This document shows positions 1 to 64,000 of a stretch of 64,000 nt of DNA, piece by piece. Source of the stretch: Candidatus Micrarchaeia archaeon (GTDB lineage Archaea > Micrarchaeota > Micrarchaeia > Norongarragalinales > CAINOH01). The notes under the pieces were generated by a model that worked only from the letters and a program-made list of their open reading frames with translations, was not told the origin of the DNA and searched no databases. Where the stretch lies: the NCBI GenBank assembly GCA_041663565.1, contig JBAYMJ010000001.1:1259-65258 (forward strand), written 5' to 3'. How positions within the stretch are numbered: the first letter of the stretch is position 1; each line of letters starts with the position of its first letter. Position numbers and translations under genes: made by a program.

Positions 1-391
1 TGTTCCGGTAGTGCGCCTTGACCCGCTTCTTGATTATGGCTTCCTCCTCGGGCTTGCGCAAAGCCTCGGGCATCATCACCTTGAGCTCTATCTTGGAGCC
101 CTTCTGCCGGGTGGCCTTCTTGACCTCCAGCAGGAAGTCGTCCGAAAGCGAGCGCACGTCGTAAGGCCGCGGGTCGAAGTCCGAGAAGATGTCGTCGTAA
201 GTGTCGAGTATTATGCTGATTTCGGAAAGCGAAAGCAGGCGCTGCTTCTCTACGTCGGGAATGTCCACAAGCGGGGTAGTCAGCGTGGTTTGCTTCAGCC
301 CCGGATGCGCTGCTTGCGCCGGCGCTTTGGCCTCCTTTGGGGCCTCGCGGGGCTGCTGCGGGCCGGGTTGTGCTTGGGGCGAGTTCGGCAT
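1..391 (-). CDS. hypothetical protein (N-terminal ~130 aa visible; gene runs off the left edge)
   Basis: Absent from the ORF track because it has no stop inside the window. My own reverse-strand translation from the ATG at 391 reads MPNSPQAQPGPQQPREAPKEAKAP...DFDPRPYDVRSLSDDFLLEVKKATRQKGSKIELKVMMPEALRKPEEEAIIKKRVKAHYRN and stays open to position 1. The + strand ORFs 11..403 and 201..416 are Arg/Gly/Leu-rich antisense artefacts. No family recognised. Confidence 0.5.
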   Translation of the reverse strand, partial: MPNSPQAQPGPQQPREAPKEAKAPAQAAHPGLKQTTLTTPLVDIPDVEKQRLLSLSEISIILDTYDDIFSDFDPRPYDVRSLSDDFLLEVKKATRQKGSKIELKVMMPEALRKPEEEAIIKKRVKAHYRN

Positions 392-541
392 GGTAATCAC
401 TAAATCAGTCAGATAGTAGTATGGCCGGCAAGCAATATAACAGGCTGGGCGGATTTAAAGGGGGTAAAAATGAGGGCGGTTGACCCGAAAAGCAGGGTGG
501 GTGGACGGGCTGGATAAGGCAATTGGGACGGAAACGCAGGT

Positions 542-874
542 TCACTTAGCCTGCCTTGCCTCTGCCTTCTTGGTGTCCCAGAGGTTTCCTATCGCGCCCG
601 AGATTTTCCAGGTCCGGATGGCAATCGGGGCAGCAGCGTACGCGGTCTTGAGCGCAAGGCAGGCAAGGACCTCCTTGAGCATTACGGTCTGGCACTTCAC
701 GATGCCGCGCTGGGCTTCCTCGTCGAACTCCTTGAGGAACGCCTTGGCCTTGCTCGCGCCAAGCTCGCCAACTCCCTCAAGCAGGGCAGCCTGGACGAGC
801 TTGGAGGCGTCAACCTTGGAGAGCCTGTGCTGGGACTCGAACGAGACGAGGATGTAGCGCTTCTTTTCCTGCAT
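542..874 (-). CDS. rnp2: RNase P protein component 2 (Pop5/Rpp14 family)
   Basis: 110-aa ORF. The KKRYILV block, GELGASKAKAF and EEAQRGIVKC match my recollection of the archaeal Pop5 pattern (KKRYI...LGELG.AKAK...Q.GI..C). The size is typical. Confidence 0.8.
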   Translation of the reverse strand: MQEKKRYILVSFESQHRLSKVDASKLVQAALLEGVGELGASKAKAFLKEFDEEAQRGIVKCQTVMLKEVLACLALKTAYAAAPIAIRTWKISGAIGNLWDTKKAEARQAK

Positions 875-914
875 TTTTCAAACAACCCGCGTGGCGAAGA
901 ACGTGAAAGTCCGT

Positions 915-1388
915 TCAGATGAAAGAGGAGAGCTCCAAAAGCTCCTCCGAGGAGTATGCGCGCTCGCAGTAGGCGCAGCGCACGTGCAGCGGGCTCTTGC
1001 GCTCGACTTTGAGGAGCGGCCTTCCCTCCTTGTTGGAGATGCACTTGGGGTTGGGGCAGCGGATGACGTCCTCGAACGAGTCGGGCACGGAAATCTTGCG
1101 CTTCTTCACAATCTGGTACTCGTGCACGAAGTTGACCGTCGCAGCCGGCGCAATCAATGCAATCTTGTTGATTTCCTTCTCCTCAAGCGCGCGCTCCTCA
1201 ATCTTGATGATGTCCTTGAGCCCCTGAGTTGTGCTCGGGGTGTTCATCACCATGCTGACAGTCGCGTGGAAGCCCTCGTCTATCCCAAGGATGGAAAGCA
1301 CGGCAAGCCCCTTGCCCTTCGGGATGTGGTCTATGACCACGCCGTTCTCAATCTTCTTTATCTTCATCTTGTCCTGTTCGGTTTCCAT
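915..1388 (-). CDS. pyrI: aspartate carbamoyltransferase regulatory chain
   Basis: METEQDKMKIKKIENGVVIDHIPKGKG... with a C-terminal zinc motif (CPNPKC ... CAYC). Start trimmed to the ATG at 1388, because the ORF-track start at 1523 lies inside pyrB. Sits directly downstream of pyrB. Confidence 0.9.
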   Translation of the reverse strand: METEQDKMKIKKIENGVVIDHIPKGKGLAVLSILGIDEGFHATVSMVMNTPSTTQGLKDIIKIEERALEEKEINKIALIAPAATVNFVHEYQIVKKRKISVPDSFEDVIRCPNPKCISNKEGRPLLKVERKSPLHVRCAYCERAYSSEELLELSSFI

Positions 1389-1413
1389 AAAGCGCAACAA
1401 CCCTCTTCTCGTT

Positions 1414-2325
1414 TCATCCAAGGACCGAGTCCAGTATCGCCATGCGCACCGGGATGCCGTTCGCCTCCTGCGCAAAGTAGGCGGCCTGCGGGAGCGAGTC
1501 CACCTCGGTGGCAATCTCGTCAACGCGCGGGAACGGGTGCATTATGATGGCGTCGTCCTTCATCTTCCTCACTGCCTCGGCGTCAATCACGTAGGAGTAG
1601 CGCTCGGCCTCCTCCGGGTCGTCGAAGCGCTCCTTCTGGATGCGGGTTGCGTAGACCACGTCGGAATTCGAAAGGTCAAGCTCGTCAAGCTCGCGGATTT
1701 TTACCCTGCCAGCGATGTCGGAGTGGATTACCTGCGGAAGCTTCAGTTGCGGAGGCGACCACAGCTCAATCTTGACGTCGAAGTTCGCAAGCGCGTAGCA
1801 GAGGGAGTGTATGGTGCGGCCGTTCTTCAAGTCGCCAATCATCGAGATGGTCAGGCCGTCCAGTTTTCCCTTCTTTTGGAACATCGTGTAAGTGTCAAGG
1901 AGCGCCTGGGTGGGGTGCTGGTTCGCGCCGTCCCCGCCGTTTATGACTGGGATTTTCGCGGCATCAGCGGCAAGCCGCGCCGCGCCCTCGAGCGAGTGCC
2001 GGATTACGATCACGTCGGCGCAGGACTCGACCATGCGGATGGTATCGTAGACCGTCTCGCCCTTTGCAACGGAAGTGGTGTCCGCGTCCGAGAACGCGAT
2101 TATGCGGCCGCCGAGGCGCTGCATAGCAGTCTGGAAGGAGAATTGCGTGCGCGTGGATGGCTCGAAAAAAAGCGATGCGAGCACCTTTCCGGACTGCTTG
2201 TCGTAGGACTTCTTCTGCGTGACCGCGTCCTCGTACTTCTTGGCCTTGTGCCAGATTTGCTCGATTGCCTCGCGGGGAACGTCCCTCGTGCTCAGGATGT
2301 CCCTTCCAGCCCAGTAGTCCGCCAT
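1414..2325 (-). CDS. pyrB: aspartate carbamoyltransferase catalytic chain
   Basis: ATCase signature blocks STRTQFSFQTA, HPTQALLD, GDLKNGRTIHS and HPFPR. Start trimmed to MADYWAGRDILS (ATG at 2325), giving 303 aa. Confidence 0.95.
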   Translation of the reverse strand: MADYWAGRDILSTRDVPREAIEQIWHKAKKYEDAVTQKKSYDKQSGKVLASLFFEPSTRTQFSFQTAMQRLGGRIIAFSDADTTSVAKGETVYDTIRMVESCADVIVIRHSLEGAARLAADAAKIPVINGGDGANQHPTQALLDTYTMFQKKGKLDGLTISMIGDLKNGRTIHSLCYALANFDVKIELWSPPQLKLPQVIHSDIAGRVKIRELDELDLSNSDVVYATRIQKERFDDPEEAERYSYVIDAEAVRKMKDDAIIMHPFPRVDEIATEVDSLPQAAYFAQEANGIPVRMAILDSVLG

Positions 2326-2443
2326 AATAGTGCCTACACCCAAAAAAGCGTTTTGGACATCCCAACCGGTTGTCCAGACAAACAATGCCTGCAATAGGAT
2401 AAAAGTGTATTGTGCAACCCTTGGGACTAGAAGGCCATATGCC

Positions 2444-3787
2444 TTAAGCCCGGAGTGCAAGCTTTCCTTCGCCGCGCTTTATGCAGATGTTCTCGCCATC
2501 GAAGGCTACTTTTCCTCCGAGGATGGTCTGCTCGACCTTGCCGCGGAGCCTGTGGCCCTCGTAGGGCGTCCAGCCTGCCTTTGAAAGCTGTTCCTCCGCC
2601 CGGACGGTGTGCTCCTTTTTCAGGTCAACCAGGACGATGTCGGCGTCATAGCCCTCGGCAAGGATGCCCTTCTTTGAAAGGCCGAATATGCGAGCCGGGT
2701 TCGTCGAGCAGTATCGGACGACCTGCGCAAGGGAGACGAGGTTGCGGTTTGCGGCATCAATCATAAGGGGGACGCGCATCTGCACCCCCGGCACCCCGGA
2801 TGGCGCCTGCCAGTAGTCCTGCTCCTTTTCCTTCCGCGTGTGGGGCGCGTGGTCGGAAGCGATGCAGTCTATTGGCGAACGCGCCTTGGAAAGCTCGTCC
2901 CATACTGCGGCCACGTCCACTCGCGAGCGCAGCGGCGGGTTGACCTTCCCGTAGTTGCCAAGGCCCCGGGCGTCGTGCTCGGTAAGGAAGAGGTGGTGGG
3001 TGCACACTTCAAGCGTGACGGGCACGCCGCCGTTCTTGTAAGTTGAGACTATGTCAAGCTCTGCCTTCGTCGAGGCGTGGCAGACGTGGATGCCCCGCTT
3101 TGCCTTGGAAGCGGCATCGCAGGCAGCTTCTACGGAAATCGCGGCAGTCGTGGGGCTGCGGATGATGTTGTGGTAATCCATCTTGCCCCTTGCATCGCGC
3201 TTCTTGTACTCCTCGGTGAGCTTGCGGATTTCGGTCTCGTCTTCTGCGTGCACGCAGACCGGGAAGTGCGCAGGCACGGCAGCCAGGTGCTTCTGGAAAT
3301 CGGCAAGCCGCTCGACAAGAAGGTCGCCGGTGCTCGAGCCGAGGTAGACTTTGAGCGCGAACACTGCAGGGTTCCTTGCAGCCTCGGCAGCGGCCAGCTG
3401 GTTTCCGGGGGTAGCGCCAAAGTACAGGCCGTAGTCGCAAACAGCCTTCTTCCTGGCAAGTGCGACCTTTTCCTTGAGCTGGGCAAGGCTGGAGACCGGC
3501 GGAGAGTTGTTGGGCATGTCCAGGATGGTTGTCGTGCCACCTGCAAGGGCCGAGGCGGTCCCCGTGTAGAAGTCTTCCTTCGCAGTCTGGCCGGGGTCGC
3601 GGAAATGGACGTGCGGGTCTATCATCCCGGGCAGGGCCACCAGCCCCGTGCAGTCGATTTTCTCGTCGAAGCTGCCGGAAATGGTCGAGCGCGAAATCTT
3701 CCTGACCTTTCCGGCCTCGTCGGAAGCGATGTTGCACTCCACAAGCGTGTCGTGAACCAGCACCTTGCAGTTTGAAAGAAGGAGCAT
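2444..3787 (-). CDS. pyrC: dihydroorotase (cyclic amidohydrolase family)
   Basis: 447 aa. Contains the PGMIDPHVHFRDPG metal-binding HxH motif and ALAGGTTTILDMPN. Sits upstream of pyrB-pyrI on the same strand. Allantoinase/hydantoinase relatives cannot be excluded by eye. Confidence 0.85.
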   Translation of the reverse strand: MLLLSNCKVLVHDTLVECNIASDEAGKVRKISRSTISGSFDEKIDCTGLVALPGMIDPHVHFRDPGQTAKEDFYTGTASALAGGTTTILDMPNNSPPVSSLAQLKEKVALARKKAVCDYGLYFGATPGNQLAAAEAARNPAVFALKVYLGSSTGDLLVERLADFQKHLAAVPAHFPVCVHAEDETEIRKLTEEYKKRDARGKMDYHNIIRSPTTAAISVEAACDAASKAKRGIHVCHASTKAELDIVSTYKNGGVPVTLEVCTHHLFLTEHDARGLGNYGKVNPPLRSRVDVAAVWDELSKARSPIDCIASDHAPHTRKEKEQDYWQAPSGVPGVQMRVPLMIDAANRNLVSLAQVVRYCSTNPARIFGLSKKGILAEGYDADIVLVDLKKEHTVRAEEQLSKAGWTPYEGHRLRGKVEQTILGGKVAFDGENICIKRGEGKLALRA

Positions 3788-4025
3788 GAACAGGTTTCGT
3801 TTTGGCAGTATAAAGCACTATTGGCCTGCGGCCCTGCAGGCAGTCGGGGGCGATGCCGCACTATTATAAATGGGGTTTTGCACTAAATATTGGTAAGAAA
3901 GTGAAAGGAAACCAAGCCCGCCGAAAGGCGCTTTGTTGTTTTTTGTTTAAGGCAACGGGTAACCGCGGCATCTGCCGTTCCTGTGCCAGTAAAAGTTTTT
4001 GACTAAAAGTAAGGAGTGGTTGAAT

Positions 4026-4745
4026 ATGTATCCTCCACAGCAGTCCCAATACGACCGCGCGATTACGGTATTCTCGCCCGACGGAAGGCTCTTCCAGGTC
4101 GAGTACGCACGCGAGGCCGTCAAGACCGGGAGCACAAGCATCGGGATTGTCAGCAAGGACGGGGTCGCGATGGTGGCGCACAAGCGCATATCCTCGCCGC
4201 TCATAGTCGGCGACTCGCACGAAAAGATATTCACAATAGACAACCACGTGATTGCATCCTCTTCGGGCCTTGTTGCCGACGCGCGCAAGCTAGTTGACTT
4301 CGCCCGGCTGGAGTCGCAGAAGCACAAGCTCACGTTTGACGAGGAAATCTCGGTCGAGTACCTTGCAAAGCAGGTGGGAGACCACATCCAGTTCTTCACC
4401 CAGGTCGCCGGAGTAAGGCCCTATGGAGTCTCGCTTCTGCTTGCAGGAGTGGGCACTACGGGCGCAAGGCTCTTTGAGACCGACCCCTCTGGTGCAATCT
4501 TTGAGTACAAGGCAACCGCCATCGGGAGCGGCAAGAAGGGAGTGGAGCAGTTCTTCGAGAAGGAGTACAAGGACGGCCTCTCGATGGACGACGCCATCAG
4601 GCTTGCAATCAAGGCGCTCAAGAAGGTGACCGAGGAGAAGCTCTCGCCGCAAGTGATTGACGTTTCAATAGTGGAGTCCAAGTCCAGGAAGTCGCGCGAC
4701 CTCTCAAACGACGAGGTTGCGAAGTTCATGGCGGACTCGAAATAG
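4026..4745 (+). CDS. psmA: proteasome subunit alpha
   Basis: YDRAITVFSPDGRLFQVEYAREAVK is the classical alpha-subunit N-terminus. ATG at 4026 is preceded by AAGGAGTGG. The ORF-track start at 3999 is a TTG. Confidence 0.95.
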   Translation: MYPPQQSQYDRAITVFSPDGRLFQVEYAREAVKTGSTSIGIVSKDGVAMVAHKRISSPLIVGDSHEKIFTIDNHVIASSSGLVADARKLVDFARLESQKHKLTFDEEISVEYLAKQVGDHIQFFTQVAGVRPYGVSLLLAGVGTTGARLFETDPSGAIFEYKATAIGSGKKGVEQFFEKEYKDGLSMDDAIRLAIKALKKVTEEKLSPQVIDVSIVESKSRKSRDLSNDEVAKFMADSK

Positions 4746-4773
4746 GCAGGAACAGCTTAGAGATAGAGGACTC

Positions 4774-5469
4774 ATGTCCCACATCGAAAACACCATAATC
4801 GCCCGGCTTGAGAAGGCCGGCGAGACGTTCGAGATTCTCGTGGACCCCAAGAAGGGTTACGAGTACAAGACGGGCGCCAAAAAGGAGCTTGACAACGTCC
4901 TGGTCTTCGAGGAAGTGTTCAAGAACGCCAACAAGGGCGAACGCCACACCGGCGCCGCGCTCAAGAAGGCGTTCGGGACTGAAGACGTCCGAGTCATCGC
5001 AGACGTCATCTTCAAGGATGGCGAGCTGCAGATTACGACCGACCAGAGGCGCAAGCTCCTGGAAGAGAAGCGTGTCAAGATAATCGCGCTGATTGCGCGT
5101 TCGGTAATAGACCCGCGCACCAAGGCGCCCCATCCGCCCGCAAGAATCGAGGCGGCAATGGAGCAGGCGCGGGTTCACATCGACGCGTTCAAGAACGCGG
5201 AAGAGCAGGTCTCAAAAATCATTGAGGAACTGCGGGAGATAATCCCCATCTCGACTGCTTCGGTGAAGGTGGCAATCAAGGTGCCGGCGAACTTCGTGCA
5301 CCGCTGCTACTCGACGCTGAAGGAATACGGGATAAAGAAGGAGGAGTACGCCTCGGACGGCTCGCTGGTCGTGATGATTGAAATCCCGGCAGCGTTGCAG
5401 GAAGAGGTGTACGACAGGCTGAACGGCCTGACGCAGGGCGCGGTCCAGACGCGGCTCGTGGACAGATAA
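4774..5469 (+). CDS. SBDS-family ribosome maturation protein
   Basis: MSHIENTIIARLEKAGETFEILVDPKKGYEYK... matches the SBDS/Sdo1 N-terminal FYSH-domain pattern. Occupies the conserved position between psmA and rrp4 in the archaeal superoperon. Start at the ATG at 4774. Confidence 0.9.
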   Translation: MSHIENTIIARLEKAGETFEILVDPKKGYEYKTGAKKELDNVLVFEEVFKNANKGERHTGAALKKAFGTEDVRVIADVIFKDGELQITTDQRRKLLEEKRVKIIALIARSVIDPRTKAPHPPARIEAAMEQARVHIDAFKNAEEQVSKIIEELREIIPISTASVKVAIKVPANFVHRCYSTLKEYGIKKEEYASDGSLVVMIEIPAALQEEVYDRLNGLTQGAVQTRLVDR

Positions 5470-5534
5470 AATTTGTTGGAATTCTGGAAGCAAAGAAGGA
5501 AAAATTCATTTTGATTTGGAAAAAGGTGCAACGA

Positions 5535-6203
5535 ATGGAAAAGCAACTGATATTGCCCGGCGCCATCGCGGCCACGTCGCCGCGAAGGATGGACGGGTGC
5601 TATGTTGACGACGGCAAGACCTTCGTCTCCGTTGTCAGCCTCAAGGCTGGCGACAAGATAATCCCCCTCAAGGGGCACTACGTGCCGCGCATCGGCGACT
5701 ACATAATCGGCATCATCTCGGAAGAGAGGTTCTCCGGCTATGAGGTCGACATCAACGCACCGTTCCCCTCCTCGATATCGGCCCGCGACATCCGCGAGAC
5801 GTTCCAGGTCGGCGACGTGGTATCGGCGAAGGTGCGCATGGTGGACGAGGTCCACACCGCGCAGCTTGTCGAGCCGCGCAAGCTCTACGCAGGCAGGCTC
5901 ATCGAGATTGAGAGCGTCAAGGTCCCGCGCGTCATCGGGCGCAACGGCAGCATGCTCGCGCTAATCAAGGAGTACACCGGCTCGGACATCTTCGTGGGCA
6001 AGAACGGCCGCATATACACCAAGAACGGCGACATCGCCCTCTCCGTGATGGCCCTGCTCAAGATTTCAAGCGAGGCGCACACGAGCGGCCTGACCGACCG
6101 CATCAAGGAGATGCTCGAGGTCGAGTCCAAGAAGTCGCCTCACTATGATGCGACTGCCCAGAAACCGGCGGTGCAGGAAAGGCAACCTGCAGAGACTTAC
6201 TAG
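5535..6203 (+). CDS. rrp4: exosome complex RNA-binding protein Rrp4 (S1 + KH)
   Basis: S1-like segment (GDYIIGIISEERFSGYEVDINAP...VGDVVSAKV) followed by a KH segment (VPRVIGRNGSMLALIKEYTGSDIFVGKNGRI). ATG at 5535 is preceded by AAGGTG. Confidence 0.9.
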   Translation: MEKQLILPGAIAATSPRRMDGCYVDDGKTFVSVVSLKAGDKIIPLKGHYVPRIGDYIIGIISEERFSGYEVDINAPFPSSISARDIRETFQVGDVVSAKVRMVDEVHTAQLVEPRKLYAGRLIEIESVKVPRVIGRNGSMLALIKEYTGSDIFVGKNGRIYTKNGDIALSVMALLKISSEAHTSGLTDRIKEMLEVESKKSPHYDATAQKPAVQERQPAETY

Positions 6204-6228
6204 AATAACATTTGAATGGTGATTTGAT

Positions 6229-7011
6229 ATGGCAGAAGAAGAGACAGCCGCGATGGCTTCAGGCAAGGCGCCCAAGAAGCTCATCGAGAACGGCATCCGC
6301 AACGACGGCCGCACGTCCTCGGACTTGCGCAACCTCAAGATTACTGTCGGAGTGCTCAAGAAGGCATCCGGCTCCGCTCTCATCGAGTGGGGGAAGAACC
6401 GCATCCTTGCCGGAGTATACGGCCCGCGCGAGGTGTTCCCCAAGCACAACATGAACCCCAACAAGGCCATCATCAACTGCAGGTATGCAATGGTGCCATT
6501 CTCGTCCCTTGAGGAGCACGGACGGTTCGGCCCCAACAGGAGGGCAATCGAGATTGGCAAGGTAGGAAAGCACGTGTTCGAGAACGCCATCCTTACCGAG
6601 CAGTTCCCCAAGACCATGATTGACATCAACATCGACGTGCTGCAGAGCGACGGAGGGACCCGCGTGGCGGGAATCGTCGCTGCATCGCTTGCGCTTGTTG
6701 ACGCCGGAATCCCGATGCGCGACATCCCCTGCGGAGTCTCGATTGGAAAGGTCGACGGCACCCTTGTCGCTGACCTGGACAAGACCGAGGACAACCTCGG
6801 GCAGTCCGACATGCCGGTCATATTCTCGCCCCGCACTTGGGACATCCTGCTCTTCCAGATGGACGGCATGCTGACCAAGAAGGAAATCATGGACGGCATC
6901 GACCTTGCACGCGTGGCGACCCAGAAGGTGCACGAGGTGCAGGTTGCTGCTCTCGAGGCAAAGTACGGCGCTGCGGCAGCAGGGGACGACGACTCGCAGG
7001 AGACTGCCTAA
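6229..7011 (+). CDS. rrp41: exosome complex exonuclease Rrp41 (RNase PH domain)
   Basis: RNDGRTSSDLRNLKITVGVLKKASGSALIEWGKNRILAGVYGPRE and QSDGGTRVAGIVAASLALVDAGIPM are RNase PH hallmarks. GGTGAT lies upstream of the ATG. Confidence 0.9.
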   Translation: MAEEETAAMASGKAPKKLIENGIRNDGRTSSDLRNLKITVGVLKKASGSALIEWGKNRILAGVYGPREVFPKHNMNPNKAIINCRYAMVPFSSLEEHGRFGPNRRAIEIGKVGKHVFENAILTEQFPKTMIDINIDVLQSDGGTRVAGIVAASLALVDAGIPMRDIPCGVSIGKVDGTLVADLDKTEDNLGQSDMPVIFSPRTWDILLFQMDGMLTKKEIMDGIDLARVATQKVHEVQVAALEAKYGAAAAGDDDSQETA

Positions 7012-7042
7012 GGGAAATTTGAACGGTTATTGGTGAAACTAT

Positions 7043-7813
7043 ATGATAACAAACGAGGTCAAGGAGGCATTCGTGCTTGACTTGATGAAGAAAAACACGC
7101 GAGTTGACGGCAGGGGAATGCTGGACTACCGCCAGATTTCAGTGACGAAGAACGTCTATGAGAACTGCGAAGGCAGCGCCATGGCGCAGATTGGCGACAC
7201 CAAGGTCATCGCAGGTCTCAAGCTGGACGTCGCGACTCCCTTCGGCGACAGGCCGACCCAGGGAGTCATAATGTTCAACGCCGAGTTCTCGCCCGTCGCG
7301 CACCCCGACTTCACTGCCGGGCCGCCGGACGAGCGCAGCATCGAGCTTGCCCGAGTTGTTGACCGCGGCATCCGCTCAGCGGAGTGCATCGACCTGGACA
7401 AGCTCTTCATGGAGGAAGGCAAGGTGCTCGGGGTGTTCATCGACCTTTTCATAATCGACCACAACGGCAACCTCACCGACGCGGCGTACCTTGCCTCGAT
7501 GGCGGCGCTCCGCACGGCAAAGATGCCCAAGTACGAGGATGGAAAGCTCATCCGCGAGGAGCGCACCGCTCCGCTTCCGATTGCGCGCGACGTCGTGTCG
7601 TGCACCTTCGAAAAGGTCGGCGACAAGCTTTTGCTCGACGCGCGCGAGGAGGAGGAAGTCTCGTCCTCAGGCCGCGTGACGCTGGCTACTTGCGGCGACG
7701 ACCTGTTCTGCGCATCGCAGAAGAGCGGACGCGCCGGCTTTACCCGCGCGGAGTTCGAAAGCATGATTGACACTTCCCTTGCAAAGCGCAAGGAGCTGCT
7801 CAAGTACATTTAG
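7043..7813 (+). CDS. rrp42: exosome complex component Rrp42 (RNase PH-like, non-catalytic)
   Basis: RVDGRGMLDYRQISVTKNVYENCEGSAMAQIGDTKVIAGLK is an RNase PH-like fold pattern. Follows rrp41. Confidence 0.9.
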   Translation: MITNEVKEAFVLDLMKKNTRVDGRGMLDYRQISVTKNVYENCEGSAMAQIGDTKVIAGLKLDVATPFGDRPTQGVIMFNAEFSPVAHPDFTAGPPDERSIELARVVDRGIRSAECIDLDKLFMEEGKVLGVFIDLFIIDHNGNLTDAAYLASMAALRTAKMPKYEDGKLIREERTAPLPIARDVVSCTFEKVGDKLLLDAREEEEVSSSGRVTLATCGDDLFCASQKSGRAGFTRAEFESMIDTSLAKRKELLKYI

Positions 7814-7824
7814 GGTGTAAGAAT

Positions 7825-8067
7825 ATGGGTTCACATTACGGAGTAAAAATACGCAAGCAGGAAAACAAAATTAAGACCGCGCAGAAGCTTCGGCACGCGT
7901 GCCCTTCCTGCGGCAAGGCCAAGGTCAAGCGCACCTCGACTGCGCTCTTTGAGTGCGCGTCGTGCGGGACGGTGTTTGCGGGCGGCACGTACGTCCCCCG
8001 CACCAACGTGGGAATCACTGCCGCAAAGCTGCAGTCATCCAAGAACGTGCAGGCAAAGGAAGAGTAA
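7825..8067 (+). CDS. rpl37ae: 50S ribosomal protein L37Ae (eL43)
   Basis: 80 aa. GVKIRKQENKI start and a CPSCG...CASCG zinc ribbon. Occupies the canonical position after rrp42. Confidence 0.9.
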   Translation: MGSHYGVKIRKQENKIKTAQKLRHACPSCGKAKVKRTSTALFECASCGTVFAGGTYVPRTNVGITAAKLQSSKNVQAKEE

Positions 8068-8117
8068 AACCTTCTTTTCCTTTAATCTTTTTTCTTTTGA
8101 CGGGTGCATCAGAGTTC

Positions 8118-8996
8118 ATGGCAATCGACAGCGGCACGGTCCTTTTTGAGGCCGACTTCCCAGGCAAGGCCTATTCCTATACCGCAAGGGCGGAAGACAA
8201 GGCAAAGCTTGCCGTACTGCTTTCTTCCGCACGCAAGGCCATTGCTGAGTACATATACGATTATGCACCCATTGACCGCAAGGCAATAGACAATTATTTT
8301 GCCGGGCAAAAGAAGCCAAAAAACCCGGCTGAGCTTGCTGCAATTCTTTCTTCAGTGTCGATGTCATCTATTGAGCGCGACCTGGAAAAGGCAGTCAAGT
8401 TCGAGCAGGTGCCCGCTGATGACATAAAAAAAGCAGATGTTGAAAAACGCAAGATTGGATACGCCACCAGCTACTATCTCTACCTGCTGTTCAAGTCCGC
8501 CTTCGGCGAGGAAGCGCCAAAGCCCGCTGGCTCGAGCAAGAACCAGATTATCCGCCTCGTCTCAAACTCAAGCGAGTGGATGGTCGTAAAGAAGACCAAC
8601 ACCGCAACCGCCACGAAGCCCGAGGCGCTATCCGCACTCATCGGCATGCTTTCCACAATCGTACGCAAGGAAGGCGACGTGCTGTGCAAGGAAGGCGACT
8701 TCGAGGGCGTGTCAACAGCGCTGTTCGGCTCTTTCTTCAAGAGAAAGTCCTTCGGAAAGCTCTGCGAGGCCATCAGCACGGTGCCGGTGCCAAAGGTCAC
8801 CGAGGTTGCCGACGCGAACGCGTTCGACAAGTCGGCTGCCGCTGACGAGCTTTTCGTACTCCTTTACCTGAAGGCGTTCTCGCTTTCGGGCTACTCGCCC
8901 TACCCCGAGCCGGACCTGCTTGCGGAGACCTACCCGCAGCTCAAGATTCCCAAGCCGAGGGGAAATTTCGGCGGCAAGAAAAAGAAGAAAGCGTAA
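8118..8996 (+). CDS. hypothetical protein with C-terminal poly-Lys tail
   Basis: Start trimmed to the ATG at 8118 (MAIDSGTVLFEADFPGK...), since the ORF-track start overlaps L37Ae. Balanced composition. Ends ...PKPRGNFGGKKKKKA. No family recognised. Confidence 0.5.
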   Translation: MAIDSGTVLFEADFPGKAYSYTARAEDKAKLAVLLSSARKAIAEYIYDYAPIDRKAIDNYFAGQKKPKNPAELAAILSSVSMSSIERDLEKAVKFEQVPADDIKKADVEKRKIGYATSYYLYLLFKSAFGEEAPKPAGSSKNQIIRLVSNSSEWMVVKKTNTATATKPEALSALIGMLSTIVRKEGDVLCKEGDFEGVSTALFGSFFKRKSFGKLCEAISTVPVPKVTEVADANAFDKSAAADELFVLLYLKAFSLSGYSPYPEPDLLAETYPQLKIPKPRGNFGGKKKKKA

Positions 8997-9059
8997 CCTA
9001 AACGGTTATGGGACCATAATCAGCAAGCTACTTTTCAGGACGTGCCGCTAAAACCGAAA

Positions 9060-10385
9060 CTAGGCAGTCCCTTCCTCTTCTTCCTTCTTCTGCTTTTGCC
9101 ACTTGCGGTACTGCAAAAAGCCGTAGATTGCAAGCACCACTACCACTAGGATGATTGCGTAGTCCATCGAGCCGCTTGTGCTTGAGGAGGCCTTCGGGGT
9201 TGCGGTCGTGCCGCAGCTGGCCATCCCGTCCGCAATCGCGTCGTACTTCTGCTTGGACTGCTGGATTGAAAGGTAGGCCGCCTGGTATTCCGAAGTGAGC
9301 GGCGCGGCCTTCATCTCCATCACCGTGACCACGCCCGTCCATGTCGTGTTGAGCTCGCGCACCTCGGTGCTCACCCCGCACTGGTCGTATGCGGCCTTGC
9401 TTGACTTGTATTCGGAAAACATGTTGGTTATGTCGGCCTGTACTGCCGCGTAGGCCTTCACCGCGTTGGCCTTCGCTATGCGGAACTGGGTGTTCTCCAC
9501 GCTGTCGTTGACCTGGCCGGACTCGAGGCGCTTGAAGTTGTCGTACTCGGGGATTATGCCTTCGCGGTACTGGGTGGAGGAGTAGAACACGTCGGTGCCA
9601 AGGCCGGCCGATGACACTTGCTGAAGAACTGACGTCTCCTCGGAGCCGAGCTTTGCGTACACGTCGCGGTCGGTCAGCTTGTCAAAGAACGCCTCGGCCT
9701 TCTCCGAGAACGTGGCGCACTTCGTGAAGGTGGCGTTGTAGTTTGCCATGTAGTCAAGGTAGCTGTCGACGTCGCCGGTGCTTGAGAAGTAGCTTCCCGA
9801 GCTGCGGGCGTTGTCTATCTCCTGCGACTTGAGGTCGTCGAGGGTGGCAATCATGCCGTCCGAGCCGTCAATCATGTCCACAAGGCCGTCGAAGTAGTCG
9901 GAAAGGGCCGTGTCCGTAGTGCCCGAGAGCGCGTGGTCGCGCACCGAAAGGATGTTCTTTCGCGCGGTCTCAAGGTTCAGCCTCGCAGTCTCGATGCCAG
10001 TCGAAAGGTCGGAGTACGAGAGCTTCCTGGGCTTTATGTAGTTGGTCTCCCAGGCGTACTCGTAATCAAGGGCGTAAATCTTGGAAAGCACGTCGGTGTT
10101 TAATGTTATGGAGCCGTTGCCGGCATCGGCCACGACCACCTTGCCGTAGGAGTGCAGGTAGACGCTGGAGTCGTCCGCCGTCGAGTAATAGTAAAGCACC
10201 CAGTACTTGGCGCTGTCGACCAGGACTGGAGTGGTCGAGGTGTAGGGCGCGAGCTTGAGCGTCTCCGTGGATGTCGAAAGCACGTAAGGCTCGCCGAAGG
10301 CTGTCGCGCGGTCGGTGGTGATTGCGGAGCTGAACGCCGCGAGCACAAGGAACGCCGCAAGGGCAATCGCGTTATATTTTGCCAT
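9060..10385 (-). CDS. secreted, C-terminally membrane-anchored protein (unknown function)
   Basis: N-terminal signal-like MAKYNAIALAAFLVLAAFSSA. C-terminal TM segment YAIILVVVVLAIYGFL followed by a charged tail QYRKWQKQKKEEEEGTA. Ser/Thr/Asp/Tyr-rich ectodomain. Confidence 0.6.
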   Translation of the reverse strand: MAKYNAIALAAFLVLAAFSSAITTDRATAFGEPYVLSTSTETLKLAPYTSTTPVLVDSAKYWVLYYYSTADDSSVYLHSYGKVVVADAGNGSITLNTDVLSKIYALDYEYAWETNYIKPRKLSYSDLSTGIETARLNLETARKNILSVRDHALSGTTDTALSDYFDGLVDMIDGSDGMIATLDDLKSQEIDNARSSGSYFSSTGDVDSYLDYMANYNATFTKCATFSEKAEAFFDKLTDRDVYAKLGSEETSVLQQVSSAGLGTDVFYSSTQYREGIIPEYDNFKRLESGQVNDSVENTQFRIAKANAVKAYAAVQADITNMFSEYKSSKAAYDQCGVSTEVRELNTTWTGVVTVMEMKAAPLTSEYQAAYLSIQQSKQKYDAIADGMASCGTTATPKASSSTSGSMDYAIILVVVVLAIYGFLQYRKWQKQKKEEEEGTA

Positions 10386-10440
10386 GAATACTAAGTATGT
10401 GGCTATGGTTTAAATTAGTTTGACCGAGTGTTTTCCTGCT

Positions 10441-11184
10441 ATGAATCTGCGGTTCGTACTGGTCCGGCCCGAGCACGACATGAACGTCGGCGCGGTGTGC
10501 CGCGCGATGAAGAACTTCGGCTTTGCCGAGCTCTGGCTTGTTGACCCCCAGTGCAAGCTCGGCCTAGAGGCGCGAAAGTACGCCAAGCACTCCGAGGAAG
10601 TCCTATCCGGCGCAAGGAAGGTTGCAAGCCTTGAGGAGGCCATTGCAGGATGCGATGCGGTTGTCGGCACAACAGGCGTGCCCGTGCGTTTCCACGGCAG
10701 GATATTCAAGAACTGCATTCCTTTGGACAAGCTTTATGAAAAAATCCGGGCTTTCGAGAACGTCGCGATTGTCTTCGGGCCGGAGGGAACCGGGCTTTCG
10801 GAGCAGGACACCGACCTGTGCGACATCGTCATCACCATACCGACTGCCCCGGCGCACCGCGTGCTCAACCTGTCCCACGCGGTATGCACCTGCGCATACC
10901 AGCTCTTCCTGGACTCGTGCAGGGACAGGAAGTCCAAGGACGGGATTGAATACAGGCGCGCGTCCGAACACAAGGTCGTGATGCTTGAGAGGCTCTTTGC
11001 CGAGGCCTTGAAGTCCTCGCCTACTGTGCGGGACAAGAAGAAGGTGGCAAAGGCGTTCCAGCGCCTGGTCAAGCGCTCGCTTCCTTCCGAGGAAGAGGTG
11101 TCCACCCTGCTTTGCGCATTGGATTCATTTAACTCTGCCGAGAAATATAGGTCATTGAAGGAAAAAAGAAGCGCGGACAAATAA
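10441..11184 (+). CDS. SpoU/TrmH-class RNA 2'-O-methyltransferase (TrmJ-like)
   Basis: MNLRFVLVRPEHDMNVGAVCRAMKNFG..., then IVFGPEGTGLS and LNLSHAVCTCAYQL, a SPOUT-fold motif set resembling TrmJ. Start at the ATG at 10441. Confidence 0.75.
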   Translation: MNLRFVLVRPEHDMNVGAVCRAMKNFGFAELWLVDPQCKLGLEARKYAKHSEEVLSGARKVASLEEAIAGCDAVVGTTGVPVRFHGRIFKNCIPLDKLYEKIRAFENVAIVFGPEGTGLSEQDTDLCDIVITIPTAPAHRVLNLSHAVCTCAYQLFLDSCRDRKSKDGIEYRRASEHKVVMLERLFAEALKSSPTVRDKKKVAKAFQRLVKRSLPSEEEVSTLLCALDSFNSAEKYRSLKEKRSADK

Positions 11185-11213
11185 GCAGGCAAAACCAAAG
11201 GAACGAAAACACC

Positions 11214-11957
11214 ATGGACAAACAACAGAAAATCATCACAGTATGCGCAATCGCGCTGGTATTCGCCTACTTCTTGCTCCACCCTCCGAACGTCTCACCG
11301 GACGACTTCGAGAAGGCCATAAGGGCCTCCGGCCCGATGGGGCCGGCCCTGGTTGTCGCAAGCCAGGTGCTTGCCTCGGTGTTCTCGCCGATTCCCAACA
11401 GCCTGCTCACGCTTGCATCCGGACGGGTCTACGGGGGCTTTTACGGCGGGCTCTACGCATACATTGGTGGCCTGCTTGGCGCCGCTGCCACGTTCTGGAT
11501 TGGACGGCAGCTTGGCCGCGACTTTGTCGCGCGCTTCGTGCACCAGAACGACCTTGACTCGGTGGACGGCTTCATCGCAAAGTACGGCGTGTGGGCGATC
11601 ATCGGAGGAAGGCTGCTGCCGTTCATGTCATTCGATGCCATAAGCTACGCAGCAGGGATGACCTCGATGGACTTTGGCGCGTTCATGCTCGCGTCGGTAT
11701 TCGGCACCGCGCCCGGAATCTTTGCCTACGCGTACCTGGGCGAGTACTCGCGCGAGCTTGACTTTGCGACAATAGCGATATTGGCGGTCGCGGCCATCGT
11801 GCTCTTTGCAGTTGCCTCGAAGATGTACGAGTGGCACAAGGGCAGGAAGATGAAAAGCTCCGGAAATGAAAAAAGGAAAACTACGGCGAAAAATGAACAA
11901 AAAAACAGGCAGGCAAAAAAGGATACGGCCACAAGACACCCAAGGCGCACAAAATGA
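11214..11957 (+). CDS. TVP38/TMEM64 (DedA superfamily, VTT domain) membrane protein
   Basis: Multi-TM protein. FSPIPNSLLTLASGRVYG, GAAATFWIGRQLGRDFV and RLLPFMSFDAISYAAGMT are typical of the VTT/SNARE-associated domain. Confidence 0.8.
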   Translation: MDKQQKIITVCAIALVFAYFLLHPPNVSPDDFEKAIRASGPMGPALVVASQVLASVFSPIPNSLLTLASGRVYGGFYGGLYAYIGGLLGAAATFWIGRQLGRDFVARFVHQNDLDSVDGFIAKYGVWAIIGGRLLPFMSFDAISYAAGMTSMDFGAFMLASVFGTAPGIFAYAYLGEYSRELDFATIAILAVAAIVLFAVASKMYEWHKGRKMKSSGNEKRKTTAKNEQKNRQAKKDTATRHPRRTK

Positions 11958-12772
11958 CCAAAGTCATATTTAATGGAAAGCTGGTTGACCAGTCCGAGGC
12001 ACTCATACCGGCAAACAACAAGGCCAACTTCTTCGGCTACGGCGTGTACGAGTCCTTGCGCGTGTTCCGCACAAAGCCATTCTACGTTGACTGGCACCTC
12101 GCAAGGCTTGCGGCATCAGCCAAGGCCATTGGCATGGAACTGCCCTACACTTCATCCGAACTCCTGCAGATGCTTGAGTCGGTGATTGCCGAAAACAAGA
12201 TTACCGATGCGCTCGTCCGAATCGTGTACTACGGGAAGACCGAAAAGGAGGACGGCATACTCGTCATGTTCCCGATGGGCTACCACTTCTACGCCGACAA
12301 GAACTACAAGAAGGGAATGGCCGCGGTCACGCACGTCTGGGACCGCATACTGCCGCCCTCGAAGACCCTGAGCCTGCTTGGCGGGTTCCTCGGACTGCGC
12401 AAGGCTACGCAGAACGGCTGCGTCGAGGCATTGCTCATCAACTACAAGGGATTCGTGACCGAAGGCACCCGAAGCAACCTGTTCATCGTGGACGCTTCGG
12501 GACAGCTTGTCACCGCGCCGAAGGCCTCGGTGCTTGAGGGAATCACGCGCAAGATAATCTGCGAGAAGCTCTCCGAAAAAATAATCGAGCGCAACATCAC
12601 CCCGCAGGAGCTCTATTCCGCAAAAGAAGTCTTCATCACAAGCACGGGAATGAGCGTCATGCCAATCGTGTCTGTTGACGGCAAGAAAATCGGCGACGGC
12701 ACGGTAGGCCCGGCCACCAAGAGGGTTGCGAAGGAATACGACGAGCACCTGAAAGAATACTGTGGAAAATGA
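11954..12772 (+). CDS. class IV (fold type IV) aminotransferase (IlvE / D-amino-acid aminotransferase / aminodeoxychorismate lyase-like)
   Basis: 272 aa. N-terminus FNGKLVDQSEALIPANNKANFFGYGVYESLRVF and C-terminal EVFITSTGMSVMPIVSVDGKKIGDG match the family pattern. The ATG overlaps the previous stop (ATGA). Confidence 0.8.
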   Translation: MTKVIFNGKLVDQSEALIPANNKANFFGYGVYESLRVFRTKPFYVDWHLARLAASAKAIGMELPYTSSELLQMLESVIAENKITDALVRIVYYGKTEKEDGILVMFPMGYHFYADKNYKKGMAAVTHVWDRILPPSKTLSLLGGFLGLRKATQNGCVEALLINYKGFVTEGTRSNLFIVDASGQLVTAPKASVLEGITRKIICEKLSEKIIERNITPQELYSAKEVFITSTGMSVMPIVSVDGKKIGDGTVGPATKRVAKEYDEHLKEYCGK

Positions 12773-13248
12773 AATGGGAAGCAACCGATTTGATGGCCTA
12801 CACTCAAGCTCGAAAGCCATTTAAGCCGCGTCTGGAAAATACTCTTATGGCGAACGGATTCGCGTACCCAAGCGTTGAACAGGTTGAAGAGTTCAATATC
12901 TTGACGCTTGCAGTAATCCGGGCAAAGAAGGCGGATGCCCATAATACCCTTAGCGGGTCAAAAATATTGGAAGCCATAAGGGAATGCATGGACGCAAAAG
13001 GCGATGTTCACCAAAAAGCCGCGGCATTGATGGCCGCTTTGGTAAAAAAGCACCCTTTCGCAAGCGGCAACCGAAGAACCGCATTTATCGCGGCAAAGTC
13101 GTTCACATTGGCAAACGGGGGGCATTTTCGCATCCCGGACGAGCCTGCGAATGCGAAAGTAATGCGCGGGATAAGGGAAAACTTTTATACGCAGGAAGAG
13201 ATTTGCGAGTGGATAAAAAATGGAAAAATCAGGGAATTCACGCGTTAG
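12769..13248 (+). CDS. Fic/Doc family protein (death-on-curing-like toxin)
   Basis: HPFASGNRRTAF matches the Fic/Doc core motif HxFx(D/E)GN(G/K)R, with Ser in place of the acidic residue. Size is Doc-like. The ATG overlaps the aminotransferase stop (ATGA). An internal start at 12847 is possible. Confidence 0.75.
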   Translation: MKWEATDLMAYTQARKPFKPRLENTLMANGFAYPSVEQVEEFNILTLAVIRAKKADAHNTLSGSKILEAIRECMDAKGDVHQKAAALMAALVKKHPFASGNRRTAFIAAKSFTLANGGHFRIPDEPANAKVMRGIRENFYTQEEICEWIKNGKIREFTR

Positions 13249-13493
13249 GCTGAAGATAGTCTCGGAAGAGGTCGAAAACTTCCTCAAGCTTATCGAAGGC
13301 CATAGGAAGCTGCTGTTCGCAATCGGCGAGCTCTGACTGCCAAAGGCTATAACCCCAACCAGCCCGTTTTTTGCCTTTACGAGTCCGACTTAGAAGGGCT
13401 ATTAAACCATTTTGTTCAAGATAATATCTCTGTCCAAAAAAGCCGCTTCCTGACAAGAAGCACTTACGGATAAACTTCGGCTTTTACACTAAT

Positions 13494-13566
13494 GCTCTGA
13501 TAGTGTAGTGGACCAGCATACGGGATTGTCGATCCTGTGACCCGGGTTCGAATCCCGGTCAGGGCG
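13494..13566 (+). tRNA. tRNA-Asp (anticodon GUC)
   Basis: Folded by hand. Acceptor stem GCTCTGA/TCAGGGC; D arm GTGT-AGTGGACCA-GCAT; anticodon stem CGGGA/TCCTG with loop TTGTCGA (GTC); T arm CCGGG-TTCGAAT-CCCGG; discriminator G. No encoded CCA and no intron. Confidence 0.9.
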
Positions 13567-13586
13567 CTTCTTTTTCTTTACAAAAT

Positions 13587-13620
13587 TTATCACACATTTA
13601 ACGGCAATAATGTGTGATAA
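13587..13620. repeat. perfect 12-bp inverted repeat (TTATCACACATT / AATGTGTGATAA) with a 10-nt spacer
   Basis: Read directly from the sequence. AT-rich palindrome sitting between the 3' end of tRNA-Asp and the 3' end of the convergent DUF1801 gene. Could be a bidirectional terminator hairpin or a protein-binding site. Confidence 0.6.
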
Positions 13621-13650
13621 CCGGCGCGCCCTTCAAAAGAGTGTAGTCAC

Positions 13651-14058
13651 CTAACGGCAACCCATACCGCGAAAACAGGCGTCCAGACCGCACCTAGTCT
13701 TGCGGCCAAGTCGTTTCGGCGGGCAGGAGCACTTCGATTTTTTCGCAATCTTAAGCAGAGAACCGGCGTGCTTCTTCTCTATGTCGCCGACTGAAAAGAA
13801 CTCCACGTGCCGCATCGTCTTTCCTTTGCCCGTAAAAAGCGCAAGCTCGTCCTTTGAGAGGCCTTCGACTGAGACGCCAAGATTGACGTGGTCTTTGAGG
13901 GAAACGATGTAAAGCCTTCCCTCATACCACGGCACGCCCATATTCATCTCTTCCTTTATGCCGGGAAAAGTCTTCAGGACTAGTTTCCTCAATCCCGCAC
14001 AAACCTCCTTCTGGGGCGACCTCTGCTTTTTGATGTACGCGTCCACGCCGTTGTCCAT
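13651..14058 (-). CDS. DUF1801 (YdhG-like) domain protein
   Basis: MDNGVDAYIKKQRSPQKEVCAGLRKLVLKTFPGIKEEMNMGVPWYEG... resembles the DUF1801 pattern (from memory). Has a Cys/Arg-rich C-terminal tail. Confidence 0.65.
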   Translation of the reverse strand: MDNGVDAYIKKQRSPQKEVCAGLRKLVLKTFPGIKEEMNMGVPWYEGRLYIVSLKDHVNLGVSVEGLSKDELALFTGKGKTMRHVEFFSVGDIEKKHAGSLLKIAKKSKCSCPPKRLGRKTRCGLDACFRGMGCR

Positions 14059-14114
14059 AAATGCAATTCACCAACCGGACTTAAAGACCCTCGTCTCCGT
14101 CCAACGGCGGCAGT

Positions 14115-15086
14115 TCACTTTATCTCTCCCACAAGCTCCTCAAGCAGGTCCTCCAAGGTGACCACGCCAGCAAACTCGCCCTTGTCGTCAACTACGACCG
14201 CGATGTTCCTGCCCAGCGACTGGAGCGTTGCGAATGCATCATGCAGCTTGTCGGCGGTTCGAAGTGTGACCGGCTTGACTGACGCCTGTCCGACAGTCCA
14301 CTCGGGGTGCTCGTAGGATGCGCGGCCGAGGGTCTTGACCCCGACAACCCCGACGACCTTCTTCTGGCCGTCAAGCACTGGCAGCCGCGAGTACGGGCCG
14401 GATACGACCTTTCGGTGAGCATCGGTCACCGGCATGTCCGATGGCAGGGACACCACGTTGGACTTCGGGGTCATGGCCTTCGAGACCGGCCGGTCATTGA
14501 ACTCAAGGACGTTCTCTATGAGCTCGCGCTCCTTTTCGGATATCCCCTTTTGCTTTGCGCCAAGCTTCACGGCAGAACGCAAATCATCTTCGCTGAACTG
14601 CTCCACTCCAGTAGCCATGGAGTATGCTCCTGGAATGAGGCGGTTGATTGCCTCGAACACCACCACAAGCGGGAAGGATATCCAATAGAACATTTCCATA
14701 ATCGGGGCAAAAAGCAGGGCCATCCTCTCGCCGTAGGTGGATGCCGCGCTTTTCGGCGCGATGTCGCCGAAGGTCAATAGGAGGAAGCTCATCAGCCCCA
14801 CCGCGATGCCGACCCCGGCCTCTCCGAAGAAGGCAGTTGTGATGCTTGTCGCAAGCACGGAGGCGGTCACGTTGGCTATGTTGTTTCCTATAAGGAGGGA
14901 TATGATTACCCTGCGCCGGTTGGCCTTCAGCCGCGCCAGGCTCTCCGAGCCCGGCATCTTCTTTTCAACCAGGGAATACAGCCGCACCGAGGACAGGGAT
15001 AGGAAAGCCACTTCGCTTGCAGCAAAGAAGGCGGACACCGCGATCAGTGCCGCAAGAAGGCAGGCCTCGAAGAGCACGTCGGTCAT
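14115..15086 (-). CDS. CNNM/DUF21 transmembrane domain + CBS pair protein (CorB/hemolysin-family Mg/Co efflux-like)
   Basis: N-terminal 4-TM DUF21 region (FFAASEVAFLSLS, IGNNIANV). Then a CBS-pair region (MTPKSNVVSL...LPVLDGQKKVVGVV...IAVVVDDKGEFAGVVTLEDLLEELVGEI). No CorC_HlyC C-terminal domain. Confidence 0.8.
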   Translation of the reverse strand: MTDVLFEACLLAALIAVSAFFAASEVAFLSLSSVRLYSLVEKKMPGSESLARLKANRRRVIISLLIGNNIANVTASVLATSITTAFFGEAGVGIAVGLMSFLLLTFGDIAPKSAASTYGERMALLFAPIMEMFYWISFPLVVVFEAINRLIPGAYSMATGVEQFSEDDLRSAVKLGAKQKGISEKERELIENVLEFNDRPVSKAMTPKSNVVSLPSDMPVTDAHRKVVSGPYSRLPVLDGQKKVVGVVGVKTLGRASYEHPEWTVGQASVKPVTLRTADKLHDAFATLQSLGRNIAVVVDDKGEFAGVVTLEDLLEELVGEIK

Positions 15087-15190
15087 ACAATAAGTAGGCA
15101 GGGGAGAAATAAATCACCCAATGCCAGCATACTGTGCCCGTTGAAAAAACATCAGACCGACACACTCGTGTGACCTAAGGCGCTTAGGCA

Positions 15191-16165
15191 TTATTCGCCA
15201 GATACAAGGGCAATCTTTTTTTTATCAATAAGTTCTTCTGGACTGAAAATAAGATGAAAATCATGGTGCTCATAGTTCTCTGCAACTATCCCAATAAATA
15301 TAGCAATTTGTTGCGCGTCATTATTTACTGAAGAAAAATTGTAAGTATTATTACGAACTTTAGGATAAAAGAATTTGAATGAATTATTTTGAAGTTTATG
15401 TTCGTTCGATACAATCGCACGTTTAGCACCCATAAACATAGTAGGCATATTAGCTATTTCGATTTGACCGGGTACTTCTGCCCTCAAGAAAGGAAGTTTG
15501 GCGTTGATTGTTCCTATTATCAACGGATATTTCGCACACGTTTTCCCAACATTTGTAATTATTAGTCTGAAAAATATTTGTTCGTAGTTATTTTCTTTAG
15601 ACAATTCTTCATCAAGAAGGATGAATGACTCGATAATAGGCCATTTCTTTTTTTGTTTAACTTCATAAAACTCTAGGGGAGACATGGGTCGATTTGTGCC
15701 GGCGTTGTCTCTCAGGGGATAGTTATTTGATATTTTTCCTGGTGCTTTAATTACGCTATCACTTTCATCCACAGTAATAATATACACACATTTGTTTTGA
15801 GAGATTGAAAGTGCTTTTACTGAAAGTTCCTTATTCAACGTAATCTCTGGAAGTTTCGCTCGAATACCGTTACTAATATCTTCGGCAGTAATATTTTCTG
15901 GAAGCCCAACCCAATCTTCCGGCAAATATTTTGCTGGACCCTTGTCGCCATTTTCTTGAGGTATACCAAGAAAAATTATTCCACCATCAGTATTTGCCAT
16001 TCCTGCTACTTTTTGGGCTAAATAAGCATAATCCGGACTAGACCCATTTGTATTTCTAAATTCGAAAAACAAACCTTCATACTTACCAGGTCTAAGCCAG
16101 CTACTTAGCTGGTCTACGGTAAGGCCTTCGAGATTTAAGTTAAACCGAGTTGTATTGAAGGACAT
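15191..16165 (-). CDS. AlbA_2 / Schlafen-like (divergent AAA_4) domain protein with an unknown C-terminal half
   Basis: EGLFFEFRNTNG...YLAQKVAGMANTDGGIIFLGIPQENGD matches the AlbA_2 pattern (E.EFK ... A(F/M)ANT.GG.(L/I).(I/L)G(V/I)). The C-terminal ~170 aa are unrecognised. Low-GC codon usage. Confidence 0.6.
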   Translation of the reverse strand: MSFNTTRFNLNLEGLTVDQLSSWLRPGKYEGLFFEFRNTNGSSPDYAYLAQKVAGMANTDGGIIFLGIPQENGDKGPAKYLPEDWVGLPENITAEDISNGIRAKLPEITLNKELSVKALSISQNKCVYIITVDESDSVIKAPGKISNNYPLRDNAGTNRPMSPLEFYEVKQKKKWPIIESFILLDEELSKENNYEQIFFRLIITNVGKTCAKYPLIIGTINAKLPFLRAEVPGQIEIANMPTMFMGAKRAIVSNEHKLQNNSFKFFYPKVRNNTYNFSSVNNDAQQIAIFIGIVAENYEHHDFHLIFSPEELIDKKKIALVSGE

Positions 16166-16292
16166 GAAGTTATTTTCTCAATAATACATTTAAAGGGGGA
16201 TTAGTGACAACGTTCAGCGGAAACCTAGTCTAATTTTTCTTAATAAAGGGAACGTGCACTCTCTCAACGATGGAGGTGAGAAAGTGAGCTCA

Positions 16293-16454
16293 ATGAAAGC
16301 GTTTGGTATGATTGGCACTGGCGGTCTTGGAGTACTGTCAGTTGGAATGATAGTGTCAAACGGATTGAAAACGGGCTTGGACTGGATATTCGGACTAGCA
16401 CGGTTGATATTTGTATCCGCAGGCGCAATAGCCCTAATATCAAGGTCAAGGTAA
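16293..16454 (+). CDS. small two-TM membrane protein (hypothetical)
   Basis: MKAFGMIGTGGLGVLSVGMIVSNGLKTGLDWIFGLARLIFVSAGAIALISRSR. GGAGGTGA lies upstream. Located in the AT-rich islet, divergent from the AlbA_2-like gene. Coding status is uncertain. Confidence 0.3.
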   Translation: MKAFGMIGTGGLGVLSVGMIVSNGLKTGLDWIFGLARLIFVSAGAIALISRSR

Positions 16455-16542
16455 ATTAGACGGTAAAAAAAACACCGTAGAGATAGCGGAGCGTGTATCG
16501 GATTCTCCAACTACAATACTTGCTATAGAAATTCGATAGCTA

Positions 16543-17634
16543 TCATACACGCTTCACGCGAGTGTGCAAAAGTTCCTTTGCCTTCGCCCCGCCAATCTCG
16601 CCGAGGAACTCAGAATAGAGTGTCTTGAGCTCGGGGTTTTCGTCCGAAACCTTGAACTTTGCCGAGTCGTCAAGGCCGTAGAGCTTCTTCCTGCGCTTCT
16701 GCAGGAGTTCGGGGGTGGTTGCTGGCTGCCCCGCGCCACCCATGCACCCGCCCTGGCAGGCCATCACTTCGATGAAGTTGTACTTCTCGCGCAGCGCCTT
16801 GTCGGCAAGGATTGGCCCTGCGTTCTTGAGGAAGTGGATTACAAGGATTTTCACCGGGATTCCGCCGAGGTCAAAGGACAATTCGCGGACGTTGTCAAAG
16901 CCCCTGAGCCCTGAAACCACCGGCTCGCCAAGATTGATTCCCTTGATGTGGGCATAGTAGCGCAATGCCGCTTCGGACACGCCTCCGGTTGTTCCGAAGA
17001 TGCGCGCGCCGCCCGAGCCCAAGCCCATCAGGTTGTCGAAGTCACTTTCCTCACAAGAGGACAAGTCAAGTCCCTTTGCCTTCATCAGCTCGGAGATTTC
17101 CTTGGTGGTGATTACGTAGTCAACTGCTGCCTTGCCATCCGGAAGCTTCATATCAGCACGCTTGGCCTCAAGCTTCTTGATGAGACAGGGCATTGCCGCG
17201 ACCGAGTAAATCTTGGAAGCGTCGAGGTTTTTTTTCTGGGCGAAATAAGTCTTGATTAGCGCGCCCATCGCTTCCATCGGGCTCTTGGTGGTGGACATGT
17301 AGTCCATAAAGAGGTCGGGGTGCTTCTGCTCCAAAAAGAGCGCGAACCCGGGGCAACACGAATTAAGAAGCGGGAAGGGGCCGCCGTGCTCTATGCGCTC
17401 GACAAGCTCAGCAGCTTCCTCAAGCACGACCAAGTCAGCTGTGAAGTTGGTGTCAAAGACGTAGTCGAAACCAAGCTTGCGCAAGGCACCTACAAGCTGG
17501 CGGGTCACCTTTTCTGTTGGCGCGTCGTAGTTGAACGGCTCGCCTATTGCCACGCGAACAGCAGGGGCGACCTGGATTACCTTGGTGAGCGTCTTGTCGG
17601 AGAGTGCTTTTTCGAGTTCGGTAAAGTCAACCAT
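16543..17634 (-). CDS. [FeFe]-hydrogenase, H-cluster domain only (no N-terminal ferredoxin-like F-cluster domains)
   Basis: 363 aa with all three H-cluster signatures: L1 NSCCPGF (aa 91-97), L2 MPCLIKKLE (aa 148-156), L3 EVMACQGGCMGGAGQP (aa 289-304). Also has IFGTTGGVSEAALR and a small-subunit-like C-terminal tail. The protein begins right at the H-domain (KVIQVAPAVRVAIGE). Confidence 0.85.
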   Translation of the reverse strand: MVDFTELEKALSDKTLTKVIQVAPAVRVAIGEPFNYDAPTEKVTRQLVGALRKLGFDYVFDTNFTADLVVLEEAAELVERIEHGGPFPLLNSCCPGFALFLEQKHPDLFMDYMSTTKSPMEAMGALIKTYFAQKKNLDASKIYSVAAMPCLIKKLEAKRADMKLPDGKAAVDYVITTKEISELMKAKGLDLSSCEESDFDNLMGLGSGGARIFGTTGGVSEAALRYYAHIKGINLGEPVVSGLRGFDNVRELSFDLGGIPVKILVIHFLKNAGPILADKALREKYNFIEVMACQGGCMGGAGQPATTPELLQKRRKKLYGLDDSAKFKVSDENPELKTLYSEFLGEIGGAKAKELLHTRVKRV

Positions 17635-17649
17635 AGGAAATCACCAGGT

Positions 17650-18171
17650 TTACGCCTTGAAGCCAACTGCCTTGGTAGCGGCAAAGCCGCCCGCAAGCGC
17701 AGTTGCAAACTGGATTGGGCCCATCGCAAGAAGGAACGCTGCGGGAACAAATCCTGAAAGCACGAGCGCTCCGGCGGAGGCGAAGAGGATTCCTGATTTT
17801 GCAATCGAGGAGAACACCAGTCCCTTGCCCTTGATGAGCCAGACATAGGCTGCATTTGCCATCCAGATTGGGAGGATGAAGTAAAGGAGTGCGGCTGTTT
17901 GCGCCCCGAAGATGATTCCGGACACGTACGCGCCGATGCTGGGCACTATTATGAGCGGGAGGAGCTTGAGCCTGCTGCCCGATGCGTTCAGGGCGCAGTA
18001 TGCAAGGAGGAAGTTCACTATCGTGCCCACCAGGAGCTGGTTTGCGATGCCGGGCAAGAAGCCGAGCACGATTGGGACGAGGAACGCCGCAACGACATAC
18101 GGCATGGTTTCCCAAACGCCTTCAAAGCCCTGCTGGTATCTTGATGAAAACGCAAACTTCACGTGACTCAC
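17650..18171 (-). CDS. polytopic membrane protein (about 5 TM; vaguely ECF S-component-like)
   Basis: 173 aa, hydrophobic throughout. Its stop lies 15 nt upstream of the hydrogenase start on the same strand. No confident family assignment. Confidence 0.5.
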   Translation of the reverse strand: MSHVKFAFSSRYQQGFEGVWETMPYVVAAFLVPIVLGFLPGIANQLLVGTIVNFLLAYCALNASGSRLKLLPLIIVPSIGAYVSGIIFGAQTAALLYFILPIWMANAAYVWLIKGKGLVFSSIAKSGILFASAGALVLSGFVPAAFLLAMGPIQFATALAGGFAATKAVGFKA

Positions 18172-18233
18172 CTGTGACTTACTCAGGTTTGCATATATAG
18201 AAATACGTTTCTAAAGCCCCGCTTGGCGCTCAT

Positions 18234-19061
18234 TCAAAACCGCAGGAGCGACGCAAGGCCCAGTGCGAGCGCAAAACCGCAAATGAGCGAAAAAGCGGCA
18301 ACACGCTCGAAGCCGTGCCGGAAAGCGTCCGGCAGGAGCTCTACAAGCACCACGCAGAGCATCGCGCCTGCGGAGATTGCAAGTCCGAAGGGCACCACCC
18401 AGGACACGAGAACAAGAAGGCAGTAGCCAATAACAGCAGAAACTGCCTCTACAAGGCCGGACAGTATTCCGAACCAGATTGACTTCCGCTTCTGCATCCC
18501 AAAACAGGCGAGGGGAGCTGACACGCTCAGGCCTTCGGGGACGTCCTGCAGCGCCATCGAGAACGCGACCAGCCAGCCGAGGGGAGTCGAGCTCGCAAAG
18601 GCCGAGCCTATCGCCAGGCCTTCCGGGACGTTGTGCAACGTGACCGCCGCCGCAATCAGCGCGCCGTCCTTGTCGCCTGCGAGGGTGGTCTTGCGCTGCA
18701 GGTGCAGGTGGGGGAGCAGCTTCTCCAACGCAATGAACACGAGCGCGCCAAAAAGCAGGCACACGACTGCAAGGGGCCATCCTGAGGACTGCACCGCGCT
18801 GTCGAACATCTCGATTGCGGAGAACAGCATCACGCCTGCCGCAAACGAAAGCATCACCGAGTAGGTCCGGCGGTCCAGGCAGTCCACGAAAAGGACGACA
18901 AGCGAGCCCGCCGCTGTTGCAAAAAACACCAGAAGCGCTCCGAGCGCAGCGTCAATGAATGCCAAGGAAATCAGCCAGACGGAGGTTAACCCACTCCTTT
19001 GGGTTCGCAACGAATTAAAACAATCGCCAACTGCACTTACGTATGGCCAAACAACACGCAA
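18234..19061 (-). CDS. zupT: ZIP family metal (zinc) transporter, ZupT-like
   Basis: HNVPEGLAIGSAF and ALQDVPEGLSVSAPL are the paired ZIP signature motifs; multi-TM. The ORF-track start at 19061 is a TTG and overlaps the divergent gene at 19043. An alternative TTG at 19010 would remove the overlap. Confidence 0.8.
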   Translation of the reverse strand: MRVVWPYVSAVGDCFNSLRTQRSGLTSVWLISLAFIDAALGALLVFFATAAGSLVVLFVDCLDRRTYSVMLSFAAGVMLFSAIEMFDSAVQSSGWPLAVVCLLFGALVFIALEKLLPHLHLQRKTTLAGDKDGALIAAAVTLHNVPEGLAIGSAFASSTPLGWLVAFSMALQDVPEGLSVSAPLACFGMQKRKSIWFGILSGLVEAVSAVIGYCLLVLVSWVVPFGLAISAGAMLCVVLVELLPDAFRHGFERVAAFSLICGFALALGLASLLRF

Positions 19062-21442
19062 CCCTAAAAACCAAGAAGAGCTCCGACGACTTGATTCTGA
19101 TTGCAGGCATGCTTTTGCTGCTTGTAGGCGCGTTCATATTCTTCACATACGACAACAGCCAGAAGGCTGCGAACGCCACGCCCACCCCGCTTGCTTCGGC
19201 AATGCCTTCCGCAACACCTACTTCGCAGCCAGTTGCTTCAGCAACGCCAACGGTGCAAGCCGTTGCGCAGGGGCCTGCCGAGGACGGGCTTGTCTTTGCC
19301 AACATGACAGAGGAAGCCGCTTACGCGGGGCTCGAGGACGGGAGCGTGGACATCTACCTCGGGTCGCTTTCGCCACAACACGCCCTTGAGGCCGAAGGCA
19401 ACCCCAACATCACGCTGTACCCCGCGGCTTCGCAGATAAACGGCTTGACGTTCAACCCCGCGCCTTCGGCCAACGGCACGTTCAACCCGTTTGCGTTGCA
19501 GCAGGTTCGCTTTGCGATGAACTACCTCATAGACCGCGAAGCAATAGTCAAGAACGTGCACAACGGATTCGGGTCGGTTCTTTTCACCAACATCAACCAG
19601 GCCCACCCCAGCTATGAAGCTATAAGCCCGGTCATTGACGAGTTCGCAATCACGTTCAACAAGTCATTGGCCCTTGCGATGATTGACAAGGCAATGACCG
19701 GTGCAGGGGCGGAAAAGCTGAACGGCGCCTGGACGTACAACGGAAAGAACGCCACGGTAATAGTGCTCATATCGGAATCCAACGCGGACATGAAGGCAAT
19801 CGCCGAATTTACGGCAGACGCGCTTTCCGACGCAGGCTTTACAGTTGACAGGCAGTACATAAAGAAAGGCGACAAGACCACCCCGTATGACTTCGACCCG
19901 GCGGAACTGAAGTGGAACGTCGGCGTGGGCGCCTGGATTTACTACAGCGCCTCAAGGTACGAGAACGTCTTCTTCCCCGGGCTTGACTACCAGGATGGCT
20001 GGTACAAGTTCGAGAACAAGAAGCTGGAGAACCTGTACGGGAGGCTTTCGAACTACTCCACCAAGGCCGAATGGCAGGAAATCAACTCCGGGATCGCCCG
20101 GCTTGAGCTGAACGACTCGGTTGGGATGTGGGTCTCGGCAACTGACACGGTCTTTGCAGCAAGAAAGGAAGTGCTGGGCCTTTCGGAGGACAAATTCATA
20201 GGCCTGCGCTCCTACGCAAACCTGCGAAGCGCGTATGCACAGGGAAAGAAGTCGCTCACCATTGCGGCGGACTACCTTTACAGCAAGGGCGACTCGTGGA
20301 ACAACTACGTGGTCGAGTCGATTTCGATGATGGACGTGCACAACGCCATCACCGACCCGATTACAGTGTCAAACCCGCAGACCTTGGAGACCCAGCCGTA
20401 CAGGTGGGGCTACAAGATAGAGACTGCAGGCGCCCCTGGAAAGCTTGAGGTTCCCGCTGACGCGGTCTTGTGGAACACGAGCGCGGACCAGTGGCAGGCA
20501 GTCGGGAAGAACATTAGCGCAACAAGCAAGACCACTTACGACCTTTCCAAGTACGTGGGCGCCAAATGGCACCACAACGCGACAATAACCATTGCGGACG
20601 TTCTTTTCTTTGCAGCCTCGGTATGGGACGCGTCGCTTGACATTCAGAAGAACGAGAGCGCGGCGCTCAATTACAATAGTTATTTTGCAGTAGTACGCGG
20701 AATCAAAGTCGCAGGCAACACCCTCGAAGTATACGAGGACTCTACCGGGTTCACCGATGACGCCTACCTCGGCTTTGCGGGCATGTTTCGGCGCACAGTG
20801 CCGTGGGAAATCGCTGCTGCGCAGGACAAGGTGTTCTACCAGTCCGACGGCAAGTACGTCCAGAGCGACTACTACAAGCCCAAGTCAAGCAACGCAACTT
20901 CACTTGTCCTTGTGAATGCAACTCACATCAAGGCCGTGACAGATGCATTGGACAGCCTGAACTACTCGCAGGTTGCGCCGTACTTCACAATCGCAGGAAA
21001 GGCATATGCGACCAAGGAGGACCTTGCGCAGAGGCAGGCTGCGGTGCACAAGTGGGTCGCAGCGTACGGCCACCTCATCATAGGCAACGGGCCGTACATG
21101 ATGACTGGCTTCAACGCCCAGACTGGCGCGATTACGCTTGCGGCGTTCCGCGACAGCACCTACCCGTTTTCCAACGCGGATGCAATCACCGACTTGGAGG
21201 CTTGCTCAAAGCAAGGCACTGCAGTGAATATGACCTACGCGCAGGCGCGGGCAATCGCAGCAAAGAGCGAGTGCGTTGCAAACGGCGCCACGCTTGGCAC
21301 CGAACACTGGTGCAACGACTTCACCGGCACGTGGTGGATAAAGACCAGCATCCAGAAGAAGGGCTGCAACCCCACCTGCGTAATCAACGTGGAGACGCAG
21401 GCTGCGGAAATCAACTGGATGTGCACTGGCCTTGTAGGCTGA
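19043..21442 (+). CDS. membrane-anchored extracellular solute-binding protein, family 5 (peptide/nickel-type SBP) with a Cys-rich C-terminal extension
   Basis: N-terminal TM segment (LILIAGMLLLLVGAFIFF), then a Pro/Thr/Ala linker. VRFAMNYLIDREAIVKNVHNGFG resembles the SBP_bac_5 signature. 799 aa. The last ~90 aa contain 6 Cys. No ABC permease or ATPase genes nearby. Confidence 0.6.
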   Translation: MAKQHATLKTKKSSDDLILIAGMLLLLVGAFIFFTYDNSQKAANATPTPLASAMPSATPTSQPVASATPTVQAVAQGPAEDGLVFANMTEEAAYAGLEDGSVDIYLGSLSPQHALEAEGNPNITLYPAASQINGLTFNPAPSANGTFNPFALQQVRFAMNYLIDREAIVKNVHNGFGSVLFTNINQAHPSYEAISPVIDEFAITFNKSLALAMIDKAMTGAGAEKLNGAWTYNGKNATVIVLISESNADMKAIAEFTADALSDAGFTVDRQYIKKGDKTTPYDFDPAELKWNVGVGAWIYYSASRYENVFFPGLDYQDGWYKFENKKLENLYGRLSNYSTKAEWQEINSGIARLELNDSVGMWVSATDTVFAARKEVLGLSEDKFIGLRSYANLRSAYAQGKKSLTIAADYLYSKGDSWNNYVVESISMMDVHNAITDPITVSNPQTLETQPYRWGYKIETAGAPGKLEVPADAVLWNTSADQWQAVGKNISATSKTTYDLSKYVGAKWHHNATITIADVLFFAASVWDASLDIQKNESAALNYNSYFAVVRGIKVAGNTLEVYEDSTGFTDDAYLGFAGMFRRTVPWEIAAAQDKVFYQSDGKYVQSDYYKPKSSNATSLVLVNATHIKAVTDALDSLNYSQVAPYFTIAGKAYATKEDLAQRQAAVHKWVAAYGHLIIGNGPYMMTGFNAQTGAITLAAFRDSTYPFSNADAITDLEACSKQGTAVNMTYAQARAIAAKSECVANGATLGTEHWCNDFTGTWWIKTSIQKKGCNPTCVINVETQAAEINWMCTGLVG

Positions 21443-21455
21443 TTTTCCAGCAAAA

Positions 21456-21555
21456 GCCGGCTTTACCGGCGCCCCGGCACTTTTTCTTTCTTTTTTCTTT
21501 TCATTCTTCTTTTTTGTTTTCCTTTCCTCATTTTCCGCCTTCTTTCCGTTTTTCA
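21456..21555 (+). terminator. hairpin plus ~75-nt polypyrimidine/oligo-T tract
   Basis: GCCGG-CTTTA-CCGGC hairpin at 21456-21470, followed by a tract (21481-21555) containing several T5-T6 runs. Lies immediately after the SBP stop. Archaeal terminators are oligo-T based. Confidence 0.5.
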
Positions 21556-21720
21556 CGCTGCCAAACTAAAATTCTCCATAAACCACTCACCGGAAATGGA
21601 CTCGTGCGAGCGTTAAAATTACAGCGGGTGCACATATTATGTCCCCTCTTTTTCCGGAAGGCAACGAACTCCCGGCGGATAGGGCCATAGGAACTGATTT
21701 GGCAGCCAACGGTAGAGCAA

Positions 21721-23766
21721 ATGCCCTTTGAACTCGTCTCGGAATACAAGCCTGCAGGAGACCAGCCGCAGGCAATAGCGAAGCTTGTGGAAGGCGTCTT
21801 GAAAGGGAACGGCTCGAAACAGACCCTGCTGGGAGTCACTGGATCCGGAAAAACATTTTCAATCGCCAACGTCATCGCAAAAACCGGAAAGAAGACGCTG
21901 ATAATCTCGCACAACAAGACCCTTGCTGCACAGCTTTATGGCGAGCTGCGGCAGTTCTTCCCAAAAAACAAGGTGGGTTACTTCGTCTCCTACTACGATT
22001 ATTTCCAGCCTGAAAGCTACATTCCCGCAACGGACACCTACATCGAAAAGGACGTGGACGTCAACGAGAAAATCGAGCAGATGAGGATAGCCGCTTCGGC
22101 GGCCCTGCTTTCGCGAGATGACGTAATCATCGTCGCAACTGTGTCCGCAATCTACGGCCTGGTCTCGCCAAGGGACTATATGGACATGTCCTACGAGCTG
22201 CACGTCGGAGAGAAAATCACGCGCCAGAAGCTGCTCAAGCAGCTTATTCAGATGCAGTACCAGCGGAGCGAGTACGACCTCGTCCCCGGAAAGTTCAGGG
22301 CAAAGGGCGACACTATAGACGTTTTTCCAATGTACAACACCGGAGCTTACATCCGCATATCGCTTTTTGGCGACGAGATAGAGTCGATTTCTGAACGCGA
22401 CTGCCTGAACAACAACAAGATTTCGTCAGTGCAGGTCCTCCGCGTCTTCCCTGCAAAGCTTTTCGTAATCCCGCAGGAGCGCATAAACAAGTCCTTGGAC
22501 GGCATCCGCGCGGAGCTTGCCGAGAGGCTGCCCCAGCTTTCCGAGCTTGAGAGGCACAGGCTCAAGCAGCGCACCGAGTACGACTTGGAGATGCTCAAGA
22601 ACACAGGGCACTGCAACGGGATTGAGAATTATTCAAGGTATATGGACGTCCGCGAACCGGGCATGCCGCCGCACTGCCTGCTTGACTTCTTCGGCGACGA
22701 CTTCCTGGTTGTGGTTGACGAGTCGCACATCACGCTCCCACAGATTACGGGAATGCAAAGGGGAGACCACGCACGAAAGAAGAACCTGATTGACTACGGC
22801 TTCCGGCTCCCAAGTGCCTACGACAACAGGCCGCTCACATTCACGGAATTTGAAAAGTACACCAAGAACGCAATCTACGTCTCTGCCACGCCGGCGGACT
22901 ATGAGTTCGAGCACTCCGACGTTGTTGTTGAGCAGCTGGTGCGTCCGACCGGCCTGCTTGACCCCAAGCCGGAAGTTCGTCCTACTGTTGGCCAAATCGA
23001 CGACTTGGTGCGCGAACTGAAGGAGTTGGACAAGAAGGGCTGGCGCGCGTTCGTCACAACCCTTACCAAGAGGATGGCAGAGGACCTCACGGACTACCTA
23101 ATCAGGGAGGGAATCAAGGCGCGCTATTTGCACTCCGAAATCGAGACCCTTGAAAGGACGGACATACTGCGCAGGCTGCGGCTGGGAGAATTCCAGGTGC
23201 TTGTTGGAATCAACCTGCTCCGTGAAGGGTTGGACATCCCCGAAGTCGCGCTTGTTGCCGTTTTTGACGCTGACAAGGAAGGCTTCCTGCGCAATGCGCG
23301 AAGCCTAATCCAGGTATTCGGCAGGGCCGCTCGCAACGTGGACGGCAAGGTCATAATGTACGCCGACCGCGTCACGGACTCGATGAAGCAGGCAATCGAG
23401 GAGACCACGCGCAGGCGCGCAATACAGGAAAAGTACAACACCGAGCACAACATCACGCCAAAGACAATTATCAAGGCTGTTGAGAAGACCGAGGCCGAGG
23501 TAGGCCAGACCAGGAATTACGCAAGGAGCGAGCTTGCGCGGCTAATCATCGACGTCGAGGCGCAGATGAAGAACGCGGCTGACGAGATGGACTTCGAGAC
23601 CGCAATACAGCTGCGCGACAAATTGGCGGACTTGAGAAAGCAGATGGGACAAAAGGAAAGAGATGCCGATTACCAGAAGAAAAAAATAGCGGACAAAGCC
23701 GAAGCAAAGATTGCGGCAAAAGCAGCTGCCAAGACGGCAAAGAAGACATCAAAGGCAAAGGAATAG
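21721..23766 (+). CDS. uvrB: excinuclease ABC subunit B
   Basis: MPFELVSEYKPAGDQPQAIAKLVEG...LLGVTGSGKTF (Walker A), DESH box (VVVDESHITLPQ), helicase motifs and a UVR domain near the C-terminus (DFETAIQLRDKLADLRK). 681 aa with a Lys/Ala-rich tail. Confidence 0.95.
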   Translation: MPFELVSEYKPAGDQPQAIAKLVEGVLKGNGSKQTLLGVTGSGKTFSIANVIAKTGKKTLIISHNKTLAAQLYGELRQFFPKNKVGYFVSYYDYFQPESYIPATDTYIEKDVDVNEKIEQMRIAASAALLSRDDVIIVATVSAIYGLVSPRDYMDMSYELHVGEKITRQKLLKQLIQMQYQRSEYDLVPGKFRAKGDTIDVFPMYNTGAYIRISLFGDEIESISERDCLNNNKISSVQVLRVFPAKLFVIPQERINKSLDGIRAELAERLPQLSELERHRLKQRTEYDLEMLKNTGHCNGIENYSRYMDVREPGMPPHCLLDFFGDDFLVVVDESHITLPQITGMQRGDHARKKNLIDYGFRLPSAYDNRPLTFTEFEKYTKNAIYVSATPADYEFEHSDVVVEQLVRPTGLLDPKPEVRPTVGQIDDLVRELKELDKKGWRAFVTTLTKRMAEDLTDYLIREGIKARYLHSEIETLERTDILRRLRLGEFQVLVGINLLREGLDIPEVALVAVFDADKEGFLRNARSLIQVFGRAARNVDGKVIMYADRVTDSMKQAIEETTRRRAIQEKYNTEHNITPKTIIKAVEKTEAEVGQTRNYARSELARLIIDVEAQMKNAADEMDFETAIQLRDKLADLRKQMGQKERDADYQKKKIADKAEAKIAAKAAAKTAKKTSKAKE

Positions 23767-23834
23767 GCAGGAAAAAGAAAAATAGAAGGCACAGGAGAAG
23801 TCAAAAAAACCAACAATAAGGGGAAGTAATCTTT

Positions 23835-26648
23835 ATGCAGGACAAAATCATCGTACGCGGCTGCCGCGAGCACAACCTCAAGAACGTCAACGTCGAGATA
23901 CCGAAAAACAAGCTGACCGTGTTCACCGGCATATCCGGCAGCGGCAAGTCCAGCCTCGCATTCGACACGATTTACGCGGAGGGCCAGCGCAGGTACGTCG
24001 AGTCGCTCTCGGCGTACGCAAGACAGTTCCTCGGGATGATGAGCAAGCCCGACATCGACTCCATAGAGGGGCTCTCGCCTGCAATATCCATCGAGCAGAA
24101 GTCTTCCTCGAACAACCCGCGCTCAACTGTGGGAACGATTACCGAAATCTACGACTACCTGCGCCTGCTTTACGCGCGCATCGGCGTGCCGCACTGCCCG
24201 GTGTGCGGGAACAAAATCTCAAGCACTACGATTGACGCGATAGTCACTGCGATAATGGCGCAGAAGCAGGGGACGAAAGTCCAGATCCTTTCCCCGGCAA
24301 TAGAGGGCAAGAAGGGCCAGTACGAGAAGTTCTTCGCCGACCTGTCAAGGCAGGGTTACTCGCGCGTGCGCGTTGACGGCGAGCTTTACGAAATCGGCTC
24401 GGAAATCAAGCTTGAAAAGAACGTCAAGCACTCCATCGAGGTTGTCGTTGACCGGCTTTCCATTGACGACACGCAAAAGCAGCGCGTGTACGACGCGGTA
24501 AGCACTGCGGTCAAGCTTTCCAAGGGCGCGGTAATCGCAATCATCGGCTCCGAGGAAAAGAGGTTCTCTACGCTGAACGCCTGCATCGAGCACGGCATCT
24601 CGATTGGCGAGCTTGAACCCCGGATGTTTTCGTTCAACGCGCCGTTCGGCGCGTGCCCGGAGTGCCACGGCCTTGGCGTGAAGCTTGAGTTCGACGAAGA
24701 TTTGATTATCCCGGACAAGACAAAGACGCTCCTGGAGGGCGCAATCGAGCCCTGGGGGAACAACTTCAACGGCTACCGCGCGCAGGCGCTGTCGAGCGTG
24801 GCAAAGCACGTCGGCTTTGACATGTACACGCCGGTGTGCAAGCTGTCCAAGAAGCACCTGCAAATCATACTCCACGGGACGGACGAGTCCATCCCCTTCA
24901 ACTACAAAGCGCGCAGCGGCACCTCGAAATGGTCCTACGTCGGCGGGTTCGAGGGCGTGGTGCCCCAGCTTGAGCGGCTCTACAGGGAGACCGACTCGCC
25001 CGAGCGCAGGCAGGACATGGAAAAGTACATGCGCGAGACGCTGTGCCCGGCCTGCAAGGGCGCGCGGCTCAAGCCCGAGATGCTATGCGTAAAAGTCGGA
25101 GACAGGAACATAATCGAGGTCACCGACCAGTCAATAGGAAAATGCCTGGAGTTCTTTGCCGAGCTCAAGCTCTCGGAGTACGAAAACAGCGTTGCGAAGA
25201 TGATACTCAAGGAAATCCGCGACCGCCTGCTTTTCCTGCACGAGGTGGGGCTTGACTACCTCACGCTCTCCCGAAAGGCGGGGACGCTTTCAGGAGGCGA
25301 ATCCCAGCGCATCCGGCTCGCCACGCAGATTGGAAGCAACCTCTCAGGCGTGCTGTACATACTCGACGAGCCCAGCATAGGCTTGCACCAGCGGGACAAT
25401 GAGAAGCTGATTGCAACCCTGAGGCGGCTCCGGGATTTGGGAAACACCGTAATCGTTGTCGAGCACGACGAGGACACCATACTCGCAGCCGACCACGTCG
25501 TTGAAATCGGGCCCGGCGCTGGAAAGCACGGCGGCCAGATTGTCGCAACCGGGACTCCCCTTCAAATCAAGCAGAACAAGGACTCGCTAACTGGCCAGTA
25601 CCTTGCAAAGCTCAAGACCATCCCACTTCCGCTTCACCGCAGGCCGATTGGCGACAAGTTCGTGACCGTGAAGGGCGCGAGGGAGAACAACCTCAAGAAC
25701 ATCGACGTCTCCTTCCCACTGGGCGTGTTCACGTGCGTGACCGGGGTAAGCGGCAGCGGAAAGAGCACGCTTGTTCTTGAGACGCTTGAGGCTGGCCTGC
25801 ACAAGCAGCTCTACAACGCGGGCTATTCCGTGGGAGCGCACGACAGCATCGAGGGAGTAGAGCACATAGACAAGGTAATCTCCATTGACCAGCAGCCAAT
25901 CGGGAGGACGCCCCGCTCAAACCCGGCCACATACATCGGCGTTTTCACCCAGATTAGGGAGCTCTTTGCCAAGACGCAGGACGCGCAGGTGCGCGGGTTC
26001 GGCCCCGGAAGGTTCTCGTTCAACGTAGCGGAGGGCAGGTGCCAGGACTGCGACGGAGACGGGCTGAAGAAGATTGAGATGCACTTCTTGGCGGACATCT
26101 TCGTTACCTGCGAGACCTGCAAGGGGAAGCGGTACGATTCCGAGACCCTTGAAATCGAGTACAACGGCAAGAACATAGCGGACGTGCTCGACATGACCAT
26201 CGAGGAGGCCGCCCAGTTCTTTGCAAAAATCCCGCAGGTAAAGAACAAGCTTGACACGCTGATGGACGTGGGGCTTGGCTACGTCAAGATGGGCCAGTCC
26301 GCGACCACGCTCTCCGGAGGGGAGGCCCAGCGCATCAAGCTCGCTGCGGAACTTTCCAAACGCGACACCGGAAGGACGATTTACGTCCTTGACGAGCCGA
26401 CCACCGGCCTGCACTTTGAGGACATCAAGAAGCTCCTTCTCGTGCTCCACAAGCTCGTTGACAAGGGAAACACGGTCATCGTAATCGAGCACAACCTTGA
26501 GGTCATCAAGACAGCTGACTACGTAATCGACCTGGGCCCGGACGGCGGCGACAAGGGCGGGATGGTAGTTGCAAAGGGAACGCCAGAGCAGGTGGCAAAG
26601 GTATCAAGCTCGCGCACTGCCGCGTTCCTAAAAAGGATGCTTTCCTGA
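23835..26648 (+). CDS. uvrA: excinuclease ABC subunit A
   Basis: [58 protein letters not shown]. Two ABC ATPase modules ([10 protein letters not shown]; [12 protein letters not shown] and [12 protein letters not shown]) and Zn modules ([19 protein letters not shown]...CETCKG). 937 aa. Confidence 0.95.
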
Positions 26649-26713
26649 CCGGATTCCCAGCAGTGAAAAGTATATAATAGAAGTTATACAAAGTAATACT
26701 TGAGGTTATACTT

Positions 26714-26980
26714 ATGTATGTCACGAGGAAAGTCGGGCCGAAAGGGCAAGTAGTGATTCCTGAAGAGCTTAGGGCGCAGTTCGACATACATCCCGGCACA
26801 TCAGTATCGTTCAATTCTAATGACGAAGCAATAATCATTGTCAGGCAAAAAAGCGCAGAACAGGTCCTTGATGCGTTTCACGCCATACGCGACGCGCCAA
26901 GCATCCGAAAGGCACCGACCATAAAGGAAATGAAACGCTGGTTCGAAGAGGAGATTGAGGAAAGAAATGGCATACGTTGA
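26714..26980 (+). CDS. vapB: AbrB/SpoVT-domain antitoxin (VapB-type)
   Basis: VGPKGQVVIPEELRAQFDIHPGTSVSF is the SpoVT/AbrB looped-hinge pattern. 88 aa. Overlaps the downstream PIN gene by 14 nt. Confidence 0.75.
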   Translation: MYVTRKVGPKGQVVIPEELRAQFDIHPGTSVSFNSNDEAIIIVRQKSAEQVLDAFHAIRDAPSIRKAPTIKEMKRWFEEEIEERNGIR

Positions 26981-27368
26981 CGCGAACATATTCATTTTCG
27001 CCATCGCCAAAGACGCACCCCAATCTGACGCATGCCTGTCGATTTTGGATGCAATAGTGCGCGGAAAAATTTCCGCCACAACATGCGCGCTCACATGGGA
27101 TGAGGTCATCCATGCCGTGAAACGTAACAAAGGGCAGGCAGAGGCAGTTGCGGCAGGAGAAGCGTTACTTGCAATCCCGCGACTTAAGATAATCCCAGCA
27201 GACCGAAAAACCCTCGCCCTTGCACAGAAAATTTGCACTACATATCGCAACAGTCCGCGCGACTCAATCCACGCCGCCTGCGCAATACTTGCTGGTGAAA
27301 GCGAAATCTACAGTTTTGACTCCGACTTCGACAAAGTAGGGGAACTCAAGCGCAAGGAACCGAAATAG
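26967..27368 (+). CDS. vapC: PIN-domain ribonuclease toxin (VapC)
   Basis: MAYVDANIFIFA (first acidic residue), a conserved Asp/Glu in WDEVIH, RDSIHAACA, and SFDSDFDKV give the PIN acidic quartet pattern. ATG at 26967 is preceded by GAGG. Confidence 0.8.
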   Translation: MAYVDANIFIFAIAKDAPQSDACLSILDAIVRGKISATTCALTWDEVIHAVKRNKGQAEAVAAGEALLAIPRLKIIPADRKTLALAQKICTTYRNSPRDSIHAACAILAGESEIYSFDSDFDKVGELKRKEPK

Positions 27369-27378
27369 CGGTGAAAAA

Positions 27379-28959
27379 ATGGTAAAGCCGTTCAACGCAC
27401 CGTCGCTTCCCGGAGTCTACCTGATGAAGGACGCAAAGGGCGAAATCATCTACATAGGCAAGGCCAAGGACATCAAAAAGCGCGTCGCGTCCTACTTTCG
27501 GGAGAACGCGGACCTGCCGGACAAGACGGTCAGGCAGGTGGCGGAGACCGACACCGTCGAGTTCATCGTGACCGACAACGAGGTCGAGGCGCTCGTGCTC
27601 GAGGCCAACCTCATACGCAAGAACAAGCCCAAGTACAACATCGACCTGAAAGACTCCTTCCGCTACGCTTACGTGCTTGTCACCGACGAGGACTACCCCC
27701 AGATGATCACCGTGCGAAAGCTTCCCGGGAAGGAACGGGGCAAGGTGCTCGGGCCGTTCGTGTTCGGCGAGCAGCGCGCAATAGCGATGAATGCGCTGCG
27801 CAAGACTTTCAAGATTAGGACGTGCAAGCACCTCCCGAAGCGCGAGTGCCTGCTCTACCACATCGGCCAGTGCTCGGGCCCCTGCATCGGAAAGATTTCC
27901 AAGCAAGACTACAAGGCGAACGTGGACTCCGCAGTCAGGAGCCTTGAGGGAAACAACGATGAGCTTATTTTGGAGCTTGCAAAGAGGATGGCCGACGCTT
28001 CGAAGAACCAGCGCTTCGAGGAGGCCCTGAGGCTCCGCGAACAAATCCGCGCGCTTGGCGGCATCGCCGAGGAGCAGAAGATGGAGCACCACCTCGCGTT
28101 CGACCAGGACTTCATCGGCTTTGCGGCCGACCGCACCAAGGCCTGCGGCCAGGTGTTCAACCTAACGCGCGGCACCATCAAGCAGAGGCAGACGTTCCGC
28201 TTCGACGCGACAGCCGACCTGGTGCCGCAGTTCCTGCGCGAATACTACTCCTACGCGCACATCCCGGAGGAAATCGTGATTGCAAACGAGCTCGAGGAGG
28301 CGCCTGCGCTTGAGGAGTACCTCTCAAAGAATGCGGGAAAGAAGGTGCACATCGTGGTGCCCAAGAAGGGCTCAAAGAAGGAGCTTCTGGACTTGGTGGA
28401 AAAGAACGCGGCAATCGCATTGAATACGACCATATCGCCAGCACTCGGAGAGCTCAAGTCCGCACTCAGGCTGCCTCTTCTTCCGCGGGTGATGGAGTGC
28501 TTCGACATCTCCAACCTCGGAAAGGAAAACACCGTCGCAAGCATGGTGCGGTTCAAGGACGGCTCGCCGGACAAGGACAACTACAGGCAGTTCAAGATGA
28601 GGACGCTGACCGGCCAGAACGACTTCGACGCAATCAAGGAAGCCGTAGGCCGCCGCTACCGCAGGCTGCTTGAGGAAAACCAGCAGCTTCCCGACCTGAT
28701 TGTAATCGACGGAGGCAAGGGCCAGCTTCACGCCGCAATAGAGGCCCTGCTTGAATTGGGCGAGCGCGACATACCGATAATCTCGCTTGCAAAACGCAAC
28801 GAGGAAGTCTATTTGCCCACGCGCAGCATGCCCATCGTGCTTGACAAGAAGAGCGCTGGGCTGAAGCTCCTGCAGGCAATCCGCGACGAGGCGCACCGCT
28901 TTGCCAAGCGCTACCACACGAAGCTGCGCACTGACGAGTTTATCGTGGAAAAGAGGTAA
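27379..28959 (+). CDS. uvrC: excinuclease ABC subunit C (short form; appears to lack the C-terminal (HhH)2 domain)
   Basis: GIY-YIG N-terminus (PGVYLMKDAKGEIIYIGKAKDIKKRVASYF), UVR domain (RFEEALRLREQIRAL) and an endonuclease V-like domain (IECFDISNL...). Ends ...LQAIRDEAHRFAKRYHTKLRTDEFIVEKR at 526 aa, about where the HhH domain begins in the ~600-aa bacterial proteins as I recall them. Confidence 0.9.
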   Translation: MVKPFNAPSLPGVYLMKDAKGEIIYIGKAKDIKKRVASYFRENADLPDKTVRQVAETDTVEFIVTDNEVEALVLEANLIRKNKPKYNIDLKDSFRYAYVLVTDEDYPQMITVRKLPGKERGKVLGPFVFGEQRAIAMNALRKTFKIRTCKHLPKRECLLYHIGQCSGPCIGKISKQDYKANVDSAVRSLEGNNDELILELAKRMADASKNQRFEEALRLREQIRALGGIAEEQKMEHHLAFDQDFIGFAADRTKACGQVFNLTRGTIKQRQTFRFDATADLVPQFLREYYSYAHIPEEIVIANELEEAPALEEYLSKNAGKKVHIVVPKKGSKKELLDLVEKNAAIALNTTISPALGELKSALRLPLLPRVMECFDISNLGKENTVASMVRFKDGSPDKDNYRQFKMRTLTGQNDFDAIKEAVGRRYRRLLEENQQLPDLIVIDGGKGQLHAAIEALLELGERDIPIISLAKRNEEVYLPTRSMPIVLDKKSAGLKLLQAIRDEAHRFAKRYHTKLRTDEFIVEKR

Positions 28960-29026
28960 AGAAAGAAGATTAAAAGAAAAAATAAAAGTAGTGCCTAACT
29001 AATTCCAGCTTGCCCGGCTGCCAACG

Positions 29027-31024
29027 CTATTTGCACCAGAAGCACCACGTGTTGCCCTTGCACCAGCACAGCAGGCCCTCGAGGAAGCCGGGTTTTGCGA
29101 GCACGAGGCCGGTCGCGGGCGAGGCCGTCTTGGCGGGAGTCTTGACCGGGGCGAACGAGGTTGCGTTCTGCGCCACGTTCTGTATCACAAACAGCGCGCG
29201 CACGGGCGACTTCGCGTACTCGATTGAAACGTGTGTGCGGTCCACCGAAAGTATGCGCGAGCCGCGGTCCGTTATGAAGCTTGCCTTGTACGCGGGCGCG
29301 GTGTAGAGGGTCTGGTTGTACGAAAGCATCGTCGAGGACGCCGAGCCGCGCGAGTCGGCAAACACCCCTCCGTTGCCCTGGCTTGGGTCTATGAGCGCGC
29401 ATAGGTAGCGCGTGTCACCCGAATTGTCGGCCACGCAGAGCATGCTCTGGTCCGCCGAGTAGTTGAACGCCACCGCGGCGGAATCGGAGGACGAGTAATG
29501 GTAGGACGGCATCGAGGACTGCATCGTCCAGTAGCCGTTGGCGTTCTGGATGAGGGGGGTCCCCGCAGTCGCGACCACGCCGGTAGAGCCCGAAAGGTCG
29601 GCAAGGGGTATGCGCAGCATCGAGCCGTTGATGCTCGAGTTTGAGGGCGAGGGGAACGCGTCCACGACCCCGCTGACGACCTCCACGAAAGGCCCGGACC
29701 ACGTACCGGCCTCGCTGTACGGCATCGTGGTGTTCTGGATGTTGAAGCTTAGCTGGTCATACGTGTCGCCGGTGACGTTGATTCCCAAGTACGAAAGCTG
29801 GAACGCCGGCTCGCCGGGGATGATGGTCATCGAGTCGTTTGCCATCAGCTTGTCGCCCGGCCGCGGGTTGGGGAACGTCGAGTATATCAGTATCTTGCTT
29901 ATTGCCGACGAGTTGCCAGACATCGTGCTTACGATGTCCGCGTACCAGTACATGTTGGCCGTGGAGTCGATGGGCAGGTTGCGCTTCAAGGTAAGCACGG
30001 TCGACATCGCGGTGACGTCCGCCCTGGGCGCGGAGTTGTTGTCAAGGTAGGCGCGGTTGAGGCGCATGGTGATGCCACTCACGTTGACTTGCTTGCCCAC
30101 GGCAAGCTGCGCAACCATGGCGCCGTCTGCCGGCGTATCAATGCTGAAGCTTGCAAGCTTGGGCACTCCGCGCACAGCGCCGGTCATTGAGAACTCGGAA
30201 AGCGTGGCCTTGGAGCTTGCGCCAATCCACATCACGTCGCCTGGAAGCATTCCGGTTGCGCTCGCAAGGACCTTGCCGAGGGTCAGCGAGGTTACGTTGT
30301 CGCCGTTTGCGGTGTAGTCAAGCACGAGCCAGTCCGAGCCCAGCATGCGGATCACCGTGTTGGTCTCAAGGCGGTCGTCATCGCCGCAGTCCGAAGACGT
30401 GTTCGTGGTGTTCCAGCAGGTGGGAAGCGCGTTGTTGAAAGTCATAGCGTACGCCGCGCGCGGCTTCTCCGCAATCACCGAATACCCCGAGTTGGAATCG
30501 TAGCGCACGTGCGCGCCCAGGTAGATTGACTGCGACTCGGTCACGCTCACGCTCAGGTTGTTCGCCACGCGGAAGTCGGGGATGCACGCAATCGAGCCGG
30601 AAGTGACCTGGAACGCCGAGCCGGTATCGGTGCCCCCATCGTACAGAGTGCCGGTCGAGCGTTCGCCGTGGTTGTCAAGGTAGTCGTTGATGTAGGTGTT
30701 GAACGTGTAGTTGACTATGGGCGTGGGGGAAGCTGCAGCCGGCCTTGGCGAAGGGCTGGGCGAAGGCGACGGGCTCGGAGAAGGGGAGGGGCTCGGGGAC
30801 GGGCTCGCCTCTGGGGACGGGCTGGGCGAAGGCGACGGGCTAGGCGACGCCTCGGGGGACGGGCTTGCCTCCGCCGATGGCTGGACCGAAGGCTCGACTG
30901 ACGGCAAGACCGAAGGCAAGGGGCTTGGCGTGGCCTCGGCGGTGCCGGAAAGGTCGATGCAGCCCGCAAGCAGCGATGCGGATGCGAATATCAGAGCGAA
31001 TGCAAAAAGCCTAGAAAAGTCCAA
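29027..31024 (-). CDS. secreted lipobox protein with (SP)n linker; surface glycoprotein / S-layer candidate
   Basis: Preferred start is the TTG at 31024, giving MDFSRLFAFALIFASASLLAGC (lipobox LAGC). It is preceded by AGGGGAGAA and a TATA-like element. The ORF-track start is a GTG at 31054. Has a long Ser-Pro linker and many N-x-S/T sequons. The C-terminus is ...KPGFLEGLLCWCKGNTWCFWCK. Confidence 0.6.
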   Translation of the reverse strand: MDFSRLFAFALIFASASLLAGCIDLSGTAEATPSPLPSVLPSVEPSVQPSAEASPSPEASPSPSPSPSPSPEASPSPSPSPSPSPSPSPSPSPRPAAASPTPIVNYTFNTYINDYLDNHGERSTGTLYDGGTDTGSAFQVTSGSIACIPDFRVANNLSVSVTESQSIYLGAHVRYDSNSGYSVIAEKPRAAYAMTFNNALPTCWNTTNTSSDCGDDDRLETNTVIRMLGSDWLVLDYTANGDNVTSLTLGKVLASATGMLPGDVMWIGASSKATLSEFSMTGAVRGVPKLASFSIDTPADGAMVAQLAVGKQVNVSGITMRLNRAYLDNNSAPRADVTAMSTVLTLKRNLPIDSTANMYWYADIVSTMSGNSSAISKILIYSTFPNPRPGDKLMANDSMTIIPGEPAFQLSYLGINVTGDTYDQLSFNIQNTTMPYSEAGTWSGPFVEVVSGVVDAFPSPSNSSINGSMLRIPLADLSGSTGVVATAGTPLIQNANGYWTMQSSMPSYHYSSSDSAAVAFNYSADQSMLCVADNSGDTRYLCALIDPSQGNGGVFADSRGSASSTMLSYNQTLYTAPAYKASFITDRGSRILSVDRTHVSIEYAKSPVRALFVIQNVAQNATSFAPVKTPAKTASPATGLVLAKPGFLEGLLCWCKGNTWCFWCK
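30746..30868 (-). repeat. coding (Ser-Pro)n / EASPSP low-complexity repeat
   Basis: Protein aa ~63-103 read EASPSPEASPSPSPSPSPSPEASPSPSPSPSPSPSPSPSPSP. The DNA shows a repeating GGCGAAGG/GGGCT(C/G)GG periodicity. Confidence 0.85.
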
Positions 31025-31061
31025 ATCGTGTTCTCCCCTCAGGAGCAATAACACTTTGGGG

Positions 31062-31070
31062 ATATATAAA
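31062..31070 (-). promoter_or_regulatory. TATA-box-like element (TTTATATAT on the minus strand)
   Basis: Centre lies ~42 nt upstream of the TTG at 31024. This is consistent with a TSS near 31040 and a short leader carrying GGGGAG. Confidence 0.45.
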
Positions 31071-31168
31071 TGCTAGAAAAAGCCGCCCGCCGGCAGGGGC
31101 CAAAAAAACAAATAGGAAAATAAAAAAAATGAAAAAGGAGGAAAAGAAAATGGAAGCGGCGCCGCAAC

Positions 31169-32110
31169 TCAGCGCCCGTACTTCGCCATCATTTCCTTGA
31201 TTTGCTTGGTCATGGCAATCGCGTTCTTGTGGTCGCGCTGCCACATGTTGCGGCCGAAGATGATGCCGGTCACGCCGCCCTTCATCACATTCTCAAGCTT
31301 CTTGACAAGGTCGGCGTCGCCCATCTTCTCCCCGCCTGAAATCAGCACCATCGTGCGGCCGGCTGACTCGACAACCCGCTTGACGCGCTCCTCGTCGGAT
31401 GCGGCCTCCAGTGCGAGGTACTGCTTGTAGTCGTCGTCCTTTGAGCAGAGCTTTTCGTAGTCGGCCAGCTTTTCGGGCTTGACTTTCTTGGGGATGTTGA
31501 CCTTGACTATGTCCGCGCCAAGCTCGTTTGCGACCCTCGCCGCATAGTCAACCGCGTAAAGGGAAGTCTGGCCGCCCTTCTTGTCAATTGCCTCGCCGCG
31601 CGGGTAGGACCACACTATGAGGGGCATTCCGAACCTCTCGCATTCGGCGCGCACCGAGTTGAGCTGCGCGATGTCGCGGTCCTGCGCGGGCGAGCCCGTG
31701 TAGAGCGTATAGCCGACTGCGTCTGCACCAAGCGCAACGGCCTCCTCAACAGTGCCCGTAAGGGGCGAGAACGCCTGCGCGTCGGACGGGATGGTGGTCT
31801 TGCCGTTGAGCTTGAGCACAAGGGGGACTTCGCCTGCGTACTCCTTCATGTACTTCCTTGCCAGGCCGATGTGAATCGCAACTGCGGAGTATCCGCCTTC
31901 CTTTGCAAGCTTCATCACGTATTCCGGGTCCTTGCTTACGGGATTCGGGAAAAAGTCGACCGGGCCGTGCTCGAGCCCCTGGTCGTAGGGCAAAATCATG
32001 AGCGTGCCGTTCTTTGGCCCGTGCTCGTAAAGGAGCCTGTGCATCCTCGTGCGCTTGCCTAGGCCCACGTCGAGGTCCTTGAGTGCAGGTGCCTTGAATT
32101 CAGTTGCCAT
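31169..32110 (-). CDS. fba: class I fructose-bisphosphate aldolase, archaeal type (DhnA/FbaB family)
   Basis: Start trimmed to the ATG at 32110 (MATEFKAPALKDLDVGLGKRTRMHRLL...). ILPYDQGLEHGP, GADAVGYTLY, IVWSYPRG and ADIVKVN are blocks typical of archaeal class IA aldolase. 313 aa. Confidence 0.85.
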   Translation of the reverse strand: MATEFKAPALKDLDVGLGKRTRMHRLLYEHGPKNGTLMILPYDQGLEHGPVDFFPNPVSKDPEYVMKLAKEGGYSAVAIHIGLARKYMKEYAGEVPLVLKLNGKTTIPSDAQAFSPLTGTVEEAVALGADAVGYTLYTGSPAQDRDIAQLNSVRAECERFGMPLIVWSYPRGEAIDKKGGQTSLYAVDYAARVANELGADIVKVNIPKKVKPEKLADYEKLCSKDDDYKQYLALEAASDEERVKRVVESAGRTMVLISGGEKMGDADLVKKLENVMKGGVTGIIFGRNMWQRDHKNAIAMTKQIKEMMAKYGR

Positions 32111-32175
32111 TTGCCAAAACCTACCTCCAAAAATAATCTGGTGAGATATCCCTAAACATTTCAAATTCCGGCCTT

Positions 32176-33189
32176 TTATTTGGCCGCCTTGGGCCTGCAG
32201 TTGTGCTTGTTGTCCTCCTTTATCTTGTGCCACCAGGCGTCGGCCTGGCTCTTGAAATGGTGCTGGGACTCTATGGTGCGCACCGTACCCGACTGCGCGT
32301 CCATCACGACTGTGCTTGTGACCGCGCCGTTGTCGGTGAAGCGCACGCCCTTGATGAGCGGGCCGTCGGTGACGCCGGATGCGATGAACATCGACTGGTC
32401 GCCCTTGACCAGGTCGTTGAGCTTGAGTACGCGCTCGGGGTCGCCTATTCCCATCTTTATTGCGCGCTCGCGCTCCTCTGGCTTGCGGAACTTGAGCGTC
32501 CCCTGCATGTCGCCGCCCAGGGTCTTCAGGGCAGCAGCTGCAAGCACGCCTTCGGGCGCGCCGCCAATCCCGAGGAGCATGTCGATGCCGGAGTAGTCGA
32601 ATACCGTTGATATTGCTGCGGACACGTCGCCGTCGCCGATTAGGCGGATGCGTGCACCGGCATGCCTCACCTGGTGGATGAGGTCCTTGTGCCTGTCGCG
32701 CTCAAGGATGATGACCGTAAGCTCAGCAGGGTCCTTTCCGAGCTTGTCTGCAACCGCGTAGACGTTGTCCTGCACGCTCGCGTTGATGTCAATTGCGCCC
32801 TTTGCCTTGGGTCCGACCGCAATCTTGTCCATGTAAGTGTCAGGGGCCTTGAGCAGCGTGCCCTTGGGGCCTGCCGCCATCACCGCGATGGCGTTGATGC
32901 CTCCCTTTGCGCAGATGTTGGTGCCCTCGAGGGGGTCAACTGCGATGTCGATTTCAGTTCCCCTGCCCGTGCCCACGTGCTCGCCTATGTAGAGCATGGG
33001 CGCCTCGTCGCGCTCACCTTCGCCTATGACGATCTCGCCTTTGAAATCAAGGGTGTTGAACGCGTCGCGCATGGCGGTGACGGCCGCCTGGTCTGCAGCA
33101 TCGTTGTCGCCCCTGCCCACCCAGTGGGCTGAAGCGTAGGCGGCAGCCTCGGTCACGCGCACGAAGTCCAATGCCAAGTTATGGTCCAT
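32176..33189 (-). CDS. glpX: fructose-1,6-bisphosphatase class II (GlpX type)
   Basis: LALDFVRVTEAAAYASAHWVGRGDNDAADQAAVTAMR, IVIGEGERDEAPMLYIGE, DIAVDPLEGTN and RLIGDGDVSAAI are the GlpX signature blocks. Confidence 0.9.
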   Translation of the reverse strand: MDHNLALDFVRVTEAAAYASAHWVGRGDNDAADQAAVTAMRDAFNTLDFKGEIVIGEGERDEAPMLYIGEHVGTGRGTEIDIAVDPLEGTNICAKGGINAIAVMAAGPKGTLLKAPDTYMDKIAVGPKAKGAIDINASVQDNVYAVADKLGKDPAELTVIILERDRHKDLIHQVRHAGARIRLIGDGDVSAAISTVFDYSGIDMLLGIGGAPEGVLAAAALKTLGGDMQGTLKFRKPEERERAIKMGIGDPERVLKLNDLVKGDQSMFIASGVTDGPLIKGVRFTDNGAVTSTVVMDAQSGTVRTIESQHHFKSQADAWWHKIKEDNKHNCRPKAAK

Positions 33190-33532
33190 TTAGTATGCAC
33201 TCCCCTGTAGCTAGTTGTCTCGATTAATGCGCTTGAACGCAAGGAATGATTGGGAATGAGAAAGAGGGCGTTTTTGGCTTCCAAGCCACCTAGTCACACC
33301 GGGTTACCCCCGTTGGGTTGAAGCCCTCGGTCCCTCCTCCCCTTCCACTCTGTTCGGTTTTCTTATATGGGTCTTCCCTTCGCCTGAGGGACGCCATCTG
33401 GCCGCCCCATCTTAGGCAAAAGTATGAAGAAGTATGAATTATTAAAGGTTTTCCTGCAACGTAGAGTTGCAAGTATTACGGAGTATGAATGCTTTATATT
33501 GCCGGCTTTTGATACTACTTGGGGTTAGACTG

Positions 33533-34390
33533 ATGGAGCGAATCACGATTACAATCGACGACGCGCTGCTTCGCCAGATTGACAACACCATCGACGGCCA
33601 CGAGGTCAAGAATCGCTCGCACGCAATCGACCGCATACTCAAGAAGGCCCTGTCCTCCACGCTTGCGCGCCAGGCCGTTGTGCTTGCAGGCGGAAGCGAC
33701 GACCGCCTCGCCCTGCCTTCCGGAAAGGCAATCAAACCCCTGCTGGAAGTCGGCGGCAAGCCGGTGATTGAGCACATCATAGGCCAGTTCAAAAGGTACG
33801 GCCTGGACGAGGCCATCATCTGCCTTTCGATGCAGGGCGAAGGAATCAAGGCCAAGCTGCAGGAAGGAAAGTCCATAGGCATGAAGATAAACTACCTGTG
33901 GGAGAACTCGCCATCCGGAAGCGCCGGCGGCCTGCTCCTTGCAAAGCCCCTGGTCAAAGACACGTTCATACTCTCCTACGCGGACGTGCTTTACGACGAA
34001 CTCGACATCTCTGACATGATACAGTTCCACAAGGCAAACAAGGCCCTCTGCACCCTTGCGCTTGCGAACGTGCGCGACGCAAAGAACTACGGAGTTGCGA
34101 AGATGCGCGGAAGCCAAATCATCGACTTTTCGGAGAAACCGGACGCCACCTCAAGCAACTTGGTCAACGCGGGCATCGCAATCTGCGAACCCGAGATATT
34201 CGACCTGTACAAGCCGGGAATCAAGAGCTTCGAATCAGACCTCCTTCCCCTGATTGCGGAGAAGCAGAAGCTGTTCGGCTACGTCTACTCCGGGCCGTGG
34301 TTCGAGCTCGGCTCGCAGACACAGGTAGATGCGGCGAAAAAGTACTACTCGCCGAAGAAGGAAGACGCTGCGGAAGAGAAGAAGGGCTGA
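33533..34390 (+). CDS. ribbon-helix-helix (CopG/NikR-like) domain fused to a sugar-phosphate nucleotidyltransferase
   Basis: Start at the ATG at 33533. MERITITIDDALLRQIDNTI...NRSHAIDRILKKAL is an RHH pattern. It is followed by AVVLAGGSDDRL...KPLLEVGGKPVIEHII (the NTP_transferase G-rich loop) and YGV...VNAGIAICEP. Confidence 0.75.
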   Translation: MERITITIDDALLRQIDNTIDGHEVKNRSHAIDRILKKALSSTLARQAVVLAGGSDDRLALPSGKAIKPLLEVGGKPVIEHIIGQFKRYGLDEAIICLSMQGEGIKAKLQEGKSIGMKINYLWENSPSGSAGGLLLAKPLVKDTFILSYADVLYDELDISDMIQFHKANKALCTLALANVRDAKNYGVAKMRGSQIIDFSEKPDATSSNLVNAGIAICEPEIFDLYKPGIKSFESDLLPLIAEKQKLFGYVYSGPWFELGSQTQVDAAKKYYSPKKEDAAEEKKG

Positions 34391-34404
34391 ACTATTTCTT
34401 CCGG

Positions 34405-34758
34405 CTAACGCACGCGATAACCAAAGCGTTTTTCGTATCCTTTGTGGTCGAACCACTCAAGGATAACCGCTATGATTTCGACATCGTTTCCCTTGATCGA
34501 ATAAATCAGACGCCAGCCACCCGGCAAGTCGTATTTCCGAAGGTTGTCTATCCTATACCGCAGGACGTATTCCCGTGGCCAGAGCCGCTTTGGGATGACT
34601 ACGCCCACCAACGGATTTTCCAATAGGCCCGCAATCGCCCGATTCAGAAAGCCTGCAAGCACCCGCTCCTCGGACCGCCCGACTTTCAGCTGTTCGAACT
34701 CCGCCTTGACGCGCTCGTCCGCGAATGCTACTTTCCTTTGCCTTTGGTCCGCTTTCAA
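34405..34758 (-). CDS. RelE/ParE-superfamily toxin
   Basis: 117 aa. LENPLVG...KRLWPREYVLRYRIDNLRKYDLPGGWRLIYSIKGNDVEIIAVILEWFDHKGYEKRFGY fits the RelE/StbE fold pattern. The start is a TTG at 34758. Confidence 0.7.
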   Translation of the reverse strand: MKADQRQRKVAFADERVKAEFEQLKVGRSEERVLAGFLNRAIAGLLENPLVGVVIPKRLWPREYVLRYRIDNLRKYDLPGGWRLIYSIKGNDVEIIAVILEWFDHKGYEKRFGYRVR

Positions 34759-35044
34759 AGATTACTAGCCCCTTTTGCTTCAATTCCGCAATACCATCCG
34801 GATCCCACAGCCACGTCACGGTCTTGTCCGGCTCGACGTGAATCTTTCCGGAATACTCAAGGTAGTCCAAAATCGTAGTGTAGGTTGTCCAGAGGACTTT
34901 TTTAGGAAGCGCACGCCAGATTTCCGTCAAAGTCAGGTCGCTTTTGTTGTCGTAAAGCGCCTTCTCCACCATCAGCACGGTATCAAGGCGCGGGTAGCGG
35001 TCGAGGTTGCGGGGCTTGAATTTTACGAAAGCCGTTGCGGACAT
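34553..35044 (-). CDS. winged-helix-like small protein upstream of RelE (putative antitoxin/regulator); 3' end questionable
   Basis: MSATAFVKFKPRNLDRYPRLDTVLMVEKALYDNKSDLTLTEIWRALPKKVLWTTYTTILDYLEYSGKIHVEPDKTVTWLWDPDGIAELKQKG looks like a wHTH. As sequenced, the frame then continues ~200 nt into the RelE gene as Arg/Gly/Ala-rich junk-like sequence. A -1 shift in the AAAAGGGG run near 34770 would stop it at 34759 (TGA) (a +1 shift would hit TAG at 34768). Confidence 0.45.
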   Translation of the reverse strand: MSATAFVKFKPRNLDRYPRLDTVLMVEKALYDNKSDLTLTEIWRALPKKVLWTTYTTILDYLEYSGKIHVEPDKTVTWLWDPDGIAELKQKGLVIFESGPKAKESSIRGRARQGGVRTAESRAVRGAGACRLSESGDCGPIGKSVGGRSHPKAALATGIRPAV

Positions 35045-35098
35045 ATTAATCACTTGATAAATTAATCAGCGGATAAACTATTAATACTGCGGTCGAGG

Positions 35099-36703
35099 CT
35101 ACTCCATCCGCCTTATTGTCGTTGCCCCGTTCGGCCCCTTGGTCTTCTTGACTGGGGGGATATGACGGAACCCCTGCTCGTCAACAATCGGCGCGGAATA
35201 CTTGCCCGTTGGCGCAATCACGCGGTCGAAAAACGGGGTTGCGTCCTTGGCCGCGCCGTTTCCTGGGGCAGGCAACGCCTGCTGTTCCGCTGAAAAACCC
35301 TGGCTGCGCGCCATGCCTATGAACTGCCTTGCAAGCTCAAGCCTCCCGGAATCCTCCGGCGTGAACTTCCCGTACGCCTGGCCCCACATTTTTTCAATCC
35401 GTTCCAACTCTCTTTTGGTCCTGGCGTCAATGTCCGGCTTGCCGCCCTTTGCAGCGGCGAACCGCACTATCGCTTCGCCTAGCCTCGCATCCGCCTGGTA
35501 AACCCTCCTGCTGGCCTCCGGAAGCTTGGAACTTTCCGCATAGGGGTTCAGGTTCCCCAAAAGCAGGGGCTGAGAGGCGGCAGCCGCCCCGTCCGCGTCG
35601 CGTTCCTTCCGGATAAGCAGGAGGTCGTTGCCTGCGTCGGCGATGCCGCGCCTGCGCTCGTTGACGCTTTCCGTGAAGCGGCGGCTGCCTTCGGAAGCTG
35701 CGTCCTCCTGCGCGCGCCTGTAACGGAAATACTTCTGCAGCGGGGAAATGCCCTCCGGCCTAGCGCCCATCGACTTCAGGTGCCCCATCAACGAGTAGAT
35801 TGCGTCTGTCTCCGGCTTGCCCTTCAGCACTATTGAAAGCGGGCGGAAACCATCCTGCGCAAGGTCGGCCGGGATGCCGTGGCTTTCGTAGAGGTCGGCA
35901 AGCGCGGCAACACCGGGGTGCGAAAAGACTGGTTTTGGCGCCGGCACTACTGACTTGCCGCCTTTCTGGGGCTCCTTTAATGCAGCATCCTTTCCAACCG
36001 GAACGGGAAGACCGGACCGCGGCCGGGCATTGCGCATCCAGCGCCTTTCCTCCTGCGCAACCTCGCGCTGCCTTGCAATCTTGGAGGCCGCGCGGGAGAG
36101 CATGCGCAACTGCATCGAGTTGGACGCCGCAGACTTGGCAGCGCCCGCGGGCTCCTGTCTCATCACCCGGCCCATCTCGGCCCCGCCTGTCTTTGGCCGG
36201 GGGACGAAATGCCTCTTGAGCACGCGCTTGGGCTTCGAGGCGGACGGGGCACCGGGCGCGCTTGGCCCGTCCTCGAACATCCAGTCGTGAACGGGGTGTG
36301 AAAGCGCGCTTTGCCTTAATCCCCTTTCGTTCTCCCCGCGCCTGTCGCTGCGCTCGCGGATGATGTTGTCAGCCATGCGCCTTAGCTGCCTTTCCTGGGG
36401 GCTTGGCTTGCGGTCGCTCTCGAACAGGTCCTGGAGGCGGTCATACTCCGCAGCGGACAATGCGCGCGGCCCCTTCGGCTTTTCCGGCTCGTACATCCAG
36501 TCGTACGCCGGGACCGCGGTTTTTGATGCTGCCTTTCGGGCATCCTCTTGGGCCCTAGCCTTCTTGCGTTCCTTGAGGAACAGGTCAACCTGCTTCCTTA
36601 TTGCGTCAGACTCCGCCTGGCCGGGGCGCAACAGGGGCGGCTTTTCCTTCCTGCCGGACAACAGGCCGCTTATCTTGGATTTGAGGTTGGAAAATAGGCC
36701 CAA
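35099..36703 (-). CDS. hypothetical basic protein (534 aa), lineage-specific
   Basis: MGLFSNLKSKISGLLSGRKEKPP... Arg/Ala/Pro-rich. Internal repeated motif (VPAYDWMYEPEKP / HPVHDWMFEDGP). 6-nt gap to the upstream gene. The antisense ORFs are compositionally worse. Confidence 0.55.
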   Translation of the reverse strand: MGLFSNLKSKISGLLSGRKEKPPLLRPGQAESDAIRKQVDLFLKERKKARAQEDARKAASKTAVPAYDWMYEPEKPKGPRALSAAEYDRLQDLFESDRKPSPQERQLRRMADNIIRERSDRRGENERGLRQSALSHPVHDWMFEDGPSAPGAPSASKPKRVLKRHFVPRPKTGGAEMGRVMRQEPAGAAKSAASNSMQLRMLSRAASKIARQREVAQEERRWMRNARPRSGLPVPVGKDAALKEPQKGGKSVVPAPKPVFSHPGVAALADLYESHGIPADLAQDGFRPLSIVLKGKPETDAIYSLMGHLKSMGARPEGISPLQKYFRYRRAQEDAASEGSRRFTESVNERRRGIADAGNDLLLIRKERDADGAAAASQPLLLGNLNPYAESSKLPEASRRVYQADARLGEAIVRFAAAKGGKPDIDARTKRELERIEKMWGQAYGKFTPEDSGRLELARQFIGMARSQGFSAEQQALPAPGNGAAKDATPFFDRVIAPTGKYSAPIVDEQGFRHIPPVKKTKGPNGATTIRRME

Positions 36704-36709
36704 TGGAAA

Positions 36710-37339
36710 TCACTCAGGAGCGATTGCTTTATCCGCAAAGCTGTGCGGATTTTTTCGCATGACAGTGTCAACGGCTTCGGATACTAGCTTCTTCTTCCAT
36801 TGCTCATTTGACAGGAACGTGGACATCACGCCGACGGCCTGCTTGGGGCCGTACTTGGGGTACTCTTCCAGCTTTTCCCTCGCCAAATTCGGGGTGTCAA
36901 ACTCCGGGTTCAGGACAAACAGCCTCTTGATGGACCCGTCAACATCCTTTTCGGTGTACCCCTCCTTTAGGAAGAACTCGCTGATTTGCTGGATGCAATT
37001 CCGGTCCGACTTGCGGATTAAATCAAGAACAGAGTGGATGTCTTTCTCGAACTTGGCGGTATCAATCTTCGTCAAACCCGGGTTCCGTTTAAACTCGTCG
37101 GGTTTCTTGTCGTAGTGGGCCAGAATTTGCTTTTTCCTCGCTTCGTGCATTCTTGAAGCCAGCTTGTTTATGACGTTGCGCGAGAGCATCGCGCTCTCGC
37201 AGAGCTTATAGCGCTGGTACTGGCCCGGAGTCATATCCGACGGGCCGATGCTGCGTAGCTTGTTGTACTCGTGCAAAGTGGGCAGCTCGTCCTTGGGCGG
37301 AAGCGGGAAGAAGTTTATCCTGTTGGTTACGGCCGTCAT
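36710..37339 (-). CDS. hypothetical protein (209 aa)
   Basis: Balanced composition (K, N, Y, F, E). Tightly packed in the minus-strand cluster. No family recognised. Confidence 0.55.
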   Translation of the reverse strand: MTAVTNRINFFPLPPKDELPTLHEYNKLRSIGPSDMTPGQYQRYKLCESAMLSRNVINKLASRMHEARKKQILAHYDKKPDEFKRNPGLTKIDTAKFEKDIHSVLDLIRKSDRNCIQQISEFFLKEGYTEKDVDGSIKRLFVLNPEFDTPNLAREKLEEYPKYGPKQAVGVMSTFLSNEQWKKKLVSEAVDTVMRKNPHSFADKAIAPE

Positions 37340-37360
37340 GGGGTGTTCACAAAACGGGCG

Positions 37361-37774
37361 CTAAACCCGGTATACCTGGAGGTGGGACACCCCGCCAATC
37401 CTCTTCGCGCCGGCCTTGGACACGCCAAGGCAGCGGCACGCAAGCTCGACCGACTTCTCGCCGACTATGTTCACGTTGCCGGCTCCGCTCAGGGCGGAAA
37501 TCACGGCCGGTTCGTCCACGACTTCGCCTTCGTAGAACCTGCGGTGCGTCTCAAGGTCAAGAATGAGGCCGTTGGACTCGAACTTCTTCCCAAGGCAATC
37601 CTTGTCGCAGACTGCGACTATTGTTGAAAAGCGCGAGACGTGCGTCTTGAGGTAGAAAGCCGCCTTGGGGGATTTTGCCGAGGCCTTGGAGGGCTTTGAA
37701 GCCGCGACTTTCCTTGCCTTGGCTGACTTTGCCTTGCCTGCGGGCTTTTTCATTGGAACAGCGGCTTTGGCCAA
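37361..37774 (-). CDS. DUF424-like protein with Lys/Ala-rich N-terminal extension
   Basis: The C-terminal ~95 aa (YLKTHVSRFSTIVAVCDKDCLGKKFESNGLILDL...FYEGEVVDEPAVISAL..AGNVNIVGEKSVELA...IGGVSHLQVYRV) resemble the archaeal DUF424 pattern (from memory). The N-terminal 40 aa are a KKPAGKAKSAKARKVAASKPSKASAKSPK histone-H1-like tail. Confidence 0.6.
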   Translation of the reverse strand: MAKAAVPMKKPAGKAKSAKARKVAASKPSKASAKSPKAAFYLKTHVSRFSTIVAVCDKDCLGKKFESNGLILDLETHRRFYEGEVVDEPAVISALSGAGNVNIVGEKSVELACRCLGVSKAGAKRIGGVSHLQVYRV

Positions 37775-37782
37775 AATAAACT

Positions 37783-38268
37783 CTACCTCTTGACGGGTTT
37801 CTTCCCAAGGGCCCGTATCGCCTGCTGCAACCGCGGGTTGTTGGTGTGCACGAGCTTGTAGAAGTCAAACATGTGCCCGAGGACTACTTTGTCCCGCGCG
37901 GTTGCCTTGGTGCCCTTCACCAGCTCGCCAATCACCTCCGAAGCGACCAGGGGTTCCGGCGAGCTTTTGATTGTCTTGGGGGTGTACGCCCCGCTTATGG
38001 CGCCATACCGCTTGTAATCGAACGCGTTCGACTTGTTCTGCTGCGCGCGGACGTTATAGTTGAGCTGGGACGTCTTGACCCGGTGGCGCAAAAAGACGGG
38101 TATGGACTCGTTGAGAAAATGATAGAAACTCTCGCTGCCCTTCGCCTTCTCCGCAAGAACTCCCATTACCTTGTACTGGCTGGCGGGAACCTTGTGCAGG
38201 CCAACCACGCCTTTTACCGTCCTGCTTGCAGACAGTTCTGCCGACGCCACTTGAAATTTTCTTGCCAT
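37783..38268 (-). CDS. hypothetical protein (161 aa)
   Basis: MARKFQVASAELSASRTVKG... 4-nt gap to the upstream gene and 8 nt to the downstream gene. No family recognised. Confidence 0.5.
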   Translation of the reverse strand: MARKFQVASAELSASRTVKGVVGLHKVPASQYKVMGVLAEKAKGSESFYHFLNESIPVFLRHRVKTSQLNYNVRAQQNKSNAFDYKRYGAISGAYTPKTIKSSPEPLVASEVIGELVKGTKATARDKVVLGHMFDFYKLVHTNNPRLQQAIRALGKKPVKR

Positions 38269-38272
38269 GATA

Positions 38273-39784
38273 TCAAACCGCCTTTGCCTTCCTATAGACT
38301 TCCAAAAGCCCCTGCTGCTGGCTGGTCTTCACCCTGCTGCCGGACCTCTTGAGGTAATCAAGCTTTTTTCCTTCCACGCCATTGGACTGAAGGTGCGCAA
38401 CCACGCTCCTTGCAAACGACGGGTAGTTCATGTTCCTGGCAAAGCCCAGGAACGGCTCCTCGTAGTTTGCGAAGCTGTGCTGCGACACGCCGTGGGCCTT
38501 GAGGAAGGCGCGCAATACCAGCTGGTACCCGCTGGGCGAGCCGAGCAACGGCCTGGTTGGCGCCACGTTGAAGGCGGCCTGCCTTGGCGCCGAAGCCAAG
38601 GCGCCCGACCGGTCCTTTCCGACGACCCTCGGGTACACCGTGATGACCTTGCCTGCCAACGCGCCCGGCTGCGGCCTGCGGCCCAAAGCGTAGCCCATCT
38701 GGAGCAAGGCCATCGACGCCAAGAGAGTATTCGCAAGCTTGCCTGCCTTCTTGCCGCCTTTCTTGCCAGTATCCTGCCGCTCGCCTTTCTTCCTGCCCGC
38801 CGCCTTTCCTGCGACATCCTCAACGTCAACATAAGTCGGGACGTCGTGCAGGATCTGGCCGTCGTACTGGCGGTAACCGTCCTGCTGCGAGGGCCATGGG
38901 TGGCCTCCGATTACGTTGCCAGTGCCGTTATTGTTGTTGAAAACCGGGTTGTTGGTAAAGGTGGGGCTGTTGGTGATGGTGACCGGCTGGCCGTGGCCTT
39001 TGAACATCTCGCTGAAGGCCATAAGCTCGTTGATGGTGTAGCTCCTTCCGTTCTCGGGCTGCGGAAGCCCTCCGGGAGATTCGGGCGCCTGCGGCGCGGG
39101 CGCTGCGGGCCTTGCGGCCTCGGCATCCAATTGCTTGGCGCGCTCAACCAAATCGTCCAGCCTGCCACGGTAAAGCATGCTGTTCTTGAGCGAACCATAA
39201 AGGTGCTTTCCCGCATCTATGGGCTTTCCGTGGATTACGAGCGCGGAATTCGTGTAAGCCCGGTTCCTTATGGTCCCCGGCTTGGAGCCTTCGGTGACAA
39301 AAGAAGACATCTCGGGCGAAGTGTAAGCGTCAAGGAGCGCCTCGCGCGCCCTGCTGTCCTTGGAAAGCTCGCCTGCAAGCCACGACGCGCCCTTCTCGCC
39401 AAGCCCCCACGCGCCATGCCGCAGCACGTGCTCGGTAAGCGACTTTATCTGGACCGGAGGCTGGTTGCGTATTATCCTCTGCATCGCGTACTCGTGCAGG
39501 TTCCAGCGCACGCCGTCCCTCTTGGAGTTGAGTGCCGGCACGTCCCACTGCCTGATTGCCTCGGCTGTGAGCTTCGGCCTCGTCCCCAGGCCGCCATCCA
39601 AGCCGGTCCTTGAAGTTATGAACGGCTTCTCCTTTCCATAGGGCTTCCGAAGCAGGTAATTCTTCGCGGACGAAAGCCCGTTTCCAACGTGTGTAAGACC
39701 TGCCCTGACATTTGGAAAAAGCTCCGCCAACATCAATCGCCCTCTATGAATTGCCTTTGGGATATCAATAAACGGAATGGGCAT
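38273..39784 (-). CDS. hypothetical protein (503 aa) with central low-complexity region and a basic/hydrophobic segment
   Basis: MPIPFIDIPKAIHRG... Central NNPVFNNNNGTGN, then KKGERQDTGKKGGKKAGKLANTLLASMALLQMGYALG. The 448-aa + strand ORF 38267..39613 is Arg/Leu/Gly-rich antisense. Confidence 0.55.
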   Translation of the reverse strand: MPIPFIDIPKAIHRGRLMLAELFPNVRAGLTHVGNGLSSAKNYLLRKPYGKEKPFITSRTGLDGGLGTRPKLTAEAIRQWDVPALNSKRDGVRWNLHEYAMQRIIRNQPPVQIKSLTEHVLRHGAWGLGEKGASWLAGELSKDSRAREALLDAYTSPEMSSFVTEGSKPGTIRNRAYTNSALVIHGKPIDAGKHLYGSLKNSMLYRGRLDDLVERAKQLDAEAARPAAPAPQAPESPGGLPQPENGRSYTINELMAFSEMFKGHGQPVTITNSPTFTNNPVFNNNNGTGNVIGGHPWPSQQDGYRQYDGQILHDVPTYVDVEDVAGKAAGRKKGERQDTGKKGGKKAGKLANTLLASMALLQMGYALGRRPQPGALAGKVITVYPRVVGKDRSGALASAPRQAAFNVAPTRPLLGSPSGYQLVLRAFLKAHGVSQHSFANYEEPFLGFARNMNYPSFARSVVAHLQSNGVEGKKLDYLKRSGSRVKTSQQQGLLEVYRKAKAV

Positions 39785-39823
39785 CTTTTTAAGCCTTCAG
39801 CCCGGATTTGGGACGATTTACGA

Positions 39824-40195
39824 CTAATCATCCTTTCGGAACAACCCCTCGAAAGGAATCTTTTCCCCGGACTTGCGCCTCTTTGCGTACTTGATTTCCG
39901 CAAGCCTGCCAAGGCCCTTTTCCGAAGCCACGTCCTCGGCCTTGGACATCGCGTCGCGGCCCGTCGCAGGCTCGTCATCCGGAAGGTTTGAGAACAAAGT
40001 CTTCTGGCCCGCAACCGCGACGACGATAATCAGGACCATTCCGACTACGCCGTAGATTGCCTTCATCGATATGCCGAACACCGAGTTCTTTCCCGAGTCG
40101 CTGTTTGCAAGCATCACTACTGCGGCAATCACAAGAAGAATTAGGAAGACGAACTGGAGGCGACGGGAATTGACCGCCTGCTGCCTTGAAGCCAT
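39824..40195 (-). CDS. small two-TM membrane protein with a charged C-terminal tail
   Basis: TM1 LQFVFLILLVIAAVVMLA; TM2 AIYGVVGMVLIIVVAVAG; tail ...AEIKYAKRRKSGEKIPFEGLFRKDD. Confidence 0.5.
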   Translation of the reverse strand: MASRQQAVNSRRLQFVFLILLVIAAVVMLANSDSGKNSVFGISMKAIYGVVGMVLIIVVAVAGQKTLFSNLPDDEPATGRDAMSKAEDVASEKGLGRLAEIKYAKRRKSGEKIPFEGLFRKDD

Positions 40196-40266
40196 AGGAA
40201 ATAGGAGGGAAAAAGGATAGAATAAGGTTTGCGCCTAGCCGCGCACGCCAAAAAGATTAGGCAGAC

Positions 40267-40842
40267 TCAGGCAGTCGGGCCACGACGCTTGGGCGGCATC
40301 TTGCCCCGTTCAAACTCCTCAGGAGTCATGAACGGCTTGCCACCGGGGGGACGCCTATACAAACCGTCAAAAATTCCGACGAACTTTTTAGGATTGGAAA
40401 GAATAACAGAAGTTACGTTCCGCTCTGAGCTTTCCTTAAGCGTCGCCAATTTTTTTGCAACTACGTCACGCAGGCCGGAACTATAAAAACCGCCTTTCAA
40501 ACGCTCCTTGTTCTGTGCAACTATTTCCGCAAGCTGATTAGCGCGCTGCTGGGGAAGGTCAAAACCGTGCTTGAGGAGCAGGCGGGTAAAAGCCTTCACC
40601 TGCTCAGAATTACGAGTCTCAACAAAACGATCAAAATGGGTGGACACCGCAGTACCGTCAATCTCCTTATCTACGATAGGTTCAGATCGCAGCGCACTAA
40701 TCTCCTGCAACTCATCAGGAGTATAAGCGGGGCGTTCGACTTCTTCCGCCGCCGCAGCCTCGGCGGCCTTAATCTCTTCTACCCGCTTCTTAGCCCCAGG
40801 CTCACGGGCAAGACGCGCAAGAATATCTAATACGTTTCCCAC
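40267..40842 (-). CDS. 191-aa protein, tandem paralog A (unknown family)
   Basis: GTG start at 40842 preceded by GAGGGAGA. (M)GNVLDILARLAREPGAKKRVEEIKAAEAAA...LLLKHGFDLPQQRANQLAEIV...RRPPGGKPFMTPEEFERGKMPPKRRGPTA. Confidence 0.6.
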   Translation of the reverse strand: MGNVLDILARLAREPGAKKRVEEIKAAEAAAAEEVERPAYTPDELQEISALRSEPIVDKEIDGTAVSTHFDRFVETRNSEQVKAFTRLLLKHGFDLPQQRANQLAEIVAQNKERLKGGFYSSGLRDVVAKKLATLKESSERNVTSVILSNPKKFVGIFDGLYRRPPGGKPFMTPEEFERGKMPPKRRGPTA

Positions 40843-40969
40843 AGAAATCTCCCTCTCAACCGCACACGAAAGACTCCAGAACAGAATTCACGACCAACTG
40901 CTCAATAAAGGAGAAATATGCCCCCAGCTATAAATAAAGAAGGGATAAAGAAAAAGAGAAAAGACAAAA

Positions 40970-41545
40970 CTAAGCAGTCGGGCCACGACGCTTGGGCGGC
41001 ATCTTGCCCCGTTCAAACTCCTCAGGAGTCATGAACGGCTTGCCACCGGGGGGGCGGCGGTAAAGGTTCTCAAAAACATCGACAAATTTCTTTGGGTGTG
41101 ATAAGACCACTGCAGTAACATTTCGCTCCGGGCCCTGCTTCTGCACAGCTAACTGTTCTACAATGGGCCGACGAATGCGTATGTTGTAAAAACCGCCTTT
41201 CAAACGATCCCTATTCTGCGCAACTATCTCGGCAAGCTGACTAGCACGTTCCGATGGAAGATCAAAACCATGCTTAAGTAACAAACGAGCGAAAGCCTTA
41301 AGCTGTTCGGGCGAACGCGTGTCAATGTAACGATTAATATGAGAAGTGATTGTCAGCTCTTCAACTTCCTTCTCCGCAATAGGCTCAGACCACAATTTCT
41401 GAATCTCCTTTTCCTCTTCCGAAGTATACGGCGGACGCACGGCATCTTCTTGGGCAGCAGCCTCGGCGGCCTTAATCTCTTCTACCCGCTTCTTAGCCCC
41501 AGGCTCACGGGCAAGACGCGCAAGAATATCTAATACGTTTCCCAC
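40970..41545 (-). CDS. 191-aa protein, tandem paralog B
   Basis: Start trimmed to the GTG at 41545, which has the same RBS and start context as paralog A. The first ~90 nt and last ~80 nt of the CDS are identical to paralog A by eye; the centre is diverged. Confidence 0.6.
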   Translation of the reverse strand: MGNVLDILARLAREPGAKKRVEEIKAAEAAAQEDAVRPPYTSEEEKEIQKLWSEPIAEKEVEELTITSHINRYIDTRSPEQLKAFARLLLKHGFDLPSERASQLAEIVAQNRDRLKGGFYNIRIRRPIVEQLAVQKQGPERNVTAVVLSHPKKFVDVFENLYRRPPGGKPFMTPEEFERGKMPPKRRGPTA

Positions 41546-41555
41546 AGTAATCTCC

Positions 41556-41672
41556 CTCTTAGCCGCACACAAAGGACTCCAGAACAGAATTAACAACTAC
41601 CTGCTCAGTATTCTCACTCACAGGAACGATGCCCTCGACCATGATGCCATAATCATTACAATTAAGGAAACC
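41556..41672 (-). pseudogene. duplicated 3' fragment of the 218-aa gene (42326..42982)
   Basis: Reverse-strand translation gives ...FLNCNDYGIMVEGIVPVSENTEQVVVNSVLESFVCG*, compared with FINCRDYGIMVEGIVPVKEKTEQIVVNSVLESFVCG* at the end of the intact gene. An in-frame stop (TAA) lies just upstream, so it is a remnant carried along by the tandem duplication. Confidence 0.6.
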
Positions 41673-41736
41673 CATTAGTGAGGAATAAGCTTCCGACTAT
41701 AAAAAGAGAGGATAAAGAAAAAGAGAAAAAATAAAA

Positions 41737-42312
41737 CTAGGCCGTTGGACCACGACGCTTGGGCGGCATCTTCCCGTGCTCCCACTCCTCAGGAGTCAAG
41801 AAAGGCTTACCGCCCGGCGGACGGCGGAAAAAATGCTCGAAAAAAATCGTAGAATACTTGCGCGGGTTCGAAAGCACCACAGCAGTGACATTCCGCTCCG
41901 GACCTTTCTTCTGCGCATTAAGTCTGTCAGCAACTATGTCACGCAAACCCGTGCCATGAAAACCGCCCTTCAAATAATCATTCTGCACAACTATCTCAGC
42001 AAGCTGCTTAGCGCGCTGCTGAGGAAGGTCAAAACCGTGCTTGAGAAGCAAACGAGCAAAAGACTTCAACTGCTCACTATTACGAGTCTCAACAAAACGA
42101 TCAAAATGAGACATCACAGTCTTACCATCAATCTCCTTCTCCTCAATAGGCTCAGACCACAACGCACGAACCTCCTGCTCTTCCTCAGGAGTATACGGCG
42201 GACGCACGGCATCTTCCTCTGCCGCGGCTTCAGCAGCGTTCATCTCTTCTACCCGCTTCCTAGCCCCGGGCTCACGGGCAAGACGCGCAAGTATATTTAA
42301 TACGTTTCCCAC
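41737..42312 (-). CDS. 191-aa protein, tandem paralog C
   Basis: Start trimmed to the GTG at 42312 (the ORF-track start at 42363 would overlap the upstream gene). It is the most diverged copy at the nucleotide level, but the protein is colinear with A and B. Confidence 0.6.
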   Translation of the reverse strand: MGNVLNILARLAREPGARKRVEEMNAAEAAAEEDAVRPPYTPEEEQEVRALWSEPIEEKEIDGKTVMSHFDRFVETRNSEQLKSFARLLLKHGFDLPQQRAKQLAEIVVQNDYLKGGFHGTGLRDIVADRLNAQKKGPERNVTAVVLSNPRKYSTIFFEHFFRRPPGGKPFLTPEEWEHGKMPPKRRGPTA

Positions 42313-42325
42313 AGAAATCTCCCTC

Positions 42326-42982
42326 TCAACCGCACACGAAAGACTCCAGAACAGAATTAACAACTATCTGCTCAGTCTTCTCTTTCACAGGAACGATGCC
42401 CTCGACCATGATGCCATAATCCCTGCAATTGATGAAGGCATAAGTAAGGAACAAATCATCGGCGACAAGCGAGGAGGACTGGGTATAATTGATTACATAA
42501 TAGTTATTTCCGCCGAACTTGGCACTGCCGTTCCAGATGTTGTATGCCTTCATGTCATCCTCATTAGGAATCGATTCGACTAAAGCATAATAATCCTTTT
42601 TGCCAAGACTCGAATTGGTCAAGGTAAGGTCAATGACTATGGGCACGTTGGCACTCCCAAGCGCATACAACTGCAACACGCCCGCGTCAAGGCTGTTCGA
42701 AGAAAGGGCATAACCAGCAGGATAGCTCACCTTGAAGCCAAAAGTCGGGTGCGTGTACTCCAAAAGGCGAATCCCAAGCGACTTGTTTAACATATCCATA
42801 TTCGGGGTGCTTGCGGATTGGGATGCTCCGGGCTGGCCAATACTGGGCAGTTTTACAGCGCCGGAAAGGAACAGATAAGCGATGATGGCAAATATGCACA
42901 GGACCAGAAGGAGTTTTCCGTTCCCCTTCGCTGGCTTGTCGTCCCTTCTTGACCGTTCAATGCGCCTTGATCTTTCCGCCAT
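42326..42982 (-). CDS. N-terminally membrane-anchored extracellular protein (218 aa; possibly PsbP/DcrB-like fold)
   Basis: Basic N-terminus MAERSRRIERSRRDDKPAKG, then TM LLLVLCIFAIIAYLFLSGAV, then a beta-rich domain (FGFKVSYPAGYAL...). 11-nt gap after the giant gene. The fold guess is weak. Confidence 0.55.
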   Translation of the reverse strand: MAERSRRIERSRRDDKPAKGNGKLLLVLCIFAIIAYLFLSGAVKLPSIGQPGASQSASTPNMDMLNKSLGIRLLEYTHPTFGFKVSYPAGYALSSNSLDAGVLQLYALGSANVPIVIDLTLTNSSLGKKDYYALVESIPNEDDMKAYNIWNGSAKFGGNNYYVINYTQSSSLVADDLFLTYAFINCRDYGIMVEGIVPVKEKTEQIVVNSVLESFVCG

Positions 42983-42993
42983 CAGAAATCACA

Positions 42994-45900
42994 TTATCCT
43001 GCAATGAAAGTGAACGCCCCGTTGGGCTTCTGCCCTATAAGCGAGCCGATTATGCCCGGGTCAATCTGCGAAGAGCGCCGGTAAACTGGATACTTGGAAG
43101 TCTCAATCGGCTTCGTGTACGAGTTGAACAACGAGGATATGAACCTAAGGTTGTCCTTCTCGTTGTTGTTATTGGTCACGCCGAGGAACAGGGTGTAGCC
43201 GTTGAGGTTGTCAATCTTTTCAGACCTTGCAAGCGCGACGCAAGTAGGCTTGTAAGTGCCCTTCGTGGCGGATGAATACTGCAACGACGGGCAGAAACTC
43301 GAGTCCAACGTGACGCAAGTGCCATCCTTCGCAACAGGTTCCGATACGGACAAACCATTCTGCGCATAGCAAACCCGCGTCATCGAAGGCTCGTTGAACG
43401 CGCCCGGAAGCACCCAGTCATTGAGCGGCTGTGAATACACGATAAAGTGATTGAGCATCTCGGGGTTCAAGGCCGCCTGCGAAGGCCGGAAGTCGCAGTC
43501 AGTCACGAGCATAATCAGCGCCATGCTTGCAACGCTAGCGACTGACCGCGCAATGGTCCACTTGCTCTGAGCCGCAAGAGTTGACGCTTTGGGAGTAGTG
43601 AGAAGGTCATCGGCGGTGCTCTTGGCAACGATATCCTTGATTACTGCTTCTTCGGGAAGCTTGGCTATGTCAACTTTGCTGATTACTTTGGCATCCTGTA
43701 AAACCTCTTGGCCAGTAACTCCTGTCCCAAGGTTCTCCAATTCGGTAAATGCTTTCTGGTAATCTGCAGTCACACCAGGCACCCCAGAAGGGTCAATGTA
43801 GGTGATAACGTTGTCAATTTGAGCTTGAGTATATTTCATTGTAGTTAGTTCGGTCTGAAGGCTCTTTGCAACTTTCTCCGGCAGACTAGTGTCTTTTGCC
43901 GCAGCGGATTCCAAGTTCAACGCCAATATATCCGCGCGAGCCGGAACAATGTCTATTGTGCTTGCAGCGGTCTTAGTAAGTCCGACAGTATTTGACGACA
44001 AGGTATTCTCAACAACGGATGCACCCAGGAACGTCTTGGACGCATCGTAGATTGCCGTATCAGCATTCGAATCTCCGATTGAAGCAAGCTTGGTTAACAC
44101 GGACTTTAGTGCAGATGTCTGTGCGCTTGATTTCCCAGTAGCAGCCGCCTCTGCCTTGGTAATAGCACTCGAAATGTCGCTGGACAACAAACCCTTAGCA
44201 GATAGGCCATCGCGGATCTTCTGCATCAGGAGAACTTTGTCATCGTAATCGGTAAGGGAATTGAACAACGCAGAATACGCGGTTTTTTTCTGGGCATATG
44301 GGGCTGCGATAAGAGCATCCAAAATGGTCATACCAGCTCCGACGGTCAAAGTATCTGAGAACTTCAGTACGGAAGTGCCGGTGCCAGTCAGACCGTTCAA
44401 GATCTTTTCAGCTACAGTCGCATCGCGAGCATATCCTTTCTGCACAAGTAACCTTGCAGCGACTGACCGTTCATTGAACAGCGCTTGGTATGCCGGCTGT
44501 GCCATCACGCCTATGCCAGCCGCCTTTGTCACTGCGCTGGGGCCGCCGCCACTGCCAAGTGCGTAGTTGGCGCCCGCACCCACGATTGCAGCTCCAATCA
44601 GGAGCTTCTGGTTCTTTATCAGGGTCGTTGCAGTGATGGTATTGCCATGACCTACAAGCTCGGCCCTGAGTCCGGCGACCAGCGCCGCTTGCCCTTGCTT
44701 TCCGGTCATAGCGGCAGTAATATCAATTCCGGGCGGCATCAAAAGCAACGCCTGGGAGCTGAGTGCGTTGGTCATCACGTTAGACATTGAGAGGCAGGCA
44801 ATGTTGTTTGCCTTGTAACGCGGCAAATCGACAAGGAGCTGGGTGGTGGTTGAGGTAATCCCTCCGACCAGCGTTGTTATCGCCTGCGCGGACATCACCC
44901 CGGATGAGGCCAGAAGAACGTCAAGCCCGTAAGTAGCGGTAAGGGTCTCGGCAAGTATCGTCTTGCCCTTGTCGAAGCAGTATGCGTTGTCGTCATAGAG
45001 CGTGGCCCAGCGGATGGTGCGGGAGCTGGTCTCGTCGATGCGGAGCGGCCAGCCGTAGCCTGACTCAAGCAGGAGGTCTGCAGTCTTCATGTCAAGCAGA
45101 CTGGACTCGTTGCGGTAGACGCCGATGCGGAACGTAGCAAAGACGTCGAACTTGAGTGCCTTCTCGAATGCGTGCTTAAGCTCGCCTGCACCTTCAGTCT
45201 GGTTGTCGCCGACTATGAGCTCCTGGTCGTTTCCAAGCAAAAGCAGGGAGTTTGCCAGCGTCTCCTTGCAGGAGTCAATCTTCTCAACAGCTATGTCTAT
45301 CTTGACGTCACTCTTGAACTCCGAGGCGCTTGTGAACGACTGGAGGCCGCAAATCTGGGGCTTGGCTGTGACTTTGTACACCCCGCACCCGTCGAACGCG
45401 GGCATCCCTGCCGTGTTGGTCACGGTCCCGAACTGCTCGCTTGCGATGGAGTTGAGGAAGTCGAAGGTCTGCTTCATGTTCACGACCTGCATGACCATCG
45501 TCTTGGAGTATTCGTTGCCGGTTCCGCGCGACTCGGTGCAGATTGCGTCAAGCCTCTTGGTAAGGCCATCGTCGTCCTTTCCAATGTAGTCTATTACCTG
45601 GCGCATGCCGCCCACGAAGCGCGTGTAGGCGGCAACCGACTGGTCGTAAGTGCAGAAGTGAGTTGTGCAGTCGGCAACCGAGGTCACGCCGTAGTTTGCG
45701 TCAGCTGCTGCGGCCTCAGTAGCGGAAGTGACTGCGGGAGTGGCTGTTGCAGTAGGCGAGGGTGATGCGGTTGGCGAAGGTGTCGCGTCCGCAAAGCTTG
45801 CCGATGCGGGTCCGCCTTGCGCTGCGGAGTCGGCAAAGATTGCAACCGCGTTTTCGGCACCGGCTGCGGATGCGGCCTTCACCGCAGCAACTGTAGCGCG

Positions 45901-48900
45901 CTCAAGTGGAAGCATGTCACCCATCGGCGAGGACGAGTACAGGTTGGTGGCGCTGGTCGAATAGACTATTGCGCGGACTGTTGTGACGTTCACCAGGTCG
46001 CCGGACGTGAAGGTGAACGTGAGCATCGCCTGTTTTCCCTGCACGCTTCCGCTTGCGGAAGTGCATTTCACTTCCGCGACTTCGGAGCGCTTCAGGGTCT
46101 CCGGCACTCCGGCGCAGTCAACCACGGAAGCGTCCGAGGTCTTGAAGGACACGCCCACGTCGTTGGGCCGGTTGTTGACTATGAGCAGGGGCCGCTCGTG
46201 GCCGGAGTTCTTGAACGCGAACACGCGCTTCACCCCGGTCTTCACGTCGGTGATTGCCGAGTCGTAGTTCACGAACACGTCCTTGAGGTAGGCGTCGGAG
46301 ATTCCCATGTCGCGGTTCTCGCACTTGCCTTTCACTATCTTGACCTTGACCGAAATCTCGGGCAGGTTCTTTGAGGAGACGTCCACGCCCGAAAGAGTCT
46401 TCGCGGTGAGCTTGAGCGTTCCGTCGTACTCCTTGCTCTTCACGTCGCTCTTGATGCAGCCGTACGAGTCAAGCAGCGAGTCGGGCACCTTGGCCGTTAT
46501 CGTTAGGGCGCTGCAGGCATTGGCCTTGGACGTGGCTATCACGCCGGAGTGCGAGTATTCGCCGCCGAAGTAGACGTTGTCCTTGGTGATTATGCCGAGC
46601 GGGATGTTGTTGGCTGTCGCGGACACGTTCAGCGACTGGGTAGCGGTGTTGGACACGCAGACAGAGCTGTTGGACACTGAGAGCGCGCCGTCGGTGAGGG
46701 TGAACGTGAGCGTGGACGGCTTGACCGAGAGAGCAGAGCCAGTTGTTGCGGTCACGCCCTGGGTGAGCCTGACCTTGCCCGACTCGGCGTCGGTGCAGGC
46801 GCAGGACGTGAATGTGACCTTGTTGCCGGCGTAGATGTTGACAGCAGTGTAGCCGTTGTCATCAGTGACAACCTCAGTTGCCGCGTCGAATGAAATCGCG
46901 GTCGCCGGCGGGAGGGTGTAGCCGTTTCCGGTGACGATTTGCTGGCACGAGCCGAACTTGACTCCGGTGCCGGTGACGTTCTTCTTTTCGGAGAATTGGA
47001 ACGAGACGTCCGCGCCGAAGGTCGCGCTGTACGAGTCCTTTGCGGACTGCGCGCAGTAGGACACCTGCATCTCTGAATCCGAGGGCACGCTTGCGGCCTG
47101 CGCCAAGCCGTCGCGCGCCACGCTGCTGCCGTCCGGGAGCACTATCTTGTTGGCTGCAGGCAGGACTATCGTGGAGTCGTCCTCGGTCTGAATCTCCAAT
47201 GATGAGCAGTCCGGAAGCGCGGCCTCCTTGGTGCCGGACTCGGTGGTGGTAATCTGCGTCCCTGACGGGAGAGTTATCGTCGAGGACTTCGGGATGTTGA
47301 CGCCGGAAGTGCAGGCCGCTGCCGAGCCCTTGACCTTGAAGTCAACGGCCGCGTTTGCAAGCACCTTGACCGTGAAGCCGGACTGGGTGGTGCCGGTTGC
47401 GTCTTCCGCAAACCTGGCGACTGCAAAGCCTATTGGCGCAAGCCCCGAAAGGGACGTCGTTGACACGCCGACCGTGGAGCCTGCGGGGAACGTGACCACG
47501 TCCTCGCTTTGAAGCGTGAACGAGACCGAGCCGTCCGCGTTGTTCGCACGCTCGTAATAGGAATCTATGTAATAGGTGGTGACGTAGGGCAGGGCGAGGG
47601 TGAACTCCTCCTGCGGCTTGATTATCATAGCCATGCCCGGCGATGCGCTCACTGTCGAGCCGGATGGCGCGGTGACGTAGGGCGCGGTCTTGCTGTCTGA
47701 AAGCGAAGCCCCTCCGAACACGACCCGCGTGGAGTCCTTGTTGGGCTCCTGCACAGCAATCGAGCCGTCCGAGTTCTCCTTTCGCAGGGTCTTTGCGGAA
47801 AGGTCCACCTTCATGCCAAGCGGCATCAGGACGTCAACTGCGTTGTCCGGGGTGCAGTCAACTGACGAATCCAAGTTGAGGGTTACGGGAATCTTGCGCT
47901 CGGAGCGTATGCCGTTTATAGAGGCCACCAAAGTGAGGTTGGTGGTGACCTTGCCGTTGTTCTCCATCACGCACAAGGTCTTGCGGTTGGACGGCATCAC
48001 AGCTGTAATCGTGAGGTTCTGCACGTTGGACTGCTGGCTGGTCTCGTCCTCGCCCGCAAAGACGATTTGACCTGACTCGCCGGGGTTGGGGCCAAGCACC
48101 AGGGATGCCGGAGAGAACGAAAGCCAGTCAGTTGAGGAGTCAAGCTGGTAGTTGACCAGGAGGTTGTTGGTGAGGCTGTTGTACACGTGCAGGTCAGTTG
48201 ACGACTGGTTGTCCGCTCCAAGGGACAGCGTGAGCTCAGCAGAGTCCTCCTCGGTCCCCCAGAACTCCTCGAGCGGCTTCTGGACGAACGCGGAGTTGAC
48301 CTTGAAGGGCATTGTGACGCTCTGGCGCGAGCTGCCTGCGCGCGCCTCTATGATTATGCGGCCCGTGAAGTTCTCCGAAAGCGTGCGGGTTGCCTTTGCG
48401 ACGTCAAGCACGCTGTCAAGTATCCACGTGTCGAACTTGACGTCCTGCGTCGCGCCCGCCTCGAGGGTGAAGCTGGATTCCGAAAGGAGCGTGCCGGTGA
48501 TGCGCGGGCTCTTGTCAAGCACTATTGAGGAGCGGACGTTGACCCCGTTCCCCAAAAGGTTGGAAACGGTGATGGTGTCCGAGTTGCCGGCCTTCGAATC
48601 AACGACCAAGTCGAGTATCTGCGTCGGCGAGACCTCGACTATCTTCTTTGCAGTAACTGGAATCGAGCCGTAAAACTGCGCGTAGCCCGTCGCTGTCACC
48701 GTGAAGTCCGCGCTGCCAATCTTGTCGGGGTTGACTCCCTCGACCAGGTACTTGCCGTCCTTGCCTTCGTTCTCGTCGCCCGAACCGTCGGCCTGGTATG
48801 CGGAGTCGCCGAACACGTCGGCCTTGGAGCCTATGGCGATGTGGGCGCCCTCGATGGGAGTGCCGAAGGCGTCGGTGACAAGGAAAGTTACTGCGTTGTC

Positions 48901-51654
48901 AACAAGCGCGGAAACGTATGACGGCGACACGCCCACGTTCAGCTCGTTGTTGGAGGCGGAGAGTATCCTGCCGGAAAGGTCCATGCTGTTGGCCTGCTCG
49001 CCCTGGTAGTCCGCCTCGATGGAAAACGAGAGTGCGTCGGACACGCGCAGGGCCTTGACCTTGAACTCGGCGTCCACGTTGCCTGAATCGACCGAGACGA
49101 GCGCAAGCTGTCCGTCGTCCTGGTCGGTGATGGTCGCATCGCCGGAAGGCGAGCTGCCCGATACTATAGTGGCGGTCTTCTTTGAATTGGAGATTACGCG
49201 GATGTCGTAGGGCCCGTTCTGGGAGATTGACTTCACCGTGAGCGTGAACTCCTCGGGGACCGTTGCCTCGAAGTTCTTGGAATACTCGCCGCGCGTTGAC
49301 GCGACCTTGGCCTCGAGGCACTGGCTGTCAGCGCACACGCCGCCGAATGAGATTGCGTACTTGGTCACGTTCACCGCGGCAAGCTGCTCCTGGCCCGCCT
49401 TGACGCTGTCGTCGGACGGGTCGCGCAGGGTGCCGTTTGCGGTGGTGTATGCGGTGCGGAAGCCAAAGAGCACGGTGCCGTTCTTGACCTGGCGCGTGGT
49501 GACCTGGACGTAGGCCTCCTTGGTGCCAGCGAAGGACGGGTAGGATAGCTCGGCCCACTTGTACTCTATCGAATTGGAAGCGGAGTCGTAGGCGGTCTCG
49601 ACCGAGCCTGACGCGGAAGAGTTCGCGACAGCGGACGACACGCCATAGGAGTCGCCGCCGGAGGTGGAAGCGTCGGCGCCGCCGTCAAACCCCGAGATGT
49701 AAGCGTCAAGCGCGCTCGCGTCGCCTGTTGTAGTGCCCAACCGCACGTGGAGCGCCGCCTTCGAGAACGCCATGCCCGGCGAATTGAGGAGGAACTTCGC
49801 GTTGTACGTGGTGGACGGCTCAAGCGAGGATGCCTTGTTCCCCGAAAGGTCGTACAGCCCGAGGAACACCGCCTTCACGTTCTCGGCAATTGAGCTTGAC
49901 AGGAGCTCGACCTGCACTTCCTTCTCTACGTTGGGCACCACCTGCACCTGCGCGGACGAGTATGCCGAGTAGCCCGTCGCGGCGACTTTGTAGTAGCCCC
50001 AGCCCTCGAGTACGTTTACTGAGCAGATGCCGTTGATTGTGGTGCACGAGCCGGACTCGGTTGTCGATGCGTCGACAACAGCGCCGGTGATTGCCTTGCG
50101 CGAGAACCTGTCGATTACGCGGAACTTGAGAGTGCCCTGCTGCGGCAGGAGCCGCGCGGTGAGCGTGGTGTAGTTCTTCCCCTCCTCCCCGTCTGCCGTG
50201 ACATCCTTTGAAGATGAATACCCGCTCCTGCCCTTTGAGGACGCGAAGGCATACACCGATGAAAGGGGAACGTCGGAGAAATCAACCGCGCCGTCGGAGC
50301 CAGTAGTGCCTTCGGGCAGGCCCAGCGCTCCGGCATTGCCGAAGAGGGCAACTGACGCGCCTGAGATGAGGCCGTCGGACTCGTCAGTCACCTTGACCCT
50401 CACCTTTGCCGCGTTGTCCTTGGTGGACGACGCCAGCACAAGCTTGCAGTCAGCGCCGGCAGTCAGGGCCATCCCAGTTGGGAGGTACTTTGACTTGTAT
50501 GCGGTGACCCAGTAGGTCTCGGTCGGAAGAAGTGAAAATGATGCAATACCGTCCGCCGCGGTCTTTGCGCTCGACTGCTTCTCGTCATTAAGATAGAGGT
50601 TCACAGTTGCGACGCCCGCCTTGTTTCCCGCCTCGTCAACTATGGAGCACGAAGTCCTTATCGAGCCGTCCGAGCCGGGCTTTGAAAGCGCAATCTTCAC
50701 CGTCTTGAACGCGGGGTCCGCAGTGTAATCAAGCACCGCCTCGTCATAGCCGTCAAGTGACGCCATGAACCGGAACTTGCCGCCCTTCGCAAGCTTGACC
50801 GTCGCCTTGCCGTCGGCGTCCGCAGTCAGGCTGCGCAGAAGAAGGCCCGACTCGGTGATGACTCTGATTGTCGCGCCGCCCAAGGACGCGTTTGCAGCAG
50901 AAGTGGAAAGCTGGACTATGACGTCAACTGTAGTCTCGTCCGCAACGGGATAAAGGTAAATTGAAATCGGCGCCGGGTCCTCGGAGCCCACCTGCAATAC
51001 GGTAGAGTTCTGCGTGTAGCCCTCGGCGTTTGCGATTATCGTGTAGGTGGCCGACTTGGGAAGCGAGAATGTCACGCTCGTGCCCTGCTTCGAGGCTACG
51101 ACGGACAGGAGCGAGTTCTTGACCGAGACCGCGGGGATTGCCGCGCCCTTGACGCCGTCCACGTTCACCGTGATGGTGGCGTTCGCGTTGATGGGCTGCT
51201 CCTCAAGCTTGATTGTCTGCGCGCGCGTCTGAGACTCGGAAATGTCAACTGTCGAGAACTTGGCCTTGTAGTTTGCCGAGCTCACCGAGACGTTGTACGC
51301 GGCAAGGGGAACGTGCGCAAAGACCGCTACCCCATTCGAGTCCGAAAGGTTCTGGAAGGACTGCGTGTGGTCCGCAAGGCTGGTTATCATCACTTCCGCG
51401 CCGGAAATCTCGACTCCGGTAAGGTCGCGGACGTTGATTGTGATGGTGCCCGTCGCGGGGGCCATGTTGGAATAAGCAAGGTAGCCTACTGCGGCGATGA
51501 CGATGATGAGAAGCCCTAGGAAGAACGGAGCGGGCGGGATGCCGTTCTGCTCAAGCGAATCCGACGCGCCGCGCAGCGGCAGGCCCTTCTCGTCGGTCCA
51601 GTCGAGAAACTCCTGCCACCTTGTAGAAAGCCCCTCAAGGAAGTCATCGAGCAT
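42994..51654 (-). CDS. giant surface protein 1 (2886 aa): N-terminal TM anchor, about six CarboxypepD_reg/PEGA-like repeats, large beta-rich body, PT linker, distinct C-terminal ~900-aa module
   Basis: Single uninterrupted 8.66-kb ORF. N-terminus ...EQNGIPPAPFFLGLLIIVIAAVGYLAY. The repeats look like TGTITINVRDLTGVEISGAEVMITS...SDSNGVAVFAHVPLAAYNVSVSSANY. PT linker ATPSPTASPSPTATATPAVTS. The antisense ORFs are all short. Confidence 0.8.
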   Translation of the reverse strand: MLDDFLEGLSTRWQEFLDWTDEKGLPLRGASDSLEQNGIPPAPFFLGLLIIVIAAVGYLAYSNMAPATGTITINVRDLTGVEISGAEVMITSLADHTQSFQNLSDSNGVAVFAHVPLAAYNVSVSSANYKAKFSTVDISESQTRAQTIKLEEQPINANATITVNVDGVKGAAIPAVSVKNSLLSVVASKQGTSVTFSLPKSATYTIIANAEGYTQNSTVLQVGSEDPAPISIYLYPVADETTVDVIVQLSTSAANASLGGATIRVITESGLLLRSLTADADGKATVKLAKGGKFRFMASLDGYDEAVLDYTADPAFKTVKIALSKPGSDGSIRTSCSIVDEAGNKAGVATVNLYLNDEKQSSAKTAADGIASFSLLPTETYWVTAYKSKYLPTGMALTAGADCKLVLASSTKDNAAKVRVKVTDESDGLISGASVALFGNAGALGLPEGTTGSDGAVDFSDVPLSSVYAFASSKGRSGYSSSKDVTADGEEGKNYTTLTARLLPQQGTLKFRVIDRFSRKAITGAVVDASTTESGSCTTINGICSVNVLEGWGYYKVAATGYSAYSSAQVQVVPNVEKEVQVELLSSSIAENVKAVFLGLYDLSGNKASSLEPSTTYNAKFLLNSPGMAFSKAALHVRLGTTTGDASALDAYISGFDGGADASTSGGDSYGVSSAVANSSASGSVETAYDSASNSIEYKWAELSYPSFAGTKEAYVQVTTRQVKNGTVLFGFRTAYTTANGTLRDPSDDSVKAGQEQLAAVNVTKYAISFGGVCADSQCLEAKVASTRGEYSKNFEATVPEEFTLTVKSISQNGPYDIRVISNSKKTATIVSGSSPSGDATITDQDDGQLALVSVDSGNVDAEFKVKALRVSDALSFSIEADYQGEQANSMDLSGRILSASNNELNVGVSPSYVSALVDNAVTFLVTDAFGTPIEGAHIAIGSKADVFGDSAYQADGSGDENEGKDGKYLVEGVNPDKIGSADFTVTATGYAQFYGSIPVTAKKIVEVSPTQILDLVVDSKAGNSDTITVSNLLGNGVNVRSSIVLDKSPRITGTLLSESSFTLEAGATQDVKFDTWILDSVLDVAKATRTLSENFTGRIIIEARAGSSRQSVTMPFKVNSAFVQKPLEEFWGTEEDSAELTLSLGADNQSSTDLHVYNSLTNNLLVNYQLDSSTDWLSFSPASLVLGPNPGESGQIVFAGEDETSQQSNVQNLTITAVMPSNRKTLCVMENNGKVTTNLTLVASINGIRSERKIPVTLNLDSSVDCTPDNAVDVLMPLGMKVDLSAKTLRKENSDGSIAVQEPNKDSTRVVFGGASLSDSKTAPYVTAPSGSTVSASPGMAMIIKPQEEFTLALPYVTTYYIDSYYERANNADGSVSFTLQSEDVVTFPAGSTVGVSTTSLSGLAPIGFAVARFAEDATGTTQSGFTVKVLANAAVDFKVKGSAAACTSGVNIPKSSTITLPSGTQITTTESGTKEAALPDCSSLEIQTEDDSTIVLPAANKIVLPDGSSVARDGLAQAASVPSDSEMQVSYCAQSAKDSYSATFGADVSFQFSEKKNVTGTGVKFGSCQQIVTGNGYTLPPATAISFDAATEVVTDDNGYTAVNIYAGNKVTFTSCACTDAESGKVRLTQGVTATTGSALSVKPSTLTFTLTDGALSVSNSSVCVSNTATQSLNVSATANNIPLGIITKDNVYFGGEYSHSGVIATSKANACSALTITAKVPDSLLDSYGCIKSDVKSKEYDGTLKLTAKTLSGVDVSSKNLPEISVKVKIVKGKCENRDMGISDAYLKDVFVNYDSAITDVKTGVKRVFAFKNSGHERPLLIVNNRPNDVGVSFKTSDASVVDCAGVPETLKRSEVAEVKCTSASGSVQGKQAMLTFTFTSGDLVNVTTVRAIVYSTSATNLYSSSPMGDMLPLERATVAAVKAASAAGAENAVAIFADSAAQGGPASASFADATPSPTASPSPTATATPAVTSATEAAAADANYGVTSVADCTTHFCTYDQSVAAYTRFVGGMRQVIDYIGKDDDGLTKRLDAICTESRGTGNEYSKTMVMQVVNMKQTFDFLNSIASEQFGTVTNTAGMPAFDGCGVYKVTAKPQICGLQSFTSASEFKSDVKIDIAVEKIDSCKETLANSLLLLGNDQELIVGDNQTEGAGELKHAFEKALKFDVFATFRIGVYRNESSLLDMKTADLLLESGYGWPLRIDETSSRTIRWATLYDDNAYCFDKGKTILAETLTATYGLDVLLASSGVMSAQAITTLVGGITSTTTQLLVDLPRYKANNIACLSMSNVMTNALSSQALLLMPPGIDITAAMTGKQGQAALVAGLRAELVGHGNTITATTLIKNQKLLIGAAIVGAGANYALGSGGGPSAVTKAAGIGVMAQPAYQALFNERSVAARLLVQKGYARDATVAEKILNGLTGTGTSVLKFSDTLTVGAGMTILDALIAAPYAQKKTAYSALFNSLTDYDDKVLLMQKIRDGLSAKGLLSSDISSAITKAEAAATGKSSAQTSALKSVLTKLASIGDSNADTAIYDASKTFLGASVVENTLSSNTVGLTKTAASTIDIVPARADILALNLESAAAKDTSLPEKVAKSLQTELTTMKYTQAQIDNVITYIDPSGVPGVTADYQKAFTELENLGTGVTGQEVLQDAKVISKVDIAKLPEEAVIKDIVAKSTADDLLTTPKASTLAAQSKWTIARSVASVASMALIMLVTDCDFRPSQAALNPEMLNHFIVYSQPLNDWVLPGAFNEPSMTRVCYAQNGLSVSEPVAKDGTCVTLDSSFCPSLQYSSATKGTYKPTCVALARSEKIDNLNGYTLFLGVTNNNNEKDNLRFISSLFNSYTKPIETSKYPVYRRSSQIDPGIIGSLIGQKPNGAFTFIAG

Positions 51655-51726
51655 AGATATACGAATTAAATAAGCGTGGCGAGGGTATAAAAAGAATTAG
51701 AGTGGAAGCGCTGCCAAAGGCAAGGG

Positions 51727-51742
51727 GCAGGCAGATGCCTGC
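51727..51742 (-). terminator. short inverted repeat (GCAGGCA-GA-TGCCTGC) just downstream of giant gene 2
   Basis: Read from the sequence, 30-45 nt after the stop at 51774. Weak as a terminator, since the hairpin loop would be small. AT-rich promoter-like sequences for giant gene 1 follow at 51660-51700. Confidence 0.3.
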
Positions 51743-51773
51743 AGCCGCAGCCCGCCGGAACTCCGCCCCGATT

Positions 51774-54700
51774 TCATCTGTTGCATATGCCGTACTTGCC
51801 GGTGGCGGACTCGTGCGGGTTGGTGCAGTCGTTGGAGGCGCACTGCGAGTCGGTCTTGCAGAATGCGGTGCAGTAATAGTCCCCGGGCAGGCTGCCCGTG
51901 ACTATGCAGGCCTCGGTCGCGGCATTACACGAGTAGCACTGGCCGCTGTAAATCCTGTTCTGGCTGGCGCACACGTAGTTGGTCGTGGGAATGGTCGCGG
52001 AATCAGGGAACGACGCAGTGTACTTGGCCAGGCAGTTCTCGGCGCCGGTGACTGGATAGCACGAAATCTGCACGCTGGCCAGGTCCGCGTCGGTGGTGAT
52101 GCCCGCCTTGCTTCCGACTGCATCGACTGCGCAGCTGCCGGAGAGGAACGGCCTCACCGACACGCCGGGCTTTGCGCCGTTTGCGGTGGATGCGGCTGCA
52201 GGCGTCGGCGAGGCGCTTGAGACAGTGGGAGTTGCGGCAGGCGCGGACACGGCAGTTTGCGCGCAAGTCAGGCCGGCCGAAAGCGTCTTCACGGCGGCAT
52301 AACAGGTGGCGTCAAGCCCGCAGGCGGTGCACGCGCCGCCCGTTGACGGGACGATGCACTTGTTGGCCGGGTTGAGATAGACGTTGTAGAGGAAAAGGCC
52401 GTTGTTGGTGCCGGAAACGTAGTTGGCGTCGCTGCACTTGGCTGCATCGGTTCCTGCAGAATCGCACGGGCTGCTGTGCGGGCAGGCGGAAGTCGAGGAA
52501 GTGGAGACCGCCGCGGAAAGGTAGCAGTCGGGCTTCAATGGAAGGCACGCGCCGTCGTCCGAGCTTGACACGCCGGAGCTGCAGCACAGGCGCGGGTTGC
52601 GCTCGACGATGCCGGAGACCGCGTTCAGGTACTTGTCCGTGACGTCCTTTTCACTGCAGGTCGAATAACCGGCCACTATGGTCTGCTCGGCATCGTTGAT
52701 CAGCCGGTAGGAGCCGGAGTTGCGGTAGATCTGGCTGCCGGTGCACTTGCTGCTGCAGACAGTGCCATCGGTCAGGCCCAAGTCGCAGTCGTAAGCGGTG
52801 TTTGCCTTCTGGCCGGGGTACGCGAACAGGTACAACGGCCGCGAGGACGACGCGGAGCCGGCCATCGGGAGTGCTATCCTGGTGTCCGAATCACCTGCAG
52901 CCAGGGGGTACTCGAACGTCCCGGTGATGTCCTTCGGGACCGCGTAGCCCATCGCCGTCGGGTCATAGTGGAACCACAGCACGCGCAGAGCCCCGCCCTC
53001 GTTCGCGGTCACGTAAAGGTCTGGAAGGACGCGCTTGCCCGTCGAGCCCACTGCCCCGAGCTTCAGAAGGTCCAATGCGTTGAAAGCGGTCTTCTTCTTC
53101 GTGTTGTAGGCCGTGCAGCTGGCATCTAGGTTGCGCAGCTCTGCAAGCGCGGCATTTACCTCCTCGGCCATCTTCTCGTGGGTCAAAGCTATGCCACTGC
53201 TGTCAAATGGGTGCAGGACCGCCTTCAACGGGTCGAGGTTGTCGTTCTCGTTCGCGCACGAGGACGGAGTTGAGCAGGCCTTTACCTGTATCTTGTCGTA
53301 GGAGAACACGCCGGGGTTTGCGTCCCCTGCAGCCGAGGCGATGTAGCCCGGGGTCAGGTTCACCCAAGTGCCCTCGTATAGCCCGAGGGGGCCGGAGTTC
53401 TGCGTCTTGACCCTGAAGAACATCGTGTCCTTTCCGACGAGGAGGTTGCTGAATACATAAATCGACTTGTCCAACGTGCGCGAAGTGTATGCTGTATCGT
53501 AGGCGAACTGCGCGTTGCCGTCCGAGTCGAAGGGCACGAACATATCGTCAGTCTTGTCGTACAACCCCACGCCGAACGCGTACTTTGCGGAAGACGTGTC
53601 GAAATCGGGTACGAGATACAGGTATGCGGAGCCCCAGTTGAAGCCTATCTGGACGTACGAGTCCGTGGAGTGGGTGCTGCTCAGGTAGACCCAGGAGGAC
53701 GACGAGTCGGTCTTCATCATGTCCTTGACGTCGGCTTTGGGCGGATAAGTGACGAGCACGTATATCGAGCCGTCCTTGGGTATGTCCTGCGACGTGACGG
53801 AAGTGCCGTCCATGTTTGTCAGGGTCGCATACAAGGAGGCGAACGTGACGCCTTTTGCGGTGCTTCCGTCGCCAAGGTCGTTCCTTACCTCAAGTATAAG
53901 CCCTGAAACCGGCAGGAGGGGCGACAGGCCGAGATTCTTCTTCGAGCAGGATTGCAAGAGGCCGCACCCATCGTACCTTGCAAGCTCAGTAGTTCCGGTC
54001 GAGTCGTAGAACTTCTTGTCCTTCAGCGAGTAGACCACGGAGCTGGAAGCGCCGGGAGTGACGGTCACCGTCGGGGTCGCGGATGGCGAGACGGTCGCAG
54101 TAGGCACCGGCGAGCCTGTGGGAGCAGGCGAGGCCGTCGCCGTTGCAGTCGGGGTCGCCGACGGAATCGCGGCGCATCCGGTCCCCGCGCTGTTGCATAT
54201 GATGCATCCGTAGCAGCCTACGGGCGGGTTGGAAGCCTGGGAAGTGCTTACGCACGTGCCGAACTGCATGTTGCTTATCTGCACGCAGACGGGCGTATCC
54301 GAGGGGCATCCGTTGAGCGTGCGGTCATCCTTGTGGGCATAGTTGCACGTGCAGAGGTCCTTTGACGAGTCGTCCGGCTTCTCGCGGCACGTAAGCGGGT
54401 TGTTGCAGTTCTGCGCGTAGTAGTCGCACGTCGAGCCGAGCCCATTCGAGGTGGTCTTCGTGCACACGTTGCTTATGCAGTCCGTGCCTGATTCGCAGCA
54501 CTCGGACAGGGAATCCTTGCACGAGTCGCCTTCCTTGACCGTGGACTCGCACGAGTCGGGGCAGACTATGCCGAGCGGGCCGCAAAGTTCGGTGCTTGCC
54601 TTTTGGCACATGTCGGTGGAGTTGCAGTTCCCGCTCTCGCACTCGTCGTCGTCCTCGCAGGACTCGCCGTTTGCCTTCGTGGTGGCGTTCTTGACCGTGA

Positions 54701-57700
54701 AGTTGAACGTGATTACTGTCGCGCCCGTGCCGCACTTGCCGCCGTTCTCGGCGAGGTTGCAGCAGGTCGCGGAGAACACGTTCATGCCTTCCGAAAGCGG
54801 GGCGGTGTCGGTGCCTGCGTTGAGCGACATCGCCATCGTGTGCACCTGCGAGTTGGTGCCGGACGGGAACGTGTAAAGGTTGTCGAGCTTGCACACCGCC
54901 GGCTTGTCAGTTGTGAGGAGTATGTTGAACGGCTGGTAGGTGATGACCGCGCCCGAAACCGGGTAGGAGGAGACTATCTTTGGCCCCACCGGGTCGATGG
55001 TGCCTGGGCAGTTCTTTATCTCGACGGTGGTTGATGCCTTGCGCGGGCCCGCAACTGCGGTGACAAGCAGTTGGAGCGTCTTGTTTGTTGACGCGGGCAC
55101 CACGGTGAAGTCGGTGCTTGCGCCGCGCGCCATCTCGAAGGTGTACCCCGAATCAAGCGAAACCAGCGTGCCGTCGAAACTTGCCGTCTTTCCGGCCACC
55201 AGGCCGGTTCCTGCGAGGCTTGCGCCGGGCTTTGCGCCTGCAAGGGCGCTTGATGAGTCGAGCACGAGGCCCGTGCCCTTTATGGTGACGCTCACCGTGC
55301 CTTCGACGTCGGAGGACAGGTTGTTAGCCACGGTGATTGTAGCCGAAGTGTCGCAGTTGCCCTCTTCGGAGGTGCAGACTACCTTGGACGGCGTGACCGA
55401 GAGGAACTTGTCAGCAGAGTCTGCCGCGCAGGTGGTGTACTTGACGGTCTGCACGTCGCGGCTCTTGTCGCGGCCCTCGGCGTTGAATGTTATCGAGCAG
55501 TCCTTGCCGTAGGCTGCCGGGCGTACGGTGAAGATGCCGAGCCTGCTTTCGGGCAGGGTGAACTTGTACGACTGCGAGAACGAATCGTACGCGACGTAGG
55601 AAGTGGCGTTGTAGTAGGAGGTCGGCACGCTCGTCTCGTCGTATGCGGTCTGGCTGTACACGTAGGACGACATTATCGCGCACGAGGACGAGGCGACTAT
55701 GGAGACGTTGAGCGGCAGGCTGTTGCGTATCTTTATCGAGCGCTCGTCGGTCTTCCCGCACACGTCCAGGTCTAAGGGAGTGACTGAGAGGAAGTCGTCG
55801 GAGTTCACTGACACGTTCTGGCGCACTGTCGCGTAGTTGGGCTGCTCGACTATGACTTCGAACACGCCATTCGCGGTCGGGTAGACGTCACTGAACGTGT
55901 AGATGCCGTTGTAGCCCTGGCCCGAGCTGAACACCGAGCTTCCGGTCATCGGTTCGGGCACGCTGCCGTCAAACGGCGAACCGGTGGTCTCGTTTATCGA
56001 AACGGTTGCATCGGTGATTGCATTCCCGGAGTTGGCGTCCGCGACCTTGATTGAGAGGTCGGAATACTGCGACGCGTTGATGCGGTCGGGCTTGACGTAG
56101 ACTATCTTCATCTTCCCTTCGCCTTCCAACGTGACGTAACCGGTGGCGCTCACGAGCGCAGTCTGGCCGTCGTAGAAGCGTATCGTGAACGCGCCGGAAG
56201 TGACTGGAACCACGGGAAGCATGTAGAACGAGAGCGACGCGGGGTCGGAGAATGGCAAAAGCTGGACCGTGACGTTGGATATGGCCTTCGCCGACGAGTC
56301 GAGCACCTTGCTTTCGGAGTCGGTGACTATGGAGTAGTTGCGTATCTGCATGTTGCCGTTGTCCGAGCCCACGTAGATGCGGGGCGATTCCACTGCCTTG
56401 AGCAGGCGGACCTCCACTTTTGCGACCAGCGGGCTGTTGACCTCGCCCAGATAGGACGGGCCGTAGTTTGCGGTGCCGTCGGAGAAGTCAAGCGATATGC
56501 ACGCGGATGAAGTGCAAGTCGAGCGGCCGTTTGCCACCGAGAACACCGCCTTGTTGGACGCGGCGTAGCAGTAGTCGAGGCTTGCAGAGCGCAGCGCGGA
56601 GCCGAAAGTGGAGTCCTCGGGCGAGCGCAGGTACGTGTCGCTCGCGCTCCCGCCCGCGGAGTACCAGCCGTTGTAGTTTATCTGGAGCTTGTCGGACGAT
56701 GCCGCGTCGGTCTTTGAGAGTATGCGCACGGTTATCTCGCGGCTGCCGCTTTCGTTGGCAAACGAGAACGCGACCCACTTGAAGTAGCCGACCTCGGAGT
56801 TGGACTTGCGGTCGTTGGAGCACGAAGTCGACGGCACGTAGCTTGCCGCAAAGACCGGGTCAGTGGAGGCGGTGGTAGTGCCGTCGGAAAGTATGGCGAA
56901 CTTCTCCTTGGAGTCCGTTGCCGCAAGCGAGTCCTTGCCGACGGTGCCTGCGCGCACCATGAAGCCCATCCTCGATGAGGCCGAGCCTGACGGGACGTTG
57001 ACTATGAACTTCGCGTCGTACTGCCTGCCCTTGTCAACCAGCGTGACGTTGTTGCCTTTCTCGTCAAATAGCCCTGCGAACTTGACGAAGAACTGGTCCT
57101 TGAACGCGGACTGCAGAAGGTACGCGGTGTAGGCCTTCGAATCCCCGGTTGAGAGGACCATCGCCGGGGACACCAAGGTCTCGTAATAGGAAGCGGCGGT
57201 GTGGATATAGACGTTGGATTCCGCGCGCACGGTGAGCTCGCAGGCATAGGAGTTCGAGTAGCTGGTGGTGCACGACGTGTTGGCCATGTCTGCGCCGTAC
57301 GCGGTGACCGTCGCGTAGATGCCGGTGTCGTTCACCGCATCCCTCGTCGAGACGACTACCTTTGCCGTCGTCGGGTTCATCTTGACAGTAATCTTGGTGG
57401 CGTCACCTTCGTAGGCGCGATATAGCGCGCTCTTTCCGGTCTTGGGGCTCTTGTCCGCATAGACTGCGTAGTCCACGCCGAGCGAGACGTTGCCGATGGT
57501 GGCCGCCCCGTCGGCGTTGGTGCGGACAGCAGGGTACCCTGCGTTCCTGCCGTCGGAGGAGCGGACCGTGAGCGTCGCCTGCGCAACTGGAGTGGAGCCG
57601 TCCGCATCTACAACCTGCACCTCGAAGGAGCCCGCGGTGCCTGCGAGTATCTTCTTCAGCACGAGCTTTTCGCGCGAGCCCGGCTTCAGGCCGGAGACTG

Positions 57701-59006
57701 CCTTCGGAAGGTATCCTGCAAGGTATGCCGTAGCGTAGGAGGAGATGTTGTCAGTCGAGAAGTTGGTGTCGCCGTTGCGGGCAACTGCCTTGCCAAGCAG
57801 GGTGTCCGAACGCTCGCTGTAGAGGTTTACCTCCGCTGCAAGCGGCTTGCCCGACTCGTCGGCGACCGAGACGAATATCGGCGAGAGGCCGGAGGATGTC
57901 GATGCGGCCATGGTTGCGGTGATGACGTTCTCGTCAGAAGCCACCAGATAGTCGTAATAATAGTAAGGGTTGTACTTCCCGAGGTCGGCACCCGATGAGG
58001 AGATGCTGACAATTGCCTTGGTGCCTACTGGCACGTTCGCTATCGCTGCCTGGCCGCCGCTTGTGGACGCGGTGCCTAGGACCGAGCCGAGCGAGCTCGT
58101 CAGGACAACCTGCGCCTGCACGGGCTGCTGCTGTGAGTTGATGACCTTGACTATGACAGTGGTCTTCTTGTCGCACGCGCCGTTTGCGCAGTCGCTGTCC
58201 GACTTCTTCAGCGTGACCGTCTGGAGGAGACCTATCTTGGGGTCAATGCCGAAGTCCGTCGCGTTCGAAAACCCGGTGCGGGTGATGGTGACAAGAAGGG
58301 AGTCTGTCGAGGGGAGCTGTATCTTTGAGATGCCCTTCGCGTCGGTGTTGTACACGCCTATCTGCACGCCTGCAAGCGACTTTGCCTTCACCATCGCGCC
58401 CGCGATGGGAAGCCCGTCCTCGTCAACAACCGTGAGGCGGTAAACGTCGGGCTGCTTCTCCACGTCCTCCATGCTTATCTTGATTGTCGGGGTGCCCGCG
58501 GTCACTTCGCCGAGCGAATCGCTGTATTCCTTGAAGTTGGTCGCCGAGACGGTCACGTAGAGCTGCTTGCCAAGCGGTACGCCGGAGAACGTGGCCTTGC
58601 CGTCGCTGGACGTCGAGGTGCCCAGTATATCGCCGTTCGTGGAGTCGCCAACGTAGAGCGTGACCGTTGCGCCGTCGATTGCCTGGCCCGACGCGGAAAG
58701 GAGCGATATCGAGACCGTGCCGGTCTGGCCCGCGCCGGTTGCGACCATGAATATGCCGAGGCCCACGAGGAGCACGACCAGCACGCCTATGGGGAAGCTG
58801 GGTATGCCGTTCTTCTCTATCGGCTCGACGAAATACTCGTAAACAGGGACCCTAACCTTATCCTCCAGGTAGTCCATCAGCTCGTAGTACTTGTCTTCGA
58901 CGGAGAAGTACGCCTGCTTGAGCGGGTCGAGCGGCGATGAGTTCTTGCTTTCCTTGTCGGCTTTTTTTCCCTGAGCTGTTTTTTCGGACTTGTCGGAGGA
59001 CGGCAT
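51774..59006 (-). CDS. giant surface protein 2 (2410 aa): N-terminal TM anchor, CarboxypepD_reg-like repeats, conserved body shared with giant 3, Cys-rich modules, PT linker, Cys-rich C-terminus
   Basis: Uninterrupted 7.2-kb ORF. N-terminus ...IEKNGIPSFPIGVLVVLLVGLGIFMVA. Repeats such as GTVSISLLSASGQAIDGATVTLYVG...SDGKATFSGVPLGKQLYVTVSATNF. Cys-rich block CEDDDECESGNCNSTDMC...; linker ATPTATATASPAPTGSPVPTATVSPSATPTVTVTPG. Confidence 0.8.
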   Translation of the reverse strand: MPSSDKSEKTAQGKKADKESKNSSPLDPLKQAYFSVEDKYYELMDYLEDKVRVPVYEYFVEPIEKNGIPSFPIGVLVVLLVGLGIFMVATGAGQTGTVSISLLSASGQAIDGATVTLYVGDSTNGDILGTSTSSDGKATFSGVPLGKQLYVTVSATNFKEYSDSLGEVTAGTPTIKISMEDVEKQPDVYRLTVVDEDGLPIAGAMVKAKSLAGVQIGVYNTDAKGISKIQLPSTDSLLVTITRTGFSNATDFGIDPKIGLLQTVTLKKSDSDCANGACDKKTTVIVKVINSQQQPVQAQVVLTSSLGSVLGTASTSGGQAAIANVPVGTKAIVSISSSGADLGKYNPYYYYDYLVASDENVITATMAASTSSGLSPIFVSVADESGKPLAAEVNLYSERSDTLLGKAVARNGDTNFSTDNISSYATAYLAGYLPKAVSGLKPGSREKLVLKKILAGTAGSFEVQVVDADGSTPVAQATLTVRSSDGRNAGYPAVRTNADGAATIGNVSLGVDYAVYADKSPKTGKSALYRAYEGDATKITVKMNPTTAKVVVSTRDAVNDTGIYATVTAYGADMANTSCTTSYSNSYACELTVRAESNVYIHTAASYYETLVSPAMVLSTGDSKAYTAYLLQSAFKDQFFVKFAGLFDEKGNNVTLVDKGRQYDAKFIVNVPSGSASSRMGFMVRAGTVGKDSLAATDSKEKFAILSDGTTTASTDPVFAASYVPSTSCSNDRKSNSEVGYFKWVAFSFANESGSREITVRILSKTDAASSDKLQINYNGWYSAGGSASDTYLRSPEDSTFGSALRSASLDYCYAASNKAVFSVANGRSTCTSSACISLDFSDGTANYGPSYLGEVNSPLVAKVEVRLLKAVESPRIYVGSDNGNMQIRNYSIVTDSESKVLDSSAKAISNVTVQLLPFSDPASLSFYMLPVVPVTSGAFTIRFYDGQTALVSATGYVTLEGEGKMKIVYVKPDRINASQYSDLSIKVADANSGNAITDATVSINETTGSPFDGSVPEPMTGSSVFSSGQGYNGIYTFSDVYPTANGVFEVIVEQPNYATVRQNVSVNSDDFLSVTPLDLDVCGKTDERSIKIRNSLPLNVSIVASSSCAIMSSYVYSQTAYDETSVPTSYYNATSYVAYDSFSQSYKFTLPESRLGIFTVRPAAYGKDCSITFNAEGRDKSRDVQTVKYTTCAADSADKFLSVTPSKVVCTSEEGNCDTSATITVANNLSSDVEGTVSVTIKGTGLVLDSSSALAGAKPGASLAGTGLVAGKTASFDGTLVSLDSGYTFEMARGASTDFTVVPASTNKTLQLLVTAVAGPRKASTTVEIKNCPGTIDPVGPKIVSSYPVSGAVITYQPFNILLTTDKPAVCKLDNLYTFPSGTNSQVHTMAMSLNAGTDTAPLSEGMNVFSATCCNLAENGGKCGTGATVITFNFTVKNATTKANGESCEDDDECESGNCNSTDMCQKASTELCGPLGIVCPDSCESTVKEGDSCKDSLSECCESGTDCISNVCTKTTSNGLGSTCDYYAQNCNNPLTCREKPDDSSKDLCTCNYAHKDDRTLNGCPSDTPVCVQISNMQFGTCVSTSQASNPPVGCYGCIICNSAGTGCAAIPSATPTATATASPAPTGSPVPTATVSPSATPTVTVTPGASSSVVYSLKDKKFYDSTGTTELARYDGCGLLQSCSKKNLGLSPLLPVSGLILEVRNDLGDGSTAKGVTFASLYATLTNMDGTSVTSQDIPKDGSIYVLVTYPPKADVKDMMKTDSSSSWVYLSSTHSTDSYVQIGFNWGSAYLYLVPDFDTSSAKYAFGVGLYDKTDDMFVPFDSDGNAQFAYDTAYTSRTLDKSIYVFSNLLVGKDTMFFRVKTQNSGPLGLYEGTWVNLTPGYIASAAGDANPGVFSYDKIQVKACSTPSSCANENDNLDPLKAVLHPFDSSGIALTHEKMAEEVNAALAELRNLDASCTAYNTKKKTAFNALDLLKLGAVGSTGKRVLPDLYVTANEGGALRVLWFHYDPTAMGYAVPKDITGTFEYPLAAGDSDTRIALPMAGSASSSRPLYLFAYPGQKANTAYDCDLGLTDGTVCSSKCTGSQIYRNSGSYRLINDAEQTIVAGYSTCSEKDVTDKYLNAVSGIVERNPRLCCSSGVSSSDDGACLPLKPDCYLSAAVSTSSTSACPHSSPCDSAGTDAAKCSDANYVSGTNNGLFLYNVYLNPANKCIVPSTGGACTACGLDATCYAAVKTLSAGLTCAQTAVSAPAATPTVSSASPTPAAASTANGAKPGVSVRPFLSGSCAVDAVGSKAGITTDADLASVQISCYPVTGAENCLAKYTASFPDSATIPTTNYVCASQNRIYSGQCYSCNAATEACIVTGSLPGDYYCTAFCKTDSQCASNDCTNPHESATGKYGICNR

Positions 59007-59093
59007 AGGCTAACACTAATTTAAAACGGGCGATTGGGGCTTAAATAGGTTGCCGTATAGGAAAGCCCGACTTTATGCGGGAAGGTGCGTCGG

Positions 59094-62000
59094 CTACGAC
59101 GTACTTACTGAGCATATCGACTGTGGCGGGCAGATGTTCGGGAACCGCTGGTTGAATCCCGGCTCGTAGGGGCAGTCGGGGCTGCCGCAGCTTCCCTCGT
59201 AACTGCACATCGAGCATCCCTGACATCGCTTGTCCGACCGCAGGCATTTCTCGGTCTTTATGCCGCCCTGCACCGTCGGGAACGCCCTCCAGGACATGTC
59301 GTCGCAGCCGTTGCCGCCATCCCCGCACATCAGGTATTCCGTGTGGAAGCTGGACAGCCACTCGGTCCGGATACCGCAAGGTATGGTATAGCAACCGCCA
59401 CCAGGTGAGCACACCCTGCACATCTTGCAGCTGTCAGGCGAGATGCAGTTCTTGTCATACTGCGTGTACTCGTAGGTTATGCACCGTTTCTCCGGATACG
59501 CCAAGGCGTACGGGTCGAAGCCCTTGTCCTGCAAGCCGCCGTTGAAATTGGAGTACTCGAAGTGGGTCGAATCGCACCCGTGGCTGAAGCAGTCAGTGCA
59601 GTCCTCGCTGTCGCACGCCCCTGCGGAGTACGCCCTGCTGCCGTCGGACTTCACGTAAATCCAGTTGTTGGATGCGGTGATTACGCACGCGTCCTTGCTC
59701 CCCGCAACTAGGCACTCGCCGTTGCGCGACATCTTGGACACCGGGCACTTGTACTGCGGGTCCTCCTCGGTGAAGCCCGACACCGGGTTTGCGTACGCCG
59801 CGCCGCCGGACCCGCCCCCGCCCACGACCACCTTGAGACTACTTGCGAGTTCGGGAAGCGCCGCCTTCTCGGCGGACGTGCCGTCGCGATAGAAGTTGCC
59901 CTTGCTGCCCTTGACGTAGAGCGAAGACTCGGGCGTGTTGCACACCCCGCCGGGGTACTCGCAGAAGTAGCCCATGTTGTTGCGCTGCCCGGGGTATGCG
60001 AGAAGGTATTTCTGGTACGGCGACGCGAGCAGTGACAGCTTAGCCTCCTCGTCCAGCGTGCCGGGGTACTCGAAGGAGGGCGTGATGTCCTTTGCAGGGC
60101 CGTAGCTCATGCTTGCGGGGTTGTACTCCAGCCACACCACGTGCATCATCGCGCCTTCCTCGGCCGCGAGGAACACGTCGGAGAACCCGCCGCTGCCGTC
60201 GCCGATGCGAAGCGCATCAGTCATTGCGGAGCTGAAGATTGAATCCTTGCCCAAGTCCGAATACGTCTTGCGCAGGCTTGCGGTCTCAACCATCGCGCGG
60301 CTCGCCTTGGACGACATCGCCGAGTAGGCCACCGCGCCGCCGCCTGTAGAAAGCGGGTCCGCAAAGAATGCCATGGCCGACCGGGCCAGGGTGAGATTGC
60401 TGCTCCTGTGGCTGGTCTGCTTGACTGAATTTATGTGCATCGGCCAGACGTAGAAGGTCTGGTCGAGGTTGGACGCCGAGCCGAGGTTGCTTATGCCGTT
60501 GAAGCCCGGCCGGACTATCTTGGAAGGCTGGGAGGATGTAGTGCCTAACCCGAGGCCGTACGCGCCGGAGAGCATCACGTTGCTGAACAGGAACCCGGAG
60601 TAGCTCTCGCCGTGCTGCGGGCTGAAGTAGTACGCGTCGAACGAGGAGAGGTCGTTTGCGTACGGCACGAACAGGTTGAGACTGTTTTCGAACACGCCTG
60701 CGCTGAAGGCGTAGTTGTCCGTGTTGACCACGTTCGGCTGCACCGCAAGGGGCACCGAGGTCCTGCCGGAGCCGAAGTCGGGCATCACGTTCAGCGTTGC
60801 TGAAAGCGCGGAGAACCTGACCCGGCCCTCCGAGCTCGGCAGGTAGCCCGCGCCGTATCCCCAGGAGTTGGCATCAATCACGCTCGGGTCCATGTCCGGG
60901 AACGTCACGAGCACGTCCCTCACGCCGTTCGCCGCCACGTCTATCGATGAGGTTATCTTCGTGCCGCCAAGCTCGTACACCCCGAGCCTGTTGCCGTCGG
61001 TGTCGAACGATACGCTCCCCTTTGCTGCCTTGTGCGAGTTGTCTATGCGCAGCACGAAGCCCGCCGAGGGCACCATGGACGAGACGTCGAGGGTCACTTG
61101 CGCTGATGACAGTGCTGCGCCGTTGAGGTAGAACGAGTTGAGGTCGGTCCGGTAGGACACGAGCTTGCTTGCCGCGACGGGCGCGGGGTCGGTGCAAACG
61201 AACTGGTCCAGGTCGCACACCTGCGGGGAAGTGCACTCGGAATCCTTGGTGCAGCGCGTGCCGGTTACGCAGGCGTTGTTGCTGCATATCTTTCCGGACG
61301 GGCAGGTGGTCTTTTCGGTGTCGCGCGTGCATTCGACGCACGCGTACGACTTGGTGCAGGCCTTCTGGGTGGACGTGCAGCCGTTGTCGGGATAAGTGGA
61401 AAGCGGGTCGCAGCGGAGGCACTTTCCTGCGCTGCCGCACACCAAGCTGTCGCAGCAAAGCTGGCCCTTGTCCGTCTTGGAGCAGGCCGTGAACTCCTTC
61501 CTGCATTGCGCGGCAACGCACTTGAGAGTGGAGGTGTCGCACACGCTGCTTGCGTTGCAGTAGGTGTCGTTGCGGCACCCTGCTGTGCAGTTTCCGTTGA
61601 CGCATATCTTGCCAGTCCCGCACATGGCCTGTTCGGTTGCCTGCGTGCACGGGGCCGGCGAAGGGGACGGGCTTGGCGACGGCGAAGGCGATGGCGACGG
61701 GGTGGGAGTCAAAGTCGGGGTCACGTACTGGAAGTCGAAGCTTATCGGGACGTTCGCAGTCGTGCACTCGCCGCCCTTGCTGGACGGGTTGCAGCAGCCG
61801 ACGTAAGCCGTGTTGTAGCCCGGCTTGAACGCAAACGGCGTGCCCGAACCCTTGTTGTAGACCAAGTCGGTGCCGTAGTCGTAAGTACCGCCGGAGCTGG
61901 ACTTTTGCGAGAGCAGGTAGGGCAGCTGCTTTGCGGCCACGTTTTTCGGCCCGATGCGGCAGTACGCGTAAGTGTCAACCGTGACAAGCGCCGGGACGGA

Positions 62001-64000
62001 CTCTGTGGTGATCTTGGCGTAGTCCTTGGGCGAATAGGAAATGATGTCCGGCGCGGCCTCGCGGGTGGGCACCGGGCAGTTGTCAAATGGGATGGTGATG
62101 TTTGCCACTCGGCTTCCGTCGGTCGAGTTGAACGTCATCATGACAGTCGAGTTTGCTGTCATCGGGTACAGCGTAAGCGACGTCCTGCTTCCCCGCGGCA
62201 CGGCAAAGAACAGCGGGGTTGAAAGCGACTGGTTGGCGCCTCCAATCTCCACCAGGAGGCCGGGGGCGTACGCCTGCACGGTGACGGACCCGGGCGCGGA
62301 CAGGGTGTTTGAGACGTTCAGGACCGCGGGCCGGTTGCACCTGTGGCTGCTTGCGGTGTTGGAGACGCGCGAGGGCGACACCGAGAGGAACTCGCTGGAC
62401 GCGGATTCCGCGCAGTTTGAATAGGCGACCGTGCGAGTTGACTGGCTCCCGTCGCGGGCGGACGCCGTGATTGTGACCGAGCAGGACTTGCCCCAGGCTG
62501 CGGGGGCTATGGTGATGCGGCCCTGGCTTTGGAAGCCAAGCGGGAGGAAGTACGTCAGGCCGGACTGGATTATCTGCGACGTGTTGTCGGTCCACGGCGC
62601 GTCGGTGCCGTTGCGCACCTGCGAAAACCCGGTCACGCCGATGCACCCGGATTTGGATGCGGTTACCGAGACGTTCGTGTCAAGCACGTGGCCGTTGTAG
62701 ACGTCGACTTCGCCCTCCTCGCCGCACGCCTCGACATCCGAAGTTTCTACGGATAGGAAGTCGACGCCGTCGACCGTAATCTGCTCCCTTGCGTCGAGGT
62801 AGTCCGGGTGAGTTGCCACTATGTCGAACGCACCCTTTTCCGACGTGAATACGTTGGGAATCCAATATTTGCCCGAGATTCCCTGCAGCGGGTCCGCAAT
62901 GGAGCCTCCGAGCACGGAGTACTTGCGCCCCGAGAACGTGGTGCCGGTAGTCTCGTTGAGGGTGATGAGCGCGTCCTCTACTGCCGAGGAGGAATAGTAG
63001 TCGGAAAGCGAGACGTTGAGCGTGTACGTGCCCGCGACGCTCATGTTGTCGGGGGTTGCATAGATGCGGAGCTTCCCGACCCCTGTCTGGGTGACGTAGC
63101 CGTATGCGCGCGAAAGCTTGGTGTCGCCGTCGTAAAGGTCGGCGTAGAATGCCGAGAAGTCGGCCTTGTCCGCAAACGTCACGTTGAGCAGGATTACCGC
63201 GCTCGAGTAGAACGGCGTGAGGTTCAGGTCAACCCCAGTCCTTGCGCCCGCGTCACCCGAGAGGTTCTGCACGTCGGTCGAGACGTTGTATTCGTGCAGC
63301 CGCGCCTTCTGCGAGGCAGAGAAGACGACTATGCGCGGGTTGACAACGGCACGGAGCAAGTCAACGCTCACCCGGGCGTAGAACGACCTGCCGATTATCC
63401 CCTTGTATTGGGAAGTCTGGTTGGAGTCGGAATCGTAGAAGCCCACGCTTATGCACGCGTTTGTGCCGCAGTAGGATTTTCCCGAACCGACCGAGTAGTC
63501 GCGGTAGTCGGATTTTGCGTAGCACCAGTCGCGGGTCTCCGAGCGGTTCGACGAGCCGAAGTCGGCATCTGCCGGGATGTGCAAATAGGAATCGACTGCG
63601 CTTGACGGGGTGTACCACGCCGAACTTGAGACGCGCAGCTTCTCGTCGGTGTACGCGTTGTCCTTCACCAGGACGCGCGCGACCACTTCACGCACCCCGC
63701 TTGCGTTGTCCAATAGGTAGTAAGCCCACTTGTAGTAGCCCTGCTCGTTCGACGAGTTGCGCACGTCGGGAGTACAGGACACGGAGGGCCGGTAGGAGTA
63801 GCTCATCAGGTTCACGGGCACCTGCGGGTATTGCTTGGGGATTATCGCGAAGTGCTCGAGCGGGTCGAGCGCGCTGCGGTTGTCGAAGCCCGCAGTGCCT
63901 ATGCGCAGGATGAACCCGGCCTTGTATGCCGAGGCGTTCGTGGGGATGTTGACTATGAACTTAGCGTCGTACTGCGCACCGCGCTCGACTGAGGTCACGC
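59094..64000 (-). CDS. giant surface protein 3 (more than 1634 aa visible; N-terminus beyond the right edge), paralog of giant 2
   Basis: The ORF is open to the window end. The first visible residues (GAQYDAKFIVNIPTN) align with aa ~660 of giant 2 (GRQYDAKFIVNVPSG), so about 650 aa are missing. Shares YFKW/YYKW, SLDYCYA/TRDWCYA and the PS linker + Cys-rich modules (CGTGKICVNGNC, CPSGKICSNNAC). Confidence 0.8.
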   Translation of the reverse strand, partial: VTSVERGAQYDAKFIVNIPTNASAYKAGFILRIGTAGFDNRSALDPLEHFAIIPKQYPQVPVNLMSYSYRPSVSCTPDVRNSSNEQGYYKWAYYLLDNASGVREVVARVLVKDNAYTDEKLRVSSSAWYTPSSAVDSYLHIPADADFGSSNRSETRDWCYAKSDYRDYSVGSGKSYCGTNACISVGFYDSDSNQTSQYKGIIGRSFYARVSVDLLRAVVNPRIVVFSASQKARLHEYNVSTDVQNLSGDAGARTGVDLNLTPFYSSAVILLNVTFADKADFSAFYADLYDGDTKLSRAYGYVTQTGVGKLRIYATPDNMSVAGTYTLNVSLSDYYSSSAVEDALITLNETTGTTFSGRKYSVLGGSIADPLQGISGKYWIPNVFTSEKGAFDIVATHPDYLDAREQITVDGVDFLSVETSDVEACGEEGEVDVYNGHVLDTNVSVTASKSGCIGVTGFSQVRNGTDAPWTDNTSQIIQSGLTYFLPLGFQSQGRITIAPAAWGKSCSVTITASARDGSQSTRTVAYSNCAESASSEFLSVSPSRVSNTASSHRCNRPAVLNVSNTLSAPGSVTVQAYAPGLLVEIGGANQSLSTPLFFAVPRGSRTSLTLYPMTANSTVMMTFNSTDGSRVANITIPFDNCPVPTREAAPDIISYSPKDYAKITTESVPALVTVDTYAYCRIGPKNVAAKQLPYLLSQKSSSGGTYDYGTDLVYNKGSGTPFAFKPGYNTAYVGCCNPSSKGGECTTANVPISFDFQYVTPTLTPTPSPSPSPSPSPSPSPAPCTQATEQAMCGTGKICVNGNCTAGCRNDTYCNASSVCDTSTLKCVAAQCRKEFTACSKTDKGQLCCDSLVCGSAGKCLRCDPLSTYPDNGCTSTQKACTKSYACVECTRDTEKTTCPSGKICSNNACVTGTRCTKDSECTSPQVCDLDQFVCTDPAPVAASKLVSYRTDLNSFYLNGAALSSAQVTLDVSSMVPSAGFVLRIDNSHKAAKGSVSFDTDGNRLGVYELGGTKITSSIDVAANGVRDVLVTFPDMDPSVIDANSWGYGAGYLPSSEGRVRFSALSATLNVMPDFGSGRTSVPLAVQPNVVNTDNYAFSAGVFENSLNLFVPYANDLSSFDAYYFSPQHGESYSGFLFSNVMLSGAYGLGLGTTSSQPSKIVRPGFNGISNLGSASNLDQTFYVWPMHINSVKQTSHRSSNLTLARSAMAFFADPLSTGGGAVAYSAMSSKASRAMVETASLRKTYSDLGKDSIFSSAMTDALRIGDGSGGFSDVFLAAEEGAMMHVVWLEYNPASMSYGPAKDITPSFEYPGTLDEEAKLSLLASPYQKYLLAYPGQRNNMGYFCEYPGGVCNTPESSLYVKGSKGNFYRDGTSAEKAALPELASSLKVVVGGGGSGGAAYANPVSGFTEEDPQYKCPVSKMSRNGECLVAGSKDACVITASNNWIYVKSDGSRAYSAGACDSEDCTDCFSHGCDSTHFEYSNFNGGLQDKGFDPYALAYPEKRCITYEYTQYDKNCISPDSCKMCRVCSPGGGCYTIPCGIRTEWLSSFHTEYLMCGDGGNGCDDMSWRAFPTVQGGIKTEKCLRSDKRCQGCSMCSYEGSCGSPDCPYEPGFNQRFPNICPPQSICSVSTS

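Follow-up and report, generated by a model that had tools for sequence, protein, structure and literature searches.

Micrarchaeota are known as host-dependent ectosymbionts (PMC5498576, PMC8784108), and in other DPANN archaea giant surface proteins have been proposed as host-interaction factors (PMC6642349). [quoted passage not shown] In the literature searched, these proteins, which are unrelated to those described below, were the sole giant candidates for DPANN host recognition. Within Micrarchaeota, Mia14 “Ca. Mancarchaeum acidiphilum” encodes a handful of very large surface proteins, specific to the strain and described with PKD, beta-propeller (Kelch/YVTN), CARDB and LamG domains, which make up ~2.5% of the genome and were proposed to mediate host contact of this symbiont (Golyshina et al. 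2017, PMC5498576). [quoted passage not shown] Micrarchaeum harzensis” is an acidic and probably glycosylated protein of 101 kDa with an N-terminal hydrophobic segment and TIGR01564/TIGR01567-type S-layer domains (bioRxiv 10.1101/2021.04.28.441871). Among bacteria, the Ig-like repeat adhesins (the Ig-like region of PrgB, Bap, SiiE, RTX) carry a distal functional region on a tandem beta-sandwich stalk and are anchored by LPXTG, T1SS retention or the outer membrane. The polymorphic toxins (Zhang et al. 2012, PMC3482391) combine a conserved N-terminal delivery part with a recombining C-terminal module and with co-varying genes directly downstream, in tandem copies.

The window analysed here is a stretch of 64,000 nucleotides from a Candidatus Micrarchaeia MAG (DPANN) with relatives on contigs of 1.22–1.30 Mb, which agrees with the link to small-genome episymbiotic archaea and bacteria drawn in an earlier sequence-only reading. 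As that reading had described, three uninterrupted ORFs lie head to tail on the minus strand. Giant 1 (G1, 42994..51654; 2886 aa, ~302 kDa, pI 4.8) and Giant 2 (G2, 51774..59006; 2410 aa, ~252 kDa) start with ATG, and Giant 3 (G3, 59094..64000) runs past the window end, so that of its 2298 aa the window holds the last 1634. The first 664 aa of G3, with the leader, TM helix and repeats, fall outside the window, and the gene is complete on the source contig (L001:3017-9913). The ENA contig ERZ27247350:k141_1386509 was identical to the window sequence across the 21,007 nt compared. The giants are acidic proteins of 244–302 kDa (pI 4.8–5.1), and the triad takes 22.8 kb, or ~1.9% of a ~1.2-Mb genome. 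The gaps between the genes, put earlier at ~90–120 nt, were measured as 119 nt for G2/G1 (51655..51773, minus strand), with AT-rich TATA-like boxes TTTTTATA and TTATTTAA upstream of the G1 ATG, and 87 nt for G3/G2 (59007..59093, minus strand), with AT-rich and likewise TATA-like boxes CTATTTAAG and GTTTTAAATTA. The surrounding genome has ~60% GC. Both AT-rich gaps may be taken as putative promoter regions, and each giant gene probably has its own promoter. A LeuRS gene and an exosortase/archaeosortase-family gene are kept beside the locus. A tripartite sorting signal, made of a short motif, a TM helix and a basic tail at the very C-terminus, was sought as well, and no C-terminal TM helix was found in G1, G2, G3 or the neighbouring p218 and p406; the giants were thus rejected as archaeosortase/exosortase substrates despite this conserved neighbour.

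The same ORFs were present in a second assembly (Logan SRR6484787), and syntenic triads of near-equal gene lengths recur in five or more related genomes, among them B, C, D, L010 and the distant L011, synteny alone being weak evidence here because the unrelated LeuRS gene is also kept next to the locus. The G1 orthologues were 2884–2910 aa long in four further genomes, G2 had six orthologues with 51–82% identity, and relatives of matching length were found on contigs of up to 1.3 Mb. The dN/dS of whole genes was 0.15–0.30 (0.15–0.26 for G1 and 0.19–0.21 for G2), and across G1 and G2 it stayed at 0.07–0.35 in every 150-codon window; values of 0.32–0.66 were seen only in the distal part of G3, which is saturated. 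Purifying selection acts along the full length of the giants. A collapsed-repeat misassembly, which the sequence-only reading had named as a possible refutation, was dropped, as neither tandem repeats nor long direct repeats occur in the DNA of the giant genes. The view that the giants are an assembly artefact or decaying pseudogenes is a generic concern with giant ORFs from metagenomes, and nothing was found in its favour. With two concordant assemblies, length-matched orthologues and low dN/dS against it, it deserves hardly any credence.

All three giants contain a single strong N-terminal hydrophobic segment in hydropathy analysis (residues 37–67 in G1, 65–95 in G2 and 68–103 in G3), followed by repeats that score above the Pfam gathering cut-off of 32.3 bits for CarboxypepD_reg (PF13620). 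The scores were 101.4 bits for G1 (E 3.5e-29, five stretches), 55.8 bits for G2 (four stretches) and 32.7 bits for full-length G3. This membership, as read from the profile matches, denotes a type of repeat and not a function. The previously proposed order of N-terminus, TM helix and repeats was thus borne out, and the cytoplasmic position given to the N-terminus, with the remainder facing outward, stays presumptive; as the N-terminal segments are acidic, the topology cannot be read from the positive-inside rule. The other ~1700–2300 residues of each giant gave no match at curated cut-offs except for one SpaA prealbumin-like domain in G2. A low-complexity scan and Cys density located Pro/Thr/Ser-type linkers and Cys-rich modules in the giants. 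N-glycosylation sequons, as estimated from composition, were not enriched in G1 and G2 and only ~1.8-fold in G3, and this argument was dropped. In BLASTP-type comparison, G2 and G3 shared 33% identity over 797 columns (E 4e-114) with the QYDAKFIVN, GY(F/Y)KW and D(Y/W)CYA blocks in the colinear places reported before, and G1 and G2 shared 25% identity over 830 columns (E 9e-17). On account of this value, G1 is taken as a distant paralogue that has only the N-terminal ~1100 aa in common with the others, and its sequence places it as a separate subtype within the triad, which the sequence-only reading had overlooked.

G1 begins with a leader and TM helix (aa 1–67, 51454..51654, minus strand as for all the segments below), in which the motif ...FLDW.DEKGLPL......LEQNGIPPAP precedes the hydrophobic helix. 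It continues with about six CarboxypepD_reg/prealbumin-like beta-sandwich repeats (aa 68–590, 49885..51453), where weaker Pfam matches to SpaA, bMG3 and Ig_DR_A0283-like domains were also found, and with a copy of the family core (aa 594–1110, 48325..49875; TYNAKFLLN ... EYKW) recognised by BLASTP against the G2 core. The distal stalk (aa 1111–1900, 45955..48324) is beta-rich, with a weak BACON_2 as its sole Pfam match and 76–98% identity among strains. An Ala/Pro/Ser/Thr-rich linker detected by low-complexity scan (aa 1901–1986, 45697..45954) lies directly upstream of the polymorphic distal module, hereafter G1-CT (aa 1987–2886, 42997..45696). G1-CT opens with an alpha/beta N-subdomain in which Cys residues are conserved, passes into a middle that is long, helical, Gly/Ala-rich and partly hydrophobic, and closes with a beta-rich end; a hydrophobic helix at aa ~2697–2720 is followed by the conserved motifs DCDFRP...NHF...NGYTLF. 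Such a helical Gly/Ala-rich middle is untypical for adhesin tips. No relatives of G1-CT were found outside its own clade in sequence and profile searches, and PDB profile and Pfam searches gave no match. Its AlphaFold (AF2) model from a 4-sequence alignment was poor (pLDDT 37.9), and the fold search with this model, which gave no match below E 0.3, is given no weight.

In G2, the family core (aa 640–1445, 54672..57089; QYDAKFIVN, YFKW, DYCYA) comprises six to seven beta-sandwich domains. The following Cys-rich module and Pro/Thr linker (aa 1446–1655, 54042..54671) is replaced between strains B and C, with 15–35% identity here and 97–100% in the rest of G2. The distal region (aa 1656–2410, 51777..54041) is beta-rich, contains a homologue of the G3 distal part (26–28% identity to G3-type proteins by BLASTP) and finishes with a Cys-rich C-terminal end; Pfam and PDB searches with it found no similarity. 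The distal 900 aa of G3 showed 15–37% identity to the strain B and C orthologues, against 72–92% for aa 100–1400. Modular distal replacement was thus seen in G2 and G3 as in G1.

Between strains B and C, the G1 proteins show 98–100% identity for aa 1–1800 and ~33% for the final ~1000 aa, the sliding identity collapsing from ~aa 1800, while their upstream p406 genes share 99.8% identity. The break near the linker coincides with a shift in composition, and GC3, which is 0.80 in the stalk, drops across the block to 0.65, 0.58 and 0.50, the value for G1-CT being 0.65. Directly downstream, 11 nt past the G1 stop, lies p218 (42326..42982, minus strand), a protein of 218 aa with an N-terminal TM helix and a putative PsbP-like domain. 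The match to PsbP_2 (PF18933/PF01789 test; E 1.6e-4) covers profile positions 1–182 of 184 and at 22.2 bits stays below the cut-off of 27; two other alleles matched at E 0.012–0.058, a PDB profile search gave nothing, and in a distantly related genome of Micrarchaeota a p218 homologue comes after a giant of 5161 aa. Next are three tandem paralogues named s (40267..42312, minus strand), of ~190 aa, 70–73% identical, lacking a TM helix, ending in RRPPGGKPF.TPEEFERGKMPPKRRGPTA and with GC3 of 0.49–0.52. They have no family match in Pfam, NCBIfam or PHROGs, and one to three copies occur per strain elsewhere. The G1-CT alleles of six lineages form four or more classes with 30–76% identity, and two of the classes were found side by side in one metagenome. 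G1-CT co-varied with p218 (r = 0.975 over 15 strain pairs) and with s (r = 0.99) and not with the stalk (r = −0.16). By these comparisons, the distal 900 aa of G1, p218 and one to three s genes are assigned to one low-GC3 block existing in at least four allelic classes. The mosaic allelic replacement between near-identical strains, with the downstream genes at 40267-42982 included, had escaped the sequence-only reading. Simple linkage in a recombining block, instead of functional coupling, could account for p218 and s varying together with G1-CT. A viral origin of the low-GC3 cassette is unsupported because viral contigs contained no relatives of the core, G1-CT or s.

A full HMMER scan with a profile of the core found 369 representatives at E ≤ 1e-3, of which 78 reached E ≤ 1e-30, and nine of nine named clusters sampled were Micrarchaeota; this bears on the distribution of the QYDAKF-containing body, a map of which had been called for. 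In the best 150 of the 369, most proteins have 2000–5100 aa and the core starts at residue ~590–670 in most. The leader was recognisable by phmmer in 88–99 of 162 family proteins and is present in the family consensus. Word-based searches returned only three proteins for G1 and one for the G1-CT alignment; these counts understate the family because the query's own cluster was not returned, and the HMMER scan is the reliable count. A GTDB scan, which depends on exact peptide patterns, gave one locus only. The family is defined by the leader ..YY...D.L.....P.Y..FV.PIE..GIPSFP with the TM helix, ~550 aa of beta-sandwich repeats, and a core starting at residue ~590–670 with Y-x-A-x-F..N.P / KW / C....C blocks, and by sequence all three giants belong to it. 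It is regarded as a phylum-wide, Micrarchaeota-specific family with a conserved N-terminal leader, a point not noticed earlier. The suspicion that it is uncharacterised proved right: NCBIfam and PHROGs gave no match for the giants, nor for p218, s and p406, beyond beta-sandwich repeats, public records of members bear generic names only, and the literature searched holds no description of the family. In Pfam, CarboxypepD_reg and the SpaA domain of G2 remained the only domains above cut-off in the domain-wise search suggested previously, and fifteen diverse members contained only beta-sandwich families. When PDB was searched by sequence and by profile with G1, G2, G1-CT and the full-length G2/G3 profile, the sole match was a collagen-adhesin B-repeat (E 1.7e-4). 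The AF2 model of the G2 core was all-beta with pLDDT of 86.2, and its Foldseek search of PDB and BFVD found generic Ig/MG-like arrays only (TM 0.11–0.19, rmsd >30 Å), namely titin, hydin-like, PrgB (8beg), Bap (7c7u), alpha-2-macroglobulin and complement proteins. No ligand-binding or lectin domain was recognised in any distal region by Pfam and PDB profiles. The HExxH motif is absent from the giants, and a zinc protease reading was rejected on that ground.

Like SPEARE, the giants are very large, mostly extracytoplasmic by prediction, single-TM proteins of a DPANN episymbiont, encoded in several copies at a percent-level share of a small genome. Unlike SPEARE, their conserved part consists of a leader and a beta-sandwich stalk; no sequence relationship was detected, and no protease or endonuclease domain was found by Pfam in the three giants or 15 family members. 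The Mia14 proteins come likewise from a Micrarchaeota symbiont and are set apart by their description, their domains being undetected in the giants. With SLP_Mh the giants share acidity and the N-terminal hydrophobic segment; SLP_Mh is much smaller, and G1, G2 and G3 had no NCBIfam family, the TIGR01564/TIGR01567-type S-layer domains included, at E ≤ 0.01. On sequence grounds the giants are neither the known Micrarchaeum-type S-layer protein nor of SPEARE type. Halomucin was not among the homologues retrieved with the giants as queries, and the named homologues sampled were all from Micrarchaeota. The likeness to bacterial adhesins lies in the tandem beta-sandwich stalk with a distal functional region, and the match of PrgB and Bap to the G2 core model goes no further than a generic array of domains (TM < 0.2). 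The giants differ in having the N-terminal TM helix with the conserved leader as anchor and in lacking RTX, LPXTG and any known ligand-binding domain.

These observations together are explained somewhat better than evenly, in our estimate, by fibrillar surface proteins with exchangeable distal recognition modules that contact the host through their tips. The conserved leader and single TM helix would form the membrane anchor on the symbiont. About a dozen beta-sandwich domains, made of about six CarboxypepD_reg-like repeats and the six-to-seven-domain core, would make an extended outward stalk, beyond which flexible Pro/Thr/Ser linkers and disulfide-rich modules lead to the large distal module. 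The stalk would then be a conserved presentation device and the distal modules the working ends, touching another cell surface, most likely that of the host of an obligate episymbiont. Strains would exchange the distal modules by recombination near the linkers. In G1 the exchanged block would also bring the membrane protein p218 and the small cytoplasmic s proteins, which may interact physically with G1-CT as chaperone, docking or protective partners of the tip. Three giants would place three different tips on one cell. This suggests a role in cell-to-cell recognition. As to the giant N-anchored adhesin-like proteins of the sequence-only reading, the N-anchored strings of beta-sandwich domains were found as described, and attachment to the host is a putative role, suggested by the architecture and the pattern of variation.

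The main rival account, which we hold to be rather doubtful, takes G1 as a contact-dependent effector of a polymorphic-toxin-like or self/non-self system, its exchangeable C-terminal module acting on or inserting into a neighbour cell and p218 with tandem s being the cognate protective or chaperone proteins of the same cassette. The conserved long N-terminal part, the sharply bounded variable C-terminus with a recombination break at or near the linker, and the co-varying small downstream genes recall the polymorphic toxins as described before (PMC3482391). The strain-dependent number of tandem downstream copies, the foreign-looking composition of the cassette and the hydrophobic Gly/Ala-rich helices and conserved Cys/His-containing motifs of G1-CT fit this account as well. 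PsbP-like folds include effector chaperones (DUF1795/Eag). The locus departs from such toxins in that no known toxin, immunity, nuclease, protease or pore-forming domain was recognised by the Pfam and PDB searches in any allele or family member, PHROGs gave no match, the variable module of ~900 aa is several times the usual size of a toxin tip, and all CT alleles are homologous to one another instead of being unrelated domains. Furthermore, tblastn with five CT alleles (E ≤ 0.01) found no orphan CT cassettes in the rest of the window and downstream of G1 at six loci, and the dN/dS of G1-CT is as low as that of the stalk. There is a comparably slim chance that the G1 tip, p218 and s constitute a new archaeal polymorphic system of cell-cell recognition or delivery, in which the DPANN symbiont would carry an exchangeable, partly membrane-active module on a stalk of tens of nm. 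This module would pick out or breach one particular strain of host or competitor, guarded or primed by partners that match its own strain.

As a general envelope component, the giants would form a coat for protection or structure (S-layer-associated scaffold, sheath or spacer), would have no specific partner, and would vary at the tips to escape viruses that use them as receptors. This reading would suit large, acidic, beta-rich and linker-bearing proteins that take up ~1.9% of the genome in three genes and are kept across the phylum, and virus-driven diversification would likewise yield allelic tips. We consider it improbable, as no archaeal S-layer family matched in NCBIfam, the identified Micrarchaeum S-layer protein is of a different size and domain type (bioRxiv 10.1101/2021.04.28.441871), lattice-forming proteins are usually conserved among near-identical strains, and the joint swap of membrane and cytoplasmic proteins with the tip would be left unexplained. 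The weak Pfam matches to bMG3 and MG4 in several members and the Foldseek matches to bacterial and eukaryotic alpha-2-macroglobulins and complement proteins could point to a membrane-anchored protease trap, to which we give very little weight: these matches are generic to beta-sandwich folds at the TM and rmsd values given above, the CxEQ thioester motif is absent from G1, G2 and G3, and neither a thioester domain nor an alpha-helical TED domain was found.

On the favoured reading of fibrillar surface proteins with exchangeable tips, the locus bears on how DPANN archaea recognise and hold their hosts. What is new is a completely unannotated, phylum-wide family of 369 representative clusters that takes up ~2% of the genome per Micrarchaeota cell, and distal ends that act like alleles open to exchange and have partner genes linked to them. 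The tip class offers a population-genetic marker to compare with host identity, and the giants become targets in cultivated Micrarchaeota co-cultures. If they are plain adhesins, this would be useful and no surprise. Should the cassette of tip and partners prove to serve compatibility or delivery, archaea would gain a new type of conflict or recognition system, and the allele classes of such a polymorphic system would mark out the host range or the compatibility groups of Micrarchaeota.

The three giant genes of the window were placed by ORF calling where the sequence-only reading had put them, all on the minus strand: G1 (42994–51654, 2886 aa), G2 (51774–59006, 2410 aa) and G3 (from 59094 past the window end), with spacers of 119 nt between G1 and G2 and 87 nt between G2 and G3. 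Over the 21,007 nt compared, the window matches ENA contig ERZ27247350:k141_1386509 (253,792 bp) without a difference, and that contig carries the whole of G3, which has 2298 aa and shares its N-terminal plan with G2. Both intergenic gaps contain the AT-rich, TATA-like stretches noticed earlier, in a background of ~60% GC, and these would fit separate archaeal promoters, one for each giant gene. The three ORFs were also found in a second assembly (Logan, SRR6484787), and orthologous triads of nearly equal lengths are present in the related genomes B (JGI 3300027958, 1.2176 Mb contig), C (JGI 3300030493, 1.2267 Mb) and D (ENA ERZ27247099). Further triads occur in a lake-sediment bin of Micrarchaeota in GTDB and in a far more distant genome, the first giant of which (P0018) lies on a 1.30 Mb contig. 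The dN/dS (Nei-Gojobori) of the giant genes between genome A, the window's own, and B or C was 0.15–0.30, and it was 0.07–0.35 per 150-codon window over the whole length of G1 and G2. Neither tandem repeats nor long direct DNA repeats were found inside these genes. The second assembly, the matching-length triads, the low dN/dS and the lack of internal repeats together exclude frameshift, pseudogene and collapsed-repeat readings as far as sequence data allow. The three genes occupy 22.8 kb, which is ~1.9% of a genome sized like those of B and C.

Near the N-terminus of each giant is a single strong hydrophobic helix, preceded by a conserved leader (consensus ..ED.YY...D.L.....P.Y..FV.PIE..GIPSFP) and followed by ~550 aa of CarboxypepD_reg/prealbumin-like repeats, so that hydropathy and Pfam confirmed the plan proposed earlier of a TM helix and then beta-sandwich repeats. 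The “QYDAKF” body that follows (G2 residues 640–1445) was modelled by AlphaFold2 from a 36-sequence alignment with a mean pLDDT of 86.2, giving six to seven beta-sandwich domains. Foldseek matched this core model only to Ig/MG-like domain arrays with TM-scores of 0.11–0.19, namely hydin-like ciliary proteins, titin, alpha-2-macroglobulins/complement, PrgB and Bap, and a viral structure library returned the same generic picture. Since only such generic arrays were matched, the conserved half of the giants is predicted to be a stalk and not an enzyme. Distal to the core are Pro/Thr/Ser linkers, Cys-rich modules and then large distal regions; the cysteines (76 in G2 and 71 in G3) are concentrated in two zones. 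Sequence and profile searches of Pfam, NCBIfam, PHROGs and PDB gave no match for the distal regions, and structure prediction of G1-CT, the distal module of G1 (aa 1987–2886), gave no reliable model, so a fold search with it was of no help.

G2 and G3 are colinear paralogues, as had been claimed, with 33% identity across the core and ~27% in a portion of the distal region. The plan said to be shared by G1 and G2 holds for the N-terminal ~1100 aa, where G1 is 25% identical to G2, and does not extend to the distal part of G1, which is its own. A second hydrophobic helix (WTIARSVASVASMALIMLVT) was seen in G1 at aa ~2697–2720 (window ~43495–43566), directly before an invariant DCD(F/Y)RP motif and ~170 aa short of the C-terminal end. 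Every allele keeps this helix, which may cross a membrane a second time, either the symbiont's or that of another cell, or may be buried.

The extent of the family was measured by a HMMER scan of the core profile against 1.84 billion representative proteins, with 369 proteins passing E ≤ 1e-3, of which 287 pass 1e-10 and 78 pass 1e-30. Of the 150 top-ranking among the 369, most are 2000–5100 aa long and in most the core starts at residue ~590–670. A word-indexed homologue search returned neither G1's own cluster nor its 80%-identical orthologue, and its counts are therefore unreliable for these low-complexity-rich giants. All nine named clusters sampled belong to Candidatus Micrarchaeota or Micrarchaeia and are annotated as “hypothetical,” “carboxypeptidase-like regulatory domain-containing” or “Ig-like domain-containing”; the NCBI name of the G2 protein is [quoted passage not shown] In 15 of 15 diverse members the Pfam families were all beta-sandwich. 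The leader is recognisable in about 90–100 of the 162 members compared, and the distal modules are narrowly spread among them (G1-CT in 7, G2-CT in 7 and G3-CT in 3–8). The literature search found no description of the family, and the cryo-ET work on the Microcaldus co-culture does not mention such giant proteins, which together with the generic database names agrees with the earlier view of an uncharacterised family.

The comparison of strains showed that the distal parts are replaced as units. Between B and C, residues 1–1800 of G1 are 98–100% identical, as is the product of the neighbouring gene p406 (99.8%), whereas identity is ~33% over the final ~1000 residues of G1, 34% for p218, the gene directly after G1, and 22–28% for s, which follows p218. 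In G2 the difference between B and C is confined to the Cys-rich module, and in G3 the entire distal 900 aa differ between A and both B and C. Scanning metagenomes with the alignment of G1-CT added further alleles, which brings the set to nine (L015–L022, A, D). Among the six lineages compared, the 950-aa stalk before the linker is 76–82% identical, B and C reaching 98%, whereas at least four identity classes of G1-CT can be told apart (A/B/D, 67–76%; L018, ~50%; L019/L020, ~39%; C, ~31%). The one JGI metagenome 3300030493, from which genome C comes, contains two tip classes (loci L017 and L022) that share 65% and 33% identity with the window's tip, and this points to standing polymorphism within a community. 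All the alleles are mutually homologous, with a conserved N-terminal alpha/beta subdomain and C-terminal ~170 aa around a variable helical middle, and within-class dN/dS is low; on these grounds the tip variants are old, maintained alleles and not rapidly diversifying sequence.

The downstream genes p218 and s follow the tip. Across strains, pairwise identity of G1-CT correlates with that of p218 (r = 0.975) and s (r = 0.990), whereas stalk identity correlates with neither G1-CT (r = −0.16) nor p218 (r = −0.14). The GC3 falls from 0.80 in the G1 stalk to 0.65 in G1-CT, 0.58 in p218 and 0.49–0.52 in the s genes, against 0.70–0.85 in neighbouring genes. A compositional island was noted at 40000–45700, with GC down to ~0.50 and GC3 of 0.49–0.65, the shift starting inside G1 at the linker (45697–45954); no relatives of it were found in viral contigs. 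The p218 product has a TM helix at its N-terminus and a domain of ~150 aa with near full-length, sub-threshold matches to PsbP_2 and PsbP. In one distant Micrarchaeota genome a p218 homologue directly follows a giant of 5161 aa, so the pairing predates this clade. The s genes (40267–42312, minus strand) are three tandem paralogues of ~190 aa, 70–73% identical in protein and 71–81% in DNA, with a period of 703–767 nt; the number of tandem copies is one to three by strain. Their products are soluble and charged with a conserved basic tail (RRPPGGKPF.TPEEFERGKMPPKRRGPTA), and neither a family match nor relatives were found.

A variable G1-CT with co-varying downstream genes could also indicate a polymorphic-toxin-like system, and this genetic signature is shared with polymorphic toxin systems as PMC3482391 describes them; however, no toxin domain was found, no orphan G1-CT fragments or cassettes were found downstream of G1, and the module does not have the usual toxin module size. 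The S-layer and macroglobulin readings are disfavoured, the defining features of each being absent from the giants. Neither a CxEQ motif, as looked for in the macroglobulin case, nor an HExxH motif occurs in them. No sequence relation was found to known S-layer domains, SPEARE-type enzymatic domains or thioester proteins, and the S-layer protein identified in Micrarchaeum, of 101 kDa, is another protein.

A conserved gene group lies upstream of G3 just past the window end (L001, the source contig, 363–2909; also loci L004, L005 and L011), even in the distant genome. It encodes a 175–206-aa exosortase/archaeosortase-family protein (TIGR04178, 33 bits vs a cut-off of 23) with readable Cys, N..R and HD motifs, a 406–418-aa Cys-rich protein whose N-terminus (..RAFIAAPLLG and a hydrophobic helix) resembles an archaeal class III (prepilin-type) signal, and a YdjM-family membrane protein. 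No protein of the locus carries a C-terminal sorting signal. LeuRS is conserved next door as well, so synteny alone proves little. Elsewhere the window holds ordinary genes (dihydroorotase, UvrABC, GlpX, class I aldolase and an [FeFe]-hydrogenase-like protein) and many further ORFs without family match. The UvrB-UvrA-UvrC row is complete (21721–28959, plus strand; 681, 937 and 526 aa). The hydrogenase-like protein (363 aa; 16543–17634, minus strand) resembles group A [FeFe]-hydrogenases over their catalytic part (NF040763, E 7.6e-118, below the family cut-off), and such a protein is unusual among the metabolic genes of a small DPANN genome. A run of unmatched ORFs at 34400–40200 includes two for basic proteins (534 and 503 aa) and one for a small protein with two TM segments (39824–40195); strains C and D have same-order proteins of matching sizes, compared by size only.

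The giants are alike in kind to bacterial Ig-repeat adhesins and to giant DPANN surface proteins proposed as host-interaction factors, namely SPEARE (PMC6642349) and, compared by description only, the Mia14 surface proteins (PMC5498576); the family has its own defining leader and core. Cassette-like exchange of tips with membrane and cytoplasmic partners would be new for archaeal giants, no such description having been found in the literature searched. Of the earlier adhesin-like, host-contact reading, the anchored beta-sandwich stalk is supported by sequence and model, and adhesion itself stays presumptive. The best-supported interpretation is that the giants are membrane-anchored surface fibrils with a conserved stalk and exchangeable distal modules that would contact another cell, which for an obligate episymbiont would most plausibly be its host.
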